Source of the DNA: a virus
Lineage: Duplodnaviria > Caudoviricetes
Direction: 5' to 3' (one strand)
Length of the DNA: 64,000 bases
Virus record (IMG/VR): IMGVR_UViG_3300002026_000146
Span: 6,919-70,918 of that record
In this document: one piece after another, positions 1-64,000 of the stretch
Layout of the letters: each line of letters starts with the position of its first letter
Numbering within the stretch: the stretch's first letter is position 1
Translations under genes and position numbers: made by a program
Notes under the pieces: model-generated
The model's database searches: none
Seen by the model: the letters and a program-made list of their open reading frames with translations, nothing else
Told to the model about the DNA's origin: nothing

Positions 1-3000
1 TCCCCGATGTCTGCCAACTTCAGGAAGTCCGTCGGCGTCATCTTGCTGTTGTCGCGGTTGTTCAGCTCCTCAGCCAAGACGACGTGGTGGCTATCGAAGT
101 AGTCGAGCGCAGCCTTATGGGCCGCTGCGTGTTGCGCTGGCGTCATGCGCTTGGCAACCGATTCCTTCGTGTCGAGTATGTCGTTGAGCACACGACCCGC
201 GTCGTTACCCTGTGTCTCCAACGCTTTCGCCTGCTCGATCATCGCAGCGAACTTCTTCGGATCGGTCCGCTCGATCTTCGAAGCCTGATCGCGCAACCGC
301 GTCGCGTCTTGATTCAGGTAGGCGTGGTACATGGACAGGATCGATGCCTGACTGTTGCCCTGCTTCTTCAGAATTTCGCCGACAGACTTCGTGCCGACGC
401 GATACTGTCCGGCCCGGTTCACGAAGAACGCGTCCTTGATTTCTTTGATCTTGGCTTGCGCTTCAGGGGTACCCAGTTTCATCAAGTCCGCGACGTAGTC
501 GGCTGCTTTCTGATTCTTCTCTTCTTTCAACAGGCGCAGCATGTTGGGTACCGAGCGGTCGAGGCCGAGACTTTCCTCAAGCCACTTGACAGTTTCATCC
601 GCCGCATACTTTCCGGTGAACGCTGATTTCTGTGTGGGTTTGCCGTCCTTGTCGACGTGGAACAAGCGTGGGCGCTGGGACTCAGGCAGTGGCGGCTCAC
701 CAGCCTCACGACGCAGATTGTTGTCGTACTTCCGCTGAATCTTCTCGTCCTTCGTCATCCCTCCGGTGTCAGCGAGGAACCCGCCCTTCTTGGGTGTCAA
801 GCTATTGGTCTGGTAGTAGGCATAGATCGGCTCGTTGATCGCCTTGACGTGCATCTGGTTGGAGTTCTCGTCGTACTCAGTCTCCAAGACACCCTTGTCG
901 TTATACCCCGCTGCCTCGTACTCACCGGTCTCGTCATTGACGGTGGCGTCGGTCACTGTCTCACTGCCCGTAGCGATACCGAGCGACTTCTGCTCCTTGT
1001 CCCCGATAGACATGGCGGCAACAAGCCCATTCAGAGTGTCCTTCCCGATGTGCTTTGCCAGTTCGTTGCGGTACTCTTTGTTCGCCTGTCCCCGCACAAT
1101 GGCAGTGACTGCGGTCAAGAGGGCACCACGCCCTTCATCGGACTCAATGTTCACCCCGCCTTTGGCAAGAGCGTGGCGGCGCTCAATCGGGATCGCTGCG
1201 ATCAGCGCATCCTTCGCCTCGTCATGAATCCGTGCGGTATGGGCCTTCACATCAGGCGCATTCTGAGCGGCCAGCTCCGCATCCATCATGTCGAACAATG
1301 GCGCGGCGGCTGGGTCTGCCTGAGACCTCAACGTCTGCAGCACAGTCTGCGCGTTTGGCCCGGTGTTGAGCTTGATGCTGTTGACGATGTTGTTCAGAGT
1401 GATCTTCAGGCCGGGGAACTGAGTGATGCGCTTGTCGGCGTTCATCTCCTGCTTCGGTCCGACTGAGGGAGTCATACCCCAGCTGCCAGCCAGGTCAGCG
1501 ATCTCGAAGCCCATGATCTTCATAAGCTCGTTCTTGCCGTCCTCGTCGGTCGCCATGTGGGTCGCCATCTGCACACGGGTCGCCGTGTGCGTCTCGGTGG
1601 CCTTCATCATGGTGTTACCCATCAGCTCAGCGCGGCTGCGCTGGATCACATCAAGGGTGTTCAAACCCTCGTCCTGCATCCGGTCAGTGAGATGTTTGGC
1701 ACGGGCCATGCTCTGCTTGCGTGCAACTTTGCTGATAGGGCCGGAGCCATCTACCTGCGCGTAATCGTCGGGGTTCGCCCGGTGGTCGAGGTCTTTGGCA
1801 CGAGCGTTGCCGGTGGCCTCCTCTTTGTTCTTCAGCCACTCGTCGTAGCCAGAGGTGTCGAACCCCTGCATATTTTTCTTGCCTTGGGTGGCATCAACCA
1901 GTTTGTTGCCAGCCGCCTCAAACCCTTTGATGAAACCATCACCGGCCTTGCCCGCGAGCACGCTGAATGCGCTGGCCAGCGCACGGCGCTGACCTTTGGG
2001 CGACGCCTTGATCTGGGCTTCTTGTTCGCTGATGTGTTGGTAAGCAGCGTTGAGAACTTTGTCCTGTTCAGGAGAGTCAGGAGGTGAATCGATTACCTTC
2101 TTGAGCAACGCAGCCGCACGACTGTCCCCATCCTTCGCCATACTCTCAAGGTGCTGAGTCATGGCTGGAGCGCGAGATGTCAGGTTGTCGATCAACCACT
2201 CCTCCATCTTGATAGGGTCACTAGCGAGGTGGGTAGGCACGGTACCGGAGAGTGTTGCGTCCAGATCAGGCGTCATCATCGGAGTGATACGCCCCGGCGC
2301 AGCTGGTGCCCCAGGCTTGCCGGGATTACCGCTCAGGTCCACGTCTTGCCCCGGTTCAGCGCCGGAGTTCGGTGTGCGCCCCGCGCCCATAATCTTGTCG
2401 CCGACGAGACCGGCAGTGCTCAGCCCGGTGCCACCAGCCATACCGCCGAGGAACGAATTCTGGAGTGCCGACGCATCGCCACGTGTGTCGCGGTTCGGGT
2501 TCAGAGCTTCGTGGGCAAAGTGCTGGCTGATCTCCTGACCCGTCTCAGTCAAACCCTCACCAACTTGCGTACCGACAAATTTCGCCGACGTAGGAATCTT
2601 GGCCAGCGTTTTGCCCAACGTGCCGGTCATCTGTCCGACGGGCAGGAGTTGAGTTGCTGTGTCCATCACAGCAGCGCGGTACCCGTGCTTGGATACTTCG
2701 TCTCGGATGTCTTGAGCCGAGCGGGTCTTCATGACCGTGGGGTCGGCAGCCACTGTATCGTAGCCTTCACCTGTCAGCAGGTTCTTGTTCTGACGGTACA
2801 TCTCGACCGGGGCCGCGAGGCGCAGGCCAGTGCCAGCCAGCTGAGCCACTGGATGTGGAATCATCTGCAGGCCGGAGGCCAGCGCGTTCATGCCCACGCC
2901 AGTCGCCATCTGATCCAGCGACGAACCAGCGGCTTGTCCAACCTGACCAGCGAACCAGCTACCGGCGTCACCAACGCCATGGATATCTTCCCATCGGCCC

Positions 3001-3290
3001 ACGGGCGCGGCGTACTGCTGGGCCTGAGCCTTCAGTGCCTCGCGCTCGTTCTGTAGCTGGTTGGCCCGCAGCGCGTTCCTCGGGTCGATCCGCAGTTGAG
3101 ATTCTTCATCGGCAAGCAGGTTCGCCCGACTGTTGAGCCTGGCCCCAGTGAATGAGTTTGTCAGTGAGTTACCACTGGCAGCGTCGGCTGCGGCCCTTTC
3201 CACATCGGTCAGACCGTAACCCGACGTGTCGAGTATTGGGCGGGGGGAGTACGAGGTGTCGAGTACCGGGCGTAGTGCGCTAGTAGCCAT
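1..3290 (-). CDS. Giant putative internal virion/ejection protein, more than 1096 aa, truncated by the left edge
   Basis: ATG at 3290 directly after the stop of the upstream ORF (MATSALRPVLDTSYSPRP...). Manually translated segments stay in one frame with no stop down to position 3 (...NRDNSKMTPTDFLKLADIG). EGLTETGQE-type N-terminal motif. The + strand ORFs here are antisense shadows. Confidence 0.8.
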   Translation of the reverse strand, partial: MATSALRPVLDTSYSPRPILDTSGYGLTDVERAAADAASGNSLTNSFTGARLNSRANLLADEESQLRIDPRNALRANQLQNEREALKAQAQQYAAPVGRWEDIHGVGDAGSWFAGQVGQAAGSSLDQMATGVGMNALASGLQMIPHPVAQLAGTGLRLAAPVEMYRQNKNLLTGEGYDTVAADPTVMKTRSAQDIRDEVSKHGYRAAVMDTATQLLPVGQMTGTLGKTLAKIPTSAKFVGTQVGEGLTETGQEISQHFAHEALNPNRDTRGDASALQNSFLGGMAGGTGLSTAGLVGDKIMGAGRTPNSGAEPGQDVDLSGNPGKPGAPAAPGRITPMMTPDLDATLSGTVPTHLASDPIKMEEWLIDNLTSRAPAMTQHLESMAKDGDSRAAALLKKVIDSPPDSPEQDKVLNAAYQHISEQEAQIKASPKGQRRALASAFSVLAGKAGDGFIKGFEAAGNKLVDATQGKKNMQGFDTSGYDEWLKNKEEATGNARAKDLDHRANPDDYAQVDGSGPISKVARKQSMARAKHLTDRMQDEGLNTLDVIQRSRAELMGNTMMKATETHTATRVQMATHMATDEDGKNELMKIMGFEIADLAGSWGMTPSVGPKQEMNADKRITQFPGLKITLNNIVNSIKLNTGPNAQTVLQTLRSQADPAAAPLFDMMDAELAAQNAPDVKAHTARIHDEAKDALIAAIPIERRHALAKGGVNIESDEGRGALLTAVTAIVRGQANKEYRNELAKHIGKDTLNGLVAAMSIGDKEQKSLGIATGSETVTDATVNDETGEYEAAGYNDKGVLETEYDENSNQMHVKAINEPIYAYYQTNSLTPKKGGFLADTGGMTKDEKIQRKYDNNLRREAGEPPLPESQRPRLFHVDKDGKPTQKSAFTGKYAADETVKWLEESLGLDRSVPNMLRLLKEEKNQKAADYVADLMKLGTPEAQAKIKEIKDAFFVNRAGQYRVGTKSVGEILKKQGNSQASILSMYHAYLNQDATRLRDQASKIERTDPKKFAAMIEQAKALETQGNDAGRVLNDILDTKESVAKRMTPAQHAAAHKAALDYFDSHHVVLAEELNNRDNSKMTPTDFLKLADIG

Positions 3291-3293
3291 GGT

Positions 3294-6038
3294 TTAGTTG
3301 GTCCTCAGTTGTGCTTTTTTGGCAGCCCGTTGTGCGGCGACGTTATTCCAGTGTTTAATGGCTGCGCTATCCGTATCTGCCCGCAGCCGGTACCCGCCGA
3401 CAACGTGATCACCGGCAGTGACCCCATGGCCGTGCCGCATCCCGTCCCAGAAGTCGACGGTCCCTGCCGGGGACATCCCGCCGACATCCTCCGCACTCGG
3501 GATGTCGCTGGGCAACGGCTCGTCCTTCCGCAAACCTATGGCGTTCAAGAAGCTGCCGTTCTCCCGCAGCTGACTCTCGCGCATCGCCTTGATCAATTTG
3601 ACCTGATTGATCACGTTGTTGGATTGCTCGGCGATCTGGTCAGGAGTCCAGTTCTGGCCCTTCGTCATCTCACGAAGTATCTCTGTGGCGCGGGCCTCAG
3701 ATTCCTTATCGACTACGCTCTTGCCGTCGACTACGTCGTTAAACTTGCCGTCGAATGGAGCAGCCATGCTCTTGGTACGGGCGTCTCCGTTGGCCTGCTC
3801 CGTCGACTGATGATCCTGAATGCGCTTGATCACATCGAGGCTGACACCCGACTGGGTTGCCAGCTCGACCGGGTTGACTCCGCGCTTGGAAGCCTCGGCC
3901 ATAACTTTCTGGAACTGCGCCGCTTGTGCCTGCGCCATACGGATCGGGGCCATCCGCCCTTCGAGTTCCATCTGGTGACCCTCACGTGTCACGTCCTGAC
4001 CACGCAGTGTGGAAGCCTGAGTCATGTCCTGACCGCGAGCCTGAACGTCATGCCCACGCAACGACGAGTCGTACGACATATCTTGGCCACGAGATTGCAC
4101 GTCTTGGCCACGCAGCGTCGCGGCATTGCGCATCTGGTTGTCTTCTTGCTGGATGTCCAGCCCGCGAGAACGATCGCGCTGCTTGCGTGCGACGTTGTGT
4201 TGGATCAGATCGACGAACGATACGGAGTTCGGATCAAATTCGGGTTCGCTGTTCCTGTTGTTGTTGTTGGCCAAGAGCGCATCGGCCTTGCTGGGTTCGG
4301 AGAACCGGGCAAGCTGCTCCTTCATGGCCACGTCACGCGCCTTGTCTCCATCCGCATGCCACTTGGCTATGCGTGCGTTCTCTGATTGTGCGTGGGCGAA
4401 AGACTGCGCCTGCGCCTGAGCGTTGGCCTGCGCATTGGCCTGAGCCTGAGCCTTCCTCTTCTCAACTTCGGCAGAGTTGTCGGCATAGATCGCTGGCTCA
4501 CGCAACGTGGGGTTGGGCGCAGCTGGCGCAGCCGCTTTTGGGGTAGGGGCAGCAGCAGCAGCAGCCGCTGCGTTGCGAGCTTGCGTCCGCTCGATAGGAG
4601 AGGAGGTGTCCATGTTCGTCCCGAACACCTTGTTCACGCCCATGCGCAAACCTTTGATGGCTGCGTCCCCACCGAAGTACCCGGCGACACCACCGGCGGC
4701 AGCAGCGAGCGGTACGGTGACCGGAGCGGCGATGCCGCCTGCCAACCCGAGAGGAGCAAGCGCGGCAGCGCCTAGACCAGCGGTGCCCCACTTGCCGCCT
4801 TCTTCGGCAAGCTGTGTCCCGACATCTATCTTTGTGGCGTTGGGGTCCATAGCCACTTCGCCGACATTCTTCGCGGCCATCCCTGCAGCCACAACAGGAG
4901 CGGCCTTGGCGACGACTCCGAGGGAACCCCGGGCAACCCCGGCAGCGGTGGGCATGGCCGAGGAGACACGACCCGTCAGGTTCGAGGCAGAGTTCGTCAG
5001 CTTCGAGATACGGCCCGCACCCTCGGGAGCAGGGGTCGGCACGAATGCCGGCTTCGGCGCGACGGGTTCAGAGCCAGGGGACAAACCTGTCGTGGCGAAC
5101 TTGTAGGCTTCACCGGCGTTGGTACCCATCTGATTCACGCTAGCGCGGAGCCTGTCAAACCGACCGGGCTGAGGAGCAGGCGCGGCGACGGGGGCGGCAG
5201 CAGCGGGAGCGGCAGCTGGGGCAGAACCCGCAGGCGGCGGTGCAGGCGGCGCTGCGCCCAGCGACGTAGTCGCCTGGATAGGATCGGGGATGTTCGGTGC
5301 CCATTTGATGCCGTTGTTCGGGGCGGCAGCACCGAGTGTGGTAGTAGGGCCAGCCGGGATCGCCGCGTTAGCCAGCCGAATTTCTTTGGCCGCAGCATTC
5401 TTGAGCCGGAGGTTGTTCGCCGAAATCGCCTCGGGTTGGATGGTGTTGGGGGCGCTCGGGGCCAGCGACGGGTTGCGGAATCTCGATGATGGGTCGCTCA
5501 GGTCCGCCGCCGTCACGGCGTGCAGCACTCCGTGCTTTATCTGATCAGCATCCGCTTGTGCAGGCGTCTTGCCCTGACTAGCAAGCACATTGCCGCGCAA
5601 ATCGCGCAGGTGCTGGCGTAGCTCAGGCTGAGCGTCGAACATATCTCGACTGACCACGAACTCATCCTTCTCCAGAAGGGCACGAGTCTTGTCACCCTCT
5701 CCTTCGCCGGGTACCCAGCCGCCTTTATGTGCGTTGCGCATGACTGGGGGTTCGCCACCCTCACGAAGCCCTGCAGCCTTCTCGCGCTGGGCCATCACGC
5801 TCTGGCTGCCCATGGGCGCAGCGGTCTCGCGTACCTGAGTCGCTACAGGCGCAGCAGCCGCTGCACGTTCGGCAACAGCACGTGCCTTGTAATCGCTGAG
5901 GGCCTGTGCCTTGGCGGCTTCCTCTGGCGTTGTCGTGAAAGCCTTGGATACGTTCTGAGCCATGCCCTTGAAGCTCCAAGGTGACACCTCGCCGCCCGAC
6001 GCCATCCGAAGGGTTCTGCGCATGTTGAGATTGTTCAT
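3294..6038 (-). CDS. Ala/Gly-rich putative internal virion (ejection) protein with RGQD repeats
   Basis: 932 aa track ORF; more likely start MNNLNMRR at 6038, just after an 18-bp motif copy. Repeats TLRGQD/SRGQD/LRGHD/ARGQD and a glycine-rich hydrophobic segment. Confidence 0.7.
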   Translation of the reverse strand: MNNLNMRRTLRMASGGEVSPWSFKGMAQNVSKAFTTTPEEAAKAQALSDYKARAVAERAAAAAPVATQVRETAAPMGSQSVMAQREKAAGLREGGEPPVMRNAHKGGWVPGEGEGDKTRALLEKDEFVVSRDMFDAQPELRQHLRDLRGNVLASQGKTPAQADADQIKHGVLHAVTAADLSDPSSRFRNPSLAPSAPNTIQPEAISANNLRLKNAAAKEIRLANAAIPAGPTTTLGAAAPNNGIKWAPNIPDPIQATTSLGAAPPAPPPAGSAPAAAPAAAAPVAAPAPQPGRFDRLRASVNQMGTNAGEAYKFATTGLSPGSEPVAPKPAFVPTPAPEGAGRISKLTNSASNLTGRVSSAMPTAAGVARGSLGVVAKAAPVVAAGMAAKNVGEVAMDPNATKIDVGTQLAEEGGKWGTAGLGAAALAPLGLAGGIAAPVTVPLAAAAGGVAGYFGGDAAIKGLRMGVNKVFGTNMDTSSPIERTQARNAAAAAAAAPTPKAAAPAAPNPTLREPAIYADNSAEVEKRKAQAQANAQANAQAQAQSFAHAQSENARIAKWHADGDKARDVAMKEQLARFSEPSKADALLANNNNRNSEPEFDPNSVSFVDLIQHNVARKQRDRSRGLDIQQEDNQMRNAATLRGQDVQSRGQDMSYDSSLRGHDVQARGQDMTQASTLRGQDVTREGHQMELEGRMAPIRMAQAQAAQFQKVMAEASKRGVNPVELATQSGVSLDVIKRIQDHQSTEQANGDARTKSMAAPFDGKFNDVVDGKSVVDKESEARATEILREMTKGQNWTPDQIAEQSNNVINQVKLIKAMRESQLRENGSFLNAIGLRKDEPLPSDIPSAEDVGGMSPAGTVDFWDGMRHGHGVTAGDHVVGGYRLRADTDSAAIKHWNNVAAQRAAKKAQLRTN

Positions 6039-6042
6039 GATA

Positions 6043-6060
6043 TCTATTTTAGACGTTAGA
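6043..6060 (-). promoter_or_regulatory. 18-bp motif copy
   Basis: TCTAACGTCTAAAATAGA, 4 nt before ATG 6038. Confidence 0.65.
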
Positions 6061-6063
6061 TGG

Positions 6064-7917
6064 TTAGGCCGAACCAGCAATTGTTGAGGCAATCGATATC
6101 ACTTGATTCATCGCCGCCTGCATTGCCCGCATCTCGATGTCGGCGGCTTTAGCAAGTGCTTCGGACTGAAGACCGCCGATGTTTTTCATATCCTCCATGT
6201 CCAACTGTGCCAGCGTCGTAGCCTTACGCACTTCGGCGTCAAACTCAGCAATACGCAAATCTGCCCTCTCTTTACTGATTGAGGCAAATGCTTTTAAGGC
6301 ATCAATCTTGGCGCTGGCTATCGTGGTAGCTGCTTGGTTCTTGGCTGCTACGCCTCCCGCCTGCATCTGATACACCTCAGCCACCCCTTTGGCAGCGGCT
6401 ATCTGTCCTTGAAGCGTAGCTGCGTGGACACCCTGCTTCGAAGAGATGACGTTCGCTTGCACGGAGGCCATCTGAGCGACGGCTTCTTGAGCCTGGATTT
6501 TAGCTTTGTACACCTCAATCAAGGACGTGTTTCCTTTGATCTGAGCTTCGTACACTTGGTTCTGCAGCCCGTGCGCCTTAACCTGCTCTGAGTATGCCTC
6601 GACTCTGGTCTTAAACACCTGGACTTTGAGAGCCTCTTGCTCGACTACGGACTTAGCGGCTGCGACGTCCGCCTGATAAACATCCACCAGAGACTTCACG
6701 CCGACGAGCTGTGCGGAGTACAGGTCGACCTTGCGCTTCTGTATGTCGGCTTCCGTTTTCGTTACCTCTAGCTTGAGTTTCTGGGTTTCGAGCCGCGCCA
6801 GCTCACCACGCACATGTGCCTCGTATGCCTGAGTGTTTGTCTGGTACTCTTCGAGTTTGGCCTTGAACCGGGCAACTCTCACGTTGTATGCAGAGATGGC
6901 TAGCTCTACTGTACTCTTTGCGACATCGTATGCCCGGCTCACTATCGTGAGGTGTGTAGAGAGCGACAGCTTCTCCCACTCCGTGAGTTGTTCGATTGTC
7001 CAACGACGGTTGGCGACAAACAGATCAGCCCTCTTGAGGTAGATGTCGCGGGAAGCCGAGCTGCTGGCTCCTAACGCAGCGGCTTGAGCCGCAGCCAGCT
7101 GAGCCATCATTGCCCCAGGAGGGAGCATGAATCCGCGAGCAGCTGATGCTCGTCCCGCCTCAGCAAAAGCGGCGACCATGTTCTTGTTCTCCCGGTCGAC
7201 TTCACGCGCCCATAGAGCTTTTTCGTCCTCTATGTCTATGCCGTAAGCGTTCATACTACCGTCACGCTTGAAGTCTTTAGTGAGGGCTTCGATCAAGGAC
7301 TCTCGTAGTGGGGAGATGTATTCGGTCTCTTCGAACTCGAAAGAGATAGGCGGTATGGTCAGATCGTCGGCGTCCCTCGCGAACTCTACGAAAGCCGGTA
7401 GCTCTACGTCCAATATCGTTGGAACCACTATGTTTTCGAATTTCGGAATCTCAGGAAGTGTGATGTTCACACGTTTGGCAATTATGGCCGGGGCAATCAC
7501 GGGCACGTCTTGCGGGGCAAGCCCTCTGAACGCCAGCGGCGGCTGGGGCGGCTGAATCTGCGGCGCGCCAGGGATGTCGAGCTTGATGGTCACATCCCCT
7601 GGGTCGTATGGGGATGTATCGATGGGAGGTAGGTTAGGTCGTTCTGGTACTGCTGTGAGTTCTGGGACAGCGTACTGATCGAGATCGTTCAACATTTCCG
7701 ACAACGCGCCGTCCTCTTCCGAGATGCGTTGGGCGACAGTTTCCCCCAGGTCGAACTCGATGGGTCGAGCGCCACGTGCCTGGAACTGATGCGTCAGCAT
7801 GGCCAGCTGGCTGATGAAGTTGGTGAGCTGGGCCTTGTAGCTCTTCGCATCCAACATCGCGATCCTCTGCAGCTCGGACGCGCTGTTAGGGTCGGGACCT
7901 ATTCGAATACCTGTCAT
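6064..7917 (-). CDS. Coiled-coil putative virion protein, 617 aa
   Basis: Long ORF with a helical, Ala/Gln/Lys-rich C-terminal half; overlaps its upstream neighbour by 4 nt within the structural operon. Confidence 0.7.
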   Translation of the reverse strand: MTGIRIGPDPNSASELQRIAMLDAKSYKAQLTNFISQLAMLTHQFQARGARPIEFDLGETVAQRISEEDGALSEMLNDLDQYAVPELTAVPERPNLPPIDTSPYDPGDVTIKLDIPGAPQIQPPQPPLAFRGLAPQDVPVIAPAIIAKRVNITLPEIPKFENIVVPTILDVELPAFVEFARDADDLTIPPISFEFEETEYISPLRESLIEALTKDFKRDGSMNAYGIDIEDEKALWAREVDRENKNMVAAFAEAGRASAARGFMLPPGAMMAQLAAAQAAALGASSSASRDIYLKRADLFVANRRWTIEQLTEWEKLSLSTHLTIVSRAYDVAKSTVELAISAYNVRVARFKAKLEEYQTNTQAYEAHVRGELARLETQKLKLEVTKTEADIQKRKVDLYSAQLVGVKSLVDVYQADVAAAKSVVEQEALKVQVFKTRVEAYSEQVKAHGLQNQVYEAQIKGNTSLIEVYKAKIQAQEAVAQMASVQANVISSKQGVHAATLQGQIAAAKGVAEVYQMQAGGVAAKNQAATTIASAKIDALKAFASISKERADLRIAEFDAEVRKATTLAQLDMEDMKNIGGLQSEALAKAADIEMRAMQAAMNQVISIASTIAGSA

Positions 7918-9341
7918 GGGAGTGCTCCTGAGATACGTCGGGTGCTGACCTCAAAAGTCACCCCGAACTGGGCGAAGTCGAAATCGGCCCCGTCCACATT
8001 GTTGAAATCGAACTGCCACGATCTGCCTGAGAGGCCCCGCGCCGTCACCACCCTGCGCGGCACAAGCTGAGGGATACCTCCTTGTGCGAGCGTGACAGTG
8101 GACGGCGGGAATTTGGCACCTTCGTCTACGGTGGAGGTCACCGTGATGTCCCCACTCATGCGGGCCACGAGATAGGCACCTGACACCCGTTTTTGGAACG
8201 GGCTTTCGATGTCCCAAAGCCCTGTGCGGATTTTGGCATTGATGGGTGCGCCCTCGTCGGTATCCCCGACGTCGATCTGCACTACCCCCGTTGAGCCGGT
8301 AGCGTAGTATTTTCCACCCAGCTCGAAGAACCCGTTATATGGGAACTGCTCGTAGTTGGATACCGCCTTCGTGATCGGATTGACGACCATGACATGCCAG
8401 CTGCCAGTGGAAGCGTCGAACTGGGCAGTGAGGTGTGCATCGACACGCGTCATGTCCGCGTCGATGGTTCCTATCGCACCGAACCCGGCATCCAGGGCAG
8501 CGGCCAGCGGCGTCAGGAGCGCCTCGATGCTGCCGCCCGTACCCCTGATGGCATCGAGCGCTGCCGTGCTCAGGGTCAAGGAAGCATTGATGCTCCCGTT
8601 CGATCCAGTGAGGGAGGACAGGAATGCGCTGATCTTCGGCAGTTCAGCGCTGATATCTCCGCCAGCGCCGAGGAGTGTTTCGAAATCCGAGGTCGGCGTC
8701 GGTAATTCCGCCGAAATTTCTCCTTGCGTTCCGTTCAGCGCCGTGAGTTCGGATGTAAGGGGGTTAAGTTTCGCCCGGATGGAAAGTATGTCCTGCCCAG
8801 CGACCACGTCAATCGTCAGCAGCGGCAGATCAGCATTGATGCGCCCATACAAGATGCCAGCGACATCGATGTTCGACCCGATGAGGGTCAACCCGCCTTG
8901 AACTACCGCCCCGTCTGCTGCGATGTTCCCCTCAATCGGTCCAGGGAACCGCCCAGCGATGTGGTTAAAGACCGTGGGCGGGGACAACGCGGAGGTGATC
9001 AGTGTCAACCCTGCGCTGATGTGAGGGCGCAGGAAAGTTGCGGTGGCTGCCCCCGAACCTATGCCCCCACCTGTAGCCGTCTCACTTTGGAAGATCGCTA
9101 CGGCTACGGTAGCAGTTCCCGCGCCTATAACCCCGCCACTCGTCGTGAATCTCCTGGCTACGGCAGCTAGCGCATGTCCAGAACCCTGAGCACCGCCATT
9201 AGCGGTGACGAACATGGTGCCCCCAAGCCCCACTGCGGCATCACCTGACCCGAGCGCGCCGCCCGTTGCTGTAAACGGGTACGTCGAGGCAACCATCCTC
9301 GACGGGATCGTAATGTTGCCTGTGATGTAGGTGGTTGCCAT
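7914..9341 (-). CDS. Putative tail/virion structural protein, 475 aa
   Basis: Gly/Ala/Thr-rich repeats followed by a beta-rich C-terminal domain; operon context. Confidence 0.65.
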   Translation of the reverse strand: MATTYITGNITIPSRMVASTYPFTATGGALGSGDAAVGLGGTMFVTANGGAQGSGHALAAVARRFTTSGGVIGAGTATVAVAIFQSETATGGGIGSGAATATFLRPHISAGLTLITSALSPPTVFNHIAGRFPGPIEGNIAADGAVVQGGLTLIGSNIDVAGILYGRINADLPLLTIDVVAGQDILSIRAKLNPLTSELTALNGTQGEISAELPTPTSDFETLLGAGGDISAELPKISAFLSSLTGSNGSINASLTLSTAALDAIRGTGGSIEALLTPLAAALDAGFGAIGTIDADMTRVDAHLTAQFDASTGSWHVMVVNPITKAVSNYEQFPYNGFFELGGKYYATGSTGVVQIDVGDTDEGAPINAKIRTGLWDIESPFQKRVSGAYLVARMSGDITVTSTVDEGAKFPPSTVTLAQGGIPQLVPRRVVTARGLSGRSWQFDFNNVDGADFDFAQFGVTFEVSTRRISGALP

Positions 9342-9342
9342 G

Positions 9343-9741
9343 TTATGTTACTGGCTGAGTTACGCTGAGGACGTCCACGGACACAGTTTGTCCTATGGAT
9401 GTGGACGCGGCATCGACGAGGAGGTCTTTCCCACTGGTCCCACAAGTACAGTCCATTGAGCCATCGGTCGGCCCGCCCCAACGCACGTACCCGCAGACGC
9501 CAGTAGCAGCGGCTGGCCCTGACTGTCCACCTAGCGCTACCACCCCATTTACAGGGTAGGCCATGCCGGTCGGTGTCTGGATACTGAACAACAGCGTGCC
9601 ACTCGCGGCAGTGTCAGCTGTCGCTGGTTGCGTGCCGGAGCGTATGGTGAACACGCTATCTCCCGCATTACATAGCAACTCGGCGAACCTCATAGCGAGG
9701 GCGTCACGGACGGAGGTGGATACTCGGAAGGACATGATCAA
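9343..9741 (-). CDS. Small virion protein, paralog family A
   Basis: SFRVSTSVRDALA...TIRSGTQPATADTAASGTLL motif shared with four other ORFs in the window. Confidence 0.7.
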   Translation of the reverse strand: MIMSFRVSTSVRDALAMRFAELLCNAGDSVFTIRSGTQPATADTAASGTLLFSIQTPTGMAYPVNGVVALGGQSGPAAATGVCGYVRWGGPTDGSMDCTCGTSGKDLLVDAASTSIGQTVSVDVLSVTQPVT

Positions 9742-10130
9742 AAAGCAGGTTGAGCTACGTTGAGATAAGACAGCGTGATGATCTCCCCGCTTAGGATGTC
9801 GTAGGTGTTGATGCGTGCGTCGCCCCCTCCGACTCCAACAGTCATGTCGATCGCGTGTCCCCCGGAATACCAGCGCGCATAACCGGCAGTGCCGGTGTCA
9901 GTAGCCGTCGCAGTTCTGTTAGCACTCAATGAGGCTACCCCATTAACAGCTGGCGAGTACGCGAGGTTGGTGAACACCACCAGTGGTATGCCGTCAACCG
10001 CACCTTCGGGGCTGGCCGGCATCGCCCCCGTATATATGGTCAGGGTGGCCCCGAACATTCCCATGAGTGAATTACTCGCCAGGAAGTCAGCCATCCTGTT
10101 GCGCAGTACAGTGCTGAGACGGACAGCCAT
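9738..10130 (-). CDS. Small virion protein, paralog family A
   Basis: MAVRLSTVLRNRMA...TIYTGAMPASPEGA...ATATDTGTAGYAR. Confidence 0.7.
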   Translation of the reverse strand: MAVRLSTVLRNRMADFLASNSLMGMFGATLTIYTGAMPASPEGAVDGIPLVVFTNLAYSPAVNGVASLSANRTATATDTGTAGYARWYSGGHAIDMTVGVGGGDARINTYDILSGEIITLSYLNVAQPAF

Positions 10131-10136
10131 ACCGTA

Positions 10137-10544
10137 CTATGCGGCAGAAGCGAAGGTGAACTTCGGGGTGATCGAGATCGTGTCGTTGAGAGTCTGCGCG
10201 GTAAACGGACTGGCGAACCGCTCGGCCCATCGAATGATCCCATCCACGCCGACGACGTAGTATCCGTAGACGGTCACTGCTGTCCCCGCCGAAAAGACAA
10301 ACGACTGCACGGGGTAGGTGGCTACGGAAGACGTACCATCTGTGGCCTCTGTCCACGACGACGTAGCCAGGGTCTTGGCCGCGTACCCGAGAGTTGACAT
10401 CTCGGTGTACGTCGCTGCGGTATCGGCATCGCCCGGGGTTATGTTGTTGACGAATAGCTTCAAGGTCAATGCAGCTGGAGTGGTCTTCCCCAGCGCATCC
10501 TTCAGCATCGCGGACTCGCCGACGTTAGGTACTTTAAGAGTCAT
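10137..10544 (-). CDS. Small tail-associated virion protein, family B
   Basis: LKLFVNNITPGDADTAATYTE...GYAAKTL; similar layout to 19004..19474. Confidence 0.65.
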   Translation of the reverse strand: MTLKVPNVGESAMLKDALGKTTPAALTLKLFVNNITPGDADTAATYTEMSTLGYAAKTLATSSWTEATDGTSSVATYPVQSFVFSAGTAVTVYGYYVVGVDGIIRWAERFASPFTAQTLNDTISITPKFTFASAA

Positions 10545-10555
10545 CTTGCGCTCCC

Positions 10556-10573
10556 TCTAAGTTAGACGTTAGG
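10556..10573 (-). promoter_or_regulatory. 18-bp motif copy
   Basis: CCTAACGTCTAACTTAGA, 11 nt before ATG 10544. Confidence 0.65.
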
Positions 10574-11009
10574 ACTGTGGCAACGAGAAAGTCGCAGCAG
10601 AGATCACGAACGGCGCACCGATGGTGAGCGTCAACGATCCGAGGTTCATCTGCGAACCACTTGTAGCGATAGCGCCGTCATAGCGGGAGGCTGTCGTAGA
10701 CACCGCAGTACCTGCATCGGCAGCTTCGCGCAGGCGGAACCAGCCAGCGACACCAGTGGCGAGCACAGTGCCAGACCATGTCTCAGCAGCTTTGCTCAGT
10801 ACGCCGCCGGAGGCTGTCGCGCCCCAGCTCAGGCCCGTAGCGGTACCGTCGGAATAGAGTGTGCAGAGCTTCGTGCCGTTGGGCGCGTCGTCAGCAGAGT
10901 TCGGCTGAGTGCCGCTGTAGATGTCGATGAAGCCGAGAGCGAATGCTGCCTTGAAGTTGGATGAACTCATCAACTTATTTGCAAGCCCGGTGGAAAGTTT
11001 AGCGGCCAT
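10569..11009 (-). CDS. Small virion protein, paralog family A
   Basis: MAAKLSTGLANKLM...IDIYSGTQPNSADDAPNGTKL...ATGVAGWFR. Confidence 0.7.
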   Translation of the reverse strand: MAAKLSTGLANKLMSSSNFKAAFALGFIDIYSGTQPNSADDAPNGTKLCTLYSDGTATGLSWGATASGGVLSKAAETWSGTVLATGVAGWFRLREAADAGTAVSTTASRYDGAIATSGSQMNLGSLTLTIGAPFVISAATFSLPQS

Positions 11010-11019
11010 GGTGGCTCCT

Positions 11020-12222
11020 TTAGGTTACGAGTGAAACGAGGTATTGCGGCGTGGTGTTGTCGCGTAGCTTCAGCAGCGCAGCTCCTACCGTGGCCTTCGG
11101 GGGGATGTAGCGCGCAGCGGTCAGATCGCGGAACTGTCCGCCATCTGACCCCAGCACGGCACCTCTTTGCGACATCCACAGCATCGAGGTACTTCCCGAT
11201 GCTGAGTTGTCAGATTCTTTTTCCGTGTTGAAGTATGTGCTGGCAATGGGCAGCTCTGTACCCAGCACCGTGCCGTAGGGCGACACCGGTTTGACTGTGA
11301 ATTTCTCAGGTGATTCACCTTCGAGAAAGACAGTCTTGTTTTTCGTGCCGACGAAGATGCCGTCCCGCACTGCGGCGAAGGTCTGAACGTCTGAATCGAG
11401 CGGGACGAAGTCACGCGGATCGAACAACTCGTACTCGAACGGCTGGCTGTACATGAGGAACTGCCCGAAGCCAACGTAGGCTCGACCGTTGTAATATCCG
11501 AGCACCTGTCCTGCTGGGGGAGGCCCCATGAACCGCGTGCGTAGGGTAAGTGCGTTGCCGGGGATTTGTGAGCATGCGACAGAGGTCGCACTGTTAGGTA
11601 TCTGTGCTACCTCGACCATCACCTCGCCGCTGGTGGCGTAGACCTTCTTTGTCCTGACCCGAGGGTCTGCGGATACTGAGAGACTGTTGATGTTTAGACC
11701 CGACTTACTCGTAGTCTCAATACCCACCACGGTTCCGGCTAGCGACGCTCCTGACTCCACTCCATCGGAGTCCACGTAGGTCATCACGGCGGAGTACGTT
11801 CCGCCCTTCATCTTGCCGCCGCCGGTGATACTCACCGCGACCTTCGAAGGCGGAACAATGCCCCACGATGAGTTGACACCATCCTTGATGCACCCGGTTG
11901 CCTGGCCATCAGACCAGAACACGCGTCCGTTTATGTCGAGGAACCGCACCCGTTTGCCTGCCACTGCTGTAATGCTGGTCTTGACACCGTCGGGGGTCAT
12001 CCGGTGAATGAAGCCGCCCTGTACAAAGAATGCCTGAGACCCGTCACTCCACCCGGAATGGGCAGCGCCAGCGAAGACCAACGCTGTACCGCGCCGACGA
12101 AAACCTTTGCCTGTCTCGTCGATGTCGATGTTGTTCGCACGTGCCATGTCACCCGCTGCAAACCGCTCCGGGCCTACGTCGTTTCTGACACCTTTGATAC
12201 TGGCGATCTCTGCGTATGGCAT
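11020..12222 (-). CDS. Putative tail nozzle/DNA-stabilisation protein, 400 aa
   Basis: N-terminal KGVRND...ANNIDIDETG..RRRG pattern and beta-rich repeats resemble podovirus nozzle proteins; inferred from pattern and context. Confidence 0.55.
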   Translation of the reverse strand: MPYAEIASIKGVRNDVGPERFAAGDMARANNIDIDETGKGFRRRGTALVFAGAAHSGWSDGSQAFFVQGGFIHRMTPDGVKTSITAVAGKRVRFLDINGRVFWSDGQATGCIKDGVNSSWGIVPPSKVAVSITGGGKMKGGTYSAVMTYVDSDGVESGASLAGTVVGIETTSKSGLNINSLSVSADPRVRTKKVYATSGEVMVEVAQIPNSATSVACSQIPGNALTLRTRFMGPPPAGQVLGYYNGRAYVGFGQFLMYSQPFEYELFDPRDFVPLDSDVQTFAAVRDGIFVGTKNKTVFLEGESPEKFTVKPVSPYGTVLGTELPIASTYFNTEKESDNSASGSTSMLWMSQRGAVLGSDGGQFRDLTAARYIPPKATVGAALLKLRDNTTPQYLVSLVT

Positions 12223-12227
12223 GACGT

Positions 12228-12245
12228 TCTAAGTTAGATGTTCGA
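12228..12245 (-). promoter_or_regulatory. 18-bp motif copy
   Basis: TCGAACATCTAACTTAGA, 5 nt before ATG 12222. Confidence 0.65.
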
Positions 12246-12257
12246 TTGTAACGGGAA

Positions 12258-13673
12258 TTAAAGGGCGTCAAGTATCACTTTCATTACCCGGTCTCCGGCC
12301 GCCGGACGCTCCGATGTCGCCTCCCGATTCCGCTTAGCTGCCGCACCACGCGCTCTCGTGATCGTGTCCGGCCACATCAGTCCAGCGTAGCGCACCAAGC
12401 AGTTGTACCCCAGCGTCGAAGCTGACTCTAGATAAACCCGACGTGAGTCGACGATCTCCCCTCCCGCATCAAGCAGAGGCACCCACTGTTTGAACGTGAT
12501 TGAGTTATCTGAGTATTTGTAGACGAACTCAGCAGAACCATAAATCTCTAAAACCCTCGCATCCTCGATATCGTCTGGGTGGGCAAACATGCCCACCGTC
12601 TCGCCTTGGGTGAGCGCAACCGGCGCATCGTGGAACAGGCCGAACTCGTCCACGCCCATTACAGCGATAAACGGAGTCAAGCTGACGACCATACCGTCGA
12701 TCATCGCCGAGTCGCAGAAGTCAGGTTTGCCCTTGCCCACCCCGTAGCGGATCGGCACCTCCGTTCGGTACGTCTGCATGAACTCGGAGACCGTGCCGGT
12801 GATGGCGTTTGTGTACGGTGCGGGGGGAGACGACGAAGGATACCCTACCAAGGAACCAGATACCACCCCGTTGAAGTAGTGTGCTGGCATGTGGGGTTCT
12901 CTACGGAAGGGGTATCCCCAAGTCGAATTCTCCCGATTGATCGGCTGTGACCATTGGGCGTAGGAATGGCTAGCTCCATTCCACGCCATCATCTGCAGTG
13001 ATCCATCAGTGGTGATGTACGGCTGGTTGATCCGCGACATTGGCTCGGGTGAGGCTTCAGATACTTGCCAACGATTCGGGCTATCTTCGCCAATCGGAAG
13101 CAGGTCCGGCACGTACCAATTAGTCAGTTCCCGAGTAAACGATATATCGGCGGGGAGGCTCGGAGCCACGGCGTCTGGACGGGAGTAGTTCGGCACACGT
13201 GCAACCAGTGCATGTTCCCGCTGTACTCCCCGGATTTCCTCACGCCGCTCTACGGGTTGGGAGATGCCCTTATCATCCACCTCAGTGACCTCATAAGACA
13301 AGACCACATCGCGAATTGTCTCTGTGACTTCTTCGAAGAAAAACGCGGCGGCGTCGAACGTGCTGGTTGTTGTTGAGGAGTCACTGTATGTGACCGTCAT
13401 CGGTTGCGTCCGGTAGGTATGTTCGCTCCTCGGAGCGTTCTGCCTTATCTCGTTCTCCCATAGTGCCGGGAGAACACCGGCCTTTAGCTGGGCGATAGTG
13501 ACGAGAGAATTTTTCTTGAACCACTCTTTGCGGCGTAGGATACCTGCCTTGTAGGCGATTTTCCAATCTGCGTTCCAGGCGGCTACTGTAGCGGCTTGCA
13601 CGCCAGATGCCTGCGCTTCCTCGGCTAAAAGCGCCTCTACAGCTGCGATTTCCGTTTTGGACGTAGTACCCAT
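12258..13673 (-). CDS. Hypothetical virion protein, 471 aa; possibly the C-terminal part of a frameshifted gene
   Basis: Overlaps the upstream ORF by 293 nt in the +1 frame; no clear RBS. Confidence 0.55.
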   Translation of the reverse strand: MGTTSKTEIAAVEALLAEEAQASGVQAATVAAWNADWKIAYKAGILRRKEWFKKNSLVTIAQLKAGVLPALWENEIRQNAPRSEHTYRTQPMTVTYSDSSTTTSTFDAAAFFFEEVTETIRDVVLSYEVTEVDDKGISQPVERREEIRGVQREHALVARVPNYSRPDAVAPSLPADISFTRELTNWYVPDLLPIGEDSPNRWQVSEASPEPMSRINQPYITTDGSLQMMAWNGASHSYAQWSQPINRENSTWGYPFRREPHMPAHYFNGVVSGSLVGYPSSSPPAPYTNAITGTVSEFMQTYRTEVPIRYGVGKGKPDFCDSAMIDGMVVSLTPFIAVMGVDEFGLFHDAPVALTQGETVGMFAHPDDIEDARVLEIYGSAEFVYKYSDNSITFKQWVPLLDAGGEIVDSRRVYLESASTLGYNCLVRYAGLMWPDTITRARGAAAKRNREATSERPAAGDRVMKVILDAL

Positions 13674-14721
13674 CCTGATTAAGACCGACAGGTACGTTGC
13701 TGTATGTCGAGGTGTAGTCGTTATTTTGGCCGCCGGAAAAGAAATGACCGGTCTGTTGACTGATCACGACCCCATCACTTCTAAATATCTCCCAATGGTA
13801 GATTACAGTGTGTGAGTGATACTCGCCGTCGTTTGGGTTCCCCGATCCGGTCCATGATTCATCCGTAGGGGCCGAGAGCCGCACATTTAGCGTGTGATGC
13901 ATCTGTGATCCCGGATAAGGTGGGGGTATCTCCGTCAACGGATAGATGCAATCCTCCGGCACGGTAAACGTCATCGTTTCGAGTGGCGTGACCGGGTCTC
14001 CCTCCACAACGCCAGGACGAGTGAACAGCTCGGCGTACCCGGCTCCGCTCCAAGTAAGCGAACCGAAGAAAGACTCACGCTCTGAGATGAATTGTCTGTG
14101 GGCTAAAATCTGCCCGTCTGATGTGATGGCGGCGAGACCTGGGAGTTTACCTTTCGCGTACTCCGAAGCTTGTAGGGCGAGAAATACGGGCGACTTCTTA
14201 CTTAATAAGTTGGAGGTGCCTGCCGAGCACGTGCCCTCAAGGATCATCCCCGCACCGTACCCGCTGCCATACGGCCAATTAACGAATGTCTCAATTGCAC
14301 TCGGGTACCCATTCCAGCTCCCCATACTGTGTCGGTACGTCCCGAACTGCCGACTCAGTAAATTCATTCCAGAATCGTATATTTCCCATTCGAGTTCTGA
14401 ATAAAAGTTAGGAAATGAACCTTCAGCCTCTTTGTAGGGATACTTCACGAACAGTGCACCACTTCCTGTTAAGTCGAGGGACACGCTTCGGTAAGGTATC
14501 GGGTTCGGCATATACACGCCGAATGTTTCAACGACGTCACTGCACCGAACCATAGCCCTGACAGTGCCGTCCTCCAGCTTGTCAAAGACTATCGTCCCCT
14601 CCTCCGTCGACATTGCGCGGCGAAAAGGAAAGTTATCCTCCTCCATGCTCCGCGCAAGATACTGGGCGAGTCCAGAGAGGGTCTGCTCGGTACGCTTTGA
14701 CAGTTGGACAATTTTTGGCAT
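13381..14721 (-). CDS. Hypothetical virion protein, 446 aa; possibly the N-terminal part of a frameshifted gene
   Basis: The last ~90 aa are Arg-rich, look off-frame and lie inside the next ORF. Confidence 0.55.
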   Translation of the reverse strand: MPKIVQLSKRTEQTLSGLAQYLARSMEEDNFPFRRAMSTEEGTIVFDKLEDGTVRAMVRCSDVVETFGVYMPNPIPYRSVSLDLTGSGALFVKYPYKEAEGSFPNFYSELEWEIYDSGMNLLSRQFGTYRHSMGSWNGYPSAIETFVNWPYGSGYGAGMILEGTCSAGTSNLLSKKSPVFLALQASEYAKGKLPGLAAITSDGQILAHRQFISERESFFGSLTWSGAGYAELFTRPGVVEGDPVTPLETMTFTVPEDCIYPLTEIPPPYPGSQMHHTLNVRLSAPTDESWTGSGNPNDGEYHSHTVIYHWEIFRSDGVVISQQTGHFFSGGQNNDYTSTYSNVPVGLNQDGYYVQNGNRSCRGAFSRGSAGIWRASRYSSRLERRLENRLQGRYPTPQRVVQEKFSRHYRPAKGRCSPGTMGERDKAERSEERTYLPDATDDGHIQ

Positions 14722-14823
14722 CGTGTCTTATAAAGGTAGATGCGGAGGGTTAGAGATCACCGGGCACTACTCCGGTTTTGGCCCACACCCTCCGCTGGTG
14801 GTGGTTTCTAACCAGGCCGAAAA

Positions 14824-15216
14824 TCATAATGTTGGGAACCCGATGGACAGGCTGACGACCTCTACGCCAGCGCCCGCGACAATCGGCGAAGCGTTGATGA
14901 TGAGGTCTGCACCAGACAACCCCACTGTGCAGTCGAAGGGTCTAAGCCCCGTGCTGGACGCTATCCTCGCCCAGCCCGGTGCCCCGCTTGCGACCGCATC
15001 GACAATGGTATTCGGCATGCCGAGGGCGGCCATCCCAAGCCATGCCGCGTCGAATGACCCATCGAAGACCACGGTCGCGAGCAGCGTGCCGGTGGCAGCA
15101 TCGTCTGCGCTCGCAGGCTGAGTGCCGGTATAAATCTTGCACGTCCCGCTCGCGATATTGTTTACTATCGTATCAGCGAGCATATTTCGGGCAACGTCAG
15201 AAAGTTTGAGTGTCAT
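14824..15216 (-). CDS. Small virion protein, paralog family A
   Basis: MTLKLSDVARNMLA...KIYTGTQPASADDAATGTLL...ASGAPGWAR. Confidence 0.7.
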   Translation of the reverse strand: MTLKLSDVARNMLADTIVNNIASGTCKIYTGTQPASADDAATGTLLATVVFDGSFDAAWLGMAALGMPNTIVDAVASGAPGWARIASSTGLRPFDCTVGLSGADLIINASPIVAGAGVEVVSLSIGFPTL

Positions 15217-15217
15217 G

Positions 15218-15610
15218 TCATGCTTTCGGAATTGTTAATGAGATCGAGGACACCGTCACGTTCTGACCGTTGATGATGCCTACGGCATTCACGATGAAAT
15301 CTGCACCGGAACCAGATACGCCAATCGTACCGTCCATACTCGTGGTCGACATCGAATCAGCTAATCGCGCCCATCCAGCCGTACCCGTTGCTTGGGCAGG
15401 CATAACCGCAGGTGACCCCATCGTGGTCACACCATTTACAGCTGGAGAGAAAACACTCAAATTTATATAAGCCAGCTCTGTGCCCGAAGGGCCTGAGTTC
15501 GGTGATGTCGGTTGTGCTCCGGTTCGGATGGATACTGTCCCCGATCCGAAATAGTCTCCGAGCATTTGTGCCAGGTAGGTTGCAAGCGTTGTGCTTAATC
15601 TGATAGCCAT
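15218..15610 (-). CDS. Small virion protein, paralog family A
   Basis: Start revised to MAIRLSTTLA at 15610; SIRTGAQPTSPNSGPSGTEL...ATGTAGWAR. Confidence 0.7.
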   Translation of the reverse strand: MAIRLSTTLATYLAQMLGDYFGSGTVSIRTGAQPTSPNSGPSGTELAYINLSVFSPAVNGVTTMGSPAVMPAQATGTAGWARLADSMSTTSMDGTIGVSGSGADFIVNAVGIINGQNVTVSSISLTIPKA

Positions 15611-15618
15611 GATGTTCC

Positions 15619-18063
15619 CTAAATTACAGACGTGAGGACTCGGAGTTCTGCCGGGGTCGCGCACGTTCGAAGGTCAGTAGCGATCTGGATAGATCGTGGG
15701 TCATGCGCCACCTGACACAAGCGGGTTTCAGCGGACACCACGAACGTCCGGCGCGAGTCGATGACATACCCGCTCGAAACGCGCAGCCTCGTCGTGAACT
15801 CAGCAGAGGCAGCCGCAGCAGCGGCCATGATCGTCGCCAACGTGAGCGTCGCTTCGACGGAGGACTGTGCGAAGGCTGCGGTCTCAAGAGCTTGCGTGAT
15901 AAACAGGGACGCGCTCGCTGATGCCCCGGCTGACGCGGTGGTGCCGAGCTGTTTACCCACGGGCAGGTCCGTACCCATCGTGGCAGAGGCAGCACCGTTC
16001 GCTGCGAGGCGTGTGTCCCACACGGTAGCCATCGTGGCCTGGCCGGACGGCGCAGCGGCCAGCTTGACGGTGATCTTCAACGCACTCGTTGCGCTGGCAG
16101 AGGCCACGGCCTGTGCAGCAAGGTCGGGCCTAGTATTGAGCGCGGCAGTCAGTGAAGCGGTAGCCGCAGGCGCGGCAGCCACGAGAACCCTGAAGGAGAG
16201 ATCGGCAGTCATCACCGCTGTGGCAGCGGAGGCGGATGCCAGCCCAATGCCGAGCTTCAACGCGCCGTCAACAGACGCGCTAGCGGCAGGCGAAGCAGCG
16301 AGGGCGCTCGCCAGCTTGAGTGTAGATACGCTGGTGGCTATACAAGCTGGGGCCGCAGCCAGGGTGTAGAGGTTCGCAATGCCGGCGGCGAACGTGGGCT
16401 GGGCGGACGCCGATGCTGCCAGCTCGATGTCGGCCTTCAACCCAACCGTGAGTGATGCGGCGACAGCAGGCGACGCGCTGAGAGTTATCGCTGATTTCAG
16501 CGCGGGTGTCAGGGCAGCTACAGCCACCGGCGCGGCAGCCAGAGTTTGCGCGCAGGCGAGGCTCGCGGTCAGTACCGGTTGGGCAGCAGCACCCGACGCC
16601 ATCCTGACGTTGAGAGCAGCCGCACTCGTGGTGGCGGCTATGGACGTTGGCGCGGCACTGAGAGGTACGCCGTGGTCGAGGGCTGCGGTCTGTGTGGCGG
16701 CAGCTATCGGGGCAGCAGCCAGCTTGTTCGCATACAGAGCCGTGGCGCTCAGCGTGGCTTGCGCACCTGGGGCAGTAGCCAGCCTGACGCCTATCGCGAG
16801 AGCAGCAGTACCGACGCTAGCGGTCGCTGTGGCCGTCGAGGCCATCGTCACGATCCGATCAACAGCGGCAGTGGCTGTGGCCGTGGCGACGGCGGTCGCT
16901 CCGAGTTTGACGGTCTTGAGCAGCTGAGGAGAGAAGGTAGCAACGGCCTGGAAATCTATCGCGAGCAGCGCAGCCGTTGCTTGTGAGGTGTAGAGGTCGC
17001 CCGAGGCGTCGGCTACGGCCTGAGCGGCAGAGGCGAGCTGCATGACCATCTTTGGCCCAGTAGTCGTGACGGTCGCCACCGCTTGCGCGACGGTAGCCAT
17101 CTGGACCTTGAGCAGCGTGGCGGAAGTAGCGGCGGCAGCAGCGACAGGAGCAGCAGCAAGTCGGACTGATAGGTTAACCGCTGCAGTGAGTTGGTTCGAT
17201 AGAGTAGGCGCAGCAGCAAGAGGGACTGATAGGTTAACCGCTGCGGTGAGCTGGTTCGATAGAGTAGGCGCAGCAGCAAGAGGGACTGATAGGTTAGCCG
17301 CTGCGGTGAGTTGGTTCGATAGAGTAGGCGCAGCAGCGAGCCGGACATTCTGAGCGATGGCGGCGGTTGCGGTCGCCCCAGCCACGATGTCTGCACCGAG
17401 CAGCACCGGTGGCGATATCTCTGACAGGTCGGAGGACACCGTCGCTACAGCGGCGAGGTTAGCTGCGAGGCTGGTGGCGTTGGTGACAGCGCTCGTGGCG
17501 GTGGCGACAGCCTGCGCTGCGGTCGCCATCTTGACGACGACTGAGAGCGCGGACGTAGCGGTGGCTGTGGCTGCTGGCGTCGCAGCGGCTTTGACGGTCT
17601 GTTTCAGGTTGGCGGTGAGGGTCGCAACAGCGGCGGCGTTCGCCGCCTGGGTGTTCTGGTTGACTTCCACAGTACCCACTGTGCCGGTGACCTCCATCTT
17701 CAGAAAGGTCACATCCATGGACATACCTTGTGACGACACGGTGCCCGACATGGTCATCGGCAGAAGTGTCTTCACAATGCTCATCTGCATGGGCGGCGTG
17801 ATCTTGGTCAGCGGGGCGGTGACGGTCGCAACCGCTGCGGGAGCAGCAGCCAGCCGGATCGCGCTCTTGGGCGCAGCTGTGACCGTGGCGACAGCCTGAA
17901 TGTTCGCGGCCAAGTAGGCGCGAGGGACCTGATCGGTGACGGTTTCGAACAGGACGGTATCAAAGATAGCGTCGTCGAATAACTCGGAGCCTCCGACTGT
18001 GTCGAAGATGACAGCGTCGAAGACCGCCGCGTCAAGCAGCGTGGCGGTCATCGGGATCGCCAT
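15619..18063 (-). CDS. Ala-rich repetitive fibre-like virion protein, 814 aa
   Basis: About 20-aa periodic LAAAP.A.A..TA.L units; FD-repeat N-terminus. Confidence 0.7.
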   Translation of the reverse strand: MAIPMTATLLDAAVFDAVIFDTVGGSELFDDAIFDTVLFETVTDQVPRAYLAANIQAVATVTAAPKSAIRLAAAPAAVATVTAPLTKITPPMQMSIVKTLLPMTMSGTVSSQGMSMDVTFLKMEVTGTVGTVEVNQNTQAANAAAVATLTANLKQTVKAAATPAATATATSALSVVVKMATAAQAVATATSAVTNATSLAANLAAVATVSSDLSEISPPVLLGADIVAGATATAAIAQNVRLAAAPTLSNQLTAAANLSVPLAAAPTLSNQLTAAVNLSVPLAAAPTLSNQLTAAVNLSVRLAAAPVAAAAATSATLLKVQMATVAQAVATVTTTGPKMVMQLASAAQAVADASGDLYTSQATAALLAIDFQAVATFSPQLLKTVKLGATAVATATATAAVDRIVTMASTATATASVGTAALAIGVRLATAPGAQATLSATALYANKLAAAPIAAATQTAALDHGVPLSAAPTSIAATTSAAALNVRMASGAAAQPVLTASLACAQTLAAAPVAVAALTPALKSAITLSASPAVAASLTVGLKADIELAASASAQPTFAAGIANLYTLAAAPACIATSVSTLKLASALAASPAASASVDGALKLGIGLASASAATAVMTADLSFRVLVAAAPAATASLTAALNTRPDLAAQAVASASATSALKITVKLAAAPSGQATMATVWDTRLAANGAASATMGTDLPVGKQLGTTASAGASASASLFITQALETAAFAQSSVEATLTLATIMAAAAAASAEFTTRLRVSSGYVIDSRRTFVVSAETRLCQVAHDPRSIQIATDLRTCATPAELRVLTSVI
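17161..17340. repeat. Three near-identical 60-bp tandem repeats (encode AAAPTLSNQLTAAVNLSVPL-like units)
   Basis: Lines 17161, 17221 and 17281 differ at only a few bases. Confidence 0.95.
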
Positions 18064-18066
18064 GGT

Positions 18067-18999
18067 CTAGTAGTCCGTTTCCATATAGATGCCGCAGATG
18101 TCGTACGCTACCGCAAGCGCGGTGGCGTTGTTCGTGCGCCAGCTACGGATACACATTAGGGTCGAACTTGTAGGTAGCCCAGTGGTGAACGTGCCAGTTG
18201 CAACGTGCCCGGTGTTCAGCCGCTCTACCCGGTAACTGATGTTGCCCGAGGATGCTGCGGAGAACAGGGACAGCTCGTAGACGTCGGCGCTGAGCGTATG
18301 TGCTGGGAAGTTTGCCCCGAGGTCGATGGCAACAGTTGCCGACGACCCTGCGCAATACATGTGGAAGTTGTTGCTGGTAGACAGCTTAATCAAGCCCACA
18401 GAGCTTACCAAGGTGTTCGGCTCGACGTTGGTCCGCACCGCAGTGGTGGACGCCAAGCCTACGAACATGCGCGCACCTGCGACCGTAGCCGCATCGGTCA
18501 CACCGAAGCGTTTGCGTAAGTGGAACCCGCCGAGACCGCCGCCTGCGCCCGTGGTGTATTTAGTGAGGGTCTCGGTCGCGGCAGCGAAGCCCGCAGCGGT
18601 TGTGACCGACACGATTCCGAGCCGTGTCATCCGAGTCAGCATGTTCGTCACCGCGATGGCACGCGACGTGGCCGTGCCCACAAGGGTGAGTGCAGACATG
18701 CCGAACACGCCAGGCACAGTTGTTGCTCCGCCGGGCGGCATCCAGAGCGCGATCTTGTTGCCGCCAAAGTTCGGCTGCAGCGTGGTGTCCAGACCTGACG
18801 GCCCCAGCTGGGTGAGCATGATGCGCCCTCCCCGATCTGCTGCGTAGACAGCGAGGTTGTTCGCTGCCGGTGCCACTGGGGTGGCTACTGGCAGGACGAT
18901 CTCAGAGTCGATCAGGTGGTTCTCGTTCCAACGGTTAAGCGACACCTGCTTACCGGCGTCGTTCGTACCCGTGGCAGTGTAGGTGTGCTTAATTCCCAT
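18067..18999 (-). CDS. Putative tail fibre/receptor-binding protein, 310 aa
   Basis: Beta-rich, Thr/Gly-rich C-terminal domain; tail module context. Confidence 0.55.
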   Translation of the reverse strand: MGIKHTYTATGTNDAGKQVSLNRWNENHLIDSEIVLPVATPVAPAANNLAVYAADRGGRIMLTQLGPSGLDTTLQPNFGGNKIALWMPPGGATTVPGVFGMSALTLVGTATSRAIAVTNMLTRMTRLGIVSVTTAAGFAAATETLTKYTTGAGGGLGGFHLRKRFGVTDAATVAGARMFVGLASTTAVRTNVEPNTLVSSVGLIKLSTSNNFHMYCAGSSATVAIDLGANFPAHTLSADVYELSLFSAASSGNISYRVERLNTGHVATGTFTTGLPTSSTLMCIRSWRTNNATALAVAYDICGIYMETDY

Positions 19000-19003
19000 G
19001 GGA

Positions 19004-19474
19004 TTAGTTATCCAGTTGGAAGGTCAAAGAAGCTGCAGGGAACGTCACGCTGTCACCAGCGTTGATCACCTTGGAGGCAGTCAGAGCGGAGTAGATCAGC
19101 AGCGCGCCGCCGGAAGCCGAGTCGTAGATGCCGACGGCAGTCACGGTGCCCCAGCCAGCAGGCGTAGGAGTCGGGAAGGTGATGACGCCGTTGTTGCTGG
19201 TCTGTCCGCCGGTACCGCTGGATGCGACGGTAGAGGCAGCAGCCTGAGTACCTGCCCAGTTCACCAAGGAGCTTGCCACGGCCACGCGGGCGTAGGCGTT
19301 GCCTGTCACCTCAGTACCTGCGGTGGAGTCGGTCGGTGTAGCAGTCAGCAGGCCGATGTACAAGTTGGCCGGGCCGGTGCCCGCAGCAGCGGTAGCCCCG
19401 GCGATGCCGATGGCTTGACCACGGAATAACCAGTCGATGATCTTGTTTTCAGCGGTGTCAGTAAAAGCAGCCAT
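19004..19474 (-). CDS. Phage tail-associated small protein, family B
   Basis: AENKIIDWLFRG...LYIGLLTATPTD...GTEVTGNAYARVAV...FPTPT..WGTVTAVGIYD. Confidence 0.7.
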   Translation of the reverse strand: MAAFTDTAENKIIDWLFRGQAIGIAGATAAAGTGPANLYIGLLTATPTDSTAGTEVTGNAYARVAVASSLVNWAGTQAAASTVASSGTGGQTSNNGVITFPTPTPAGWGTVTAVGIYDSASGGALLIYSALTASKVINAGDSVTFPAASLTFQLDN

Positions 19475-19483
19475 GGTGGTCCT

Positions 19484-19753
19484 TTAGCGGTTGGTGATTT
19501 TGAGAGAGATAGTCCTGTCGTCGATACGGCTATTCGCCGTCTCGATCCGACAAGTCAGGTTTAAGGTTTCACCAACGGTGCCACCAGAAACAAAGGCCGT
19601 CGCTGTGAGCAACGTATGCGAGAACGTGACGATGGTCAGCCCAGGATCGGGCACCCACGTCACGGTTGATATGGAGTCTTCGACAGGGGTCAGGTATGGC
19701 CCCCAGTCAAACGTGTAGTCGAGGACTGCGTCGGGGTCTTTCTTGAAGGCCAT
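19484..19753 (-). CDS. Fibre-tail adaptor-like protein
   Basis: KDPDAVLDYTFDW motif, 89 aa. Confidence 0.7.
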   Translation of the reverse strand: MAFKKDPDAVLDYTFDWGPYLTPVEDSISTVTWVPDPGLTIVTFSHTLLTATAFVSGGTVGETLNLTCRIETANSRIDDRTISLKITNR

Positions 19754-20394
19754 TAGATTCCCCCGTAGGTGACTGTCGATACTGGGCGGCGTACGCGGCT
19801 CTGTTCGACCTTGGCTTTGGCGCAGTAGGCAGTCCAGGCTTCGCGGTTTGCCGCAGCAGCCTTCTCGTCGCGGGCATCGTTGTCAGGCAACGAGAACGCA
19901 CGGAACTTCACCCAGTAGAGCAAGTTCAGGATGTGCTGCTCGTCGATCTCGAACTCGTCGCCAGCGGAGATTGTCTCGGGCAGGCGGAACGTGCGCAGCT
20001 CGATGGTCGCCGCTTCGTTGGGGATGGGGATGGCCCGGAAGACACCCTTCTCCATGCCGGTGATCAGTGCCTTGATCGGGCCGCGAGAACCGTCGAAGCG
20101 CAGGTTCGCCTCACCCATCTTCTCCATGGCGACCAAGTCGACGGGTCTGCCGGTGGCTGCGTTAATAGCGTCCCGAATCTTCAGGATGCTTGGATCGATG
20201 GGGTACCACTCAGTGCCGTCGGCCTTGATGTTGATCTTGAAGCTGCGAGCATCCTCGATACCGTAGGTGTCGCGGCAAAACAGCTTCTGTGCTTCATCCA
20301 CGTAGGTGTACAGGAGCGCGTCCTGCCACACGTACGGGCGCTCGACGTCGTTCGTCTCTGTCCGAAAAATCGCGACGAGTTCGGTCGAGTTCAT
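19753..20394 (-). CDS. Putative head-tail adaptor, paralog 2
   Basis: ELVAIFRTETND...PYVW.D..L..Y..EAQ; aligns by eye with 20391..21155. Confidence 0.65.
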   Translation of the reverse strand: MNSTELVAIFRTETNDVERPYVWQDALLYTYVDEAQKLFCRDTYGIEDARSFKINIKADGTEWYPIDPSILKIRDAINAATGRPVDLVAMEKMGEANLRFDGSRGPIKALITGMEKGVFRAIPIPNEAATIELRTFRLPETISAGDEFEIDEQHILNLLYWVKFRAFSLPDNDARDEKAAAANREAWTAYCAKAKVEQSRVRRPVSTVTYGGI

Positions 20395-21155
20395 TGTGGT
20401 TCAGCGCGTTGACGGCGTGGCGCGGCGGGTTCGGAATACTGTTTGTATGCCCCACCAGCCAGCAGCGGGTTCTTCATGTCGCGTTCAGTGCGCAGGGACG
20501 TGCGGCTCTTGCGGCGCATGCGCTCCTGCTCATGGACGGCCTGTGAGCAATACTGCAGGAACAAAGCCTCGTTCTCAGCAGCCTTAACTGGGTCCAGAGT
20601 CTCGGTGTCCTGTTTGCGGTAGGCCATCGCCTTCATCCACTTCAGGAGGTGGAGGTGATGTTCGGTGCGAACGTCGGTCGGGGTGCCGGTACCAGCCACA
20701 AGCGGAGTAACTGGAAGACGGCGCACGTGCAGCGCGATACTGTCGGGAGCGATGGGTACCGGGTGGATGCGTGCGGTTAAGGCGTCGGCCCCGAGCACGA
20801 TGTACTGGATCGGCCCGGTCGCGCTGCCCACACGGAGCAGGGCCAGTTTGCCGCTGGAGTCGCGCACCAGTGGAGTGTCGGTGTCTTCAATGACGCTGAT
20901 CTCAGCGCCGTCGGAGACGCGGAACGCACGGGTGATGCGGATAAATGTCGGGTCGATTGGGATGGACGTGGCGTTCGCCAGAACTGCCACGGTGCAAGGA
21001 GCCGATGCGGAGTCTGCAACGCCACCCATGAACCGAACGAGCATGAAGTATGCATCGTTCAGGTAGGTTATGACCTCTTCCTCCGTCCAGAGGTACGGAG
21101 CTTCGATGTCCGCAGTTTCAGTGCGGAACATCGCGATGAGTTCATTGACGGTCAT
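20391..21155 (-). CDS. Putative head-tail adaptor, paralog 1
   Basis: ELIAMFRTETAD...PYLW.EEE...YLNDAY. Confidence 0.65.
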   Translation of the reverse strand: MTVNELIAMFRTETADIEAPYLWTEEEVITYLNDAYFMLVRFMGGVADSASAPCTVAVLANATSIPIDPTFIRITRAFRVSDGAEISVIEDTDTPLVRDSSGKLALLRVGSATGPIQYIVLGADALTARIHPVPIAPDSIALHVRRLPVTPLVAGTGTPTDVRTEHHLHLLKWMKAMAYRKQDTETLDPVKAAENEALFLQYCSQAVHEQERMRRKSRTSLRTERDMKNPLLAGGAYKQYSEPAAPRRQRAEPQ

Positions 21156-21175
21156 GGTGGCTCCAGAGAGTTAAA

Positions 21176-21550
21176 TTACTTCGGCGCAGTCTCGTTTTGC
21201 CACTTGGCCCAGGCCACATCGCGCTCTTTGGCGTTGCAGCTCCAGCCCAGCTCTTTAGCCAGAACCGCCGTGTGGGGCACTCCGACGGCGTTGAACTCGG
21301 TGCGCTCGTTGCGCAGGGCGATGATCTCGAACGCTGTGCAGATCGTGGTGTAGCGGTCGACTAAATTCGTGGGGGCGACAGCTGTGGAGCCGAGCACAGG
21401 CTCAGGCATTTCTGTCTCAGGTACGCAACCCAGAGCCAACAGCTCATCGTGCATGCCAGGTGGGCACAGGCGGGGTTCGCCCTTGATCAGTTCTACGGAC
21501 AGGCCGCAGACCGAGGCCAGCGTCAGGTTCCGGGGAGCAATGTATTTCAT
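21176..21550 (-). CDS. Hypothetical protein in the head module
   Basis: 124 aa ORF in operon. Confidence 0.6.
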   Translation of the reverse strand: MKYIAPRNLTLASVCGLSVELIKGEPRLCPPGMHDELLALGCVPETEMPEPVLGSTAVAPTNLVDRYTTICTAFEIIALRNERTEFNAVGVPHTAVLAKELGWSCNAKERDVAWAKWQNETAPK

Positions 21551-21580
21551 GGTGTGGTGCGGTGGGTTGGGTTAAAGGAC

Positions 21581-21607
21581 GGGCAGGACTCTTGTGAAGC
21601 CCTGCCC
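21581..21607 (-). terminator. Stem-loop downstream of the capsid/decoration genes
   Basis: GGGCAGG...CCTGCCC inverted repeat; weak U tail. Confidence 0.4.
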
Positions 21608-21621
21608 TACGTGCTCAGCTC

Positions 21622-22125
21622 TTAGCTGACTTGAACTTCGGAGACGCGGCTGTCAATCGTGTACTGGACACGAACGCGAACCTTGCCCGCAGTGGCCGTG
21701 GCAGTTACGCCAGCGGTCGTCATGCGGATGTTGTTACCAGCAGCGTTGGAGGCCAACACTTTGGTCAACAGCAAAGGCGTACGCGAACCGACCAGGGCAG
21801 CGTCCAAGTCGAACGCGGACAGGTAGCAGGCGGTGTCGCCAGCAATGCCCAGGTTCAACGTAGCGCCAGCGCCGATGCCGACGAAGGCTTGCTCGACGAT
21901 CACTTCGCCGCCGATGATTACCGCGCCGACAGGCAACGGTACGCAGTCGAAGACCACGCCGGTACCGGCGGTCAGGCCAGCTTCAGCAGGATCAATCGAG
22001 TTGGCGGGGGTAGACCCGAAGGTCTTCTTCACGCCGTCTACGGCGTCGATGGCCCACTCATTGAAGCTGAAGATGAATTCAGCGATGAGGGGGAACTGGG
22101 CAGAGCGAGATGCTAGTTTTTTCAT
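21622..22125 (-). CDS. Putative capsid decoration protein
   Basis: 167 aa beta-rich ORF immediately downstream of the major capsid gene. Confidence 0.55.
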   Translation of the reverse strand: MKKLASRSAQFPLIAEFIFSFNEWAIDAVDGVKKTFGSTPANSIDPAEAGLTAGTGVVFDCVPLPVGAVIIGGEVIVEQAFVGIGAGATLNLGIAGDTACYLSAFDLDAALVGSRTPLLLTKVLASNAAGNNIRMTTAGVTATATAGKVRVRVQYTIDSRVSEVQVS

Positions 22126-22130
22126 GATGG

Positions 22131-22148
22131 TCTTTCTTAGACGTTAGA
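22131..22148 (-). promoter_or_regulatory. 18-bp motif copy
   Basis: TCTAACGTCTAAGAAAGA, 5 nt before ATG 22125. Confidence 0.65.
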
Positions 22149-22152
22149 TTGC

Positions 22153-23298
22153 TTATTGAGCAACGTAGCAAGAAATCACACCAAAATCTTCGACGGCATT
22201 GCCTTCGTAGATGTTGCTGAACTTAGGCTTCAGGAAGCCCAGCATCTTGCCGACGCTGATGGACTGGCTGTTGCCGAAGTCATCTTCGTCTTCTTCCCAG
22301 TAGGGAGCGTCGATGTCAGCCATACCCAGAGCCTGAGCACCACAGAACAGAACCTGCGAACCCAAGAGGTTCAGGCCAGCGCCGTACATGTTGGTACCAG
22401 AGATACCGCCGGTGCAGTTAGGCACATGGCGGAACTCATGCAGCGTGATGCCGTCAACGGTCACAGCGTCGCCGCTGAACAGTTTGGCATTGGTGCCGGA
22501 GTTCTGCGAGTAGCGCAAGTTCTGCAGGTAGGTTGGGTCGAGCTTCAGGCGGCTCATCGCTTGTGGCGTGAGGAATGCATGGAAGTTCTCAGAACCACCA
22601 TCACCACCAACACCGCGCATGTAGCGGTCCTTGGCGTAAGCCTTCAGCTGGATGAACATCTCCCAGGCTGGGAAGTCCGACGTGGCAGCAGCGCCCGTGT
22701 TGACAACGGAGCCGGAGGTGTTACCACCAGTGGCGCTTGTCTTCAGGGTCTTGTTCACGTTGTCCCAGCGAGTCATACGACGAGTCGAAGGCGGGGTCAC
22801 ATCAGCAGCGAACTCCAAATACTGGAGGTCAGAGCCGACGCGGGTCGAGCCGTTGGGCTTGTACGCATAGCTCACACCGCCCAAGGTCTGGAACGCCATC
22901 TGGTCAATGCGGTCAGCAAGCCAGTAGCTCAACAGGTTCTTGGAGTTGTCGCGGAAGCTGAACACAGACTTCTGCTCTGCCATGCGGCCTTCATGCCGAT
23001 TGGCATGGCGCAGCTGGTCGTAGCGGATGACCTGTTCGAAGGTTTGCATACCTTCTTCGTTACCCTTCAGGGTGCGGTCCCCTGCGATACCGTCGCCGAG
23101 CAAGTCAGCAAGCAGGGTGATCACAGCGCGTGTGCCCTTGGTACCTTTGGTGAGTTCGGTCACATGGTTAATCATGGAGCCGTTGCTGGAGCCGAGGAAC
23201 TGAGAAGTAAAGCTCTTGTTGCGAGCATTCTTCCAGAGGTCCATACCCCAGATCGTTTTTTGTTCGTTGGTCAATAGACCAAGGTTGGTTAAAGCCAT
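22153..23298 (-). CDS. Major capsid protein, N4 gp56-like
   Basis: MALTNLGLLTNEQKTIWGMDLW; GDGIAGDRTLKGNEE; DQLRHA. AAGGAG RBS before the ATG at 23298. Confidence 0.85.
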   Translation of the reverse strand: MALTNLGLLTNEQKTIWGMDLWKNARNKSFTSQFLGSSNGSMINHVTELTKGTKGTRAVITLLADLLGDGIAGDRTLKGNEEGMQTFEQVIRYDQLRHANRHEGRMAEQKSVFSFRDNSKNLLSYWLADRIDQMAFQTLGGVSYAYKPNGSTRVGSDLQYLEFAADVTPPSTRRMTRWDNVNKTLKTSATGGNTSGSVVNTGAAATSDFPAWEMFIQLKAYAKDRYMRGVGGDGGSENFHAFLTPQAMSRLKLDPTYLQNLRYSQNSGTNAKLFSGDAVTVDGITLHEFRHVPNCTGGISGTNMYGAGLNLLGSQVLFCGAQALGMADIDAPYWEEDEDDFGNSQSISVGKMLGFLKPKFSNIYEGNAVEDFGVISCYVAQ

Positions 23299-23429
23299 TT
23301 GATGGCTCCTTTCGTCGAGTTGAAGACACTGATCACTTGGCATTGCTGCCCCGCGTCGTGTGTCGTCACGACTGACGAAATTGGAGGTGTTGTCGTAACC
23401 TACCTAAACCGATAGCCGAAATATATCAC

Positions 23430-23450
23430 ACGTCTAAGTTAGACGTAAGA
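23430..23450 (-). promoter_or_regulatory. 18-bp motif copy within a perfect 17-bp palindrome upstream of the capsid gene
   Basis: ACGTCTAAGTTAGACGT at 23430-23446. Confidence 0.65.
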
Positions 23451-23891
23451 TTATTTTTTGTGTGTAACCGAGGCAACCCCGTTGATTTTCTCGGCGGTGC
23501 GTAACCCACCGAGACCCAGCATTCCGAGGAGCACCGGCATCATCTCGCTGATGTCCGCAGGAGCGATGTTGAGTTCGTGACCGTAGTAGGCGGCGACAAA
23601 GAGCGCGATCTTCAGGCCGATCCAGTTCCAGCCGCAGGCGAGCACGCACGCCCAACCGATAGCGGGACGCCACCCGCTGACGAACAGACTCGGGCTTTTG
23701 GCCTCCTCCGCATTGATCACAAGCTGGCCCTTGGCCAGCTCAGTCTCAGCCGCGAGCTGTGCCAGCTCACCGGACTGCTGCAACTTGAACAGCTCCAGCT
23801 TGGCCGCATCGCGCTGTGCGGGGTCAGGCCAGAGTTTGTCGATTACCTTAGAGCCGACTTCGAGTAGTGCTGTGACAGGGTCGAGGGCCAT
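23451..23891 (-). CDS. Holin, GTA 3TM-type
   Basis: IDKLWPDP...AEEAKSPSLFVSGWRPAIGW motif, C-terminal LGMLGLGGLRT. Confidence 0.8.
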   Translation of the reverse strand: MALDPVTALLEVGSKVIDKLWPDPAQRDAAKLELFKLQQSGELAQLAAETELAKGQLVINAEEAKSPSLFVSGWRPAIGWACVLACGWNWIGLKIALFVAAYYGHELNIAPADISEMMPVLLGMLGLGGLRTAEKINGVASVTHKK

Positions 23892-23892
23892 C

Positions 23893-24024
23893 TTAGGCTC
23901 CCAGCGATTTGACCAACAGAAAGATTCCGATGACGACAGCGGCGATAAACACCTGCTTCTTCACACCGGCGATGATGTCCTGCTTCATCGCCTGTTTGCG
24001 TTTGCGGTCGATATAAGTGCTCAT
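23893..24024 (-). CDS. Small membrane protein, 43 aa
   Basis: Manual translation MSTYIDRKRKQAMKQDIIAGVKKQVFIAAVVIGIFLLVKSLGA; not in track. Confidence 0.55.
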   Translation of the reverse strand: MSTYIDRKRKQAMKQDIIAGVKKQVFIAAVVIGIFLLVKSLGA

Positions 24025-24033
24025 GATTTCTCC

Positions 24034-24570
24034 TTATGTAGCCAAGACCTTCTTGGCGATTTCCCAAAGCTTACAGCGTTCGGCGTAGCCGTTCAGCCCG
24101 CCGTTCACCCGTTTTGTGATGGTCTGGAATTTGCCGAGGTCAGCCAACTCATTGAGTCCACTTTTCTTCCAGAACCAACCAGCACTGCGGGACGCATTTA
24201 TGGGTGTCTCAAGCAGCTCCGGGTGCTCTAACAGCGGCAACCCAAGAGCGTCGCCTGTGGCGGCGTAGTTGAACCGCCCGGTGGTCTGGATCAACCCGCG
24301 ACCCTTAAACTTCTTGCCGTCGCCCAGCACCACGTTGCCCAAGTCCTTACGGCCCTCATAGCGCTGCTGCGTGGGCGTCGGCCCCCAAATTTCCCGCGTG
24401 TACCGAAGCCCGCCCGACTCGTGCCCGATCTGTGCCAAGAACGCAGCCTGGCGGCCAGGCGAGTCGATGTCGTATTCAGCCATCGCTGCTGTGACGGGGG
24501 CAAGGAACTGAGCTGCCCTGACCGGGTTCGCCCCGGTACACGTGGCTAAGTTAATCGCGTTCATGGTCAC
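24034..24570 (-). CDS. Endolysin, glycoside hydrolase family 19
   Basis: AAFLAQIGHESGGL..TRE; FKGRGLIQTTGRFNY; ITKRVNGGLNG. Confidence 0.9.
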   Translation of the reverse strand: MTMNAINLATCTGANPVRAAQFLAPVTAAMAEYDIDSPGRQAAFLAQIGHESGGLRYTREIWGPTPTQQRYEGRKDLGNVVLGDGKKFKGRGLIQTTGRFNYAATGDALGLPLLEHPELLETPINASRSAGWFWKKSGLNELADLGKFQTITKRVNGGLNGYAERCKLWEIAKKVLAT

Positions 24571-24679
24571 GCTCCGTGATCGTCAGATAGATACCGATCA
24601 CGCCGACGCTCACCACCGTGATGATCGTAAACAGCGTGAACAAGCTGAAGTCAAAAAACGCAAGGAAGGCTGAGTTCAT
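24551..24679 (-). CDS. Small membrane protein, 42 aa
   Basis: Manual translation MNSAFLAFFDFSLFTLFTIITVVSVGVIGIYLTITERDHERD; stop overlaps the endolysin start. Confidence 0.5.
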   Translation of the reverse strand: MNSAFLAFFDFSLFTLFTIITVVSVGVIGIYLTITERDHERD

Positions 24680-24813
24680 ATATGCCCCGCGAACGCCGCG
24701 AACAGCACAAAGATAAAAAATATGAAGCCGATAACCGCGTACACGAGCACGTCAGCCCCGCTGGTCTCTTCATCCTCAACAACGTGAGTCTTCAATTCAT
24801 AGTCGTCATTCAT
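24676..24813 (-). CDS. Small membrane protein, 45 aa
   Basis: MNDDYELK...VLVYAVIGFIFFIFVLFAAFAGHI; coupled overlaps on both sides. Confidence 0.55.
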   Translation of the reverse strand: MNDDYELKTHVVEDEETSGADVLVYAVIGFIFFIFVLFAAFAGHI

Positions 24814-25279
24814 AGCGTTTCTCCAAAGGTACAAGCCATTTATTGAGCAGGGCGACAAGTACCGGCAGCGTTGCGGCGGTCTTGAAAACAAAGTCGTCGA
24901 GGTAGATCGAGCCGAACATGAGTTGAGCCTCGGAGGGTGCCCAGCCGGTGCGCATGACGATGACAGGGATGTGTCGACCCAGCACCGCTTTAATGTATTT
25001 AGCGCAGTCTATGCCTGCGGACTCTGTCTCCATCACAGAGTCGAGAAACATCAGATCGATACTCCTGTCCAGCTCCACGATCTTCTGTGCCTCCGCGCCC
25101 GTGTAGGCGCTGATGAACCTCATGGGCCGATTCAGCACCACGACTGTCTTGAGGGCTGTCTTCGTCACTGTATGTACTTCAGGTTCATCGTCGACGAGCA
25201 GGATCGTCCACGGCTTGCGCGTGTCGGCCGCAACCTCGGCGTCGTCGTCGTCAATAAAGAAATCGTCCTCATCGATCAT
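24806..25279 (-). CDS. Stand-alone response regulator receiver (CheY-like) protein, 157 aa
   Basis: Start revised to MIDEDDFF at 25279; ILLVDDE, LMFLDSVME, VMRTG and FVFKT motifs. Confidence 0.85.
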   Translation of the reverse strand: MIDEDDFFIDDDDAEVAADTRKPWTILLVDDEPEVHTVTKTALKTVVVLNRPMRFISAYTGAEAQKIVELDRSIDLMFLDSVMETESAGIDCAKYIKAVLGRHIPVIVMRTGWAPSEAQLMFGSIYLDDFVFKTAATLPVLVALLNKWLVPLEKRYE

Positions 25280-25446
25280 GGGTGTTTTATCTCTATTAAT
25301 TTGTCGTGCGCAGCGATGGTCGCTTCGAGCTGCCCGACAATCGTGAACGCCATCGCGCTCATCGTGGTGCCCGGCTTCAGGCTGGAGCGGATGAGTAGGC
25401 GTAGCATGACTACCGTTTCGGCGATGAGGTTTCTGGAAATAGTCAT
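25276..25446 (-). CDS. Hypothetical protein, 56 aa
   Basis: MTISRNLIAE...; 4-nt overlap with the receiver gene. Confidence 0.5.
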   Translation of the reverse strand: MTISRNLIAETVVMLRLLIRSSLKPGTTMSAMAFTIVGQLEATIAAHDKLIEIKHP

Positions 25447-25946
25447 CAGAACCTCTCGATGGAGCCTTCGTTGTCGACCACATTGAAGCAAACGTCAGGC
25501 GTGCGCATTTCGAATTGGGTCTGGCTCCAGTCGGGCCACCAGATGTATCTCGTCTCCAAGCACCACCTCCCCTGCATCATCCCGGGCAGAGCCGTGACGG
25601 AGGACACGGTGAATTCGCCGAGCAGCGAGTTGAACATCCCGCTCTCAAGCAGCACTGACTTGGCCGGGTCTTTCTCGATGTACATCCTGCGCACTGCGTT
25701 GATGGACGTCTCGGAGTTACCCTTAAAGACCCGGGTCTCGAACAGGGCAGTCGCGTTGGCGTAGGGAACTTGGTGGACCAACAGGTCGGTGTTGAGCAAC
25801 TCGATTGGTTTGGGTGAGTAGTAAGACTTGTAGATCGTGAAGGTTAACAGCCAGAACGCGAGGGCGGTCACGATCTGGGCCAGCACCACGATTGCTCTGT
25901 GCTCGTGTTTTGGAGGGCGGAGGAAGTTCGCAAGACTCGTGATCAT
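25446..25946 (-). CDS. Membrane-anchored protein with a probable periplasmic beta domain, 166 aa
   Basis: Start MITSLANF at 25946; one TM helix; WC...C pair. Confidence 0.6.
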   Translation of the reverse strand: MITSLANFLRPPKHEHRAIVVLAQIVTALAFWLLTFTIYKSYYSPKPIELLNTDLLVHQVPYANATALFETRVFKGNSETSINAVRRMYIEKDPAKSVLLESGMFNSLLGEFTVSSVTALPGMMQGRWCLETRYIWWPDWSQTQFEMRTPDVCFNVVDNEGSIERF

Positions 25947-26488
25947 TGTGGTTTTTCCTTGGTTGGTTCGGATGTGACCTTCTGCGGCACGTCCCTCACC
26001 CACATACCGAACTGCGTGGACAGCCCGAGCGCCAGCAACCCGATGATGAAACCAATCGCAGAGATCACGGCACTCGTCACCGCCGTTTTGATAATCCCGT
26101 TTCGTATGTCTTCCCAAAGGGCCTTGCGTGACTTGCGGGCTGCAAGGTCATCCTCCAGAACGACGTGTGAATCAAGGTGCTTCTTCGGACTCTTGTCTGG
26201 GATCGCACGAAGCACCTCCTCTTTGAAAAAGCTCAAGTCCGAGTGCACACCCGCGACTCCTTTGGTGACCTCAGCAATGTCGTTCCTTAACCCATCGACA
26301 TCCAGCTTGACCGAGGCGACGTCCTTCTGCACTGTGGCGACATCGTGCTGCACAGCGTTGACGCTGAGCTGCACAGCACTGATGTCTTCACTTAGCGCGC
26401 TGGTGTCGTCCTTACCCGATCTGAGGGCGTCACGAATCCACTGGTCACTGGCGCGGCGCTCCTTCTGAGGTTCGGTCGACTCGGTCAT
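25943..26488 (-). CDS. Coiled-coil protein with a C-terminal TM helix
   Basis: Heptad VQ.DV..V repeats; AVISAIGFIIGLLALGL. Confidence 0.65.
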   Translation of the reverse strand: MTESTEPQKERRASDQWIRDALRSGKDDTSALSEDISAVQLSVNAVQHDVATVQKDVASVKLDVDGLRNDIAEVTKGVAGVHSDLSFFKEEVLRAIPDKSPKKHLDSHVVLEDDLAARKSRKALWEDIRNGIIKTAVTSAVISAIGFIIGLLALGLSTQFGMWVRDVPQKVTSEPTKEKPQ

Positions 26489-26496
26489 GCTGGCTC

Positions 26497-27456
26497 CTAG
26501 AGAATGTCGCCGCGCATACGTGCGAGGGCTTCGGGGTTGCTGTCAGAAAACTTCCTGAACTCCGCCTGACTCATGTTCATGATCGCCGCTGCCTCACTGG
26601 CGGCAGCGCCGTACTTGTCATGATCCTGGCCGGAGCGGTTGAGGCTCGGAGGTGACTTCGTGACAGCTTTAGCTGTCTTGTCCACAGCCGCTGCCTTGCG
26701 CTCCGAGGCCACGTCCTTTTCTGTGACCCTGGGGGTTGTGTTCGTAGCGATCTCCTGCTTCGTGGTGCGTGGGGCGACGAGCGCTTTGACAGCCTTCTGC
26801 AGAGCGACCGTAGGCGTAAAGCCCTTCATCTGATAAGCGTCCTTCAGCTCGGCGACCTCGGACATGGTCTCCTCGTTGTAGTCGTCGGAGTCTGGATTCA
26901 GTTCTGGGTAGGCGTTCTCGATGCGCTCCAGAGTCGTCGCGTAGCGGGTGTTCTCCACGGCGCGTATCTCAGCGGCGTGAATCTTCATGTCGCTCTTGGA
27001 TTCATTCATGTCGCGCTCGGCGCGGCGAATCTTGGACATCAGCTCACCCGCCTTGTCCAACTCCCCTTCAACCAACAGGGCGCGGTACTCCGCGTCCATC
27101 TTGGCGATGGAGTCTTCGGCGGCGGTGATCTGACTGTTGACGTCAGCCACCTGCTTGCCGTTCTGGTACTGAGCCAGCTGGCGCTCCAAGTCGGCGCGCT
27201 TCTCGCGCTCCTTCTCCAGAATCTCTTTGTGTCGGGCAGCCGGGATACGGGTGTCCTTGGACTTCTCCTTATCTTCGGACTCCGTCTTCTCCGCGTCTAA
27301 CTTAGATGTTAGATCAGCGGCGACTTTTTCGGCGTCTGGTTTCTCGGGGTCCGGGACCTTCTCTTCTTCGAGGACGTCGCCGCGCTCGAAGGGAGTTGGG
27401 CCGGAACCAGAGTCACCGGGTTCGGGTGCGAGCAGTAGGTAGTGCTTGAGGTTCAT
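26497..27456 (-). CDS. Capsid scaffolding protein
   Basis: Acidic coiled coil, IPAARHKE motif, position between portal and capsid. Confidence 0.7.
   Translation of the reverse strand: MNLKHYLLLAPEPGDSGSGPTPFERGDVLEEEKVPDPEKPDAEKVAADLTSKLDAEKTESEDKEKSKDTRIPAARHKEILEKEREKRADLERQLAQYQNGKQVADVNSQITAAEDSIAKMDAEYRALLVEGELDKAGELMSKIRRAERDMNESKSDMKIHAAEIRAVENTRYATTLERIENAYPELNPDSDDYNEETMSEVAELKDAYQMKGFTPTVALQKAVKALVAPRTTKQEIATNTTPRVTEKDVASERKAAAVDKTAKAVTKSPPSLNRSGQDHDKYGAAASEAAAIMNMSQAEFRKFSDSNPEALARMRGDIL
27296..27313 (-). promoter_or_regulatory. 18-bp motif copy inside the scaffold CDS
   Basis: TCTAACATCTAAGTTAGA, a perfect consensus match. Confidence 0.55.
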
Positions 27457-27465
27457 GGTGGGCTT

Positions 27466-27708
27466 TCAGGGGTTAAGTAAGATGGTCCAGTCTTCGGCCA
27501 ATATGTCTGTCTGACTTGCGAGCCACGGCACGCGAGCGCCGGGGGTGTTGACGGCGTCGGTCGGATAGTTCAGGTAGAGGTAAGGCAGGGTCATCTTGCT
27601 GTGCGCATCAGGACGCTGCAGCTCCACCCACATGCCTTTGCCGTTCCAACCGGAGCGGCCTGCCTTGCTGCCCAGCTTCAGGGCTTCTAGTGCTTGTCCG
27701 AAGTTCAT
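27466..27708 (-). CDS. tad2: DUF2829 protein, Tad2-like signal sponge
   Basis: MNFGQALEALK.G.K..RSGWNGKGM...WLASQTDILAEDW. Confidence 0.8.
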   Translation of the reverse strand: MNFGQALEALKLGSKAGRSGWNGKGMWVELQRPDAHSKMTLPYLYLNYPTDAVNTPGARVPWLASQTDILAEDWTILLNP

Positions 27709-28031
27709 ACCGCCCCTTTGTGCATGCGCTCTTTGAGCAAGTACCCCTCAAGCGCCCAAATCTTCTCGCGGGCGTTGGTGTAGGCGATCTTCTGGCCGAG
27801 TGCGCGGTCGAAGTTTTCTTTGCTGGCGCAGGCACTCTCGCCGGTCACGGTGAAGCCGTTCTTCAGCTTCAGGCAGCAGATGGTCACGACGTCAAAAATA
27901 ATGACGTAGTCGACTGCGACGATGGTGGCGTCGATGTCGGCTGGAGTCAGGCGTGGGGCGGTGAGGCCCTTCTCCTGAATCTCTGCTTCGATGCCCGCTT
28001 CACAAGTTCGCGGGGAAGTAATGTTGTTCAT
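27705..28031 (-). CDS. tad1: N4 gp49/Sf6 gp66 family protein, Tad1-like signal sponge
   Basis: LKNGFTVTGESACASKENFD...G..IA...A.EKIWALEGY. Confidence 0.75.
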   Translation of the reverse strand: MNNITSPRTCEAGIEAEIQEKGLTAPRLTPADIDATIVAVDYVIIFDVVTICCLKLKNGFTVTGESACASKENFDRALGQKIAYTNAREKIWALEGYLLKERMHKGAV

Positions 28032-28042
28032 GGGTAGTGCTT

Positions 28043-28060
28043 TCTAAGTTAGACCTACGA
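28043..28060 (-). promoter_or_regulatory. 18-bp motif copy upstream of the tad1-like gene
   Basis: TCGTAGGTCTAACTTAGA, 11 nt before ATG 28031. Confidence 0.55.
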
Positions 28061-30283
28061 TTTCGATGTAGGCAGACGCGAGCGGTTCGGCACTTGGGTT
28101 TTGCTGTTGCTCGGGGGTTTAGCTGCAGCGGCTGCTGCAGCCTGGGTTGCTGCGACGCGAGCGTCGATGCGCTTCTGCTGCAGGTCGCGCTCTTTCAGCT
28201 GAATGTCAGCGTCGAGTTTTTCGCGCTCCAGCTGGTGCTCGCGCTCCTTGAGGCTCATCTCCTGCTGGGCCATCTGCTCGTCGATGCTCATCTTGTGCTC
28301 GGCGACTTGGGCCTTGACCTGAACCTCAGCCATCTTCGCCTGACCAGAGCCGTCGTCCGGCTCGCCCTGCTCGATGACCTGGGCCTTGGCATGTGTCTCT
28401 CGGGTCTTGGCATCTTTGAGTTGTGAGTCGGCACCCTTGACGGCGGCTTCGCTGCGCAGCTTGTCGAGTTCTGCCTGCATGGTCTCCAACTGAATGCGCT
28501 GCTGTTCCTGCGCCTCGGGACTCTGGCTGGCCTCCTTCATCTGGCGGATGATCTCTTTCTTGTTCAGCAAGCGGCTGGCGTCGATCAGCACAGTGTCTGG
28601 AACCATGATCCCGGCTTCTTTCAGGGCCATGGCCTGCTCGAACTGGGAGTCTTCGAGGGTTTCGCGGTGCGGCACGCTTGTGACGACCACGTCGTACTCG
28701 CCCAAGGTCAGGTCGTTAAGGATTTCTTGGTAGGGGTTCTCTTCAGCCTCCTCGCCGGTCTCTGCCTCGGGGTTGGGCTGGTTGACTGTGAACGTCTCTG
28801 CCTCACCCGTGGCGTGATCGTGGGTGATCGTCATCATCCGTTCTTCGGTGTAAAACTCCTGAACCAAGTCAAGGATATTTCGAGCAAGGATCGCGTCGCT
28901 GCGCGTGAGGTTGTCCAGTGGTTTGACGAGATTTGTAGAACCCGCTTTTTGCTTCGCCTGGATTGCTTTCGCCGCAACATCAGCTCTGTCCATGCCCTGC
29001 ATCGAGTCGGATATACCAGAGATCGTCTTAATCGACTCCTCGGCTTTGTACGAGATACGGTCGAGTCCTTGCGGAACTTGATTAGGAGCAATCTTCTGGA
29101 CATCTTTGTCTGGGTCTCCATTGACTTCGATGACCAGGCCGGTCTGAGCGCCCTTGTCTTCGAGTTCTTCCACGGTCATGTTGGACAGTGCGCCCGCCTT
29201 GACCTTGTAGCCAGAGTTGGCCGTGGTGTTTACGACATGGAGTTCCTGACTCGTGACCTTGTTAAGCAGCTCTTGAGGTCCGAGTAGGTTCTCAACAAGA
29301 CCGATGGTGGTTCCACGGCGGAAGTGCGGAAAATACGGTACGACGGTAAAGTGCTGGTAAGGAGACCAATCATCGTGGAGGACGATGTTGTCGGCGACCA
29401 CAGTCCAACGAATGCGACGTACCAGTTTAGGAACAACTTGGAAGCCGTATTTTTCAACGAAGAAAGCAATGCGGTCACGGTTAAATTCCTCGGGGATGGG
29501 GCGCATGTCGCCGGTCTGTGGTGCCAGGAAGTGTTTCTGGCGGTCGAGCACGCGGTACTGGCGCTCAATGACGCGGATGTTGCGCATGGCGCTCGTGTCC
29601 TGCAGTCCCTGCACGTAGGCAGCGTTGCGCGGGTCACCAAAGCGGTCGCGGTTGATGGAAAGTGAGTCGTGGGCGTAGGTCAGAGAGGAGCCGACCTTCT
29701 GCTGGAGGATTTCCGCGTCGGCCTTGTTGTACAAGACCGCGATGTCGTCGCTGGTGAGCCACTTTGTCGTGTGAACCTCGCTCCACTTGTCCGGGTCGTA
29801 TTCCTCGGCGTCCGGGTCGATGATCACGTTCTTCGGATTGATGTTTTCGATACGAACCTCGCCCTCCATCGAGTCGCCGTACTCCAGACGGACGTCCAGA
29901 AATCCACGGGAGCCGATGATTCCGTCGGCAAACATGTCCGAGCGCTTCCAATCGAGATGATTGTTGTCGCTGATCTGCTTAAACACCTTGTTGAGCACGT
30001 CGGCGGTCGTGGCCGGCGCGCCGGAGCGTGGCCGGAAGCTGATTTCTGCCCGGTTGTTGATCTGCTCACCCATCACGTTGGAGACGGTGGACAAAATCTT
30101 GTTGACCGTTATGACTGGGCGGCGCTGGGCCTCTAGTTTGGCCCGGTCGCTCGGTGCCCACTGGTTGCCCGCGAAGAACTGCTCGCATTTATCGACCTTC
30201 TCGACGTACTTGCTGTGCCCGTGGTCACGGGCGTAGGCGAAGCGGTTCCAAATTTTCGTGGCGAGTTCAGTATTGACGGGCAT
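28055..30283 (-). CDS. Portal protein, podovirus type
   Basis: 742 aa; PVITVNKILSTV, GQINNRAEISFRP pattern, long helical C-terminal barrel; downstream of terL. Confidence 0.85.
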   Translation of the reverse strand: MPVNTELATKIWNRFAYARDHGHSKYVEKVDKCEQFFAGNQWAPSDRAKLEAQRRPVITVNKILSTVSNVMGEQINNRAEISFRPRSGAPATTADVLNKVFKQISDNNHLDWKRSDMFADGIIGSRGFLDVRLEYGDSMEGEVRIENINPKNVIIDPDAEEYDPDKWSEVHTTKWLTSDDIAVLYNKADAEILQQKVGSSLTYAHDSLSINRDRFGDPRNAAYVQGLQDTSAMRNIRVIERQYRVLDRQKHFLAPQTGDMRPIPEEFNRDRIAFFVEKYGFQVVPKLVRRIRWTVVADNIVLHDDWSPYQHFTVVPYFPHFRRGTTIGLVENLLGPQELLNKVTSQELHVVNTTANSGYKVKAGALSNMTVEELEDKGAQTGLVIEVNGDPDKDVQKIAPNQVPQGLDRISYKAEESIKTISGISDSMQGMDRADVAAKAIQAKQKAGSTNLVKPLDNLTRSDAILARNILDLVQEFYTEERMMTITHDHATGEAETFTVNQPNPEAETGEEAEENPYQEILNDLTLGEYDVVVTSVPHRETLEDSQFEQAMALKEAGIMVPDTVLIDASRLLNKKEIIRQMKEASQSPEAQEQQRIQLETMQAELDKLRSEAAVKGADSQLKDAKTRETHAKAQVIEQGEPDDGSGQAKMAEVQVKAQVAEHKMSIDEQMAQQEMSLKEREHQLEREKLDADIQLKERDLQQKRIDARVAATQAAAAAAAKPPSNSKTQVPNRSRLPTSKS

Positions 30284-30290
30284 AGGTGAC

Positions 30291-30650
30291 CTACTTCAGA
30301 AATTTCAGCTTATAGAGCGTCTGAGCGGTCAGCTCCTCCAGCTCGGCGAGGATGTTCAGTAGTGCCTGGCTTCCGTGTTCGTCCTCTTTCGCCTCCTCCC
30401 GCACCAGCGCGAGGTAGTCGTCTATCAATTCGACCGGGTCGTCGTATTCGAGGGGTTTGACGTTGGGGTACTTCGGGATTTTTCCTTCGATCCCTGTGTA
30501 GACCTCGGCGTACTTGTCGATGAGGGTCACGAGGGCTTCATAGAAGCCGTCCAAGGCCATGTGCTGCGCGTACGAGCGACTGGCGAGGTGTGCAAGGTGC
30601 GCGGCGGTGCGCACGGCGAGGGTCTGGGAGATGAATTCTGGGCAGGACAT
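30291..30650 (-). CDS. Ferritin/Dps-like four-helix protein
   Basis: AHLAHL...SYAQHMALDGFYE...DKYAEVY...NILAELEE...TLYKL. Confidence 0.6.
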   Translation of the reverse strand: MSCPEFISQTLAVRTAAHLAHLASRSYAQHMALDGFYEALVTLIDKYAEVYTGIEGKIPKYPNVKPLEYDDPVELIDDYLALVREEAKEDEHGSQALLNILAELEELTAQTLYKLKFLK

Positions 30651-30652
30651 AT

Positions 30653-31201
30653 CTAGTTACCTCCGTAGGGTCTACCCCGCAATGTGGCGGCGGTGCCGTA
30701 GGTCGACTGGCCAAGTTCATTCGCCTGGATTAACGTGCCCGCATCGGGGACCATCCGACCGACAGCTTGACCCACCATGTCCATCGAAGGGCGCATACCC
30801 GCTGCGTTCACTTGCTGGAACTGACCGATAGAGCGCCTCGTTCCGGCCAGGACAGACTGCCCGGCATATTTACCCAGCACTGGGATCGCCCCAAGTGCGG
30901 AAGTCACAGCACCGACGTTGTCACCTTCGAGCAGCGCTTTGCCTGTACCGTAAACCCCTGCTGCAACATTCAGTGGCGATGATGCGAGTTGCGCGACCTG
31001 TGCGACAGCCGGGTAATCCTCGTGGAATTGTTGTACTTCCTGCACCATCGGCGCGGCGGTATCCCGAACTCCCTGCCCGAGTGCGCCCCAGAACTGCGAA
31101 CTCGTCGGCCCTTGGGCCAACGGGCCTGGGGCTGCACCGGGCAGCGGTTGTCCGCCGTCGCGCAGCTTAAGGTACTTGGGGGTGCGGTTGAGGTTGTTCA
31201 T
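30653..31201 (-). CDS. Hypothetical protein, 182 aa
   Basis: ORF coupled to the terL stop. Confidence 0.6.
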   Translation of the reverse strand: MNNLNRTPKYLKLRDGGQPLPGAAPGPLAQGPTSSQFWGALGQGVRDTAAPMVQEVQQFHEDYPAVAQVAQLASSPLNVAAGVYGTGKALLEGDNVGAVTSALGAIPVLGKYAGQSVLAGTRRSIGQFQQVNAAGMRPSMDMVGQAVGRMVPDAGTLIQANELGQSTYGTAATLRGRPYGGN

Positions 31202-32739
31202 GCTGACATGAAACTGCCCTTGGCAGAGTTGCGGGTTATGCGGTCTCGCCAGCTGGGGAGGACTTTTTCTGCCTTGCGGCGTGGGGGTTGCGCGCCGATG
31301 GCCATCTGGGTGGCCCAGCTCAGGGAGTCGACGCAGTCATCGTGTGCTCCGGCGGGGAACCTCAGCATCTCCAGGCGACATGTGTCGTACCACTCGGCGC
31401 TCTGGTCGGAGTTGAAGCTCACCCGGCCCTGCTGCATCCGGCCCTGGAGCGGGCGGGCACGCGCCAACTTGTCCGTGATCGGTTTAAGGACTTGCGTAGC
31501 GGGGTAGAAGTTCAGTTCTCTCATGCGCTTCTTCAGTAGAGATTCGATGGCACGGTAAATCTGGCCGTCCTCGAAGCCGAGGCGCTGGCCGGAAGTGTAC
31601 CACTTCTTACTTAGACGTAAGATAGCATCGACCACCGCAAACGCGTCCCCTGACTTGAACCTGATCTGCTCGGCCACGTGCAGCGTGTCGTCCTCGTCTT
31701 GGAGTAAGACCGTGCCGACCGTGTAGTCGTTCTGCTTCTTTTCGCTGATGGCGAAGTCCCAGGCGATGAACACGTTACTGCGCTCGACGGCAGGGATGCC
31801 TCCCCGGCGGAAGTTCTCTTTGAGGAAGTAGCTGCCGTCATCGGGCACCGGGTTCTGCTGGTACAGGGCCGACCAGAACCGTGGGCTGATCGTGGTCTTG
31901 ATCTGGTTGAGCATCTTCAGGTCGTAGCGCTCCGGGTGCAGAGCCTCGCCCTTATTGCGCAGGAGTTTGCCGGATTCGGGAGGTTCGTAGACGATCAGGT
32001 CTGTGTCGTAGTCGAGGTATTCGTCTGATTCGGCGATGGCGGGGTACTTGACGACGGTGAACTGATCGGCGTCAGGGTTCGACATAGCGTTTTGGAGTCG
32101 ACCGGCCAAGTCATCGTCATGCCACCAAGTCTGCACCACCAATACGCCCCCGCCCGGTGCGAGCCGGGTGTACGCGGTCGATCCATACCAGTCCCAAAGC
32201 TTCTCTCGGATATCAGCACTGTCGGCCTCCTCAGCGTTCTTTAACGGGTCGTCAATGATCAGCAGGTGGGCACCCTTCCCCGTGATGCCCCCGCCCACTC
32301 CAGCGGCCACGTAGGCCCCTTTACTGGACTGCAGGCTCCATTCCTCAGCTGACTTATCGTTCGGGTCGAGCCGGGCATCAAAAACAGGGTGGTAATTGGG
32401 GTCTTCCAGCACGGATTTGACCTTTTTGGAGAAGGTCATGGCCAGAGAGACGTTGTACGAGCAGGCGATGATCTCGTGATCCGGGTTTCGGCCCAGGTGC
32501 CAGGACGGGAAAGCACGGGAGCAGAGTTCAGATTTACCTGATCGCGGGGGCATCAGCAGCATCAGCCTTGGGGAGAGCTTGGCTGCCACGTCGTCGGAGA
32601 ATTTTTCTAAGCGCCGACAGATGTCCTCGTGGACCCACCCGGCCAGATACTGCTCATTGAGCCGCTGCACGAACGGCAAGAGGGAGCGCCGGGACAGAAT
32701 CCTTGAGGCCAGCTCCTTATGGGCAGCGGCATGACTCAT
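31198..32739 (-). CDS. terL: Terminase large subunit
   Basis: MPPRSGKSE Walker A, LLIIDDP Walker B, AWDFA and HDDCVD nuclease motifs. Confidence 0.95.
   Translation of the reverse strand: MSHAAAHKELASRILSRRSLLPFVQRLNEQYLAGWVHEDICRRLEKFSDDVAAKLSPRLMLLMPPRSGKSELCSRAFPSWHLGRNPDHEIIACSYNVSLAMTFSKKVKSVLEDPNYHPVFDARLDPNDKSAEEWSLQSSKGAYVAAGVGGGITGKGAHLLIIDDPLKNAEEADSADIREKLWDWYGSTAYTRLAPGGGVLVVQTWWHDDDLAGRLQNAMSNPDADQFTVVKYPAIAESDEYLDYDTDLIVYEPPESGKLLRNKGEALHPERYDLKMLNQIKTTISPRFWSALYQQNPVPDDGSYFLKENFRRGGIPAVERSNVFIAWDFAISEKKQNDYTVGTVLLQDEDDTLHVAEQIRFKSGDAFAVVDAILRLSKKWYTSGQRLGFEDGQIYRAIESLLKKRMRELNFYPATQVLKPITDKLARARPLQGRMQQGRVSFNSDQSAEWYDTCRLEMLRFPAGAHDDCVDSLSWATQMAIGAQPPRRKAEKVLPSWRDRITRNSAKGSFMSA
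31605..31622 (-). promoter_or_regulatory. 18-bp motif copy inside terL
   Basis: TCTTACGTCTAAGTAAGA, 16/18 match. Confidence 0.45.
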
Positions 32740-33026
32740 TCGAACGGCCTGGTGTCGACGAACACTGGAGTGCCCTCACCCATCCACGCGCTCTGGATGT
32801 TGAACTCGAACCACTCCTCGGCATCCTCACGAGGCATGTCGCGGGCCAGGACGTCGATCACACGGCTGCGCTCGTAGGCGGCGACGTGTAGCCCACCGGC
32901 CCGAGTACACACGCCCAGAAGGGCATCGTCGAATTTCTGTTCCAACAGTGCCGGGCCACCCGGCTCGTCGGACAGCCTCATCAGTTCACGAATCAAGCTC
33001 GTCTGGTACATCGGTGATGTCCTCAA
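32736..33026 (-). CDS. Phage hypothetical protein
   Basis: AYERSRVIDVL...DAEEWFEFNIQSAWMGEGTPVF; between terS and terL. Confidence 0.6.
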   Translation of the reverse strand: MRTSPMYQTSLIRELMRLSDEPGGPALLEQKFDDALLGVCTRAGGLHVAAYERSRVIDVLARDMPREDAEEWFEFNIQSAWMGEGTPVFVDTRPFE

Positions 33027-33579
33027 GTAGTGGGAGTTCGTTTTTAGAGATGACCTGAAGCAGCTCGGCGTCGGTCATGGAGTTCAACTTGTCGAGAATG
33101 ATGTTGCCGGTCACATCTACCTTCACCCGATGCTCGACCGGCGCGTAGTAGCCGCAGATTTTTCCGATCTCCCGCCATCCCGAGATCATGGAGGCAGGCT
33201 CGGACATCAGCTTGGCCATCTCGATGGACTCCAGCATGCCATCCATGACTTTCTGGCGAGTCATCTGCCCGGCCTCTTGCCATTTGGCTTCGTACTGGGC
33301 TTTGAGGGCCAGGACGTGCGGCATGCGGGCGAGCCGGTAGGCTAGTTTGTGGTCTGAGTACCCGGCACGGATACATGCAGAGGTGACCGACTCACCTTCG
33401 GCCCAGCACTTGACGAACTCCTTCTGCTTTTCAGTGAGGGGTTTGTTTGGGTCGATGAGCGCAGCGGATGCGGCTGAGGAGTTGGACTTGCCCTTGGCGC
33501 GGGCGACTTCTACGCCGCGCTCACCGCCGTGGCGTTTGATTTGAGAGTAAGGGGACTTGGTCAGGGTTTTAGTGGCCAT
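32986..33579 (-). CDS. terS: Terminase small subunit
   Basis: LTEKQKEFV...SACIRAGYS HTH pattern; upstream of terL. Confidence 0.8.
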   Translation of the reverse strand: MATKTLTKSPYSQIKRHGGERGVEVARAKGKSNSSAASAALIDPNKPLTEKQKEFVKCWAEGESVTSACIRAGYSDHKLAYRLARMPHVLALKAQYEAKWQEAGQMTRQKVMDGMLESIEMAKLMSEPASMISGWREIGKICGYYAPVEHRVKVDVTGNIILDKLNSMTDAELLQVISKNELPLLEDITDVPDELDS

Positions 33580-33589
33580 GGTTGGGGAT

Positions 33590-33607
33590 TCTAACTTAGA
33601 CGTTAGA
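33590..33607 (-). promoter_or_regulatory. 18-bp motif copy upstream of terS
   Basis: TCTAACGTCTAAGTTAGA, 10 nt before the ATG. Confidence 0.7.
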
Positions 33608-33811
33608 TATTTGCTCCCAGAAATTTTTCATAAAAATTTTCAACTTACGGTCTCGTGGGTCCCTCTATATGGCCGCGTCCAAAGACCGCCCCACTTCGGA
33701 TTCGTGATCGACCACAGCTGAAAAGGAGTCTCTTCGTGCTAGGCCATCTGGACTTCGTGGTTGCGCTGCTGCGTCCTCGTGGTTCGTTGCTCCTCGCTCT
33801 TCGTGTGTTTG

Positions 33812-33849
33812 TTCCGACCGCTTACGCGTTCGGTTTGCTTTGGCTTTTT
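33812..33849 (+). repeat. Leader hairpin element, copy 1
   Basis: TTCCGACCGCTTACGCGTTCGGTTTGCTTTGGCTTTTT. Confidence 0.7.
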
Positions 33850-33878
33850 GGTTCATCAACACTTACTAGGAGGACATC

Positions 33879-34190
33879 ATGTCCATCGGTACTTCTCTCG
33901 CCCGTGGTACAGCCACGGTTGGCGCTTGGTCTTGGGATAAGACTGTTCGTATTGGCAACGGCGTTATCAACAACGGTGGTGACTTCTTCACTGTCTTAGC
34001 TGACGACTTCACTGCCAAGAACGAAGTACTCGCTGCCAAGCGTGTCGTCGACTTCGCAGCGCAGGATGCAGCCCGTGCTGCACTGCGCGCTCAGATCGCC
34101 GCATCACGACTTGCGTTGCCTGCACCCGAGCCTGTTCAAGCGATCTCGTCGCCGATCAAGCCCGCAAAGGCCGTGCCTGCGAAGGCGTAA
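33879..34190 (+). CDS. Early hypothetical protein, 103 aa
   Basis: Strong AGGAGG RBS; first gene of the plus arm. Confidence 0.7.
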   Translation: MSIGTSLARGTATVGAWSWDKTVRIGNGVINNGGDFFTVLADDFTAKNEVLAAKRVVDFAAQDAARAALRAQIAASRLALPAPEPVQAISSPIKPAKAVPAKA

Positions 34191-34303
34191 CACGACCGCA
34201 CCACCAACAGGGGTTGGGGTGCCCTCGTGCTTCCCTTAGCAGGGTGGCACACCAAGGTTTGCTCGTACCTATTTACGGGCCTTATATTGATTAGGAGAAC
34301 GCC

Positions 34304-34609
34304 ATGGCCAAACCAACTGTCGCTTCCCTCGAAGCACGTATCGTAGCCCTCGAAGCCCTCGTGGCTTCGCTCTCAACCCCAAAGCCCCAAGCGCCTGCAA
34401 CACCGAAGCTGGCGCTCAAACGCGAAGTACCAGCACCGGTGGTGACGTACTTCGTGCGCGGTGGCCAACGCTGGATGAAAACACGTTGCGGCAATCGTTC
34501 AGTCGAGCGCTTAGCCGATACGCCCGTGGCCCCGACCCCTTCCTACGATGAAGAGTACGGCTACCCCGTGTACGACGACGAAGGTAGTAACTACTACCTC
34601 GGCGAATGA
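34304..34609 (+). CDS. Early hypothetical protein, 101 aa
   Basis: AGGAG RBS. Confidence 0.65.
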   Translation: MAKPTVASLEARIVALEALVASLSTPKPQAPATPKLALKREVPAPVVTYFVRGGQRWMKTRCGNRSVERLADTPVAPTPSYDEEYGYPVYDDEGSNYYLGE

Positions 34610-34617
34610 AGCGCCAA

Positions 34618-34637
34618 CACCTACCGCGAGGTAGGTG
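34618..34637 (+). terminator. 8-bp stem with a GCGA (GNRA) tetraloop
   Basis: CACCTACC-GCGA-GGTAGGTG just after a stop codon. Confidence 0.5.
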
Positions 34638-34690
34638 GCCCTTTGGGCATTGTGGCAAGTTCGCCATGCTATAGAAATAGGAGCACTCGT

Positions 34691-35122
34691 ATGGGCGTTG
34701 CATTTTTACTCGTCGTACTCGCATTCGCACTCATTAGTGTTGGTGCAGAGATCGTGTTCATCGGATTGTTTTTGAGTCCTCGCATGCGCGGCAAGATGCT
34801 CGGAAATAAGGTCGCGGTGCGATGTTTACACGCATTTATTTTGGCCGCAAACCTCTACGTGCATTGGGGCAGTGGAGCTGCCGGAACCAATGCATCGTTG
34901 CTTGCTTTCATCATGTCGCCCGTCGCAATGTGGCTCTCAAAACACATCTTCGGATACTTCACACATGGCGAGACTTTCAAGCATGGGTGGATCAAATACA
35001 GCGCGAAGGAACTGCTCGACGATGAGCAGTATGAGTTGTACATCATCACCCTCGCCGACAAGGCGCAACACGAACTCACAAAGTTCGAGAAACAAGAACT
35101 GGAGCTATATGCACAAGCATGA
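34691..35122 (+). CDS. Membrane protein with about 3 TM helices
   Basis: AGGAG RBS; start MGVAFLLV. Confidence 0.65.
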   Translation: MGVAFLLVVLAFALISVGAEIVFIGLFLSPRMRGKMLGNKVAVRCLHAFILAANLYVHWGSGAAGTNASLLAFIMSPVAMWLSKHIFGYFTHGETFKHGWIKYSAKELLDDEQYELYIITLADKAQHELTKFEKQELELYAQA

Positions 35123-35196
35123 CCGCATCGTTGTCAACGGCTGCATCTTCGCGGCCTTTTTATTAACCGCCATCTTGATGGCAACTGGAGGATGAA

Positions 35197-35403
35197 ATGG
35201 ACAATTGCATCGACTGCGTATTAGTGTCCTGCCCCGATCAGGGACACAACCAAACCGCATGCGCGTTTATTAAATTTGCACCCGAGTTCGAGGTGTACAC
35301 ATTCAACGAACGTACAGGCAGCGAGAACATTCACTTGTTCTACACACAGGAAGCAGCTGATGCTTTCCTGCGCCGCCAACCATCACACCTGATGGCTCAC
35401 TGA
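35197..35403 (+). CDS. Hypothetical protein, 68 aa
   Basis: GGAGG RBS. Confidence 0.55.
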   Translation: MDNCIDCVLVSCPDQGHNQTACAFIKFAPEFEVYTFNERTGSENIHLFYTQEAADAFLRRQPSHLMAH

Positions 35404-35407
35404 ACTC

Positions 35408-35442
35408 TTCAACACTGCACGTTATGAGCGTGCAGTATGAAG
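35408..35442 (+). repeat. TTATGAG-loop hairpin, copy 1
   Basis: TTCAACA-CTGCACG-TTATGAG-CGTGCAG-TATGAAG. Confidence 0.75.
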
Positions 35443-35472
35443 CGCTCATGCTTCCCAACTAGGAGATACCAA

Positions 35473-35721
35473 ATGACACTCGATAAACAAGCAGTCGTGA
35501 TCCAAGGATTACGCAACGACGGCTGCTGGGAAATTCCAACTCGCGCAAAGAACTCGCGTTGCTTCAAATGGGTCAGTCCAACAGCTGACCTCGAAGAGTT
35601 CTGGTTCGTCAACAAGAATGGCAACACCTGGGCGGGCACAGACAACCGCATTGGCAAAGCAGAGTATTGGCCGCAGACTGGCCGGTACCTGCTCAACCGT
35701 GCTGCAACAAGGGGGTATTGA
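35473..35721 (+). CDS. Hypothetical protein, Trp-rich
   Basis: AGGAG RBS; start MTLDKQ. Confidence 0.6.
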   Translation: MTLDKQAVVIQGLRNDGCWEIPTRAKNSRCFKWVSPTADLEEFWFVNKNGNTWAGTDNRIGKAEYWPQTGRYLLNRAATRGY

Positions 35722-35723
35722 AC

Positions 35724-35960
35724 ATGTTCGAACCAACCTACAAACTGCACGTCGCTGGTCAACGTGTCAAACCAATCTACACGCTACATGTCAGCGGTTG
35801 GCACGTTGACAACACGGACATGCGGTGCTTGATCCTTCTCGGTTATGGGATGTCGCTCACAGGCCGTGACTGGAGCATCACACCGCAGTACGAGTTCGAC
35901 AACGAATTGCACTCGTACACACACGGCACTGACCCGGTGCCTCTACCGCCCACGTTCTGA
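35724..35960 (+). CDS. Hypothetical protein
   Basis: Start MFEPTY. Confidence 0.5.
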   Translation: MFEPTYKLHVAGQRVKPIYTLHVSGWHVDNTDMRCLILLGYGMSLTGRDWSITPQYEFDNELHSYTHGTDPVPLPPTF

Positions 35961-35965
35961 ATTCA

Positions 35966-36010
35966 TTCCGATCGCTTACGCGCTCGGTTTGCTTCGGCTT
36001 TCGGCTTTTT
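35966..36010 (+). repeat. Leader hairpin element, copy 2
   Basis: TTCCGATCGCTTACGCGCTCGGTTTGCTTCGGCTTTCGGCTTTTT. Confidence 0.7.
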
Positions 36011-36028
36011 ATTCATTAGGAGGAAATC

Positions 36029-36211
36029 ATGCAAATCACCATCGCCTACAAAGAGTTCTTAACCACCATCAAGGACGACGAAGGCAACGAGATTCTCAGA
36101 TTCAAAGATGAGAACTGCTCGTTCACAGCAGATAGCACTGCAGTCATTAACGTGATTGCAGGACTGATGAAACAGATCGCTGCTCAAACAGAAGCGATCA
36201 AACGACTGTAG
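36029..36211 (+). CDS. Hypothetical protein, 60 aa
   Basis: AGGAGG RBS. Confidence 0.65.
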   Translation: MQITIAYKEFLTTIKDDEGNEILRFKDENCSFTADSTAVINVIAGLMKQIAAQTEAIKRL

Positions 36212-36216
36212 GACTT

Positions 36217-36251
36217 TTCAACACTGCGCTTTATGAGAGCGCAGCATGAAG
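36217..36251 (+). repeat. TTATGAG-loop hairpin, copy 2
   Basis: TTCAACA-CTGCGCT-TTATGAG-AGCGCAG-CATGAAG. Confidence 0.75.
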
Positions 36252-36780
36252 GGACAACAACTCTCCCATCACTACCGCGATAGAGCCAGCGCTCGCGGAT
36301 AGGGCAAAGACTGGCATCGGAACCTATGGGCGTTGCTTACCGAACGCAGATCGAAAGATCAGCCCTAATGAAACCTACCACTGGCCCACCGAACTGGTGT
36401 TGAGCAATCAACCGTTTGATCCACGAAACGAGATCCATAAACGTCCCGCAACTACTTGAAAGGAGTTCGATGAAACCTCTCCGTTAGTATTGGCTGCTCC
36501 TGCCATCAAAGAGAGCGCACACCGGCTGCAAGCGCAAGGTGCCACGAATGTTGGTTCATCGACATTCACCCCACGGCCGACGATATCTCCGAGGCCCGCG
36601 CTCGACGACAACGCAACCACGATCTCAACCCTCTCCACTGTCTCAAGTAACGTCAGGTAAGAACTGATGTTGCGCGAGCCTGCCATTCTTACTGGCAACA
36701 GTGCTGCAGAGGGACAAGACCAATCTGTCACGTCCGTGCATCCGCTCCACGTAAAAGCGGAATATACCCAAAGGAAAAAC

Positions 36781-36993
36781 ATGGCTACAAGCTCAAAGAT
36801 CAAACTACGTCGCGAACGCATGATCAGTCTCACTGACTGGTTAGAACGCCAAACCGACGTATCTGATGATGACAACGAACCTTCGACCTTGATTGAACGT
36901 CAAACCACGGAACTCGCACGGCAACTCCGCTGCACCGAGACCATGGCACAGAAAATCTTGTTCGGACAAATCCCTCACCCTGACTCTATTTAA
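36781..36993 (+). CDS. Hypothetical protein, 70 aa
   Basis: AAGGA RBS; start MATSSK. Confidence 0.5.
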   Translation: MATSSKIKLRRERMISLTDWLERQTDVSDDDNEPSTLIERQTTELARQLRCTETMAQKILFGQIPHPDSI

Positions 36994-37009
36994 CTTCAAA
37001 GGAAATATC

Positions 37010-37825
37010 ATGGACTTGCACAATTTTGTTAAAACAACCATCAATCCTGAAATCGCTGCACAAATGGCGACGTCAATCGCATGGCGCATCGACACTCTGC
37101 TCCAACAGCAGGCACGTGAACTCCTCAAAGAGTTGAAACCCGAACTGACTCGTCAAGGCATTGATGAATTCAACGACCTCGAAGCAGCAATTGCTGGCGA
37201 AGTGATGCAGGAGTACCTCTCCACGCAAGCCGGTGGCGAGCAAGGTGGATGCATATCCAACATCCAACACCTCAACCCAATGCGTGATGAGTGGCACACC
37301 CTTGCCAAGAAACTCACCGGGTTGACCTTCGACAAGGATGGTGTCGGTAAGGACTATGAGATTCCTGATATCGACGAGGTGTTCTTCACACCTATCGAGT
37401 TGAAGGTAAAGCCGGAGGCTCAACGTCGTGCCATCAAACGTGCACAGCGAAGTGCTGATGCCTACGGACTCGACGAGGAGCAAAAGGCTGTGAAGGTTCG
37501 CAAGACTATTGCTCGCAAAGAAGAGAAAGCTGCTGACACCAGCCGATTCCTCACCGAGCAGCAACCTACAGTGAACACGCTGTACCGACTGGCCAGCAAA
37601 GCTGCGCTCCCAATCGAACTCACTCACGAATTTGACGAGTTGCCCAACCGCATCAAGCTCACGCTGCTCACCACAGCACGCGATGCAGCACTTCGTCTCG
37701 CCACGTGGGCAGAGGATTACTTCTGGCTCACAGAGAACGAGTTCGACGATATCGACAGCTGTTCGATGAAAGTCGACAAAGCCTTGAAGGCTCACATCGA
37801 TCACCTCACTAAAGAAACGGCTTAA
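37010..37825 (+). CDS. Helical hypothetical protein, 271 aa
   Basis: AAGGA RBS; start MDLHNF. Confidence 0.7.
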   Translation: MDLHNFVKTTINPEIAAQMATSIAWRIDTLLQQQARELLKELKPELTRQGIDEFNDLEAAIAGEVMQEYLSTQAGGEQGGCISNIQHLNPMRDEWHTLAKKLTGLTFDKDGVGKDYEIPDIDEVFFTPIELKVKPEAQRRAIKRAQRSADAYGLDEEQKAVKVRKTIARKEEKAADTSRFLTEQQPTVNTLYRLASKAALPIELTHEFDELPNRIKLTLLTTARDAALRLATWAEDYFWLTENEFDDIDSCSMKVDKALKAHIDHLTKETA

Positions 37826-37947
37826 ACACACAGGCAGACCACCACTGGGTGGCTGCCGCTGTTTCCTTTTTGGTCAGGTGACCAACACATGATTTGTCCT
37901 CACTCACCTTTATGGGCCGCTATAGAAACAATAGCGAAAAAGTAACA

Positions 37948-38076
37948 CCCCCCCCCCCCCGTGTAAGTGTAATAAATATAGTATAAAAGATAGAGTTTCA
38001 GAGGAGAAATGGCAAATTTTTGTGCTTACACACTTACAGAGGTGAACACCTCTAAAATGTCCGTCTAATCATCTAA
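37948..38076. other. Candidate replication origin: C13 tract, AT-rich core, inverted repeats
   Basis: C13 at 37948-37960; TGTAAGTGT (37962-37970) and ACACTTACA (38030-38038); upstream of the primase. Confidence 0.4.
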
Positions 38077-38086
38077 AGGCATTACC

Positions 38087-40531
38087 ATGCAGCTAACTTT
38101 CCTGAACGCTTCTGTTCCACTCACAAAGTCATACAACAAGCTCCCTGACGGAACCGTTGAAAAAACGTCTTATCCGAATGTGTGGGAGGTCTCAAGCATC
38201 AGTGAAGACGTGACTGATCTGCCCGGTTTCATGGCTGCAATCACTAAGCACGCAAAGCTCGGCAACTGTCTGCTAAAGGGCAATGTGCTCAGGCCATTGA
38301 TCAAAGAGTCACGCAAAGATTCAACTGATCGCAACGCAACAACTGAATTCCTCTGCCTCGACATCGACGGCATCGATCCCAACTACAGCTACACCGTTGA
38401 GCAAGCAGACCCTGCCACTGGTGCCAAGACCCAAGTCACGCAGACAGCAGTGCTCACTGTTGAGACCGTCCTCAATTCCATCGGGTTGAAAGATGTCTCG
38501 TACATCCTGCAATGGTCAGGCTCTATGGGCATCTCCAACAACTCACTGCGCTGCCACGTGTTCGTCATGTTGTCCAAAGCGATGAGTGCTCCGCTCATCA
38601 AGCAATGGCTGATACAAAAGAACCATGAGTCAGCGATCCTTCGCTCTCACCAGAAGCTCACCAAGACTGGCAACTCTTTACTCTGGGGCCTGGACATCAC
38701 AGCATGCCAGGCCGACAAACTTATCTACATCTCTGACCCTGTCTTGAAGGGGATTAGAAACCCGCTTGGAAAGCAACCCCGCGTCAGCCTGGTGAAGAAA
38801 GCACAAGACACATTCGACCTCAACTGCAAGATCAACGGCACAGATCAGAACCGAGCGTTGACAGACGCTCGTGTGCTTGAACTCCGTGATCAAGATGGGT
38901 TGCCCAAACGCAAACTCACCTACAAGATCGTCGGCCCACATGAGGTGCTAGTCAAACCAGGCGAGTGCATCGCAACCGAGATGAAGATAGACAGAGGGTT
39001 CGTCTACTTCAACATCAATGGTGGGGACAGCTGGGCCTACTACCACCCGGAAAATAATCCCGACTACATCTTCAATTTCAAGGGCGAGCCGGTCTACTTG
39101 ACCAAGGAACTCCTCCCCGCATATTGGGAGTCTCTTCAAACACAGGCGTACCGCGTCACATCCACTGGCCTGATTCATCTGGCCTTCCTTGAGCGCTTCA
39201 CCAGTACCTACTACCGTGGTACCTACGACCCGGATGCAGATGTCCTCGATATCCTTCCTGCCAAGAACGAATCAATGGTTCGTCAGTACGCAGATGCGAA
39301 TGGTTTGCGTTTAGGAAACAACATCCCTGAATGGACGATGTCCTTCAACCCGGATGATGCAGTCAGGGTTGATTTCGACAACCGCACAGTCAACACATTC
39401 GAGCGCACTGTCTACATGAAGGAACAAATCAAGAAAGTCACCAAATGCCCGCCAAAGATTTTCTCCATCATCAGTCATATCCTGGCCGACGACATCGAGG
39501 CAATCGAGCACTTTATGAACTGGGTGGCCTGCATCGCTCAGAACCGTACCCGTACCCGCACAGCATGGGTATTCCAGGGCACACAAGGCACCGGCAAGGG
39601 CATCCTTTTTGAGCGTGTGTTGGCACCCCTATTCGGGGTCAATCAGACGGTTATGAAGCGTTCTAGTGAGCTAAATGAGAAGTGGACTGACTTCGTGGAA
39701 GGTAAGTTCATTGTCTTCATTGACGAGATACAAACCAGCGCTTTGCAGGATGAATCAGGAGCCATCGCCACCATGAAGAACCTGATCACCAATGCGACAG
39801 CAATGATCAGATCGATGATGAAAAACTCCTACCCGGTGAATAATTTCACGAATTGGATATTCGCAAGCAACAAGGCAGACCCCGTCAACATCCCCAAGAA
39901 CGATCGCCGGTTTAATGTGGGGCCATACCAGGCACTACCCTTCCCTAAACCAACTGACGAATGGCTCGACTCGATAGAAGATGAACTTCAGTCATTCCAT
40001 AGCTACCTCATGGGCTACGCAGTGGATAAGGAAGCAGCAGCCACTCCGCTAGACAATGCAGCCAGGACGACCCTGATTGCGCTGTCTCAAACGACTGCTG
40101 AATCCACCGCCTTTGCACTCATCGAAGGCGATCTGCCCTACTTCATCGATCAGTTACCGACTGACGATAAATATAAAACAGACATGCAGAAGTTGGCCAA
40201 AGTATCCGGGTATCGAAGAACTCTCTACGACATTCTCGTCAGAACCAAACCAGATGGTACATGCAATGTCTCAAGAGATGAGCTGTTCACTATCTTCGAC
40301 TACACAGTCGGAGGTATGAACCCAAGCCCGACATCCTTCTCGAAGTACCTGGGTCATCGTCAGATCGAGATCAAGCCGGTAAGCATTGCACAAAAGATCG
40401 TGCGCGGCATCCAGACGACATGGAAAAACCCGATCACGATAGCGAGCCTGATCAAGACTCACTTCAATGACATGTCGACCAAACCCGCCACACAGTCACA
40501 GCCTGTGAGCAACGTACGAAAGATACGATGA
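38087..40531 (+). CDS. Primase-helicase (prim-pol-like N-terminus, SF3-type helicase)
   Basis: LCLDIDG; GTQGTGKG Walker A; VFIDE Walker B; WIFASN; DRRF. Confidence 0.85.
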   Translation: MQLTFLNASVPLTKSYNKLPDGTVEKTSYPNVWEVSSISEDVTDLPGFMAAITKHAKLGNCLLKGNVLRPLIKESRKDSTDRNATTEFLCLDIDGIDPNYSYTVEQADPATGAKTQVTQTAVLTVETVLNSIGLKDVSYILQWSGSMGISNNSLRCHVFVMLSKAMSAPLIKQWLIQKNHESAILRSHQKLTKTGNSLLWGLDITACQADKLIYISDPVLKGIRNPLGKQPRVSLVKKAQDTFDLNCKINGTDQNRALTDARVLELRDQDGLPKRKLTYKIVGPHEVLVKPGECIATEMKIDRGFVYFNINGGDSWAYYHPENNPDYIFNFKGEPVYLTKELLPAYWESLQTQAYRVTSTGLIHLAFLERFTSTYYRGTYDPDADVLDILPAKNESMVRQYADANGLRLGNNIPEWTMSFNPDDAVRVDFDNRTVNTFERTVYMKEQIKKVTKCPPKIFSIISHILADDIEAIEHFMNWVACIAQNRTRTRTAWVFQGTQGTGKGILFERVLAPLFGVNQTVMKRSSELNEKWTDFVEGKFIVFIDEIQTSALQDESGAIATMKNLITNATAMIRSMMKNSYPVNNFTNWIFASNKADPVNIPKNDRRFNVGPYQALPFPKPTDEWLDSIEDELQSFHSYLMGYAVDKEAAATPLDNAARTTLIALSQTTAESTAFALIEGDLPYFIDQLPTDDKYKTDMQKLAKVSGYRRTLYDILVRTKPDGTCNVSRDELFTIFDYTVGGMNPSPTSFSKYLGHRQIEIKPVSIAQKIVRGIQTTWKNPITIASLIKTHFNDMSTKPATQSQPVSNVRKIR

Positions 40532-40570
40532 CCTTCGCCAAATCAATAGCTACTTTCAATTAGCCCTTGA

Positions 40571-40588
40571 TCTAACATCTCACTAAGA
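40571..40588 (+). promoter_or_regulatory. 18-bp motif copy
   Basis: TCTAACATCTCACTAAGA, 10 nt before ATG 40599. Confidence 0.6.
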
Positions 40589-40598
40589 TCGCACAACG

Positions 40599-40850
40599 AT
40601 GTCTAACCTAAACCCCCACCCGGCTTCAATAGCCGCCAAGACAGAGCGCATTCTTCGGATGCGCGAGTCTCAATACAACTCCCCCAATCCAGCTCCTTAC
40701 ACCACAGAGGTGTACGCCAAACCTCACACCCAGGAAGCTGCATGGTGGAAACACACCAGCTACAAAACAGGCGACGGTGATCACACGAACCAGCCCATGC
40801 GCCCAGGCAGTGATCACAGTCATCTCAAATCACTCGGGAACCTGACATGA
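40599..40850 (+). CDS. Hypothetical protein
   Basis: 83 aa; coupled to the next ORF. Confidence 0.55.
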   Translation: MSNLNPHPASIAAKTERILRMRESQYNSPNPAPYTTEVYAKPHTQEAAWWKHTSYKTGDGDHTNQPMRPGSDHSHLKSLGNLT

Positions 40851-41068
40851 ACCTCAAACAAGACAACACCAAATTTATGACCGTAAAAGAAGCAATCGAC
40901 GGCGTCATAGATGCTGCTCCTGACTATCACGATGGTCAGCTCGAAGCGATGGGAGCCAAGGTCCGCGTGCTGACCCGATTCGTCGGCGCAGCGATACAAC
41001 AGCTCACACCTGAACAGGTGCTCGCCATCATGAACGATGTGTCGTATGGCTGGACGGAGGCGGAATGA
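40847..41068 (+). CDS. Hypothetical protein
   Basis: 73 aa; ATGA overlaps. Confidence 0.55.
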   Translation: MNLKQDNTKFMTVKEAIDGVIDAAPDYHDGQLEAMGAKVRVLTRFVGAAIQQLTPEQVLAIMNDVSYGWTEAE

Positions 41069-41229
41069 AATCCTCTTACAAACGCTACACCCTGGTCGGC
41101 CCAGGCGGCATGAGCTGCCCGTGCTGTGCTCCTATGTCCGGCAACAAGTACGCAGCCCGTGCTCGTGTGCTGATGAAACGCCAGGCCAAACGCCGTGAGG
41201 CTCGGGAGATCGCACGTGGACACGACTGA
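41065..41229 (+). CDS. Small basic protein with CPCC, 54 aa
   Basis: Manual translation MKSSYKRYTLVGPGGMSCPCCAP...; not in track. Confidence 0.5.
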   Translation: MKSSYKRYTLVGPGGMSCPCCAPMSGNKYAARARVLMKRQAKRREAREIARGHD

Positions 41230-41389
41230 TCTACCTACCAAACAGGAACTCAAAGTCATGGCGCACAAAATGAAGCAAGAAACCGGGAAGCAGATCGGTC
41301 ACTGCTACGAACAGATAGCCAAGACTTATGGATTCAAAACCTATGCATCCATGATTGGGTTCAAGAAGGCACTCAATGAACTGGCTTAA
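41195..41389 (+). CDS. Small helical protein resembling the so-called glyoxalase-superfamily N-terminal domain
   Basis: LPTKQELKVMAHKM...HCYEQIAKTYGFKTY; start uncertain. Confidence 0.45.
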   Translation: MRLGRSHVDTTDLPTKQELKVMAHKMKQETGKQIGHCYEQIAKTYGFKTYASMIGFKKALNELA

Positions 41390-41564
41390 ACACTTATTCA
41401 CCCGGCCCTCCCTGCTGCAGGTGGCAGCCAAAGAACTGGCCGAAGCTGAACATAGCCTGCTCATCGCTCACTCCGGTATCGAGTGGGCGCAGTCCAGTGC
41501 CGACTACAACCAGGCACGAATAACCCGCCTACGGGCATACATCAGTGAAGGAACTACGTCATGA
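41376..41564 (+). CDS. Hypothetical protein
   Basis: Start MNWLKHLF. Confidence 0.55.
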   Translation: MNWLKHLFTRPSLLQVAAKELAEAEHSLLIAHSGIEWAQSSADYNQARITRLRAYISEGTTS

Positions 41565-41863
41565 CACAAGGTGAAGCATTTACCATCCTCGCCCGCCTGC
41601 GTAAAGCAGGTTTTTTTACGATCTTGTGGACTCCAGAGGAAGTCGAAGGCGTCTCCGCCGACGATCTCAACAACATCGAAGAACGACTGATCACGGCGGG
41701 CAACGACCTGATCGCTGACTACACCACCACGCTCGACGAAGCGCCCATGTGCGCCACGTGCAACGGCAGTGGTGAGGGCATGTATGACGGATCAAGCTGC
41801 CGCAGCTGCGGTGGCAAAGGTATCGAACAATCAACCACGGAGAAAGAGTATGAAGAAGCATAA
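41561..41863 (+). CDS. Protein with a DnaJ-type zinc finger
   Basis: CATCNGSG...CRSCGGKG. Confidence 0.65.
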   Translation: MTQGEAFTILARLRKAGFFTILWTPEEVEGVSADDLNNIEERLITAGNDLIADYTTTLDEAPMCATCNGSGEGMYDGSSCRSCGGKGIEQSTTEKEYEEA

Positions 41864-41996
41864 CCAAGAGTCCCTGCGCTGGGTCGAAGATTTCGATCCC
41901 CTGATCCACGCCGAGGACATGCGCACCGCTGTGTTCATCGTTGTCGGAATCCTCGTAGCCATCGCAGTGATTGCCATCGTTGGGTACATATCGTGA
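41850..41996 (+). CDS. Small membrane protein
   Basis: C-terminal hydrophobic helix. Confidence 0.5.
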   Translation: MKKHNQESLRWVEDFDPLIHAEDMRTAVFIVVGILVAIAVIAIVGYIS

Positions 41997-42217
41997 AAGT
42001 CGGTGAACTCATCGACCTCCTCAAAGACTGCGATCCCGACCTGATGGTCGTGGTTGACGGTTACGAGGCGGGCCTCACTGAGTTGAGCCACATCAACCAT
42101 GCCAGGCTTCAGCTTAACGCTCCCGAGAACAAGGCTTGGTACTACGGCCCACATGAACATATGGACGACGAAATTCCTGGCGGCACATGCGCCGTGTACT
42201 TACCAAGGGGAAGATGA
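41993..42217 (+). CDS. Phage hypothetical protein
   Basis: MKVGELIDLLKDCDPDLMVVVDGYE. Confidence 0.6.
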   Translation: MKVGELIDLLKDCDPDLMVVVDGYEAGLTELSHINHARLQLNAPENKAWYYGPHEHMDDEIPGGTCAVYLPRGR

Positions 42218-42438
42218 TGGCCTTGCCTAAACCAAACAAAGACGGCACCTGCACGAACTGCGACATCAGCGACTTCGTGCTCGCCAAGGACATGACGCAT
42301 TACAGCCCATGCCGCTTCGACGAAGACCGCAACTTCGTCCCGTCCTACGGCCATCCTCGTCCTAGTGACCACGACAACGCAGTGCGCTTCTTCTGTGCCA
42401 ATTGCGGCACACCACATCAGGTACCGGAGGGACTATGA
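42214..42438 (+). CDS. Zinc-ribbon protein
   Basis: CTNC...CANC. Confidence 0.55.
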   Translation: MMALPKPNKDGTCTNCDISDFVLAKDMTHYSPCRFDEDRNFVPSYGHPRPSDHDNAVRFFCANCGTPHQVPEGL

Positions 42439-42629
42439 ACTTCACAGGGAAGAACTTGGCCATCGTGCGCGAAGCGTTGAGCCTCGCGCTCGATGAGCTG
42501 CACAACCAAGCAGCGACCTGTCCAGACGCAATCATGTACGCCGACGATCTGGAAGAGATCGAGCACAAGCGCATACAGGTCAAGAACCTGCTCATGCGCG
42601 TCAATGCGAAGCAACCGGAGGGACTATGA
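42435..42629 (+). CDS. Hypothetical protein
   Basis: GGAGG RBS. Confidence 0.55.
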   Translation: MNFTGKNLAIVREALSLALDELHNQAATCPDAIMYADDLEEIEHKRIQVKNLLMRVNAKQPEGL

Positions 42630-42814
42630 ACAACGATTCTCGTTTCAAGTTACCACCCAAAAAGTTTAAGGTCGTGGTACGTCGTTCTTCCTACATCACC
42701 TACGAGATAGAAGACTCCCGGGCCGAGGAGGCCCACTACACAGCACTCGATCAAGCTGTCGAAGACTACGGCGGCAATGCTGACTATGAAATCACCCACA
42801 TGGAGGTAGCATGA
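42626..42814 (+). CDS. Hypothetical protein
   Basis: GGAGG RBS. Confidence 0.55.
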   Translation: MNNDSRFKLPPKKFKVVVRRSSYITYEIEDSRAEEAHYTALDQAVEDYGGNADYEITHMEVA

Positions 42815-43308
42815 TTCAGTCATCGTTCGTTGGGGGCATAAACCCCTTCATCAAACATCGGCCAGAACCCAAGTGCGTAATCGTCACCGACGCACCTCAG
42901 TCGATCAAACACGTGACCAACCGCAAGGTTGAAACACTGGCCTTCATCAAGAACAATCCCGGCGCGACGGTTGCACAGCTCAAGCCGCTGCTGCAGATGG
43001 AGGACAGAGGCATAGGCCGAATCCTTCGTAGCCTGCGCCTGCGTGGCCGGATCACCCGTGTTGCAGAAGATGGTGTGTGGCAGCACTACATCGTTAACGA
43101 TGCGCTGCTGTCGCTGATTGATCAACACAAACAGATACTGATCAACGCCTTGGAGGAACAACCAGGGATGATGCTCACGAGGCTGGCCGAGCGGTGTGGC
43201 CGCACACCCAACGGCACGCAGTCGCTGTTGGTGAGCCTGATCAAGTCAGGTCTGGTGAAACGCAGCTGGTCAGCAGATCAGCGTTGGTTCTACGAGATGG
43301 TGCCATGA
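42811..43308 (+). CDS. Tandem winged-helix DNA-binding protein
   Basis: Two repeats: NNPGATVAQL...L.LRGRI and EQPGMMLTRL...LIKSGLV. Confidence 0.6.
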   Translation: MIQSSFVGGINPFIKHRPEPKCVIVTDAPQSIKHVTNRKVETLAFIKNNPGATVAQLKPLLQMEDRGIGRILRSLRLRGRITRVAEDGVWQHYIVNDALLSLIDQHKQILINALEEQPGMMLTRLAERCGRTPNGTQSLLVSLIKSGLVKRSWSADQRWFYEMVP

Positions 43309-43393
43309 AGCGCATCCGCATTGCCGTAGTGACGGCCATCCTCGCGCCAGCTGCCTTGTATCTGGCGTTCGAGCACTTTTTCAGGAGTCGGAA

Positions 43394-43600
43394 ATGAATA
43401 TCAAACAAGACATGACAGCAGACGACCTCATGGTCGCTGTGGACTACTACGCCGACGAAGTCTTGAGAGACTACGTCAACGCTACGTCGGGCAACGCCAC
43501 ACGAGCACGAGCGATGGTGGTGACTGGGGTTATCCGCCTGTTCGAAAAGCTGGGGCCTCAACCCATGCGGCAAGAACCGGGGATTGGGTGGCTGACGTGA
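43394..43600 (+). CDS. Hypothetical protein
   Basis: AGGAG RBS. Confidence 0.5.
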   Translation: MNIKQDMTADDLMVAVDYYADEVLRDYVNATSGNATRARAMVVTGVIRLFEKLGPQPMRQEPGIGWLT

Positions 43601-43788
43601 GTGAGCTGAAGGAGCTAGCACTGAGCGTGCTCTACGACTCGCGAGAGTTCTGCACTGATCCTGATTGTCTGTGTCAAGAAGTCAAGCTGGCGTATATGGA
43701 AGCAGCTTCGCCGGAAACAATCCTCGGGCTGATTGAGGAGAACGAACAGCTCCGTGCGAAGCTGGCAACACTGGAGCGAACGACATGA
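43588..43788 (+). CDS. Ead/Ea22-like hypothetical protein
   Basis: AASPETILGLIEENEQLR motif. Confidence 0.5.
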   Translation: MADVSELKELALSVLYDSREFCTDPDCLCQEVKLAYMEAASPETILGLIEENEQLRAKLATLERTT

Positions 43789-43937
43789 AACTCGAACTAA
43801 CCGGACACCTACGTTTTGTCAGGCGTGGGAGCTTTCGCATCCTGCAGCAACAGTGGGGCTACAGAAACAACTGGGCTTGGTCACAACTCGTTTGGAAAGA
43901 CGTGCCTGAAGGTGTGGAGGAACCGGAGCCATCATGA
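43785..43937 (+). CDS. Hypothetical protein, 50 aa
   Basis: Manual translation ...ILQQQW...WKDVP; ATGA overlaps. Confidence 0.5.
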   Translation: MKLELTGHLRFVRRGSFRILQQQWGYRNNWAWSQLVWKDVPEGVEEPEPS

Positions 43938-44146
43938 CCCACACCATCAACCAGACCCAAGCCGTAGCAGTGGCCAATGAGGTCTACCTGCAAGAGATGG
44001 GCACCTGCCCAACAGGCGTCAAAGTCCAGTTGCTCAACCCCGGAGGAGTGCTCGTCTACGGCTCCTATGACGGTAAGAGCACCGACTGGCAAGCGTGGGC
44101 ACCACTGCCACGCAAGAAACCTTTTCATCAACCGTCTAACAACTAA
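43934..44146 (+). CDS. Phage hypothetical protein
   Basis: CPTGVKVQLLNPGGV...WQAWAPLP. Confidence 0.6.
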   Translation: MTHTINQTQAVAVANEVYLQEMGTCPTGVKVQLLNPGGVLVYGSYDGKSTDWQAWAPLPRKKPFHQPSNN

Positions 44147-44152
44147 CTTAGA
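44135..44152 (+). promoter_or_regulatory. 18-bp motif copy upstream of the MoxR cluster
   Basis: TCTAACAACTAACTTAGA, 17/18 match. Confidence 0.6.
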
Positions 44153-44173
44153 CAAATCTTTGGAGCTAACGCC

Positions 44174-44314
44174 ATGAAGAAGAGAATCCGCCAACAGCGC
44201 GCATACGACCGGTTCGGTTTCGACCCGGCCAAGATCAACGCCGATCCGACGTACATGCCCCGCAAGCTCACTGAGCTTGAGGCCCTGAAACGTGCACTGG
44301 GAGCATCAGTATGA
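44174..44314 (+). CDS. Hypothetical protein, 46 aa
   Basis: Manual translation; overlaps the MoxR start. Confidence 0.45.
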   Translation: MKKRIRQQRAYDRFGFDPAKINADPTYMPRKLTELEALKRALGASV

Positions 44315-45297
44315 AGCCGTCAGACATTCGAACCAGCCTGCCCAAGCAGCTCGATGACGACATCGGTATCTTCCTCTGGGGACCACCCGGAGTTGGAAAG
44401 TCCGACATCGTGCGCACCATCGCCGAAGACAACAAGTACGAGCTGCGCGACGTGCGCCTGTCTTTGATGGACCCCATCGACCTGAAGGGCTTCCCTACGC
44501 TCGATCAGGTGAAGAAACAGATGCAGTGGCTGCCTGCGAACTTTCTGCCCAAGAAGGGCAAGGGCATCTTGTTCCTCGACGAGATGAATGCGGCACCTCA
44601 GTCTGTGCAGGCAGCGGCCTACCAGCTCGTGCTCGACCGCAAGTTGGGCGACTATGAGCTGCCACCCGGCTGGAAGATCATTGCTGCGGGCAACCGCGCC
44701 GGTGACCGTGCTGTGGTTCATGCTCAGCCCTCAGCGCTGGCCAACAGGTTCATCCACGTGGACTTCGATGTGTCCAACGAGGACTGGAACGTGTGGTCGC
44801 AGGACAAGGGCATCAACTTGGATGTGCGCAGCTATATGCGGGCCTTTCCGAGCCACCTGCACTGCTTCGATGCAGCCTCGAACCCACGGGCGTTCCCGAC
44901 ACCTCGCAGCTGGAGCTTCGTTGACAAGATCGTCAAGAAGAACCACGCGCCGCACATCGAGATGGAGTACATCCGTGGAACCATCGGTCAAGGCGTTGCT
45001 GATCAGTTCTTGATTCACCGCAAGAACTTGCACGGCATGCCTACGGTTGAGCAGATTCTGCTCGATCCAGATGGTGCCAAGCTGCCAGCGAACACCTCGG
45101 CTCAGTATGCGGTAAGCGAGGCGCTGCATCCGAAGGTCACGACAAACAACATCGGTCGCGTCATGACATACATGACAAGACTCCCTGTTGAATTTCAAGC
45201 GATCTTCGTGCGCAGTGCGATCCGCCGCGACGAGAAGCTGACCGGTACTAAGGAATATATGAACTGGTGCCTCAAGAACCAGTCCATGCTGGCGTAA
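44311..45297 (+). CDS. MoxR-type AAA+ ATPase
   Basis: GPPGVGKS, ILFLDEMN, AAGNR, ALANRF, TPRSW. Confidence 0.85.
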   Translation: MKPSDIRTSLPKQLDDDIGIFLWGPPGVGKSDIVRTIAEDNKYELRDVRLSLMDPIDLKGFPTLDQVKKQMQWLPANFLPKKGKGILFLDEMNAAPQSVQAAAYQLVLDRKLGDYELPPGWKIIAAGNRAGDRAVVHAQPSALANRFIHVDFDVSNEDWNVWSQDKGINLDVRSYMRAFPSHLHCFDAASNPRAFPTPRSWSFVDKIVKKNHAPHIEMEYIRGTIGQGVADQFLIHRKNLHGMPTVEQILLDPDGAKLPANTSAQYAVSEALHPKVTTNNIGRVMTYMTRLPVEFQAIFVRSAIRRDEKLTGTKEYMNWCLKNQSMLA

Positions 45298-45527
45298 TGT
45301 TCTCCACACCAGCCAAGAAACGGGTTCAGCTTTACAACAACGCTGTTGCAAATCTGAAAGAGATGGAGGAGAACATGCTCAAGCTCCTCCGTCATCCTGA
45401 AGCGACTGCTGCACATATCGAACGTGCGCGTGAGGCATACGTGCACGTTCAACGCAGCATGCTGGACGTCAGACACATGCTGCAGAACAGACACCGCGAG
45501 TCTTATTTCCCATGGAACAAAAACTAA
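45297..45527 (+). CDS. Coiled-coil hypothetical protein
   Basis: Start MFSTPA. Confidence 0.55.
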   Translation: MFSTPAKKRVQLYNNAVANLKEMEENMLKLLRHPEATAAHIERAREAYVHVQRSMLDVRHMLQNRHRESYFPWNKN

Positions 45528-45712
45528 ACGCCCGCCAGCGGCGCAAGAAGTCAATTCATGAGCTGCACGCCATGAAGATGATGACTGCGCGGCTGTTGGG
45601 TGCCAGCTCGTTTGATCTCGCCCTGTTCGGCGGGATCAAGAGCCGCAACAACATCCATCAGCTGCAGAAGCTCATCAACAGAATCACGGGGGTAAAGAAT
45701 GAATGCACATAA
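45512..45712 (+). CDS. Hypothetical protein
   Basis: 66 aa. Confidence 0.5.
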   Translation: MEQKLNARQRRKKSIHELHAMKMMTARLLGASSFDLALFGGIKSRNNIHQLQKLINRITGVKNECT

Positions 45713-45971
45713 ACTTCACGAGGCATGCCACGATGCCGTTCAGCAATGCCCTCAGTTCTGTGGTTATGACGACGACCAGATGTTCCTCGGCGGCAGCACA
45801 CCCTTCGCAAAGATTCCACGCAAGGGCATGTTCGCCGTCTACCAGTTCTGGAAAGACGACGCCCTTCTGATGGAGCACGGCTACTACAAAGCCCTGCCCG
45901 AAGAAGCCCAAGATATTTTCGAGCGTATCGAGAAAGTTATTGCAGCAGCAATCAAGAAGGAGTTCTCATGA
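45699..45971 (+). CDS. Hypothetical protein
   Basis: 90 aa. Confidence 0.55.
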   Translation: MNAHKLHEACHDAVQQCPQFCGYDDDQMFLGGSTPFAKIPRKGMFAVYQFWKDDALLMEHGYYKALPEEAQDIFERIEKVIAAAIKKEFS

Positions 45972-46792
45972 TCCAAAACCAAGCCATGCTCGCCAGCCTG
46001 TCCATCAGCAGCTGGGGCGGGCGCAAACAAGACAAGAAGGTCACGGCTGAAGTCGAGACCACCCACGGCGCACACGACGCTGGCAAATTCAACAAAGCCC
46101 TCGTTAACAAGGGCCTGCTCGAACCCATCAACAAGATCATCGGACGTGCCCGTGAAGCCCACCACCGCTTCACCCTGCCATGGACCGACGACGGTCGGCG
46201 CATCCTGCCTGGCAAGAACTTCATGCCCTGTACCACCGAGGTACGCGCATTGAAGTCGGAGTTTGACATTGCTGTGCGTACCATGGTGGGCCAGTACCCC
46301 ATCGAGGTGCAGGCTGCACGCAATCGCCTCGGGTCAATGTACGACCCCGGCGACTACCCCGATCCTGCCGACATCGCCAACAAGTACAGCTTCGAGCTGG
46401 AGTTCGAGCCGGTACCCGACGGCAACGACTTTCGTGTGGACGTGGGCAAGGAAGCCATGGCTGAGCTGCGCGACTCTGTGACCAACAAGGTTGTGCAGCG
46501 TCAAGCCAACGCCATGAAGTCCTGCTACTCCCGTCTTCGTGACGTGGTATCTAAGGTCGAAGAAAGACTGAGCGACCCGAAGGCGATTTTCAAAGACAGC
46601 CTGATCGAGAACGTGAAGGATGAATGTTCAATCATGGACGGTCTGAACATCACCAACGACAAGGACCTGACTGCTCTGGTCACAGAGATTCAGGATCAGC
46701 TGATCGTCCCACCAAGCACCCTGCGCAACAACCCAGTCACTCGTGGAAGGGTTGCCGCAGCGGCATCACAACTTCTACAGAGGATTCCGTAA
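45968..46792 (+). CDS. DUF3150-like helical protein
   Basis: LASLSISSWGGRKQDK...TLPWTDDGRRILP. Confidence 0.55.
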   Translation: MIQNQAMLASLSISSWGGRKQDKKVTAEVETTHGAHDAGKFNKALVNKGLLEPINKIIGRAREAHHRFTLPWTDDGRRILPGKNFMPCTTEVRALKSEFDIAVRTMVGQYPIEVQAARNRLGSMYDPGDYPDPADIANKYSFELEFEPVPDGNDFRVDVGKEAMAELRDSVTNKVVQRQANAMKSCYSRLRDVVSKVEERLSDPKAIFKDSLIENVKDECSIMDGLNITNDKDLTALVTEIQDQLIVPPSTLRNNPVTRGRVAAAASQLLQRIP

Positions 46793-47526
46793 TGGCATGG
46801 GCAATCGACACACGTGATCTGACGAGCATCAACTCGTTCGAGCAGGCTGAGAAGCACTGGAACGAGGAGAAGGGGTGGAAGAACCAGCACACCTCTTGGC
46901 GTCCGCTGGCCGGTCGACGCAAGGAGCACATGCACATGGTCAAGCTCAGCAGGGGCGGCTATGAGTGTGTGCTGTACGGCTCACCCATCGTCACTTACTA
47001 CCCTGAAGGCGATGCGAAGCTGACGACCTACGACACCCAATCAACCCAGATGTTCGCTTGGAAGATGAAGCCCAAAAACTGCAAACCAGTGAGCCACCAC
47101 GGCAAGATGTTCTGGCAAATCGAAACGCCCCACGGCCTGCACTACCAGCGCGAGACGACAATGATCGAACCGTCTGCGATGGACTGCACGCGTTGGACAG
47201 TGACAAACCCTGGTGTGATGGAGACCGAGTGGGCACTCGACCACAAGAAGGCCGCTGAGGTGCGCAAGATCATCAAGCCCTACAAGGACTGGTATGAGAT
47301 GACCGCCCGGCTGATGGGAAACAACCGGCATTTCACGACTAACCACTGGAACCGGGAGCGTTGTATCGAAAAGCTGCTCGACGAGCCAATGAACTTCGAA
47401 GCGTACCCAGAGATCATGGGCACTATCGGCCACCCAGACAATTTCCGCAAATACGCGTACGAACAGTACGGTGCCCGCATCAAGCAGCCCGTTCCCTATG
47501 ACAGATTACCGAAGGAGATGGCATGA
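46792..47526 (+). CDS. Hypothetical protein, Trp-rich
   Basis: Start revised to MAWAIDTRD at 46792. Confidence 0.6.
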   Translation: MAWAIDTRDLTSINSFEQAEKHWNEEKGWKNQHTSWRPLAGRRKEHMHMVKLSRGGYECVLYGSPIVTYYPEGDAKLTTYDTQSTQMFAWKMKPKNCKPVSHHGKMFWQIETPHGLHYQRETTMIEPSAMDCTRWTVTNPGVMETEWALDHKKAAEVRKIIKPYKDWYEMTARLMGNNRHFTTNHWNRERCIEKLLDEPMNFEAYPEIMGTIGHPDNFRKYAYEQYGARIKQPVPYDRLPKEMA

Positions 47527-48650
47527 CCGTCGCAACACTACCCAAGTCCACAGCCATTGATCAGGCTGTGAAAGACATGCTGACCAAGGCACGTACAGCG
47601 CTGATCATCGACCAGCCGTTCTACGGCATGCTTGCGCTGATCCTCAAGATGGTGGAAGACGCCAGCGTCAAGACCGCTGCGGTCGATGGCAAGTCCATGT
47701 TCTACAACCCGGCCTTCATCAAGTCTCTGCCCGTTCCACAGGTTAAGACTCTGGTGGCGCACGAAGTCATGCACTGCGTGCTGGACCATATCTTTCGCCG
47801 TGGTGACCGCAACCCACGGCGATGGAACCGGGCCGGTGACTACGCCATCAACCTGATCCTGAAAGACTCCGGTTTCGAGCCGATCCCGAGCTGGTTGTAC
47901 GACACCAAGTACAAGGACATGACCACAGACCACATCTACTCGTTGCTCCAAGAAGAGGATGAGGACGATGAGGACGGCAACGATCCGCTTGACGACTGCC
48001 GCGACGGTACCGACAAAGACAGTGATCCTATGGCTGAGGTCGAATGGAAGATCGCTGTTACTCAAGCGGCCAAGATCGCCAAGGACGAAGGCCGATTGCC
48101 CAAGTCTCTGCAGCGCTTTGTGGACGAGCTGACTCAGACTAAGGTCGATTGGAAAGCTGTGCTGCGCCGGTTCATCACCGAGACGGCCAAGGATGACTAC
48201 AGCTGGAGCCGGTTCAACCGCATGTTCCAGTCACAGAACATCTTCCTGCCCAGTCTGTACAGCGAGACCATGGGCGAGATCGTCGTGGTGATTGACACCA
48301 GCGGCAGTATCGATCAGCCCACGCTCAATGCGTTCGGGTCTGAGATCAAAGCCATCGTGGACAGCACCCGACCAGCGAAGATTCATGTGATCTATTGCGA
48401 CAGCAAGGTCAATCACGTGGATGAGTTCAGTCCGAACGACGTGCTGAAATTTGACATGCACGGCGGCGGCGGTACCGACTTCCGCCCACCGTTCGTCTAC
48501 GTGAGCGAGCACAACATCAAGCCTGCGTGCTTGGTGTACCTGACAGACCTGTATGGCCCTACCGGCAACCTGCCCGAGTATCCGGTCATGTGGGTGTGTA
48601 CGACAACTCAGGTCGCGCCTTGGGGCGAGACATTACCAATCGAGATATAG
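47523..48650 (+). CDS. Metallopeptidase-vWA protein (DUF2201-like)
   Basis: AHEVMH (HExxH), acidic linker, IDTSGSI MIDAS, GGGGTDF. Confidence 0.85.
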   Translation: MTVATLPKSTAIDQAVKDMLTKARTALIIDQPFYGMLALILKMVEDASVKTAAVDGKSMFYNPAFIKSLPVPQVKTLVAHEVMHCVLDHIFRRGDRNPRRWNRAGDYAINLILKDSGFEPIPSWLYDTKYKDMTTDHIYSLLQEEDEDDEDGNDPLDDCRDGTDKDSDPMAEVEWKIAVTQAAKIAKDEGRLPKSLQRFVDELTQTKVDWKAVLRRFITETAKDDYSWSRFNRMFQSQNIFLPSLYSETMGEIVVVIDTSGSIDQPTLNAFGSEIKAIVDSTRPAKIHVIYCDSKVNHVDEFSPNDVLKFDMHGGGGTDFRPPFVYVSEHNIKPACLVYLTDLYGPTGNLPEYPVMWVCTTTQVAPWGETLPIEI

Positions 48651-48653
48651 ACC

Positions 48654-49076
48654 ATGGGCTACAGATCACACGTCGCGTTCACCATACGCGGGAAGAAAGG
48701 CGATGTACTTCCAGTGCTTATGTCCTACCGGCTCGCAGGTGGGGAGAACGAGAAGGAAGCCCTCGATCAGTGCGGGTTCATCGACGAGGGTGAGGACATC
48801 GTCATCACGTTCGAAGATAAAAGCACGAAGTGGTATGACAGCTATAAGGACGTTCAAGCCCTCACTGCTCTCTACGACGCCTTTGATGACGAGAACGGGG
48901 GCGAAGAAAGGTTCGCTTGCTGCTTTGCCCGTATCGGTGAAGACGACGCCGACATCGAAACCAAGGCATCAGGCAATAACCCCTACGACCTCGTGCGCAC
49001 CATCAGGACTATCGAGATGGAATACGACCACGATGACTCAAACACCTTAACCAAACTAATTGGAGAAACAGCATGA
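48654..49076 (+). CDS. Acidic hypothetical protein
   Basis: MGYRSHV...KWY...FARIGED. Confidence 0.6.
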   Translation: MGYRSHVAFTIRGKKGDVLPVLMSYRLAGGENEKEALDQCGFIDEGEDIVITFEDKSTKWYDSYKDVQALTALYDAFDDENGGEERFACCFARIGEDDADIETKASGNNPYDLVRTIRTIEMEYDHDDSNTLTKLIGETA

Positions 49077-49336
49077 ATGAATTACTCTTAGCATTTGAGA
49101 ACGCCATCCGCCGCATCGTGCAGGAGGAGCTGGCGAAGAAGTCCAACGACTTCGACTTCATCAAGTACATCGACGAGAACGCCGACAAGTTCGATAAGGC
49201 AGTGATGAGCGGCTTAGAGTCGAACAGCACCTTCATCGACATAGTGCAGAGGACGGTCGACAACTGCGACATCGACGACACGGTAAAAGAAGCTGTCCGC
49301 AAGCTCACGTTCACGACTGAAGTATCTCGGTACTGA
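49073..49336 (+). CDS. Acidic hypothetical protein
   Basis: 87 aa. Confidence 0.55.
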   Translation: MNELLLAFENAIRRIVQEELAKKSNDFDFIKYIDENADKFDKAVMSGLESNSTFIDIVQRTVDNCDIDDTVKEAVRKLTFTTEVSRY

Positions 49337-49338
49337 GT

Positions 49339-49554
49339 GTGCGCAAACTCGAAATCATCCTGGGCACCGGCACGATCTACTACGTGATCGCAGACGGTGT
49401 CCGAGTTGGAGAGCTTTCGAAAGACAACGGTAAGTGGCGGTATCACTACACGTCAAGTTGGGAAAATCTCCCGCGAGCACAGGAGCAAGAATTTTGGCAA
49501 CAAGTGAACGACAAGATAAACGTGTTGAACATAACATCACGCTTGCTCAGGTAA
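49339..49554 (+). CDS. Hypothetical protein
   Basis: 71 aa. Confidence 0.45.
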   Translation: MRKLEIILGTGTIYYVIADGVRVGELSKDNGKWRYHYTSSWENLPRAQEQEFWQQVNDKINVLNITSRLLR

Positions 49555-49766
49555 GGGTCATCAAGTGGCCCAGCCGCCGGAGCTATTGGACTCTGATGGT
49601 TGGCCGGGTCACGTACGGATGCATCTCCATGGATTCAAGCGGGTTGGTCTTCTACCCAGACATCCATGTTTGCAGCCTGCTCAATCTCAAAGACGAACGA
49701 ACGATCCGTGAAGCCGCCAAGAACCACATCGAAATGCTCAAGATAACGAAGAGGTTTCTAGCATGA
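49434..49766 (+). CDS. Hypothetical protein, start uncertain
   Basis: Fills the gap and its stop overlaps the next ATG. Confidence 0.4.
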   Translation: MAVSLHVKLGKSPASTGARILATSERQDKRVEHNITLAQVRVIKWPSRRSYWTLMVGRVTYGCISMDSSGLVFYPDIHVCSLLNLKDERTIREAAKNHIEMLKITKRFLA

Positions 49767-50434
49767 CCGACATTGAAGAAGACGAAGAAGTCGAAACTGT
49801 CTACACCTTTGACGAGCTTTCCGAGCGCGCCAAAGACAAAGCCCGCGACAAGTACCGTGAGAGCGACCACCTAGACTACGAATGGTGGGACAACGTGTAC
49901 GAAGACGCGGTGCGTATGGGCAAGCTGATCGGAATCGACATCGACATCCGACGGAGCATGACCACGAAGGGCCGACAGGTTCAGGAGACTGCCATCAACT
50001 TCTCTGGCTTCTGGTGCCAAGGCGATGGAGCATGCTTCGAGGGCAGCTATAGCTTCTTGCCCGACGCCTACAAGAACATTGAGACTGAGTGCAACGACGA
50101 AAAACTCCTGCGCATCGCCAATGAACTGACAGTGCTACAGCTGACCCGCAGGCTCATGGGGTATTTGCCGTTCAGCGCGTCGATCACGACGTCGGGAAGG
50201 TACTCGCACTCGGGGACGATGGACGTCAACCTCCATGCAGACGATGACGATGGGATGAGCGACGGCAACACCTTCGGCGACGCCTTCGAAAGAGACGTCC
50301 AACAACTCATGCGTGATTTCGCTGACTGGATTTACAAAAACCTCGAAGCTGAGCACGACTACCTCACCTCGGACGAGTGTATCGACCAGTACTTAACCGA
50401 AGAAAAATTCAATGAAGACGGCGAAATCGTCTAA
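49763..50434 (+). CDS. Acidic mobile-element protein (family often labelled antitoxin of a TA stability system; function unproven)
   Basis: VYTFDELSERAKDKAR...FSGFWCQGDGACF...IYKNLEAEHDYLTSDE. Confidence 0.6.
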   Translation: MTDIEEDEEVETVYTFDELSERAKDKARDKYRESDHLDYEWWDNVYEDAVRMGKLIGIDIDIRRSMTTKGRQVQETAINFSGFWCQGDGACFEGSYSFLPDAYKNIETECNDEKLLRIANELTVLQLTRRLMGYLPFSASITTSGRYSHSGTMDVNLHADDDDGMSDGNTFGDAFERDVQQLMRDFADWIYKNLEAEHDYLTSDECIDQYLTEEKFNEDGEIV

Positions 50435-50447
50435 CATCGTAGTTCGA
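50430..50447 (+). promoter_or_regulatory. 18-bp motif copy upstream of the nuclease
   Basis: TCTAACATCGTAGTTCGA, 15/18 match. Confidence 0.5.
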
Positions 50448-50467
50448 ACTAAATTAGAAAGCACTAC

Positions 50468-51175
50468 ATGGCTGATTCATGGAGCTTCTCCAAACTTGGA
50501 GATTTTCAAAAATGTCGAAAATACTTCTGGCTCAAACATGAGCAGAAAATCCCCGAACCCGACCGGCCTCTCAAACCCGGACAGACCGAGCATGCTAATG
50601 ATCGTGGCTCACGTATCCATGATTCTTGTGAGCTGTATGTGCGCGGTGACTCTGACGATCTGGCCCCCGAAGCTGAGAAACATTTTGGACTCAAGATTGA
50701 CCTCCTCCGCCACTTGCACACCGAAGGCGTTGTTGAACTCGAAGGCAACTGGGGCATGTCCAAAGACTGGGACATCGCCGAATGGAACCAAGCCTGGCTC
50801 CGACTCAAGCTCGACGTACTGGTACACCTATCCCCTGACTCGGCCATAGTCATCGACTACAAGAGCGGCAAGAAGTGGGGCAACGAGGTCAAGCATGATC
50901 AACAGCTCCAGCTCTACGCCTTAGTCACATTCCTGCGCTACCCGGAGCTGGAGACAGTTCAGGCTGAGCTGTGGTACGTCGACCAGGGCGAGACAACATC
51001 CAAGACCTACACCCGCGAACAGAGCCTGCGCTACCGGCGCACATATGACAGGCAGGGTGCCGACATCACAGGCTGCTCAGTGTGGCCTGCCAACCCAAAC
51101 AAGTACAGCTGCCAATGGTGTCTGTATGGCCCCGAGCACTCAGGACACTGCGCCGTAGGCGTACGAAAGGCATAG
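50468..51175 (+). CDS. PD-(D/E)XK Cas4/RecB-like exonuclease
   Basis: SFSKL..FQKC; RGSRIH; LDVL...IDYKSGK; QLQLY; C-terminal CQWC...C. Confidence 0.85.
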   Translation: MADSWSFSKLGDFQKCRKYFWLKHEQKIPEPDRPLKPGQTEHANDRGSRIHDSCELYVRGDSDDLAPEAEKHFGLKIDLLRHLHTEGVVELEGNWGMSKDWDIAEWNQAWLRLKLDVLVHLSPDSAIVIDYKSGKKWGNEVKHDQQLQLYALVTFLRYPELETVQAELWYVDQGETTSKTYTREQSLRYRRTYDRQGADITGCSVWPANPNKYSCQWCLYGPEHSGHCAVGVRKA

Positions 51176-51298
51176 AACACTCAGTCTCCGAAAGGGGAGA
51201 CACGTAGCTGGCGGGACTAAGGGTGCGTCCTGACCCCAACCAGCGGAGGTAGCGGTCCTTTTATGAAACTCCTTTCGCCGCTACTTCCTTTTCCTCCG

Positions 51299-51330
51299 CC
51301 TTGCGCCGGGCAAGGAACGCACAACCCGGC
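51299..51330 (+). ncRNA. Predicted H-type pseudoknot in the helicase leader
   Basis: S1 CCTTG/CAAGG, L1 C, S2 GCCGGG/CCCGGC, L3 AACGCACAA. Confidence 0.5.
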
Positions 51331-51349
51331 AACCTAACACAGAGCACGT

Positions 51350-52756
51350 ATGACTAAGCCCTTTACGCACCAATCTCAATCTCTTAAACACAATGCGAGT
51401 ACACCCTTGGTTTTCGACTGTTCCGATCCAGGAACTGGAAAGACATTCGTCCGAATCATGGGATTCGCCAGACGACGAGCTGCAGGAAGTGGCGCGATGC
51501 TCGTGCTTGCACCTCGATCTCTCTTACGGTCTGTTTGGGCAAACGACGTTCGAAAGTTCGCCCCTCATCTCACCGTATCAGTCGCGGATGCCTCTAACCG
51601 AGCCGCCGCCTTCGAAGCCGAAGCAGACATCTACGTCACCAACGTCGACGCAGTCAAGTGGCTGGCAGAGCAAAAGCCTGCTTTCTTCAAACGGTTCGAT
51701 GAACTTGTTATCGATGAGTCCACTGCCTACAAACACCACACCAGCCAGCGGTCGAAAGCAGTCGCGAAGATATCTGGATTTTTCAGAAATCGTTGCTGCC
51801 TTACGGGCACGCCAAACAGCAACTCTATTACGGACGTATGGCACCAAGCATACATACTTGATGGCGGTGCACGATTGGGGAACTCGTTCTACCGATTTAG
51901 AGATAGTGTCTGCACTCCTACCCAAGTGGGCCGCAACGCTAACGCACTGAAGTGGACGGACAAAGAAGGCGCTGAAGAAGCTGTCTTTAGTCTGCTATCT
52001 GACATCGTCATTCGACACAAGTTCGAGGACTGCGTCGACATCCCGCCGAACCATCAGTATGTGGTCGACTACGACCTGACACCCAAGCAGATGCGCAGCT
52101 ATCTTGAGCTGGAAACCAGCCAGCTGTTGACCCTGCGCGGTAAGTCCCCGGCGATCCTGGCAATCAACGCGGCTGCCGTGGCGACAAAGCTGCTGCAGGT
52201 GGCGTCCGGTGCGGTCTATGACGGCCTCGGCGGGTATCAGGTGATCGACACCTCCCGCTACGAGATGATCATCGACCTCGTTGAGCAACGCAAGCACAGC
52301 CTGGTGATCTTCCTGTGGAAGCACCAGCGGGATGCGCTGATCAAGGAAGCACATGGGCGCGGCATCAGCTACTCCGTACTCGATGGTGAAACCAGCGACA
52401 AGGCTCGGGACGAGATCGTCAAGGGCTACCAGGCAGGCGTGTACCAAGTGATCTTCGGGCATCCCAAAACGGTGGCCCACGGCTACACCTTGACCAGAGG
52501 TACCGCAACGATCTGGGCATCGCCTACCTATGACTTGGAGTGGTTCAAGCAGGGCAGCAAGCGCATGCACCGCATCGGTCAAACACAAAAGACCGAAACG
52601 ATCATCGTCGTGGCCAAGGACACGATCGATGAGAAAGCCTACGAGCTGATGGCTGGCAAGAACGCCCGCATGAAGAACCTGCTCGATCTGTTCGGAACAG
52701 TACCCCCGGTGGCTGCACCGGCCAAGAAAGTAAAGAAAGTGAAGGAACCAGCATGA
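51350..52756 (+). CDS. SNF2-like SF2 helicase
   Basis: DPGTGKT, VIDEST, LTGTP, HGYTLT, RMHRIGQ. Confidence 0.9.
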   Translation: MTKPFTHQSQSLKHNASTPLVFDCSDPGTGKTFVRIMGFARRRAAGSGAMLVLAPRSLLRSVWANDVRKFAPHLTVSVADASNRAAAFEAEADIYVTNVDAVKWLAEQKPAFFKRFDELVIDESTAYKHHTSQRSKAVAKISGFFRNRCCLTGTPNSNSITDVWHQAYILDGGARLGNSFYRFRDSVCTPTQVGRNANALKWTDKEGAEEAVFSLLSDIVIRHKFEDCVDIPPNHQYVVDYDLTPKQMRSYLELETSQLLTLRGKSPAILAINAAAVATKLLQVASGAVYDGLGGYQVIDTSRYEMIIDLVEQRKHSLVIFLWKHQRDALIKEAHGRGISYSVLDGETSDKARDEIVKGYQAGVYQVIFGHPKTVAHGYTLTRGTATIWASPTYDLEWFKQGSKRMHRIGQTQKTETIIVVAKDTIDEKAYELMAGKNARMKNLLDLFGTVPPVAAPAKKVKKVKEPA

Positions 52757-52962
52757 CTTTAACTGACGATGAAGCAACGGCATTGGGTACCACGATCCAT
52801 AGCCTCCTAGACCAGATGTATCAGCTGTGTGACTACATAGCCAGACATGCCAATCAAGACGAACCACCACCAGAATGTTTTCTGGTTGCCTTTCAAACAT
52901 TACGAAACGCTGTTGCGCATGCGCAGACGTTTGCGGTGATAGAGAAAGTAATGAAGCATTAG
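52753..52962 (+). CDS. Hypothetical protein
   Basis: 69 aa. Confidence 0.5.
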   Translation: MTLTDDEATALGTTIHSLLDQMYQLCDYIARHANQDEPPPECFLVAFQTLRNAVAHAQTFAVIEKVMKH

Positions 52963-52970
52963 GGGCCAGC

Positions 52971-53198
52971 ATGAAACACTGCCAAGTCACTTATTTGCTG
53001 AGCCGACTCATGCGTGACCTCGGAACGCAAGAGCGCGAGGAAGAAGCACTGGCCGTTCACATAGCGCTGAACGTGTTCCAGTCTCAAGCTGCAGACGACA
53101 AGCTGCAGATGTCAGTCAAGCGCAAGCCTCTGATTGAGGGCAAGAAAAAACAAAAGCAACAAGGCGGTCTCATCGCCACTATCCACAATCATGTATGA
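52971..53198 (+). CDS. Hypothetical protein
   Basis: Start MKHCQV; stop overlaps the polymerase start. Confidence 0.45.
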   Translation: MKHCQVTYLLSRLMRDLGTQEREEEALAVHIALNVFQSQAADDKLQMSVKRKPLIEGKKKQKQQGGLIATIHNHV

Positions 53199-55276
53199 CA
53201 CCCAACTTCCCACAACACACACCCGACTGGCCGCGACTGGTCAGCCTGGACTTTGAGACGTACTGGGACGCGGACTACACGCTCGGTAAATTGTCCACGA
53301 GCGAGTACGTTCGTGATCCGCGCTTTAAGGCGCAAATGATGGGCGTCAAGGTAGGCAATGGAAAAACGAAAATCGTACTGGCCAAAAACATCAAACTCGA
53401 ACTGGCAAAAATTAACTGGGCCACTCACAGCCTACTGTGCCACAACACTGCTTTTGATGGTCTTATCCTTTCTCATCATTACGGAGTTCGTCCTTGTTTT
53501 TATTACGATAGTCTTTCGATGGCCCGTGGCCTCCATAGCAATGACATCGGTGCTGGCCTCAATGACGTGTCCATCTATTACGGCGGAGCTGGCAAGATTG
53601 ATGGCACCCTAGACAAGACCAAGGGTGTGCTGGTCTGGAACAAAGCACTCAACGCGGAAGCCGGCATCTACTGTGCCAACGACGTCGACGAGATGCTGCG
53701 CGTGTTCAAGTGCATGCTGCCCAAGATGCCGGACGACGAGATCAGCCTGATTGATCTCACGATGATGATGTTTTGCGACCCGGTGTTGAAAGTCGACATC
53801 CCACGTGTTGAGGCTGAGCTGGCACGCGAGATCACTGAGCGCAAAGAGCTGCTGTCGAGCATCGTCGATCTGGACGAGTACGACATGCTCAAGATACTCA
53901 AAACGAAGAAGGAACGCGAGCTGCCTCCAGCTGAGCGCGATGAGCTGATGGTCAAGAAAATCATCGGCTCCAGTGAGCGCTTTGCCGACCTGATCAAAGC
54001 CGAGGGCATTGAGCCACCGAGGAAGATCAGCCCAGCATGGATGAAGCTGGATAAGACAGCGCGTGAGAGTGAGGAAGGCATGAAAAAGAAATATGCCTAT
54101 GCCTTCGCCAAGGACGATATCAAGTTCACCGACATGCCCAACATGTGCGACGAGTGGGGGTTCGATCTGAACAAACCCGACCAAGTCAAGATGATGGTAG
54201 CCCGTCAGGAACGCCTCCAGAACCTCGTGGATGCGCGCATCATGGTGAAGTCGACCTCGAACATCACCCGAGCCGAACGCTTCCTTACAGCGGGGGCTAA
54301 CGGGATGCCGCTTCCGATAGGGTATGCCTATTACCGGGCGCACACTGGGCGGTTTGGGGGCAACAACAAGATGAACTTCCAGAACCTCAAACGAGGTGGG
54401 GAGTTGCGCCTGTCGATCATGGCACCCAAGGGTCACAAGATCGCTGTCGTTGATAGCGGCCAGATCGAGTGCCGGGTGAATGCTTGGCTCTGGGGTCAGG
54501 ACGACTTGACCGCGTCGTTTCGTGTCGCCGACAAGTGGGACAAGAAGACAATGGGCGTGGCCACCGGTGAGAACCGGGATGCCTACTGCAAGTTCGCTGA
54601 CATCGTGTACGGCAGAGAGATCACAACGAATGATTCGCTTGAGCGATTCGTTGGCAAGGTCTGCGTGCTTGGTCTGGGCTACATGATGGGTCCTGCCAAG
54701 CTCCAACTGACGTTTGCCAAGGGAGCACTCGGCGGACCAGCGGTGTACTTCGAGCTGGACAAGTGCCAAGAGATCGTCAACGCTTATCGGCAGACGAACT
54801 ACAAGATCATTCAGGGCTGGAAGATTTGCGACCGGATCATTGCGGACATGGCAGCCGGAAACGAAGGCTCTCATGGCCCGATCCACTGGGAGGCAAACAC
54901 AATCTGGTTGCCCAACGGCATGGCCTTGAAGTATCCAGACTTGCAGAAAGCTATCGGTGAGAAAGGCTGGCCCGAGTGGTCATACGCATCGACGCTCAAA
55001 GGTGTGCCGATCCGCAAGAAGATTTATTCGGGCCTGCTCAACGAGAACATCGTGCAGGCACTGGCCCGGATCATCGTCATGTGGCAGATGTTGCAGGCGA
55101 GCAAGAAGTACCGGGTGGTGATGACCACACACGACGAATTCGCATGTATCGCCAAGAATGCACAGGCTGACAAGTGCTTCGCGGTCATGACTCAGTGGAT
55201 GAAGACAGCGCCTGATTGGTGCTACGACATCCCGCTGAACTCTGAGGGGAAGGTCGATGTCAACTACAGTAAATAA
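53195..55276 (+). CDS. polA: DNA polymerase family A with a 3'-5' exonuclease domain
   Basis: LDFET, HNTAFD, YCANDV; HTGRFGG..NFQNL; DSGQIECR; RFVGKVCVLGLGY; THDEF. Confidence 0.92.
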   Translation: MTPNFPQHTPDWPRLVSLDFETYWDADYTLGKLSTSEYVRDPRFKAQMMGVKVGNGKTKIVLAKNIKLELAKINWATHSLLCHNTAFDGLILSHHYGVRPCFYYDSLSMARGLHSNDIGAGLNDVSIYYGGAGKIDGTLDKTKGVLVWNKALNAEAGIYCANDVDEMLRVFKCMLPKMPDDEISLIDLTMMMFCDPVLKVDIPRVEAELAREITERKELLSSIVDLDEYDMLKILKTKKERELPPAERDELMVKKIIGSSERFADLIKAEGIEPPRKISPAWMKLDKTARESEEGMKKKYAYAFAKDDIKFTDMPNMCDEWGFDLNKPDQVKMMVARQERLQNLVDARIMVKSTSNITRAERFLTAGANGMPLPIGYAYYRAHTGRFGGNNKMNFQNLKRGGELRLSIMAPKGHKIAVVDSGQIECRVNAWLWGQDDLTASFRVADKWDKKTMGVATGENRDAYCKFADIVYGREITTNDSLERFVGKVCVLGLGYMMGPAKLQLTFAKGALGGPAVYFELDKCQEIVNAYRQTNYKIIQGWKICDRIIADMAAGNEGSHGPIHWEANTIWLPNGMALKYPDLQKAIGEKGWPEWSYASTLKGVPIRKKIYSGLLNENIVQALARIIVMWQMLQASKKYRVVMTTHDEFACIAKNAQADKCFAVMTQWMKTAPDWCYDIPLNSEGKVDVNYSK

Positions 55277-55289
55277 GACATGGATCACC

Positions 55290-55529
55290 ATGAAGTACCC
55301 CGCTGAGTCGTTCATCCTAATTGACGAGTACGTATCCCGCCCCGACATGAACAAGTTCCACTTGGTACGTCGTGGGAAGAAGCACTTCATCGTTAAGCGA
55401 CTCACTGGTGCGGTACTGGCAACCTACAAGTGCGGCTATCCAGAAGCACAGCGACAGTTTGCGACATTCTTAGTTACCCAACGATTACTGAACAATCATG
55501 CCCTTCACACTAACGAACACTGGGGTTGA
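55290..55529 (+). CDS. Hypothetical protein
   Basis: Start MKYPAE. Confidence 0.5.
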   Translation: MKYPAESFILIDEYVSRPDMNKFHLVRRGKKHFIVKRLTGAVLATYKCGYPEAQRQFATFLVTQRLLNNHALHTNEHWG

Positions 55530-55710
55530 CCTCCTGCGAGGTAACGACAACCCGCCCATCATCGACTTTGAAATAAGGCGCGATGGTGGGCGGTGGGTGT
55601 TCTATCACCCAGCGAAGAAAAACGCAGTTGCCGTCTTTACCGGCGGCACCAGCGTGGAAGCCGTTCAGGCTTTGAAGATGTATCTGATTACGCGCCGACT
55701 GACGGCGTAG
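55498..55710 (+). CDS. Hypothetical protein
   Basis: 70 aa. Confidence 0.5.
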   Translation: MPFTLTNTGVDLLRGNDNPPIIDFEIRRDGGRWVFYHPAKKNAVAVFTGGTSVEAVQALKMYLITRRLTA

Positions 55711-55946
55711 GACTCCTCCTGCTGGGCTGGCAACGTACTGCCGTAAACACAGGATTCTGCACCCGAGTCAGCTAGGGTGCGGCGTGAGAACTATCACGTG
55801 ATGACGGGCGAGCACAGCCAAATTGTGTAGTTCGAGTGCCGACTGACTGGCGTAAGCAGTCACCCCTGAGTGTGTTGAAAATAAACACACTTCGTATCTG
55901 ATATCTAACACAGATCGTAGTTAGAATTCACACAACAAAGGACCTT

Positions 55947-56396
55947 ATGACCGCAGTAACCGAGAAGACCTCTCGCGCAAAACCCGCAAAGAACACCGTC
56001 TCCATCGCTCCCCTTACCTTGGGCGCAGCAGCCGACAAAATCTATGACCTCCGTGAAGACAAGCGCGAGCTGGACAAACAGGTCAAGGCAGTTGAGAAAG
56101 ATATCGCTGATCTGACGGTCACGATCTTCGAACTCCTCGACGCACAAGACACCCGTAAAGCAGAGGGCAAGCGCGCCAGCATCTCCGTGAACTACGCCAT
56201 CAACCCGAGCACCACCGACTGGGATGAGACCGCCAAGTTCATCATCAATGGCAAGCGCGGCGACAAGTTCGCTTACCAGCATCTGCTTTACAAAAGAATT
56301 GCCGCTCCAGGTTACCGCGAGTTGCGCGGACTTGGTGTTGTGATCCCCGGCCAGGAAGATTTCACAAATCGCACCCTGAGTATTACTTCGCTTTAA
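55947..56396 (+). CDS. Phage replication-region hypothetical protein
   Basis: AAGGA RBS; 149 aa with a coiled coil. Confidence 0.7.
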   Translation: MTAVTEKTSRAKPAKNTVSIAPLTLGAAADKIYDLREDKRELDKQVKAVEKDIADLTVTIFELLDAQDTRKAEGKRASISVNYAINPSTTDWDETAKFIINGKRGDKFAYQHLLYKRIAAPGYRELRGLGVVIPGQEDFTNRTLSITSL

Positions 56397-56398
56397 CG

Positions 56399-56416
56399 TC
56401 TAACATCTAAGAAAGA
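56399..56416 (+). promoter_or_regulatory. 18-bp motif copy upstream of the SSB-like gene
   Basis: TCTAACATCTAAGAAAGA, 5 nt before ATG 56422. Confidence 0.65.
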
Positions 56417-56421
56417 TCAAC

Positions 56422-57225
56422 ATGGCTACTAAGAAAACAGCTACCTCTACCGCCGTCGCTACCGTGACCAAGGCGAACACCAACTTGGTGTCTATCCGTG
56501 ACCAGTTGAAGGCCCAAGTCGCTGCGCAAGCAGGCAAGACCGAGGGCAGCGCCAAGAAGGTCAAGATCGATGCAAGCACATTCACGTTGCCCAACGGCAG
56601 CATGTTTCAGGCCCCCATGAAGGCCGTCGTGTTGGACTTCAACACCCACCACAGCCTGTACGAGAAGGCGTTCAAGAAGGGCGAGATCAGCCCCATCATC
56701 TGCGCTGCATTGGGTGACAACCCCAAGGCGATGGTGCCCTATGCATCCATCGCTGACCCACAGTGCGGTGACTGCAACGGCTGCTGGGCCAATGAGTTCA
56801 AGTCGGCCAACGGTGGCAACGGCAACGGGAAGGCTTGCAAGCAAGTCCGTACCTTGGCGATCATGACTGAGGACGCCACAGGGTTCATCGACCCCAAAGG
56901 TCCGATCTTCCTGATGCAGACGAACGTGACAGCGAACAAGGTGTTCGATGCGTTCGTGAAGTCGGTCGGTTCGGTGTTCCAGCTGCCCCCAGTTGGTGTG
57001 ACGGTCTCCTTGGGGATCGACAACTCTAACCCGACATGGAACTTCGTCACCTATGACAACCCACAACCGATGGACGATGCAACCATCGGCGCGTTCATGG
57101 CTCGTCAGGCCGAAGCGCGTGGGATGTTGGAGGAGGAAGTCACCGTGTCGGTACCGACACCCGAACCTGTCAAGCCAGCTGCACCTGTGCGTGGCAAGGT
57201 TTCGGTGGCAGCCGCTCGCCGATAA
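56422..57225 (+). CDS. Putative ssDNA-binding/annealing protein
   Basis: C-x2-C-x2-C..N...GKACK motif; position in the replication module. Confidence 0.55.
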   Translation: MATKKTATSTAVATVTKANTNLVSIRDQLKAQVAAQAGKTEGSAKKVKIDASTFTLPNGSMFQAPMKAVVLDFNTHHSLYEKAFKKGEISPIICAALGDNPKAMVPYASIADPQCGDCNGCWANEFKSANGGNGNGKACKQVRTLAIMTEDATGFIDPKGPIFLMQTNVTANKVFDAFVKSVGSVFQLPPVGVTVSLGIDNSNPTWNFVTYDNPQPMDDATIGAFMARQAEARGMLEEEVTVSVPTPEPVKPAAPVRGKVSVAAARR

Positions 57226-57327
57226 GTCAATCCCCCGTTTGAGGGATATCCCGTACAGACATGATGCAAGTCAAGTAAAGCACCAAGTCTGTACGTCACC
57301 CCACAAACTTCACCTATAACAAATCTA

Positions 57328-57555
57328 ATGACTAACTCAGTTCGTAAATGGTATCTAACAGAAGCGCTGGTGTCATACCGGCGGCTCCTGTCCGTTCTTC
57401 CTGAGTTGAAGTTGGAAGAAGTAATGGCTGCTCTCAATCTTGAGAGCGCCACACAAAGGCGTCGTTCCTTAATCGACAAACTCATCTCTCGGGCAGTTCA
57501 GCTCGAAGGGATAACACTAACCAAAGCACTCTCGGAGAAATATCACCATGGCTAA
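57328..57555 (+). CDS. Hypothetical protein
   Basis: 75 aa; coupled to the next gene. Confidence 0.6.
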   Translation: MTNSVRKWYLTEALVSYRRLLSVLPELKLEEVMAALNLESATQRRRSLIDKLISRAVQLEGITLTKALSEKYHHG

Positions 57556-58000
57556 AGCCCCAAAGTCCCTCACCGCCGCTGAGAAAAAAGCAGCACTCGC
57601 CAACATCAAGCTGGCTACCAAAAACCACTCGGAGAACGTCAAGTCGATCTCCGCTGCGCTGAAAGAAGTCGAAAAGGCTCGCGCTCAGGTCGCCAAGGAG
57701 AACGCAGCCAAAGCGAAAGTGCTGGCTGCACAAGTGGCTGCTGCCAAGAAAGCCGCTGACGCGATGGTCGCCGCTGCATTCAAGACAGCGGACGCTGAGA
57801 CCAAGGCATTCAACGCGGCGATGGCCAAGGCCGACAAGGAGCTGGCTGCTGCAACTGCCAAGGCTGAGAAGGCCAAGGCAGCAGCTGAGATCGGCGCTGC
57901 CAAGCTGGCCGCACAGGCTGCAGCACTGGAGGCGGCACCTGTCGCTCCTGCAGCTAAAGCAGCCAAGGTCACAGCTGCACCTGAAACCGCAGCGGCCTAA
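57548..58000 (+). CDS. Ala/Lys-rich, histone H1-like low-complexity protein
   Basis: Composition dominated by A and K; GGAG RBS. Confidence 0.65.
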   Translation: MAKAPKSLTAAEKKAALANIKLATKNHSENVKSISAALKEVEKARAQVAKENAAKAKVLAAQVAAAKKAADAMVAAAFKTADAETKAFNAAMAKADKELAAATAKAEKAKAAAEIGAAKLAAQAAALEAAPVAPAAKAAKVTAAPETAAA

Positions 58001-58006
58001 ACGAAA

Positions 58007-58040
58007 CCCACGCCCACGCCCTCGTCAGCGTGGGCGTGGG
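58007..58040 (+). terminator. 13-bp GC stem-loop
   Basis: CCCACGCCCACGC...GCGTGGGCGTGGG after the stop codon. Confidence 0.55.
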
Positions 58041-58066
58041 CATCTTAATAAAAACAGAAGGACGAA

Positions 58067-58615
58067 ATGAAACACATCATGCTGGATTTAGAAACCCTCG
58101 GCACTGCTGCTGATGCGGTCATCCTGAGTATTGGAGCCGTGCGCTTCGATCTCGACACTAATCAGATCGACGACGCCGGCTTCTACGCCAGCGTGTCCGT
58201 TGACTCGAATCTGGATGCCAAGCGGCGCATTCAGGAAAGCACCTTGATCTGGTGGCTCCAACAAGGAGCGGCGGCCCAAGGTGTGTTTCATGAGACGAAG
58301 CAGGCGCTACGCACTGCACTTGTTGATTTGTCCGACTGGATCAGGAACAAAGAGTGCACCGTATGGAGCAACGGGGCAGACTTCGATCTGCCTATGCTGG
58401 CGCATGCGTACATCTCGTTGGGCATCGAGGTACCTTGGCACTTCTGGAACAGCCGCTGCTTCAGAACGTACAAAAACCTGCCCGGTGCCAAGGCAATCAA
58501 GGTGCCGTTCGACGGGGTCAAGCACAACGCGCTGTTTGATGCTGTTCATCAAGCTAAGCACGTGCAGGCAATCCACGCTGCACTGTTTGGCAAAAAAGTT
58601 AAGGCACCCGTATGA
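58067..58615 (+). CDS. DEDD 3'-5' exo(ribo)nuclease
   Basis: MLDLETLG, WSNGADFD, HNALFDA. Confidence 0.85.
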   Translation: MKHIMLDLETLGTAADAVILSIGAVRFDLDTNQIDDAGFYASVSVDSNLDAKRRIQESTLIWWLQQGAAAQGVFHETKQALRTALVDLSDWIRNKECTVWSNGADFDLPMLAHAYISLGIEVPWHFWNSRCFRTYKNLPGAKAIKVPFDGVKHNALFDAVHQAKHVQAIHAALFGKKVKAPV

Positions 58616-58743
58616 GCGATAAAGACCTATTGATTGCCCTGACGTTGGCAGCACTTAGCAACGAACGCATAGTGCTTGATAACGTCGTAGGGGCAGCACG
58701 GCAGATTTTGTTTGAACTAAAAGAGGAACTTGAAACACTATGA
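58612..58743 (+). CDS. Hypothetical protein, 43 aa
   Basis: Manual translation; ATGA overlaps at both ends. Confidence 0.45.
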   Translation: MSDKDLLIALTLAALSNERIVLDNVVGAARQILFELKEELETL

Positions 58744-59111
58744 GCAACATCGATGCAACCCTGGAAGAACGCGGCCAACGCTACGGCGAGTTCACCGAAC
58801 ACGCTGAGATCACGCAGAACATTAAAGAAGCCATGAAGGGTGGCAACAACTGGGACAGCCTCTGCTACGACCAAGTTGAATGTCTGGAGATGATCGCCCA
58901 CAAGATCGGACGTATCCTCAACGGTGACCCGAACTATGTGGACAGCTGGACGGACATCATCGGCTACACCCGTCTGGTGGAGAAGCGCTTGATCGCTATG
59001 GCTGCCGAAGCCGACGTGCCCTGTACCGACCCACGCTGCCCTGAACATAACCCCGCCATCCGCGAGGCAATCGAAGTCTTGCGCAAAGCTGGCGTCATTG
59101 TCCACTCCTGA
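58740..59111 (+). CDS. DUF6378-like phage protein
   Basis: LEERGQRYGEF...MIAHKIGRILNGDPNYVDSWTDIIGY. Confidence 0.75.
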   Translation: MSNIDATLEERGQRYGEFTEHAEITQNIKEAMKGGNNWDSLCYDQVECLEMIAHKIGRILNGDPNYVDSWTDIIGYTRLVEKRLIAMAAEADVPCTDPRCPEHNPAIREAIEVLRKAGVIVHS

Positions 59112-59490
59112 AAACACATTCATCGCTTCAGTTCATCGGCACCTGCCGCATGAGCTGTACCGTATGAAAAACCACAACCAATACAACGGTGGTATTCCCG
59201 ATGTCTGGTATAGCGGCCCTGCGGGCGATGTGTGGATTGAGTATAAATTTGTCGCGCTTCCCAAGCGCGAAGCAACCACGGTCAAGATCGACCTCTCCGA
59301 ACTTCAGAAGAATTGGCTTATGACCAGACACTCAGAAGGTCGGAGGGTTGGAGTGATCGTCGGCTGCATAGAAGGTGGTGTGTGGATGCCCGGGCTAACT
59401 TGGCAAGTTCCTTACACCGTGACTTCATTCCGCAAATCGATTGCGCTACGAAACGCATTAGCTACTATCATTGCGGACATGACAACCTAG
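59098..59490 (+). CDS. VRR-NUC/Holliday-resolvase-like nuclease
   Basis: GGIPDV...WIEYK...LSELQKNW. Confidence 0.75.
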   Translation: MSTPENTFIASVHRHLPHELYRMKNHNQYNGGIPDVWYSGPAGDVWIEYKFVALPKREATTVKIDLSELQKNWLMTRHSEGRRVGVIVGCIEGGVWMPGLTWQVPYTVTSFRKSIALRNALATIIADMTT

Positions 59491-59683
59491 TCAATACCGG
59501 CTAGGAGGGGAGCTGAGTTTGATCGAACTTTATTAGAGGTATTGAACGGTCACGCCTTGGAGGGGTCTCGGCTCTCTGAACAAAATCGCTAGGAATCATC
59601 TTCGTCTCAACGCCGGACTAAACCGAGGGCGACCGCGAAAGGTTCCGAATTCTTCATTTAAGGATTTTCACGAGCACTACATC

Positions 59684-60070
59684 ATGAGAAACGACGAATC
59701 AGGTTTGTTCCCCGCCCTAGAAGCCGCACTGCGTGCGGCCGATGGGCCAATGGACGCCAATGATCTTTATGACCTCCCCGCAGTCAAAGAATATGCTGCA
59801 TCCATGAACAGAGTTTCCGACTACCTCGGCAACCTCTGGCGAAAAGGATACGTCACTCGATCTCCTGCCCCTAAAGGGCGAGATAGCAGGTGCCTCTGGT
59901 ACTACGAGTGGAAAGGGAACAAAGGCCCGAAGATTTACGATCATGCCTTGGAGTTCACCCCCAAGGTAATCGCTGACAGACCCAGCGTGTTGATCACTGA
60001 GGAGGGCAGCGTCATGACGCTGGAGTTCCCTAACCTCGTCATCGTTATCAAGCAAAAACCCAAGCAATAA
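59684..60070 (+). CDS. Putative winged-helix DNA-binding protein
   Basis: GPMDANDLY...VSDYLGNLWRKGYV. Confidence 0.55.
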   Translation: MRNDESGLFPALEAALRAADGPMDANDLYDLPAVKEYAASMNRVSDYLGNLWRKGYVTRSPAPKGRDSRCLWYYEWKGNKGPKIYDHALEFTPKVIADRPSVLITEEGSVMTLEFPNLVIVIKQKPKQ

Positions 60071-60071
60071 A

Positions 60072-60110
60072 CCGGAAGATGTTCGGCCCTTCGGGGCCAC
60101 CATCTTCCGG
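60072..60110 (+). terminator. Extended hairpin with a UUCG tetraloop
   Basis: CCGGAAGATG..GGCCC-TTCG-GGGCC..CATCTTCCGG. Confidence 0.55.
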
Positions 60111-60115
60111 CTCCA

Positions 60116-60133
60116 TCTAACATCTAAGCACGA
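60116..60133 (+). promoter_or_regulatory. 18-bp motif copy upstream of the ligase
   Basis: TCTAACATCTAAGCACGA, 7 nt before ATG 60141. Confidence 0.6.
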
Positions 60134-60140
60134 TCTAACC

Positions 60141-61031
60141 ATGTTCAAACCGACCCTCGCAGTAGCAGCTGACTTCGGCAAGATTCAGTACCCGGTTTAC
60201 GCCTCCCCAAAACTTGACGGCATCCGATGTTCCATCGTCAACGGCAAAGCACTGAGCCGGACGTTGAAGGCGATCCCGAACAAACACATATTCAGTCAGC
60301 TCAGCAATCAGCGGATCAATGGGCTGGATGGTGAGCTGATCATAGGTAGCCCCACCAGCAAGACGTGCTACACCGAGTCAGTCTCGGGCGTGATGCGCCA
60401 CGAAGGCGAGCCGGACTATACCTACTACGTGTTCGACGCGCACGACATCCCGAACGCTACCTACCGTCATCGCTTTGACTGCCTGATGGATAACCTCAGC
60501 GAAGGTGGATGGATTGGATTTCCACAAATCCGCCTGCTCGAACAAAACCTTCTGGCCAACGAAGATGACATGCTGGCGTACGAGGCCGAGAAGGTGACCG
60601 AAGGCTACGAGGGCATCATCCTGCGCTCGCCCGAGGCACCCTACAAGTTCGGGCGCTCCACGGTTAAGGAAGGGTATTTACTAAAAGTCAAACGGTTCGA
60701 AGATTCTGAGGCCGAGATCATTGGCTTCGAAGAGGAGCAGTTCAATGGAAACGAGGCACTTACTAATGAATTGGGCCGCACAAAGAGAAGCACTGCGGCT
60801 GCGGGCCTCGTGGGTAAGGGGACACTTGGAGCATTTCAGGTCCGAGACCGAGTTTCCGGCATCAAGTTCTCAATTGGAACTGGACTTACAGCCGCGCAGC
60901 GAGAGTCCTACTGGGGAACGCGTGACGGATTGGTCGGCAGCCTAATCAAGTACAAGTTCTTCCCTGTCGGTGTGAAGGTGGCTCCACGTCACCCCGTGTT
61001 CCTGGGCTTCAGAGATACGGCGGACATGTGA
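60141..61031 (+). CDS. lig: ATP-dependent DNA ligase
   Basis: SPKLDG, LDGEL, VFD, EGIILR, LLKVK. Confidence 0.92.
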   Translation: MFKPTLAVAADFGKIQYPVYASPKLDGIRCSIVNGKALSRTLKAIPNKHIFSQLSNQRINGLDGELIIGSPTSKTCYTESVSGVMRHEGEPDYTYYVFDAHDIPNATYRHRFDCLMDNLSEGGWIGFPQIRLLEQNLLANEDDMLAYEAEKVTEGYEGIILRSPEAPYKFGRSTVKEGYLLKVKRFEDSEAEIIGFEEEQFNGNEALTNELGRTKRSTAAAGLVGKGTLGAFQVRDRVSGIKFSIGTGLTAAQRESYWGTRDGLVGSLIKYKFFPVGVKVAPRHPVFLGFRDTADM

Positions 61032-61363
61032 CCGCCGCTCTGCGTGACGCCGGTGCCGAAGCGGCACTCGCACATGCTGGCGAAGCATGGCGCGGATTGG
61101 CCGAATACTTCGTATATCGCTACTTGCTGCATGTGGGCAACGGCGGTTGTCTGTTTGAGGAGGCCCGCGCATTTGCCGAGGGCTGCTTCAAAAGTACACC
61201 ACCTAGCCCTAATGCATGGGGAGCGCTGGCGCTGCACATGTCGTCATCCGGCAGCATCGAGCGTACTGGTGAGCGTCAACGCAGTGCTGCGTTCGCCACC
61301 AATCATGCTCGCGATGCCGCAGTGTGGCGTATCAAACCGGGCGGACATGTTCCGACGCTATGA
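61028..61363 (+). CDS. Hypothetical protein
   Basis: 111 aa; coupled overlaps. Confidence 0.55.
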   Translation: MTAALRDAGAEAALAHAGEAWRGLAEYFVYRYLLHVGNGGCLFEEARAFAEGCFKSTPPSPNAWGALALHMSSSGSIERTGERQRSAAFATNHARDAAVWRIKPGGHVPTL

Positions 61364-61662
61364 CCATCTCCATCGTCCTCACTGCAGAACAGGCAGCTGC
61401 GTTTCTGCAAGTTCACAAATCAACTGTCCAAGCACTGGCCCGTTCGGGCGCACTACCCGCACGCAAGATCGGCCGTGAGTGGCGTTTCCTCGAATCGGAA
61501 TTGCTATGTCACTTTACAAGAAACCAGACAGCGACGTCTGGTGGCTCAGCATCACCCACAACGGCGGGCGGGTACGTGAGTCGACTGGAGAGCGCGTTAA
61601 AGCAGCGGCGCAAAGAGTCCATGACCTCCGCAAAGCGGACCTTCACCGCCAGCCCGTCCTGA
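61360..61662 (+). CDS. xis: Excisionase-family HTH protein
   Basis: LTAEQAAAFLQVHKSTV..LARSG.LPARKIGREWRF. Confidence 0.8.
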   Translation: MTISIVLTAEQAAAFLQVHKSTVQALARSGALPARKIGREWRFLESELLCHFTRNQTATSGGSASPTTAGGYVSRLESALKQRRKESMTSAKRTFTASPS

Positions 61663-62498
61663 AGGGCAAGAAGTGGAGCGACGCGGTTGACCGCTGGCTG
61701 ACCGTGAAGAACCCGTCAGCCGACGAGATCGCCAGCATGATCCACTTCGGCCGACACTACCCTGACCGCCTGCTGACGAGTGTGACCGCCGACTCCATCG
61801 ACAAGGCCATCAGCCGCATGACTGGTGTGCCCACCACATACAACCGCCACCGTGCGCGGATCAGTGGTGTGCTGCACCTGAACAAGATGAACATTGATCT
61901 GGACAAACGTGCCGAGGGTATCAAGCCCGAGCGCATGTGGCTGCGCCCAGATCAGTGTGCCAAACTGATCGCCGAGTTGCCTGCCCATCAGAAGCTGTGG
62001 GTGCGCTTCGCTGTGGCCACCGGCCTGCGTCAAGCCAACCAGTTCAAGCTGACTTGGGACAAGGTCGACTTCGAGCGCAAGTATTGCTGGATTGAGCGGG
62101 ACACCGCCAAGGGCAAGAAGTCATTCACCGTACCACTCAACAAGGAAGCCATAGATGTACTCACGACCGTACTCGGGGACCACCCTCAGTTCTGCTTTAC
62201 GTTCAAGGGCAAACCGATCAGCGAGATCAAGACCGCCTTTCAAAAGGCGTGTGTCCGAGCAGGATTGGGAACAGTTGCAATCGACGAAGAAGGCCACCGT
62301 AGTTATGACGGCTTTGTTTGGCACGGACTCCGGCACACCTGGGCTACCTGGCATGTACAGGCCGGGACGCCACTTGACGTCCTCCAAAAGCTAGGAGCTT
62401 GGTCGGACTACCGGATGGTGCTGATCTATGCCCACCACGCGCCGAGCTATCTGGCTGGGTTCGTGGACAACGTGACACCAAAGGATGATGAAGAATGA
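61506..62498 (+). CDS. int: Tyrosine integrase
   Basis: TGLRQAN (R), HGLRH (HxxR), LGAWS, IYAH (Y); start MSLYKK. Confidence 0.92.
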   Translation: MSLYKKPDSDVWWLSITHNGGRVRESTGERVKAAAQRVHDLRKADLHRQPVLKGKKWSDAVDRWLTVKNPSADEIASMIHFGRHYPDRLLTSVTADSIDKAISRMTGVPTTYNRHRARISGVLHLNKMNIDLDKRAEGIKPERMWLRPDQCAKLIAELPAHQKLWVRFAVATGLRQANQFKLTWDKVDFERKYCWIERDTAKGKKSFTVPLNKEAIDVLTTVLGDHPQFCFTFKGKPISEIKTAFQKACVRAGLGTVAIDEEGHRSYDGFVWHGLRHTWATWHVQAGTPLDVLQKLGAWSDYRMVLIYAHHAPSYLAGFVDNVTPKDDEE

Positions 62499-62668
62499 CC
62501 GAAGAACAAGACCCACGAGACGCAGTTATCGCTCAGCTCTCAGTAACGAACGAGCAGCTACGGCGTGAGTTGACCCGCCAAGTTGCGCTGGCCGGGGACA
62601 TCACCCATTACCTCGACCAGATCGCAAAGAAGGTGAAAGATTTTGGGCACTACTACCCGATGGGGTGA
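62495..62668 (+). CDS. Hypothetical protein, 57 aa
   Basis: Manual translation MTEEQDPRD... Confidence 0.5.
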   Translation: MTEEQDPRDAVIAQLSVTNEQLRRELTRQVALAGDITHYLDQIAKKVKDFGHYYPMG

Positions 62669-62689
62669 CCGTGACCAAAAACCGTGACT
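62669..62689 (+). promoter_or_regulatory. Putative integrase arm-type sites, left pair
   Basis: CCGTGACC and CCGTGACT, 13-bp period. Confidence 0.55.
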
Positions 62690-62759
62690 ATCTAACACCA
62701 TCGAACACGTTCTAACGCACTCCCGATGACCGCATTAGATGCCGCCCCACAAATGAAAA

Positions 62760-62795
62760 AGCGCTGGAACCCGCGTATTTGCTTGTTCCAGCGCT
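62760..62795 (-). terminator. Intrinsic terminator after the tRNA 3' fragment
   Basis: AGCGCTGGAAC/GTTCCAGCGCT stem followed by a T run on the minus strand. Confidence 0.7.
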
Positions 62796-62803
62796 ATCAT
62801 TTT

Positions 62804-62853
62804 TGGTGGGCAGTACAAGTTTCGAACTTGTGACCCCTGCAGTGTGAATGCAG
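62804..62853 (-). mobile_element. attP core: 3' 50 nt of tRNA-Val(CAC)
   Basis: Minus strand CTGCA-TTCACAC-TGCAG GGGTC ACAAG-TTCGAAA-CTTGT ACTGCCC-A-CCA; no D arm or 5' half. Confidence 0.85.
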
Positions 62854-62896
62854 ATGCCCAGTCTCGGAAGCTCCTATCCATGCGGGTTTCAGCGCA

Positions 62897-62917
62897 CCGT
62901 GACATGAAAACGTGACC
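62897..62917 (+). promoter_or_regulatory. Putative integrase arm-type sites, right pair
   Basis: CCGTGACA and ACGTGACC, 13-bp period. Confidence 0.55.
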
Positions 62918-62944
62918 AGTATAACTTAGAGAAAGACGCTCGCA

Positions 62945-63118
62945 ATGGAATACCGCGTCATGTGGCTGATCGATATTGAGGCAGAGTCCTTCATCGAGGC
63001 AGCCATGAAGGCCCAAGAAATTCAGAGAGACCCCAAGAGCCTCGCTACTGTGTTCACGGTAGTCGATCCCGAAAACAACGGCGCTACGGTCGATTTAGAC
63101 CCCGCCTTGAGGCATTGA
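62945..63118 (+). CDS. Hypothetical protein, 57 aa
   Basis: Manual translation MEYRVMWLIDIEAESFIEAA... Confidence 0.55.
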   Translation: MEYRVMWLIDIEAESFIEAAMKAQEIQRDPKSLATVFTVVDPENNGATVDLDPALRH

Positions 63119-63178
63119 TTTAGAACCCCGGGGTTCTAAATCAGAACCCCGGGGTTCTAAATCAGAACCCCGGGGTTT
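63119..63178. repeat. 21-bp tandem repeat of a palindrome (about 2.7 copies)
   Basis: AGAACCCCGGGGTTCTAAATC at 63122, 63143 and a partial copy at 63164. Confidence 0.9.
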
Positions 63179-63243
63179 ATACCCCGTTCATACCCCGTTT
63201 TTACCCCGTTTTTACCCCGTTTTTACCCCGTTTTTACCCCGTC
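63179..63243. repeat. Six 11-bp tandem repeats, consensus TTACCCCGTTT
   Basis: Units start at 63179, 63190, 63201, 63212, 63223 and 63234. Confidence 0.9.
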
Positions 63244-63277
63244 AGCTAGCTGACCCCTTTAACCTAGAAAGAGAACC

Positions 63278-63484
63278 ATGCAAATCTACAAGACCATCTC
63301 CGTCGACACCAACATCCCAGTGACACGCCCGGACATCGTGAGCTGGCAGGCTTCACAGACTGAAGCCAGCAAAGCACGCACCGCTGCTAAAGCAGACAAG
63401 CGCAAGGCTGAGACACGTACCGTCAACATCCCGACGGCCAAGGGTCCACTGATTGAGTGGTTGAACGCGAATGTGACGGCGTAG
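63278..63484 (+). CDS. Hypothetical protein, 68 aa
   Basis: ORF track; purine-rich leader. Confidence 0.55.
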   Translation: MQIYKTISVDTNIPVTRPDIVSWQASQTEASKARTAAKADKRKAETRTVNIPTAKGPLIEWLNANVTA

Positions 63485-63514
63485 AATGTTTGAACAATAA
63501 CTGAAGGGATACAC

Positions 63515-63763
63515 ATGGGGCTTTACATACTCGCTGCCGTCTTGTATGCGGTCGCCTTCGTGCTCGGGCATCAAGGGAACGGGGATGGCGTAGAAATACC
63601 CGGTGCTCTGTTTATGTTTGTCCTCGGCTTCGCAGTCCTCCGCACTATCTGGCGAACCTTTAACTCAGGAGCCGCTGCACGGACTGCAGGAGAGGCCGCC
63701 GCCAAAGTTGCTAACCAGGCGGATACTTTCAAAGAAGCCTTCAGAGAAGGCCGAAACAAATAA
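63515..63763 (+). CDS. Two-TM membrane protein
   Basis: Two hydrophobic helices. Confidence 0.6.
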   Translation: MGLYILAAVLYAVAFVLGHQGNGDGVEIPGALFMFVLGFAVLRTIWRTFNSGAAARTAGEAAAKVANQADTFKEAFREGRNK

Positions 63764-63768
63764 ACCCA

Positions 63769-64000
63769 ATGCGCTCAAACTTCCTACTCGGGCAACTTCG
63801 GCTCACCGACGAAGCCCGCATCAAACTTCAGCGGCTACCCATGGACTTGATTGCACGCCACGCAGTCAATGACCACGGAAACATCACAACCGATGAGGCC
63901 AACCAAAATAATCTGTCGATGAAAGTGCTGGGCAGAGTCATCTCCCGGTACAAAGTCGACCCCACCAACAAGCGCTCGGGCAACGTCCTCGTCGTCACCA
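63769..64000 (+). CDS. Mobile-element hypothetical protein, truncated by the right edge
   Basis: Manual translation MRSNFLLGQLRLT...IARHAVNDHG...GRVISRY; open to the window end. Confidence 0.55.
   Translation, partial: MRSNFLLGQLRLTDEARIKLQRLPMDLIARHAVNDHGNITTDEANQNNLSMKVLGRVISRYKVDPTNKRSGNVLVVT

Follow-up and report, generated by a model that had tools for sequence, protein, structure and literature searches.

A transcription-oriented 18-bp word in a temperate podophage genome and a candidate winged-helix regulator that may bind it

An 18-bp word, TCTAACRTCTAASTTAGA, recurs along a podophage genome in the direction of transcription. We read it as a DNA operator and stoperator-like docking network for a phage-encoded regulator, an interpretation to which we give about an even chance of being right; the protein encoded at 59684 is, we infer, the best candidate for that regulator. 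The analysis covered a window of 64,000 bp, bases 6919–70918 of one phage contig that is 70,918 bp long. This KPP25-like podophage probably has a proteobacterial host and, judged from its sequence, is temperate and dependent on host RNA polymerase. It carries an integrase gene (61479–62498), and Pfam and PHROG scans of about 60 proteins found no RNA polymerase or sigma factor. Promoters of the kind used by single-subunit phage RNA polymerases (T7- or N4-like) are not supported, as these scans found no cognate RNA polymerase.

Distribution and conservation of the word

At ≤3 mismatches, the window contains 15 matches to the word against 0.04 ± 0.2 expected from 100 dinucleotide shuffles, in agreement with a first-pass annotation, whose 14 coordinates and strands all proved correct (Table 1). 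The 15th match, at 23426 on the plus strand, is the palindromic half of the minus-strand copy at 23433, read from the opposite strand. The whole 71-kb genome holds 15–17 copies (0.04 expected). One extra good copy lies beyond the window, at genome position 5020 on the minus strand, within a giant 3359-aa ORF that matches only a virion structural protein PHROG and has no Pfam and no PDB sequence match; weaker copies occur at 46550 and 57324 on the plus strand of the window. The word consists of a pair of TCTAA half-sites in direct repeat, spaced by 7 bp, with an inverted half-site after them, and is 72% A+T in a genome of 57% G+C. Every copy in the window is co-directed with local transcription, and the flip in orientation that had been described at the point of divergence, near 33.6–33.9 kb, was seen again. 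On the plus strand between 33.6 and 40.5 kb, no copy has a PWM score above 8.

Table 1. Copies of the 18-bp word and associated features (window coordinates)
Feature	Position	Strand	Context
Word copy	6043–6060	−	4 nt 5′ of ATG; virion gene (914 aa) without SD
Word copy	10556–10573	−	11 nt 5′ of ATG; the gene's own GGGAG SD in between
Word copy	12228–12245	−	5 nt 5′ of ATG of head-closure (Hc3-like) gene; no SD
Word copy	22131–22148	−	Between capsid stop and next gene; third half-site purine-rich (GAAAGA)
-10-like TATATT	23420–23425		Putative capsid promoter; conserved ~70-nt leader follows
Word copy	23433–23450	−	Abuts putative capsid promoter; ~90 nt 5′ of capsid ATG
Word copy, perfect	27296–27313	−	Within 319-aa scaffold-like gene, in the sole stop-free frame
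Word copy	28043–28060	−	3′ of portal gene, 11 nt 5′ of ATG; no SD
Word copy	31605–31622	−	Within terL; rare codons TTA, CTA, AGT; no near start codon
Word copy	33588–33607	−	Head of late arm; last four bases + AT = TAGAAT
Degenerate copy, TCTAA-TCA-TCTAA-AGG	38063–38080	+	Altered spacing; before primase ATG; read from sequence
Word copy	40571–40588	+	First good plus-arm copy; 3′ of primase gene, 10 nt to ATG; no SD
Word copy	44135–44152	+	21 nt 5′ of an ATG that has its own GGAG
Word copy, TCGTA/TTCGA variant	50430–50447	+	20 nt 5′ of ATG of PD-(D/E)XK nuclease; no SD
Degenerate copy, 4-nt insertion	55904–55925	+	Insertion between half-sites 1 and 2; read from sequence
Word copy	56399–56416	+	Third part GAAAGA; 5 nt 5′ of ATG
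Candidate binder gene, 128 aa	59684–60070	+	N-terminal winged helix, C-terminal four-stranded beta domain
Strong hairpin	60072–60110	+	−28 kcal/mol in 70-nt context; between 59684 gene and copy 60116
Word copy	60116–60133	+	Right after candidate regulator gene and hairpin, 7 nt 5′ of ligase ATG

In metagenomic relatives 171 distinct copies were counted, where shuffled sequence gave 2; of 166 copies, 155 (93%) point the same way as the coding strand downstream. In two host MAGs (4.1 and 6.4 Mb) the word occurs on one contig each: a 65.7-kb phage contig (C105) in the smaller, and contig C17, taken to be the one that holds the prophage, in the larger. An integrase was not found in one motif-rich relative, G010.

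In the copy inside terL, the TTA, CTA and AGT codons and the S-K residues are fixed only in the motif clade. These rare codons, leucine codons among them, with no start codon nearby, show at the sequence level that the word is under nucleotide-level selection, and imply that its function is independent of a start codon. Sister lineages were shown to keep the architecture while their half-sites are rewritten to TCGTT or TCTTT: lineage G009 contains TCGTT-NN-TCGTT eight times (about 0.13 expected), and loci L267–L270 have half-sites of the form TCGTT...TCTTT-N-AAAGA. The proposal in the first-pass annotation of a phage-wide regulon over replication and structural genes is sustained in that the word is conserved, polar, phage-restricted and nucleotide-selected.

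If the word were a polar DNA signal with no part in expression (for instance a nicking site, a boundary at which shuffled modules recombine, or a signal for replication or packaging), this would account for a polarity that switches with the two arms and for copies that border variable gene modules (for example, the differing genes that come after the regulator gene in different relatives). We regard such a signal as very improbable: the copies show a strong preference for promoters and for positions just 5′ of start codons, a DNA-binding protein varies in step with the word, and no nicking, primase or terminase logic calls for an 18-bp word of three half-sites.

Start codons, Shine–Dalgarno sequences and promoter elements

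The distance of 4–21 nt from motif end to ATG that the first-pass annotation gave for eleven copies was reproduced (4, 11, 5, 5, 11, 10, 10, 21, 20, 5 and 7 nt), as were its two intragenic copies (27296 in the 319-aa scaffold-like gene and 31605 in terL) and its far-upstream capsid copy, with 23433 sitting 90 nt before the capsid ATG. Among the relatives, an ORF starts within 25 nt of 88 of the 171 copies, with peaks at 6 and 9–10 nt, and in some the ATG sits inside the word. By the gene call of this analysis, a Shine–Dalgarno (SD) sequence is missing in eight of nine motif-led genes. Motif-led genes have a mean anti-SD duplex energy of −1.4 kcal/mol; the value is −4.8 in the remaining genes and −2.7 at random sites. 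With the AT-rich word in the place of the SD, the following genes are SD-less or the third half-site is itself SD-like (GGAAGA/GAAAGA). The word has no complementarity to the anti-SD, and an SD or rRNA-pairing signal was ruled out since motif-led genes pair more weakly with the anti-SD than random sequence does.

The word might instead act in mRNA, as the site of a phage translational operator protein, as a processing site adjacent to the start codon, or as an AU-rich stretch on which ribosomes land without an SD. Such a role, which we consider quite unlikely, would be consistent with the start-codon spacing, with the A+T content of the word, with the mutual exclusion of word and SD, with the canonical SD (AAGGAG) that relatives have at the junction matching the 22131 copy, and with the gene after the regulator in relatives, whose ATG lies within the word and which lacks an SD. 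It is hard to reconcile with the conserved terL-internal copy, far from any start codon, or with the capsid copy, which stands upstream of a -10-like hexamer and distant from the ATG; the terS copy would not even be transcribed if terS is leaderless, and the fold of the best candidate protein is a winged helix of DNA-binding type. In addition, an inverted half-site is of consequence only if the word is duplex DNA or folds into a hairpin, yet pairing between positions 1–6 and 13–18 shows weak covariation (4–15) only and is broken in many copies, with the GAAAGA and GGAAGA variants disrupting the stem without compensation. The word matches no Rfam family, which, like the missing anti-SD complementarity, speaks against a role in mRNA, and a structured RNA element was rejected on the lack of compensatory changes and of an Rfam match.

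At terS, a family-wide -10 hexamer, TAGAAT, lies 8 nt (7–8) 5′ of the ATG and is overlapped by the word; by its sequence, terS appears to be leaderless or near-leaderless. Motif-free relatives have the same terS hexamer 6–8 nt 5′ of the ATG, so such promoters exist without the word. The terS promoters have no -35 in any lineage and therefore probably need an activator. Upstream of the word there is no -35-like signal, and the edges of the motif are sharp. TAnnnT at 5–9 nt 5′ of an ATG is found at terS and only one or two genes per genome. Apart from the copies at the predicted terS and capsid promoters, the word is found within genes or in gaps shorter than about 40 nt. At the capsid gene the word ends 2 or 7 nt before the hexamer, and in lineage G009 the terS hexamer precedes an oppositely oriented word. 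The distance between the word and a recognizable -10 hexamer is thus not fixed (overlapping, 2 nt, 7 nt or downstream), which fits occlusion and would not be tolerated by a fixed activator box.

This variable placement, by 5–11 bp or more, bears on a rival reading that we judge somewhat unlikely, in which the word is part of a phage-specific middle or late promoter: an activator or an unrecognized sigma-like factor would read the TCTAA repeats instead of a -35, and the 3′ TTAGA(AT) would be the -10. Transcripts would then start a few bases downstream, with leaderless or very short leaders, which would explain the missing SD. The end of the word at terS does form a -10 hexamer close to the ATG, positions 19–20, just past the word, show an excess of A/T followed by T (TAGAWT), and about half of the sites 8–12 nt from an ATG read GTTAGA+AT. 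However, a T occupies the -7 position in only 1 of 14 window copies, a -10-like hexamer at leaderless distance is present in only 1–3 genes per genome, and sites 3–7 nt from the ATG, or with the ATG within the word, would place the transcription start past the start codon. The absence of the word from the SD-rich early region and its presence before replication and virion genes suit a promoter, as do the terminator directly 5′ of the copy after 59684 in relatives and the probable activator dependence of the terS promoters without a -35; the late promoters of phage P1 with Lpa are a precedent (PMC10695390). Against this, the searches turned up neither an RNA polymerase or sigma factor nor a member of a known activator family.

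A candidate regulator and the docking network

The gene at 59684 is preceded by a 190-bp non-coding stretch in which a sigma-70 promoter was not recognized. More than 120 clusters share 59–86% identity with its product, none of them with a Pfam family, and a profile of the family matched no solved chain at E below 0.4. In a fold search with the AF2 model (pLDDT 81.6), all top matches were winged-helix regulator domains, mostly from DNA-binding regulators (AbfR2, Fur/Zur/PerR, ArsR, MarR and PadR; probability about 1.0, rmsd 2–3.5 Å over about 70 residues).

The order of 59684-type gene, hairpin or terminator, word and next gene is conserved in relatives, which have a GC hairpin and T-run terminator at the hairpin site. 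Of 31 loci, 65% have a best motif score above 10 within the 110 nt 3′ of the gene; random windows reach this in 2.4% of cases. The recognition helix reads YLG(G/N)(L/M)WRKG in TCTAA lineages and YL(S/G)(V/I)(L/M)(F/Y)R(K/R)G in TCGTT/TCTTT lineages, a link between helix and word that is drawn from only two or three lineages and may stem from common descent. Three binders had been suggested earlier. The one at 59684 gains support from its winged-helix fold, its conservation, its synteny with a word copy and its variation with the word; 42811 is not conserved in motif-bearing relatives, and 57548 is an Ala/Lys-rich low-complexity protein.

In the docking network that we favour, the regulator would dock on the double-stranded 18-bp word with its direct–direct–inverted half-sites. 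Copies over core promoters (the terS -10; the capsid spacer/-35 zone) would act as classical operators. At most copies, which stand in sense orientation and occupy the short spaces ahead of middle and late genes or, in a few cases, the genes themselves, the bound protein would most likely halt host RNA polymerase, as at mycobacteriophage stoperators. Replication and virion genes would thereby be kept off during lysogeny or up to the appropriate stage; we infer that the effect of the bound protein is negative. Among the mechanisms offered by the first-pass annotation, a DNA operator or promoter-associated site is favoured, and an mRNA element or a generic polarized DNA signal less so. Several observations count against the docking network. 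The first ~4–6 kb of the plus arm (33.9–38 kb) contain no copy; a prophage repressor would be expected to occupy the early lytic promoter as well, which calls either for an additional regulator or for an immunity repressor other than the 59684 protein. The succession of terminator, word and gene also resembles a terminator–promoter arrangement. The exclusion of the SD could also point to a role in translation. The sigma-70 promoter not recognized upstream of 59684 and the integrase not found in G010 weigh against the network too.

Comparison with known systems

Fur proteins (about 130–150 aa) have an N-terminal winged helix and a C-terminal dimerization domain, and the Fur box can reportedly be read as direct, direct and inverted short repeats. 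The word allows the same reading, and the top fold matches of the 59684 protein include Fur, Zur and PerR. In contrast to Fur boxes, the repeat period here is 7 bp rather than 6, the sites are polar with transcription and the protein is phage-encoded; it has no sequence homology to the Fur family. Cluster K mycobacteriophages are said to carry start-associated sequences (SAS), which like the word are conserved, co-oriented and located a few bases 5′ of the start codons of a gene subset. The SAS has an SD core (GGAG) and a tight start-codon distance, whereas the word excludes the SD, varies in its distance and is also found inside genes and at promoters.

Each of the 11 late promoters of phage P1 contains a conserved inverted repeat of 9 bp to which Lpa binds (PMC10695390). 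Both systems have about a dozen dispersed repeat sites beside a -10, without a -35, at late genes; here, however, the -10 distance is not fixed, most copies lack a -10 (TAnnnT), and the word is also present at replication genes and inside genes. Coliphage T1 and Citrobacter phage Stevie contain 16–20 asymmetric 22-bp repeats, mostly intergenic and oriented with transcription, which the authors likened to stoperators (PMC4319613). These, too, are oriented repeats in phages of Gram-negative bacteria, but the word is a different one, the phages are lytic siphoviruses and no binder was proposed (PMC4319613).

Although the first-pass annotation recognized the word from no described system, the operators and stoperators of Cluster A phages have the same genome-wide, orientation-locked, intergenic layout, and the T1/Stevie repeats a similar one (PMC9283540; PMC4319613). 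L5-type genomes have more than 20 of these asymmetric, orientation-dependent sites, placed in promoters and in short gaps between genes, and the structure of a Cluster A repressor has been solved (PMC9283540). As with L5 gp71 and the TipsytheTRex repressor (PMC9283540), the phage is temperate without its own RNA polymerase, and more than 12 copies of an asymmetric word occupy promoters and short gaps of both arms, locked to transcription. The differences are that the word is an 18-mer of three half-sites rather than a 13-mer, displaces the SD and has no site at the early region, that the phage is a KPP25-like podophage of a probable proteobacterium, and that the candidate combines a winged helix and a beta domain in 128 aa and has Fur/MarR/ArsR-type fold matches. 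The L5 gp71 repressor has an HTH and a Stoperator domain and binds as a monomer, and no homology between it and the 59684 candidate was found. With this lack of homology and its Fur/MarR/ArsR-type fold, the system is an analogue of Cluster A stoperators and not a member.

Tentatively, these elements may be joined into stoperator-type silencing that evolved independently in a large clade of temperate, uncultured podophages of Proteobacteria. A new small Fur-like winged-helix family would read direct–direct–inverted 5-bp half-sites, rewriting among TCTAA, TCGTT and TCTTT would create immunity groups, and the word would double as an SD-free, AU-rich translation start region. The layout is already known from mycobacteriophage stoperators; what is new here is the word and the protein family.

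The word in the phage and its relatives

The temperate phage is represented by a single contig of 70,918 bp and 57% G+C, whose layout, from heuristic gene calls made in this analysis, is given in the table; the window spans its positions 6919-70918. Among cultured phages, KPP25 and phiR18, podophages of Pseudomonas, are closest (about 40% amino-acid identity); uncultured relatives number in the hundreds in IMG/VR, and related prophages reside in genomes of Herminiimonas and Uliginosibacterium as well as in MAGs. The 18-bp word, consisting of two direct TCTAA half-sites 7 bp apart and an inverted half-site, has 15 matches with up to three mismatches in the window against 0.04 expected. This re-search returned the copies of the first-pass annotation at exactly the positions and strands claimed, and the distances to ATG and the two intragenic copies were also correct. 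A position weight matrix adds one copy inside the giant ORF and two weaker ones. Conservation in related phages was borne out by 171 distinct copies in relatives' loci, compared to 2 in shuffled sequence, and 155 of the 166 testable copies are co-oriented with the downstream coding strand. The edges of the word are sharp, positions 1-2 (TC), 8-9 (TC), 11-12 (AA) and 16-18 (AGA) are near-invariant, and the aligned flanks contain no -35-like signal upstream of the copies.

The word is frequent only in a subclade whose primase is at least 65% identical, and the phage collection searched holds no cultured member of this motif clade. Of the hexamers enriched 5' of start codons, the top-ranking ones are fragments of the word in this phage and Shine–Dalgarno (SD) hexamers in KPP25, where a comparable word was not found. 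With up to two mismatches allowed, the word is confined to one contig in each of two MAGs, 4.1 and 6.4 Mb in size: a 65.7-kb phage contig (C105) in the former and a contig taken to be prophage-holding (C17) in the latter. Two isolate genomes holding motif-free prophage relatives have zero copies. We therefore rejected a host regulon.

The sister-lineage genome G009, a 66-kb contig, lacks the TCTAA word and carries TCGTT-NN-TCGTT-N-AACGA instead, with 8 exact direct-repeat pairs versus about 0.13 expected. Roughly a dozen good copies are present, mostly oriented with the genes; some precede SD-less starts, and some have GAAGGA or GAAAGA as the third part. Four further loci of this lineage have TCGTT-YA-TCTTT-N-AAAGA. 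The shared architecture with differing half-sites points to a phage-encoded reader that co-evolves with the word. Two copies in G009 lie within T-run terminator stems upstream of the capsid gene.

The copy inside terL encodes I-L-x-L-S-K-K-W and is spelled ATC TTA xxT CTA AGT AAG without exception in the motif clade. Its Leu codons are the rarest in terL, a gene with a GC3 of 77%; at the same place, more distant relatives use TTG, CTG, CTC or CTT and have other residues (A-S, A-T, C-S). This pattern indicates that selection on the word acts at the nucleotide level. No start codon follows the copy, and the fixed rare codons therefore argue for a word function independent of an adjacent translation start. 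An RNA or single-stranded DNA hairpin pairing positions 1-6 with 13-18 was rejected: covariation is weak and the stem is broken in many copies. In three related loci (L001, L003 and L013), the terL frame is 821 aa versus 513 aa in this phage; the insertion, which may be an intein or homing-endonuclease insertion, contains a perfect word copy followed 5 nt on by an ATG.

Coordinates of features (window coordinates unless stated)
Feature	Position	Strand	Description
Virion genes	from 33.6 kb leftwards	minus	terS-like, terL, portal, scaffold-like, capsid, head-closure, large virion proteins, 3359-aa giant ORF
Early genes	from 33.9 kb	plus	small ORFs with strong SDs
Replication and other genes	beyond early genes	plus	primase, MoxR-like ATPase, PD-(D/E)XK nuclease, helicase, DNA polymerase A, exonuclease, ligase, integrase
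Giant ORF, 3359 aa	phage contig (L115) 129-10208; window 1-3290 plus 6.8 kb before	minus	PHROG match only
Matrix-added copy	genome 5020	minus	inside giant ORF
Matrix-added weaker copies	46550; 57324	plus	
Capsid leader	23344-23419	minus	
Spacers of SD-less genes	28020-28042; 50448-50467; 59670-59683		
terS start region	33577-33593		
AT-only quasi-palindrome	33612-33640		
YTTCGTG repeats	33650-33810		five or six copies; divergent non-coding region before first plus-strand gene
Early ORF	34643-35122	plus	called 159 aa; true start probably downstream of TTG
Tandem MarR-like gene	42811-43308	plus	165 aa, tandem pair of MarR-like winged helices; no counterpart in the relatives examined
Rejected binder gene	57548-58000		
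Candidate regulator gene	59684-60070	plus	128 aa
tRNA-Val(CAC) call	62804-62879	minus	ARAGORN; adjoins integrase; no tRNA at gathering score in Rfam; possibly a partial tRNA copy, or one related to attP
Copies in terminator stems	G009 (L206) 30118-30160; 30638-30680		

Translation starts, promoters and the control region

Eight of nine genes led by the word lack an SD, while 55% of the other genes have one. Where a copy lies 3-7 nt from the ATG, its third half-site is an SD-like GGAAGA or GAAAGA; copies 8-12 nt away often read GTTAGA+AT. In several relatives, the gene following the regulator has its ATG within the word, and relatives without the word have AAGGAG at the junction 3' of the capsid gene. 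A role of the word on mRNA would leave the terL, capsid and terS copies unexplained and is quite improbable, but the AU-rich word may additionally assist initiation without an SD. The spacer AAGCACTAC(C/AT) is found directly 5' of the ATG in three SD-less genes, and also in relatives.

Promoters were inferred from consensus match only. A sigma-70-type -10 hexamer (TAGAAT, TATAAT, TACAAT or TAAAAT) precedes the ATG of terS, which opens the late arm, by 6-8 nt in nearly every lineage, with or without the word. An SD is missing from this start in nearly all lineages, as seen here and at the corresponding position of about 55 related loci. The hexamer in the motif clade is TAGAAT, formed by word positions 15-18 plus AT. 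Such spacing suggests that the late-operon transcript starting at terS is probably leaderless, or nearly so, across the family. In front of the capsid gene, 2 or 7 nt separate the end of the word from a -10-like hexamer, after which comes a conserved leader. This leader, about 70-90 nt long, is kept in sequence in relatives down to about 70% capsid identity and could be a structured 5' UTR.

Besides terS, each genome has just one or two genes with a -10 at a spacing that would give a leaderless transcript. A general leaderless-promoter model fits terS and these genes alone and was rejected. Only 1 of 14 window copies has T at the -7 position. Upstream terminators as a general rule were likewise dismissed, being seen at the copy at 60116 (3' of the candidate regulator gene) alone. 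Because distances and contexts vary, one fixed geometry, whether promoter or ribosome site, does not fit all copies; a docking site placed in available non-coding space does. The N4-like genome size and the giant ORF had prompted the idea of a promoter for an N4-like virion RNA polymerase, which we rejected. Only the C-terminal ~830 residues of the ORF match a PHROG, the virion structural protein phrog_30152; the ORF has no Pfam family, PDB sequence match or RNA polymerase signature, and a scan of about 60 phage proteins gave neither an RNA polymerase nor a sigma factor.

The region between the arms holds further elements. An AT-only quasi-palindrome, GAAAATTTTTATGAAAAATTT, occupies the stretch 5-35 nt upstream of the terS word copy; its form AAAATTTTT-N3-5-AAAAATTT is kept across the whole family at variable distance, and it could be a UP element, a bending site or an origin-like element. 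A GCTATC-N5-GATAGC palindrome occurs in the terS-primase divergent control region of many relatives (L127, L162, L179, L088, L093, L138, L125 and L159), in L093 just upstream of a TCTAA word. Present there in one or a few copies, it was not accepted as an analogue of the word and is probably the operator of another regulator.

A candidate reader of the word

Across six complete genomes, the three TCTAA-word relatives carry the 59684 gene at 61-64% identity; identity drops to 43% in the TCGTT lineage, and the one word-free genome lacks the gene. Its family comprises more than 120 clusters (59-86% identity), with no Pfam family or cultured-phage homologue found. An AlphaFold model from 49 sequences (pLDDT 81.6) predicts a winged helix in the N-terminal half (residues 8-76) and a four-stranded beta domain in the C-terminal half. 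All top Foldseek matches are winged-helix regulator domains, mostly of DNA-binding regulators (AbfR2, Fur/Zur/PerR, ArsR, MarR, PadR). The direct-direct-inverted layout of the half-sites, together with a small winged-helix protein bearing a C-terminal domain, recalls Fur boxes.

A long non-coding stretch lies upstream of the gene. The order regulator gene, GC hairpin/terminator, the lineage's own word and next gene recurs in this phage, in the related genomes G005 and G009, and in loci L267-L270 and most of L209-L248. Within the 110 nt that follow the regulator gene, 65% of 31 loci have a top motif score above 10, compared with 2.4% of random windows. The putative recognition helix reads NRVSDYLG(G/N)(L/M)WRKG with TCTAA and NRVSDYL(S/G)(V/I)(L/M)(F/Y)R(K/R)G in the TCGTT/TCTTT lineages, a covariation that supports 59684 as the reader and, with few independent lineages compared, is suggestive rather than proof. 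Among the binders proposed in the first-pass annotation, 59684 thus stands as a candidate on its conservation, synteny with the word, winged-helix model and helix variation. The other two were discarded: 42811 has no homologue in word-bearing relatives, and 57548 encodes a low-complexity, Ala/Lys-rich protein. The early ORF at 34643, one of the few conserved genes of its region, was also set aside, as it belongs to a conserved family of small membrane proteins (about 103 aa in relatives).

Proposed function and known systems

The terminator-word-gene arrangement and a TAGAWT tendency would favour an activator-dependent promoter, for which P1 Lpa is a model (PMC10695390); we consider this unlikely. 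The position of the word relative to -10 hexamers varies, promoters exist without it and some copies lack promoter features. These observations, with the intragenic conservation, strict polarity, temperate lifestyle and stand-alone regulator gene, lead us to propose, at about an even chance, that the word forms a network of DNA docking sites for the 59684 regulator. Its effect would most likely be repressive: copies over core promoters would serve as operators, and copies in the sense orientation, whether between or within genes, as roadblocks. The docking network is weakened chiefly by the absence of copies from the initial 4-6 kb of the plus arm and by the terminator-word-gene arrangement.

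As judged from sequence, what appears new is the word with its three-half-site grammar, its rewriting between lineages, the candidate protein family, SD displacement and the probable family-wide leaderless terS promoter. Hundreds of related metagenomic contigs could become better readable, with SD-less starts, the leaderless terS and the late promoter predictable. The 128-aa protein and 18-bp word, with their natural specificity variants, could serve the study of immunity-specificity evolution and, if the proposal is true, would make an orthogonal repressor/operator pair available for use in Gram-negative hosts.

Oriented intergenic repeats, whose role is not known, occur in T1 and Stevie (PMC4319613). 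The repressor of L5 and other Cluster A phages binds more than 20 asymmetric 13-mers located in promoters and in short gaps between genes; these sites are oriented with transcription, and reversing them abolishes repression (PMC9283540). The likeness, drawn here from sequence, would lie in the mode of working, an oriented site network. In contrast, 59684 is of a different fold class with no sequence match found, and the early promoter is free of sites; the word and 59684 are not a member of the L5 family. If the docking network is real, genome-wide silencing of elongation or initiation by one repressor would not be peculiar to actinobacteriophages and would represent a recurrent solution in temperate phages.

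Follow-up and report, generated by a model that had tools for sequence, protein, structure and literature searches.

A stand-alone response-regulator receiver in the variable scaffold-to-capsid lysis cassette of a KPP25-related phage

Introduction

The DUF3369 domain is GAF-like and characteristic of regulators with a REC-DUF3369-HD-GYP layout. These make up the 'RpfY family', which is exemplified by V. cholerae VCA0210 and D. vulgaris DVU0722; the V. cholerae member hydrolyses both c-di-GMP and cGAMP (bioRxiv 10.1101/2021.11.05.467447; PMC4212101). Among phages, stand-alone CheY-like proteins have been annotated in Alteromonas phages V22 (gp30, 149 aa) and A5 (gp11, 147 aa), where they lie beside the tail-fibre module. 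No function was assigned to them, and the gene was called a class II auxiliary gene without functional data (PMC7289586; PMC10579305). Small phage proteins, such as PIT4 of a Pseudomonas phage, are known to inhibit host two-component systems (PMC10714779). Bare receiver domains in phage genomes have so far been annotated and never explained.

Here we analyse a phage-borne receiver that offers a clean test case: it is intact, it is the only signalling domain of its genome, it belongs to a definable receiver subfamily whose members in cells control cyclic-dinucleotide enzymes, and it sits in a lysis cassette that can be swapped as a unit.

Results

A complete phage genome encodes an intact single-domain receiver

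The window (the whole stretch of DNA analysed, 64,000 nt) comprises bases 6919-70918 of a 70,918-bp IMG/VR record that was rated complete by CheckV. The closest isolates are the Pseudomonas phages KPP25 and phiR18 (genus Kochitakasuvirus), with 52% capsid identity. Late genes lie on the minus strand in the order small and large terminase, DUF5856 protein, portal, gp49/66-family protein, small phrog_1048/872 protein, scaffold, cassette and major capsid protein. The DUF5856 protein (30291-30650; phrog_858, annotated as 'starvation-inducible transcriptional regulator') is found two genes downstream of the large terminase and directly before the portal, and window 27466-28031 holds a pair of small accessory genes: a member of the gp49/66 family (phrog_322) and a gene that matches phrog_1048/872. 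The window also contains:

61479-62498: tyrosine integrase
62804-62879: complete tRNA-Val(CAC), on the strand opposite to the integrase, near the record end

The tyrosine integrase and the tRNA-Val next to it identify the phage as temperate; the position of the tRNA may correspond to the site of attachment or to a junction with the host. Among the relatives, two carry a provirus classification. A search of 401 sampled genomes from a single class (taken as Gammaproteobacteria) and of four chosen genomes did not recover the capsid protein.

The gene under study has the following position:

24806..25279, minus strand: stand-alone receiver (REC) gene, 157 aa, with ATG at 25279 and TGA at 24808-24806; identified by Pfam, residues and an AlphaFold2 (AF2) model

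From the letters alone, the initial annotation had read this 157-aa ORF as a CheY-like receiver, and the reading held: all four motifs are present (VDDE, with D30, D31 and E32; FLDSVME, with D80; RTG, with T111; FKT, with K133), the Pfam score lies above the cut-off, and the modelled fold is that of a receiver. Pfam Response_reg (PF00072) covered residues 26-135 with an E-value of 7.7e-08 and 32.9 bits, a narrow margin over the curated cut-off of 30.2 bits. A six-frame search of the 70,918-bp record found Response_reg (33 bits) at this locus only, and NCBIfam returned only partial matches, to the receiver part of CpxR, PhoB and PleD-type models. When the profile of the receiver and its nearest homologue was aligned with the solved CpxR receiver, D80 fell on the CpxR phospho-acceptor Asp. 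The aromatic switch position is occupied by F130, three residues N-terminal of K133. Spacings from D30/D31 to D80, T111 and K133 in turn are 49, 31 and 22 residues, close to those of CheY, in which the same residues are spaced by 44, 30 and 22. K133 is followed by T134 and not by the Pro of the usual K-P cis-peptide criterion; since K-T, K-S or K-N is common to the whole REC-DUF3369 subfamily at this position, T134 is a subfamily trait and not a sign of decay.

The AF2 model, built on a 74-sequence alignment (mean pLDDT 90.7, pTM 0.83), showed five strands (residues 24-29, 53-58, 76-80, 106-111 and 129-132) alternating with five helices in the order expected for a receiver, that is, a (beta-alpha)5 fold. 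This domain is preceded by an acidic disordered tail (residues 1-22), in which 9 of 15 residues at the N-terminus are acidic and model confidence is low, and the protein stops at helix 5, which is long (138-156). Foldseek comparison of the model with the PDB yielded 455 matches at E<=0.001, the top ones being all receivers (MicA, CheY, CpxR, Sln1 and GacS D1; target-normalised TM 0.75-0.88).

The 157-aa start was taken as right, since the homologues open with that acidic motif too. A longer frame of 225 aa was rejected, as it would run across two upstream genes. The idea that truncation of a multidomain gene left this ORF behind was rejected as well: traces of DUF3369, GGDEF or a kinase are missing from every frame of the record, and the homologues end at the same point, with a conserved K-W-L helix end. 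Profiles of HATPase_c, HisKA, Hpt, DUF3369 (PF11849) and GGDEF (PF00990) gave no match in the whole 70,918-bp record, so that the original remark on the window, that it encodes neither an output domain for the receiver nor a kinase, is true of the entire record. With PADLOC, neither the receiver nor the genes around it had a match in defence or anti-defence. The receiver protein was identical on two independent contigs. These results confirm, well beyond what chance would give, that the gene encodes a genuine, intact single-domain response-regulator receiver; to judge from its intact residue set, the protein should be phosphorylatable.

The receiver gene is chained into a lysis cassette

The receiver gene is the fourth of nine genes that together fill the interval between the scaffold-position gene and the major capsid gene. 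In the direction of reading, the features are:

26497..27456, minus strand: scaffold-position protein, conserved upstream flank, 41-70% identical in relatives
23414..26505, minus strand: whole 3.1-kb cassette segment of nine genes, in the variable scaffold-to-capsid slot
25943..26488, minus strand: 181-aa protein with a coiled coil and a C-terminal membrane helix, first cassette gene
25446..25946, minus strand: 166-aa protein with an N-terminal membrane helix, ORFan
25276..25446, minus strand: 56-aa ORF without a family match, its stop overlapping the receiver start (ATGA)
24676..24813, minus strand: 45-aa single-helix membrane ORF, overlapping the receiver stop by 8 nt
24551..24679, minus strand: 42-aa single-helix membrane ORF, with an ATGA overlap with the 45-aa ORF and its end overlapping the endolysin start
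24034..24570, minus strand: GH19-type endolysin, 178 aa (Glyco_hydro_19; phrog_181, E 1.9e-62)
23893..24024, minus strand: 43-aa membrane ORF, between endolysin and holin
23451..23891, minus strand: three-TM holin, 146 aa (GTA_holin_3TM, E 2.2e-24; phrog_3427)
23447-23429: terminator-like hairpin closing the cassette (folding z = -2.2)
22153..23343, minus strand: major capsid protein, conserved downstream flank

In the sequence itself, each gene from the 181-aa ORF down to the endolysin is linked to the next by an overlap of stop and start codons. Translational coupling of the receiver upstream of endolysin and holin had been proposed in the initial annotation; the coupling is borne out by the ATGA and 8-nt overlaps, which continue to the endolysin, and the gene order needs correction, the 45- and 42-aa membrane ORFs lying between receiver and endolysin. 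No promoter-like site was found in 22000-28200. It is natural to infer that the receiver is made late, its co-expression with the morphogenesis and lysis genes being predicted. A recognisable spanin pair, lipobox-bearing ORF or antiholin was not found in the cassette (23451-26488). The 181-aa protein had no relatives in phage records, and the 166-aa protein had none in phage records, IMG/VR or an index of 5.8 billion proteins.

The scaffold-to-capsid slot is a recombination hot spot in related phages

The capsid protein was used to scan IMG/VR, and the best 80 loci (63-97% identity) of 307 confirmed related stretches were compared by tblastn with all cassette proteins. No receiver was found in these best 80 of 307 loci, nor did their slots hold any homologue of the 181-, 166-, 56-, 45-, 42- and 43-aa ORFs; among the cassette proteins, only holin or endolysin gave a few distant matches. 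Twenty related records searched from end to end, 14 of them with a completeness of at least 90%, likewise had no Response_reg match. The gap between scaffold and capsid genes ranged from 94 to 3287 nt in relatives. Where the slot is filled, it holds non-orthologous lysis genes, namely endolysins (phrog_7, phrog_315 and Phage_lysozyme type), Rz-like spanins and holins, and also cargo unrelated to lysis, namely HNH endonucleases, a sigma-70 factor, a GDSL-type hydrolase and a gp49/66 protein. Two of these were located as follows:

L121:8935-9789: complete sigma-70 factor in a relative's slot
L154:1994-3619: GDSL-type hydrolase (GDSL lipase) in a relative's slot

The closest relative, L084, shares 82-85% nucleotide identity with the phage in portal and capsid and has 66 nt in place of window 23414-26505. 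It is also without the genes of window 27467-28037, its portal being followed directly by the scaffold; this is a second indel, between portal and scaffold.

These results show that the slot is a recombination hot spot with hypervariable cargo in the KPP25-related group, and that the receiver is strain- or lineage-specific accessory cargo and not a conserved part of the group's lysis machinery. Absence from related phages had been named beforehand, in the initial annotation, as evidence against its proposal, and absence is what the 80 loci and the 20 genomes gave. This weakens the view that the receiver is integral to the lysis machinery of the group; missing from all known relatives, it is therefore dispensable for this phage type.

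The receiver falls in a stand-alone group next to REC-DUF3369 receivers

A word-indexed search of 5.8 billion proteins returned a single relative of the receiver (P0003, 149 aa, 47% identity). An exhaustive HMM search, with the profile of the receiver and its nearest homologue as query, gave 4607 cluster representatives at E<=0.001, of which 3117 had E<1e-10, overwhelming support beside the narrow Pfam margin. The best matches were stand-alone proteins of 130-170 aa; next came hundreds of multidomain proteins, whose N-terminal receiver aligned from about residue 3, acidic tail included. Nearly all proteins among the matches listed in the metagenome scan and in the genome scan (at least 600 each) were multidomain. 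DUF3369 (PF11849) was present in 28 of the 60 nearest multidomain matches, HATPase_c in 26, HisKA in 24, Hpt in 8, GGDEF in 7 and HD_5 in 4. Structural neighbours of the receiver in the ESM Atlas were DUF3369 clusters of Pseudomonadota, and matches on plasmids and chromids in a plasmid collection were annotated as DUF3369 proteins or response regulators. All three lines uphold the likeness to proteobacterial DUF3369-linked receivers that had been noticed at the outset. The outputs of REC-DUF3369 proteins in Pseudomonadota are HD-GYP phosphodiesterases, GGDEF cyclases and hybrid kinases.

Maximum-likelihood trees of the receiver region were inferred by 'quick' searches on about 140-150 columns, with long branches. 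In the first, 22 stand-alone receivers including the phage one lay on one side (SH-aLRT 95), and 21 did so in the second (SH-aLRT 98). Every sampled multidomain receiver was separated from the stand-alone group by a long supported branch in both trees, and the stand-alone receivers themselves had long end branches. Three short proteins placed among the multidomain receivers are probably fragments. The receiver is thus placed in a rare, fast-evolving group of stand-alone proteins whose sister is formed by the N-terminal receivers of REC-DUF3369 proteins from Pseudomonadota. About 20 metagenomic singletons together with the phage receiver define an undescribed stand-alone branch. Given the long, well-supported branch to the multidomain receivers, any capture from a host would be old and not recent. 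The initial proposal of a captured host domain thus fails as worded: the closest known proteins are at most about 45-50% identical to the phage receiver, and it sits in a separate stand-alone group.

Ten stand-alone homologues that we looked up were each a singleton cluster on a metagenome contig (570-8719 bp). In 400 sampled genomes of one class, taken to be Gammaproteobacteria, this receiver type occurred in 25, with 48 matches. All except one of the matches (47/48) lay in open frames of at least 313 aa, the exception being a short frame near a contig end; the stand-alone form is therefore unusual in cellular genomes. The rarity of the stand-alone group in cells fits a mobile-element family, without proving one. 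IMG/VR scans with a two-sequence receiver profile or with P0011 alone gave no match, and tblastn of the receiver and P0004 against 50,697 phage records gave none either. The scan with a 20-sequence receiver profile gave one unrelated REC-LytTR regulator on a P2-like element. This 377-aa protein (L003:3783-4916) adjoins the portal gene of a P2-like contig, with terminase and GPO scaffold alongside, and is an unrelated phage-borne response regulator.

Conservation within the group was assessed in 20 members that are 33-47% identical to the phage receiver. Residues W24, D30, D31, H36, D80, M83, G89, P105, I107, G112 and K133 were invariant. The phospho-chemistry residues were invariant or at least 90% conserved in the group, with Ser at T111 in several members and Ile in one. 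Such conservation points to selection on the phospho-chemistry of the stand-alone group. In helix 1, H36, T39 and L43 were at least 90% conserved across stand-alone and multidomain members together. Conserved surface features of the group's own were seen at both ends of the protein: an acidic D-x-L-x-F motif at the N-terminus and, at the C-terminus, the K-W-L of helix 5. The acidic stretch D-x-L-x-F-x-D-E ahead of the receiver fold, predicted to be disordered, is conserved in both stand-alone and REC-DUF3369 proteins and may serve the receiver subfamily in docking.

Candidate functions of the receiver

A phosphate sink for host two-component or c-di-GMP pathways and a tie between lysis timing and host state, both floated in the initial annotation, are speculative. 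The best explanation, which we put forward tentatively and which may well prove wrong, is that the receiver is a phospho-acceptor and, late in infection, a competitor in host His-Asp signalling. With neither kinase nor Hpt in the phage, any phosphoryl group must be supplied by the host, through a kinase or a phosphotransferase, or by small-molecule donors. Partner specificity of receivers normally resides in helix 1. Because H36, T39 and L43 are shared with cellular receivers, the phage receiver may be able to dock to phosphodonors of the kind that serve the cellular REC-DUF3369 regulators. Once docked to host phosphodonors of the REC-DUF3369 class, it would drain or compete for phosphoryl groups as a decoy or sink, or would bind a target only when phosphorylated; late infection would in this way be coupled to, or perturb, host His-Asp and cyclic-dinucleotide signalling. 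We infer the phosphorylation of the receiver, its host partner and its physiological effect. Against docking to a phosphodonor, the conservation of helix 1 could come instead from constraints of the fold or from intramolecular constraints, and against a signalling role, late expression gives little time for a benefit to the phage.

Ranked second, and on balance unlikely, is a regulator of lysis timing: the receiver, given its phosphoryl group by acetyl phosphate or a host kinase depending on the state of the cell, would bind a membrane protein of the cassette (holin, 181-aa protein, 166-aa protein or one of the small TM peptides) and delay or trigger holin firing. Its surroundings speak for such a role, as it sits among ORFan membrane proteins and an endolysin-holin pair with start/stop overlaps throughout, in a nine-gene block that acts as one insertion relative to L084; moreover, with no recognisable spanin or antiholin, the membrane ORFs may have lysis roles of their own. 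However, the same slot in relatives holds complete alternative lysis cassettes without a receiver, and it gathers non-lysis cargo as well, so that position alone says little.

The receiver fold might also work without phosphorylation, as an adaptor or decoy that titrates a host kinase, the partner of a protease adaptor, or a component of defence or signalling; we rank this third and consider it doubtful. Single-domain receivers acting through protein binding are well established in CheY, DivK and CpdR. The surface peculiar to the group (the D-x-L-x-F motif and the K-W-L of helix 5) would suit a binder, and the accessory genes at 27466-28031 are also inserted relative to L084, so the region collects host-interaction cargo. 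What weighs against a phosphorylation-independent binder is that the phosphorylation residues stay invariant or nearly so in about 20 very divergent members, and that PADLOC gave no defence-related match.

In fourth place, and improbable, is a neutral passenger that was carried in when a lysis cassette recombined and that does nothing for the phage. Its uniqueness among 80 related loci and 20 related genomes and its location in a recombination hot spot of 94 to 3287 nt are consistent with this, but the intact frame, the full set of catalytic residues, the tight packing of the genes and the identical protein on two independent contigs are not what a passenger would lead one to expect.

A cREC-type enzyme processing cyclic-phosphate nucleotides in phage NAD/ADP-ribose conflict systems was rejected as very improbable and is largely refuted: cREC domains occur in phages and the receiver has a weak Pfam cREC_REC match (PF20274; E 9e-04, 20.3 bits), but that score is below the 27-bit cut-off, covers the model only in part and is exceeded by Response_reg, no NAD- or ADP-ribose-processing gene adjoins the receiver, and its nearest relatives are fused to HisKA, HATPase and Hpt, whereas cREC by definition never occurs in histidine-kinase two-component architectures (PMC7824862).

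Discussion

What is distinctive about this phage receiver is its place in a sister subfamily to the REC-DUF3369 receivers, its location in a lysis cassette and its membership of an undescribed stand-alone branch. In a bolder reading, the roughly 20 long-branched stand-alone receivers, the phage one included, would form an ancient phage or mobile-element family derived from the REC-DUF3369 lineage. As mimics of the host receivers that gate turnover of c-di-GMP or 3'3'-cGAMP, they would rewire cyclic-dinucleotide levels by late interception of phosphodonors, whether for counter-defence or to control dispersal; alternatively, they would set a lysis clock gated by phosphorylation. We regard this proposal as a long shot. 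If mimicry of host receivers were true, it would be the first worked example of a phage hijacking two-component signalling with a bare receiver. Phosphorylation by a host kinase, together with an effect on lysis timing or nucleotide signalling, would amount to a new route of host takeover; an inert receiver would illustrate the build-up of passenger genes in the scaffold-to-capsid hot spot of KPP25-like phages.

Compared with known systems, the phage receiver resembles CheY, DivK, Spo0F, CpdR and the phosphate-sink CheYs in being receiver-only, with a complete phosphorylation site and the aromatic switch. It differs from CheY, DivK, Spo0F and CpdR in that it lies in no chemotaxis or phosphorelay operon, has no cognate kinase gene nearby and shares only about 20% identity with them. 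With V22 gp30 and A5 gp11 it has in common a single domain of about 150 aa encoded in a part of the genome, late or structural, that phages swap as a module, and its fold is akin to that of an Alteromonas phage example in BFVD (A0A6C0R1B8; TM 0.67-0.70, 21% identity in the structural alignment). A few further stand-alone receivers in BFVD come from uncultured phages. The V22 and A5 proteins, in contrast, adjoin tail-fibre genes and not lysis genes and show no kinship with the phage receiver by tblastn, which looks like independent acquisition.

The closest likeness in detail is to the receivers of REC-DUF3369 proteins. Shared features are the acidic D-x-L-x-F-x-D-E extension, the W before strand 1, the DD pair, H36 and T39 in helix 1, the LLD-x-VME acceptor motif, R-T-G, and a K followed by T or S and not by P. 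Unlike those proteins, the phage receiver has no DUF3369 and no HD-GYP, GGDEF or kinase output, and it is phage-borne. It is therefore not a member of the REC-DUF3369 signalling proteins but only kin of their receiver domain.
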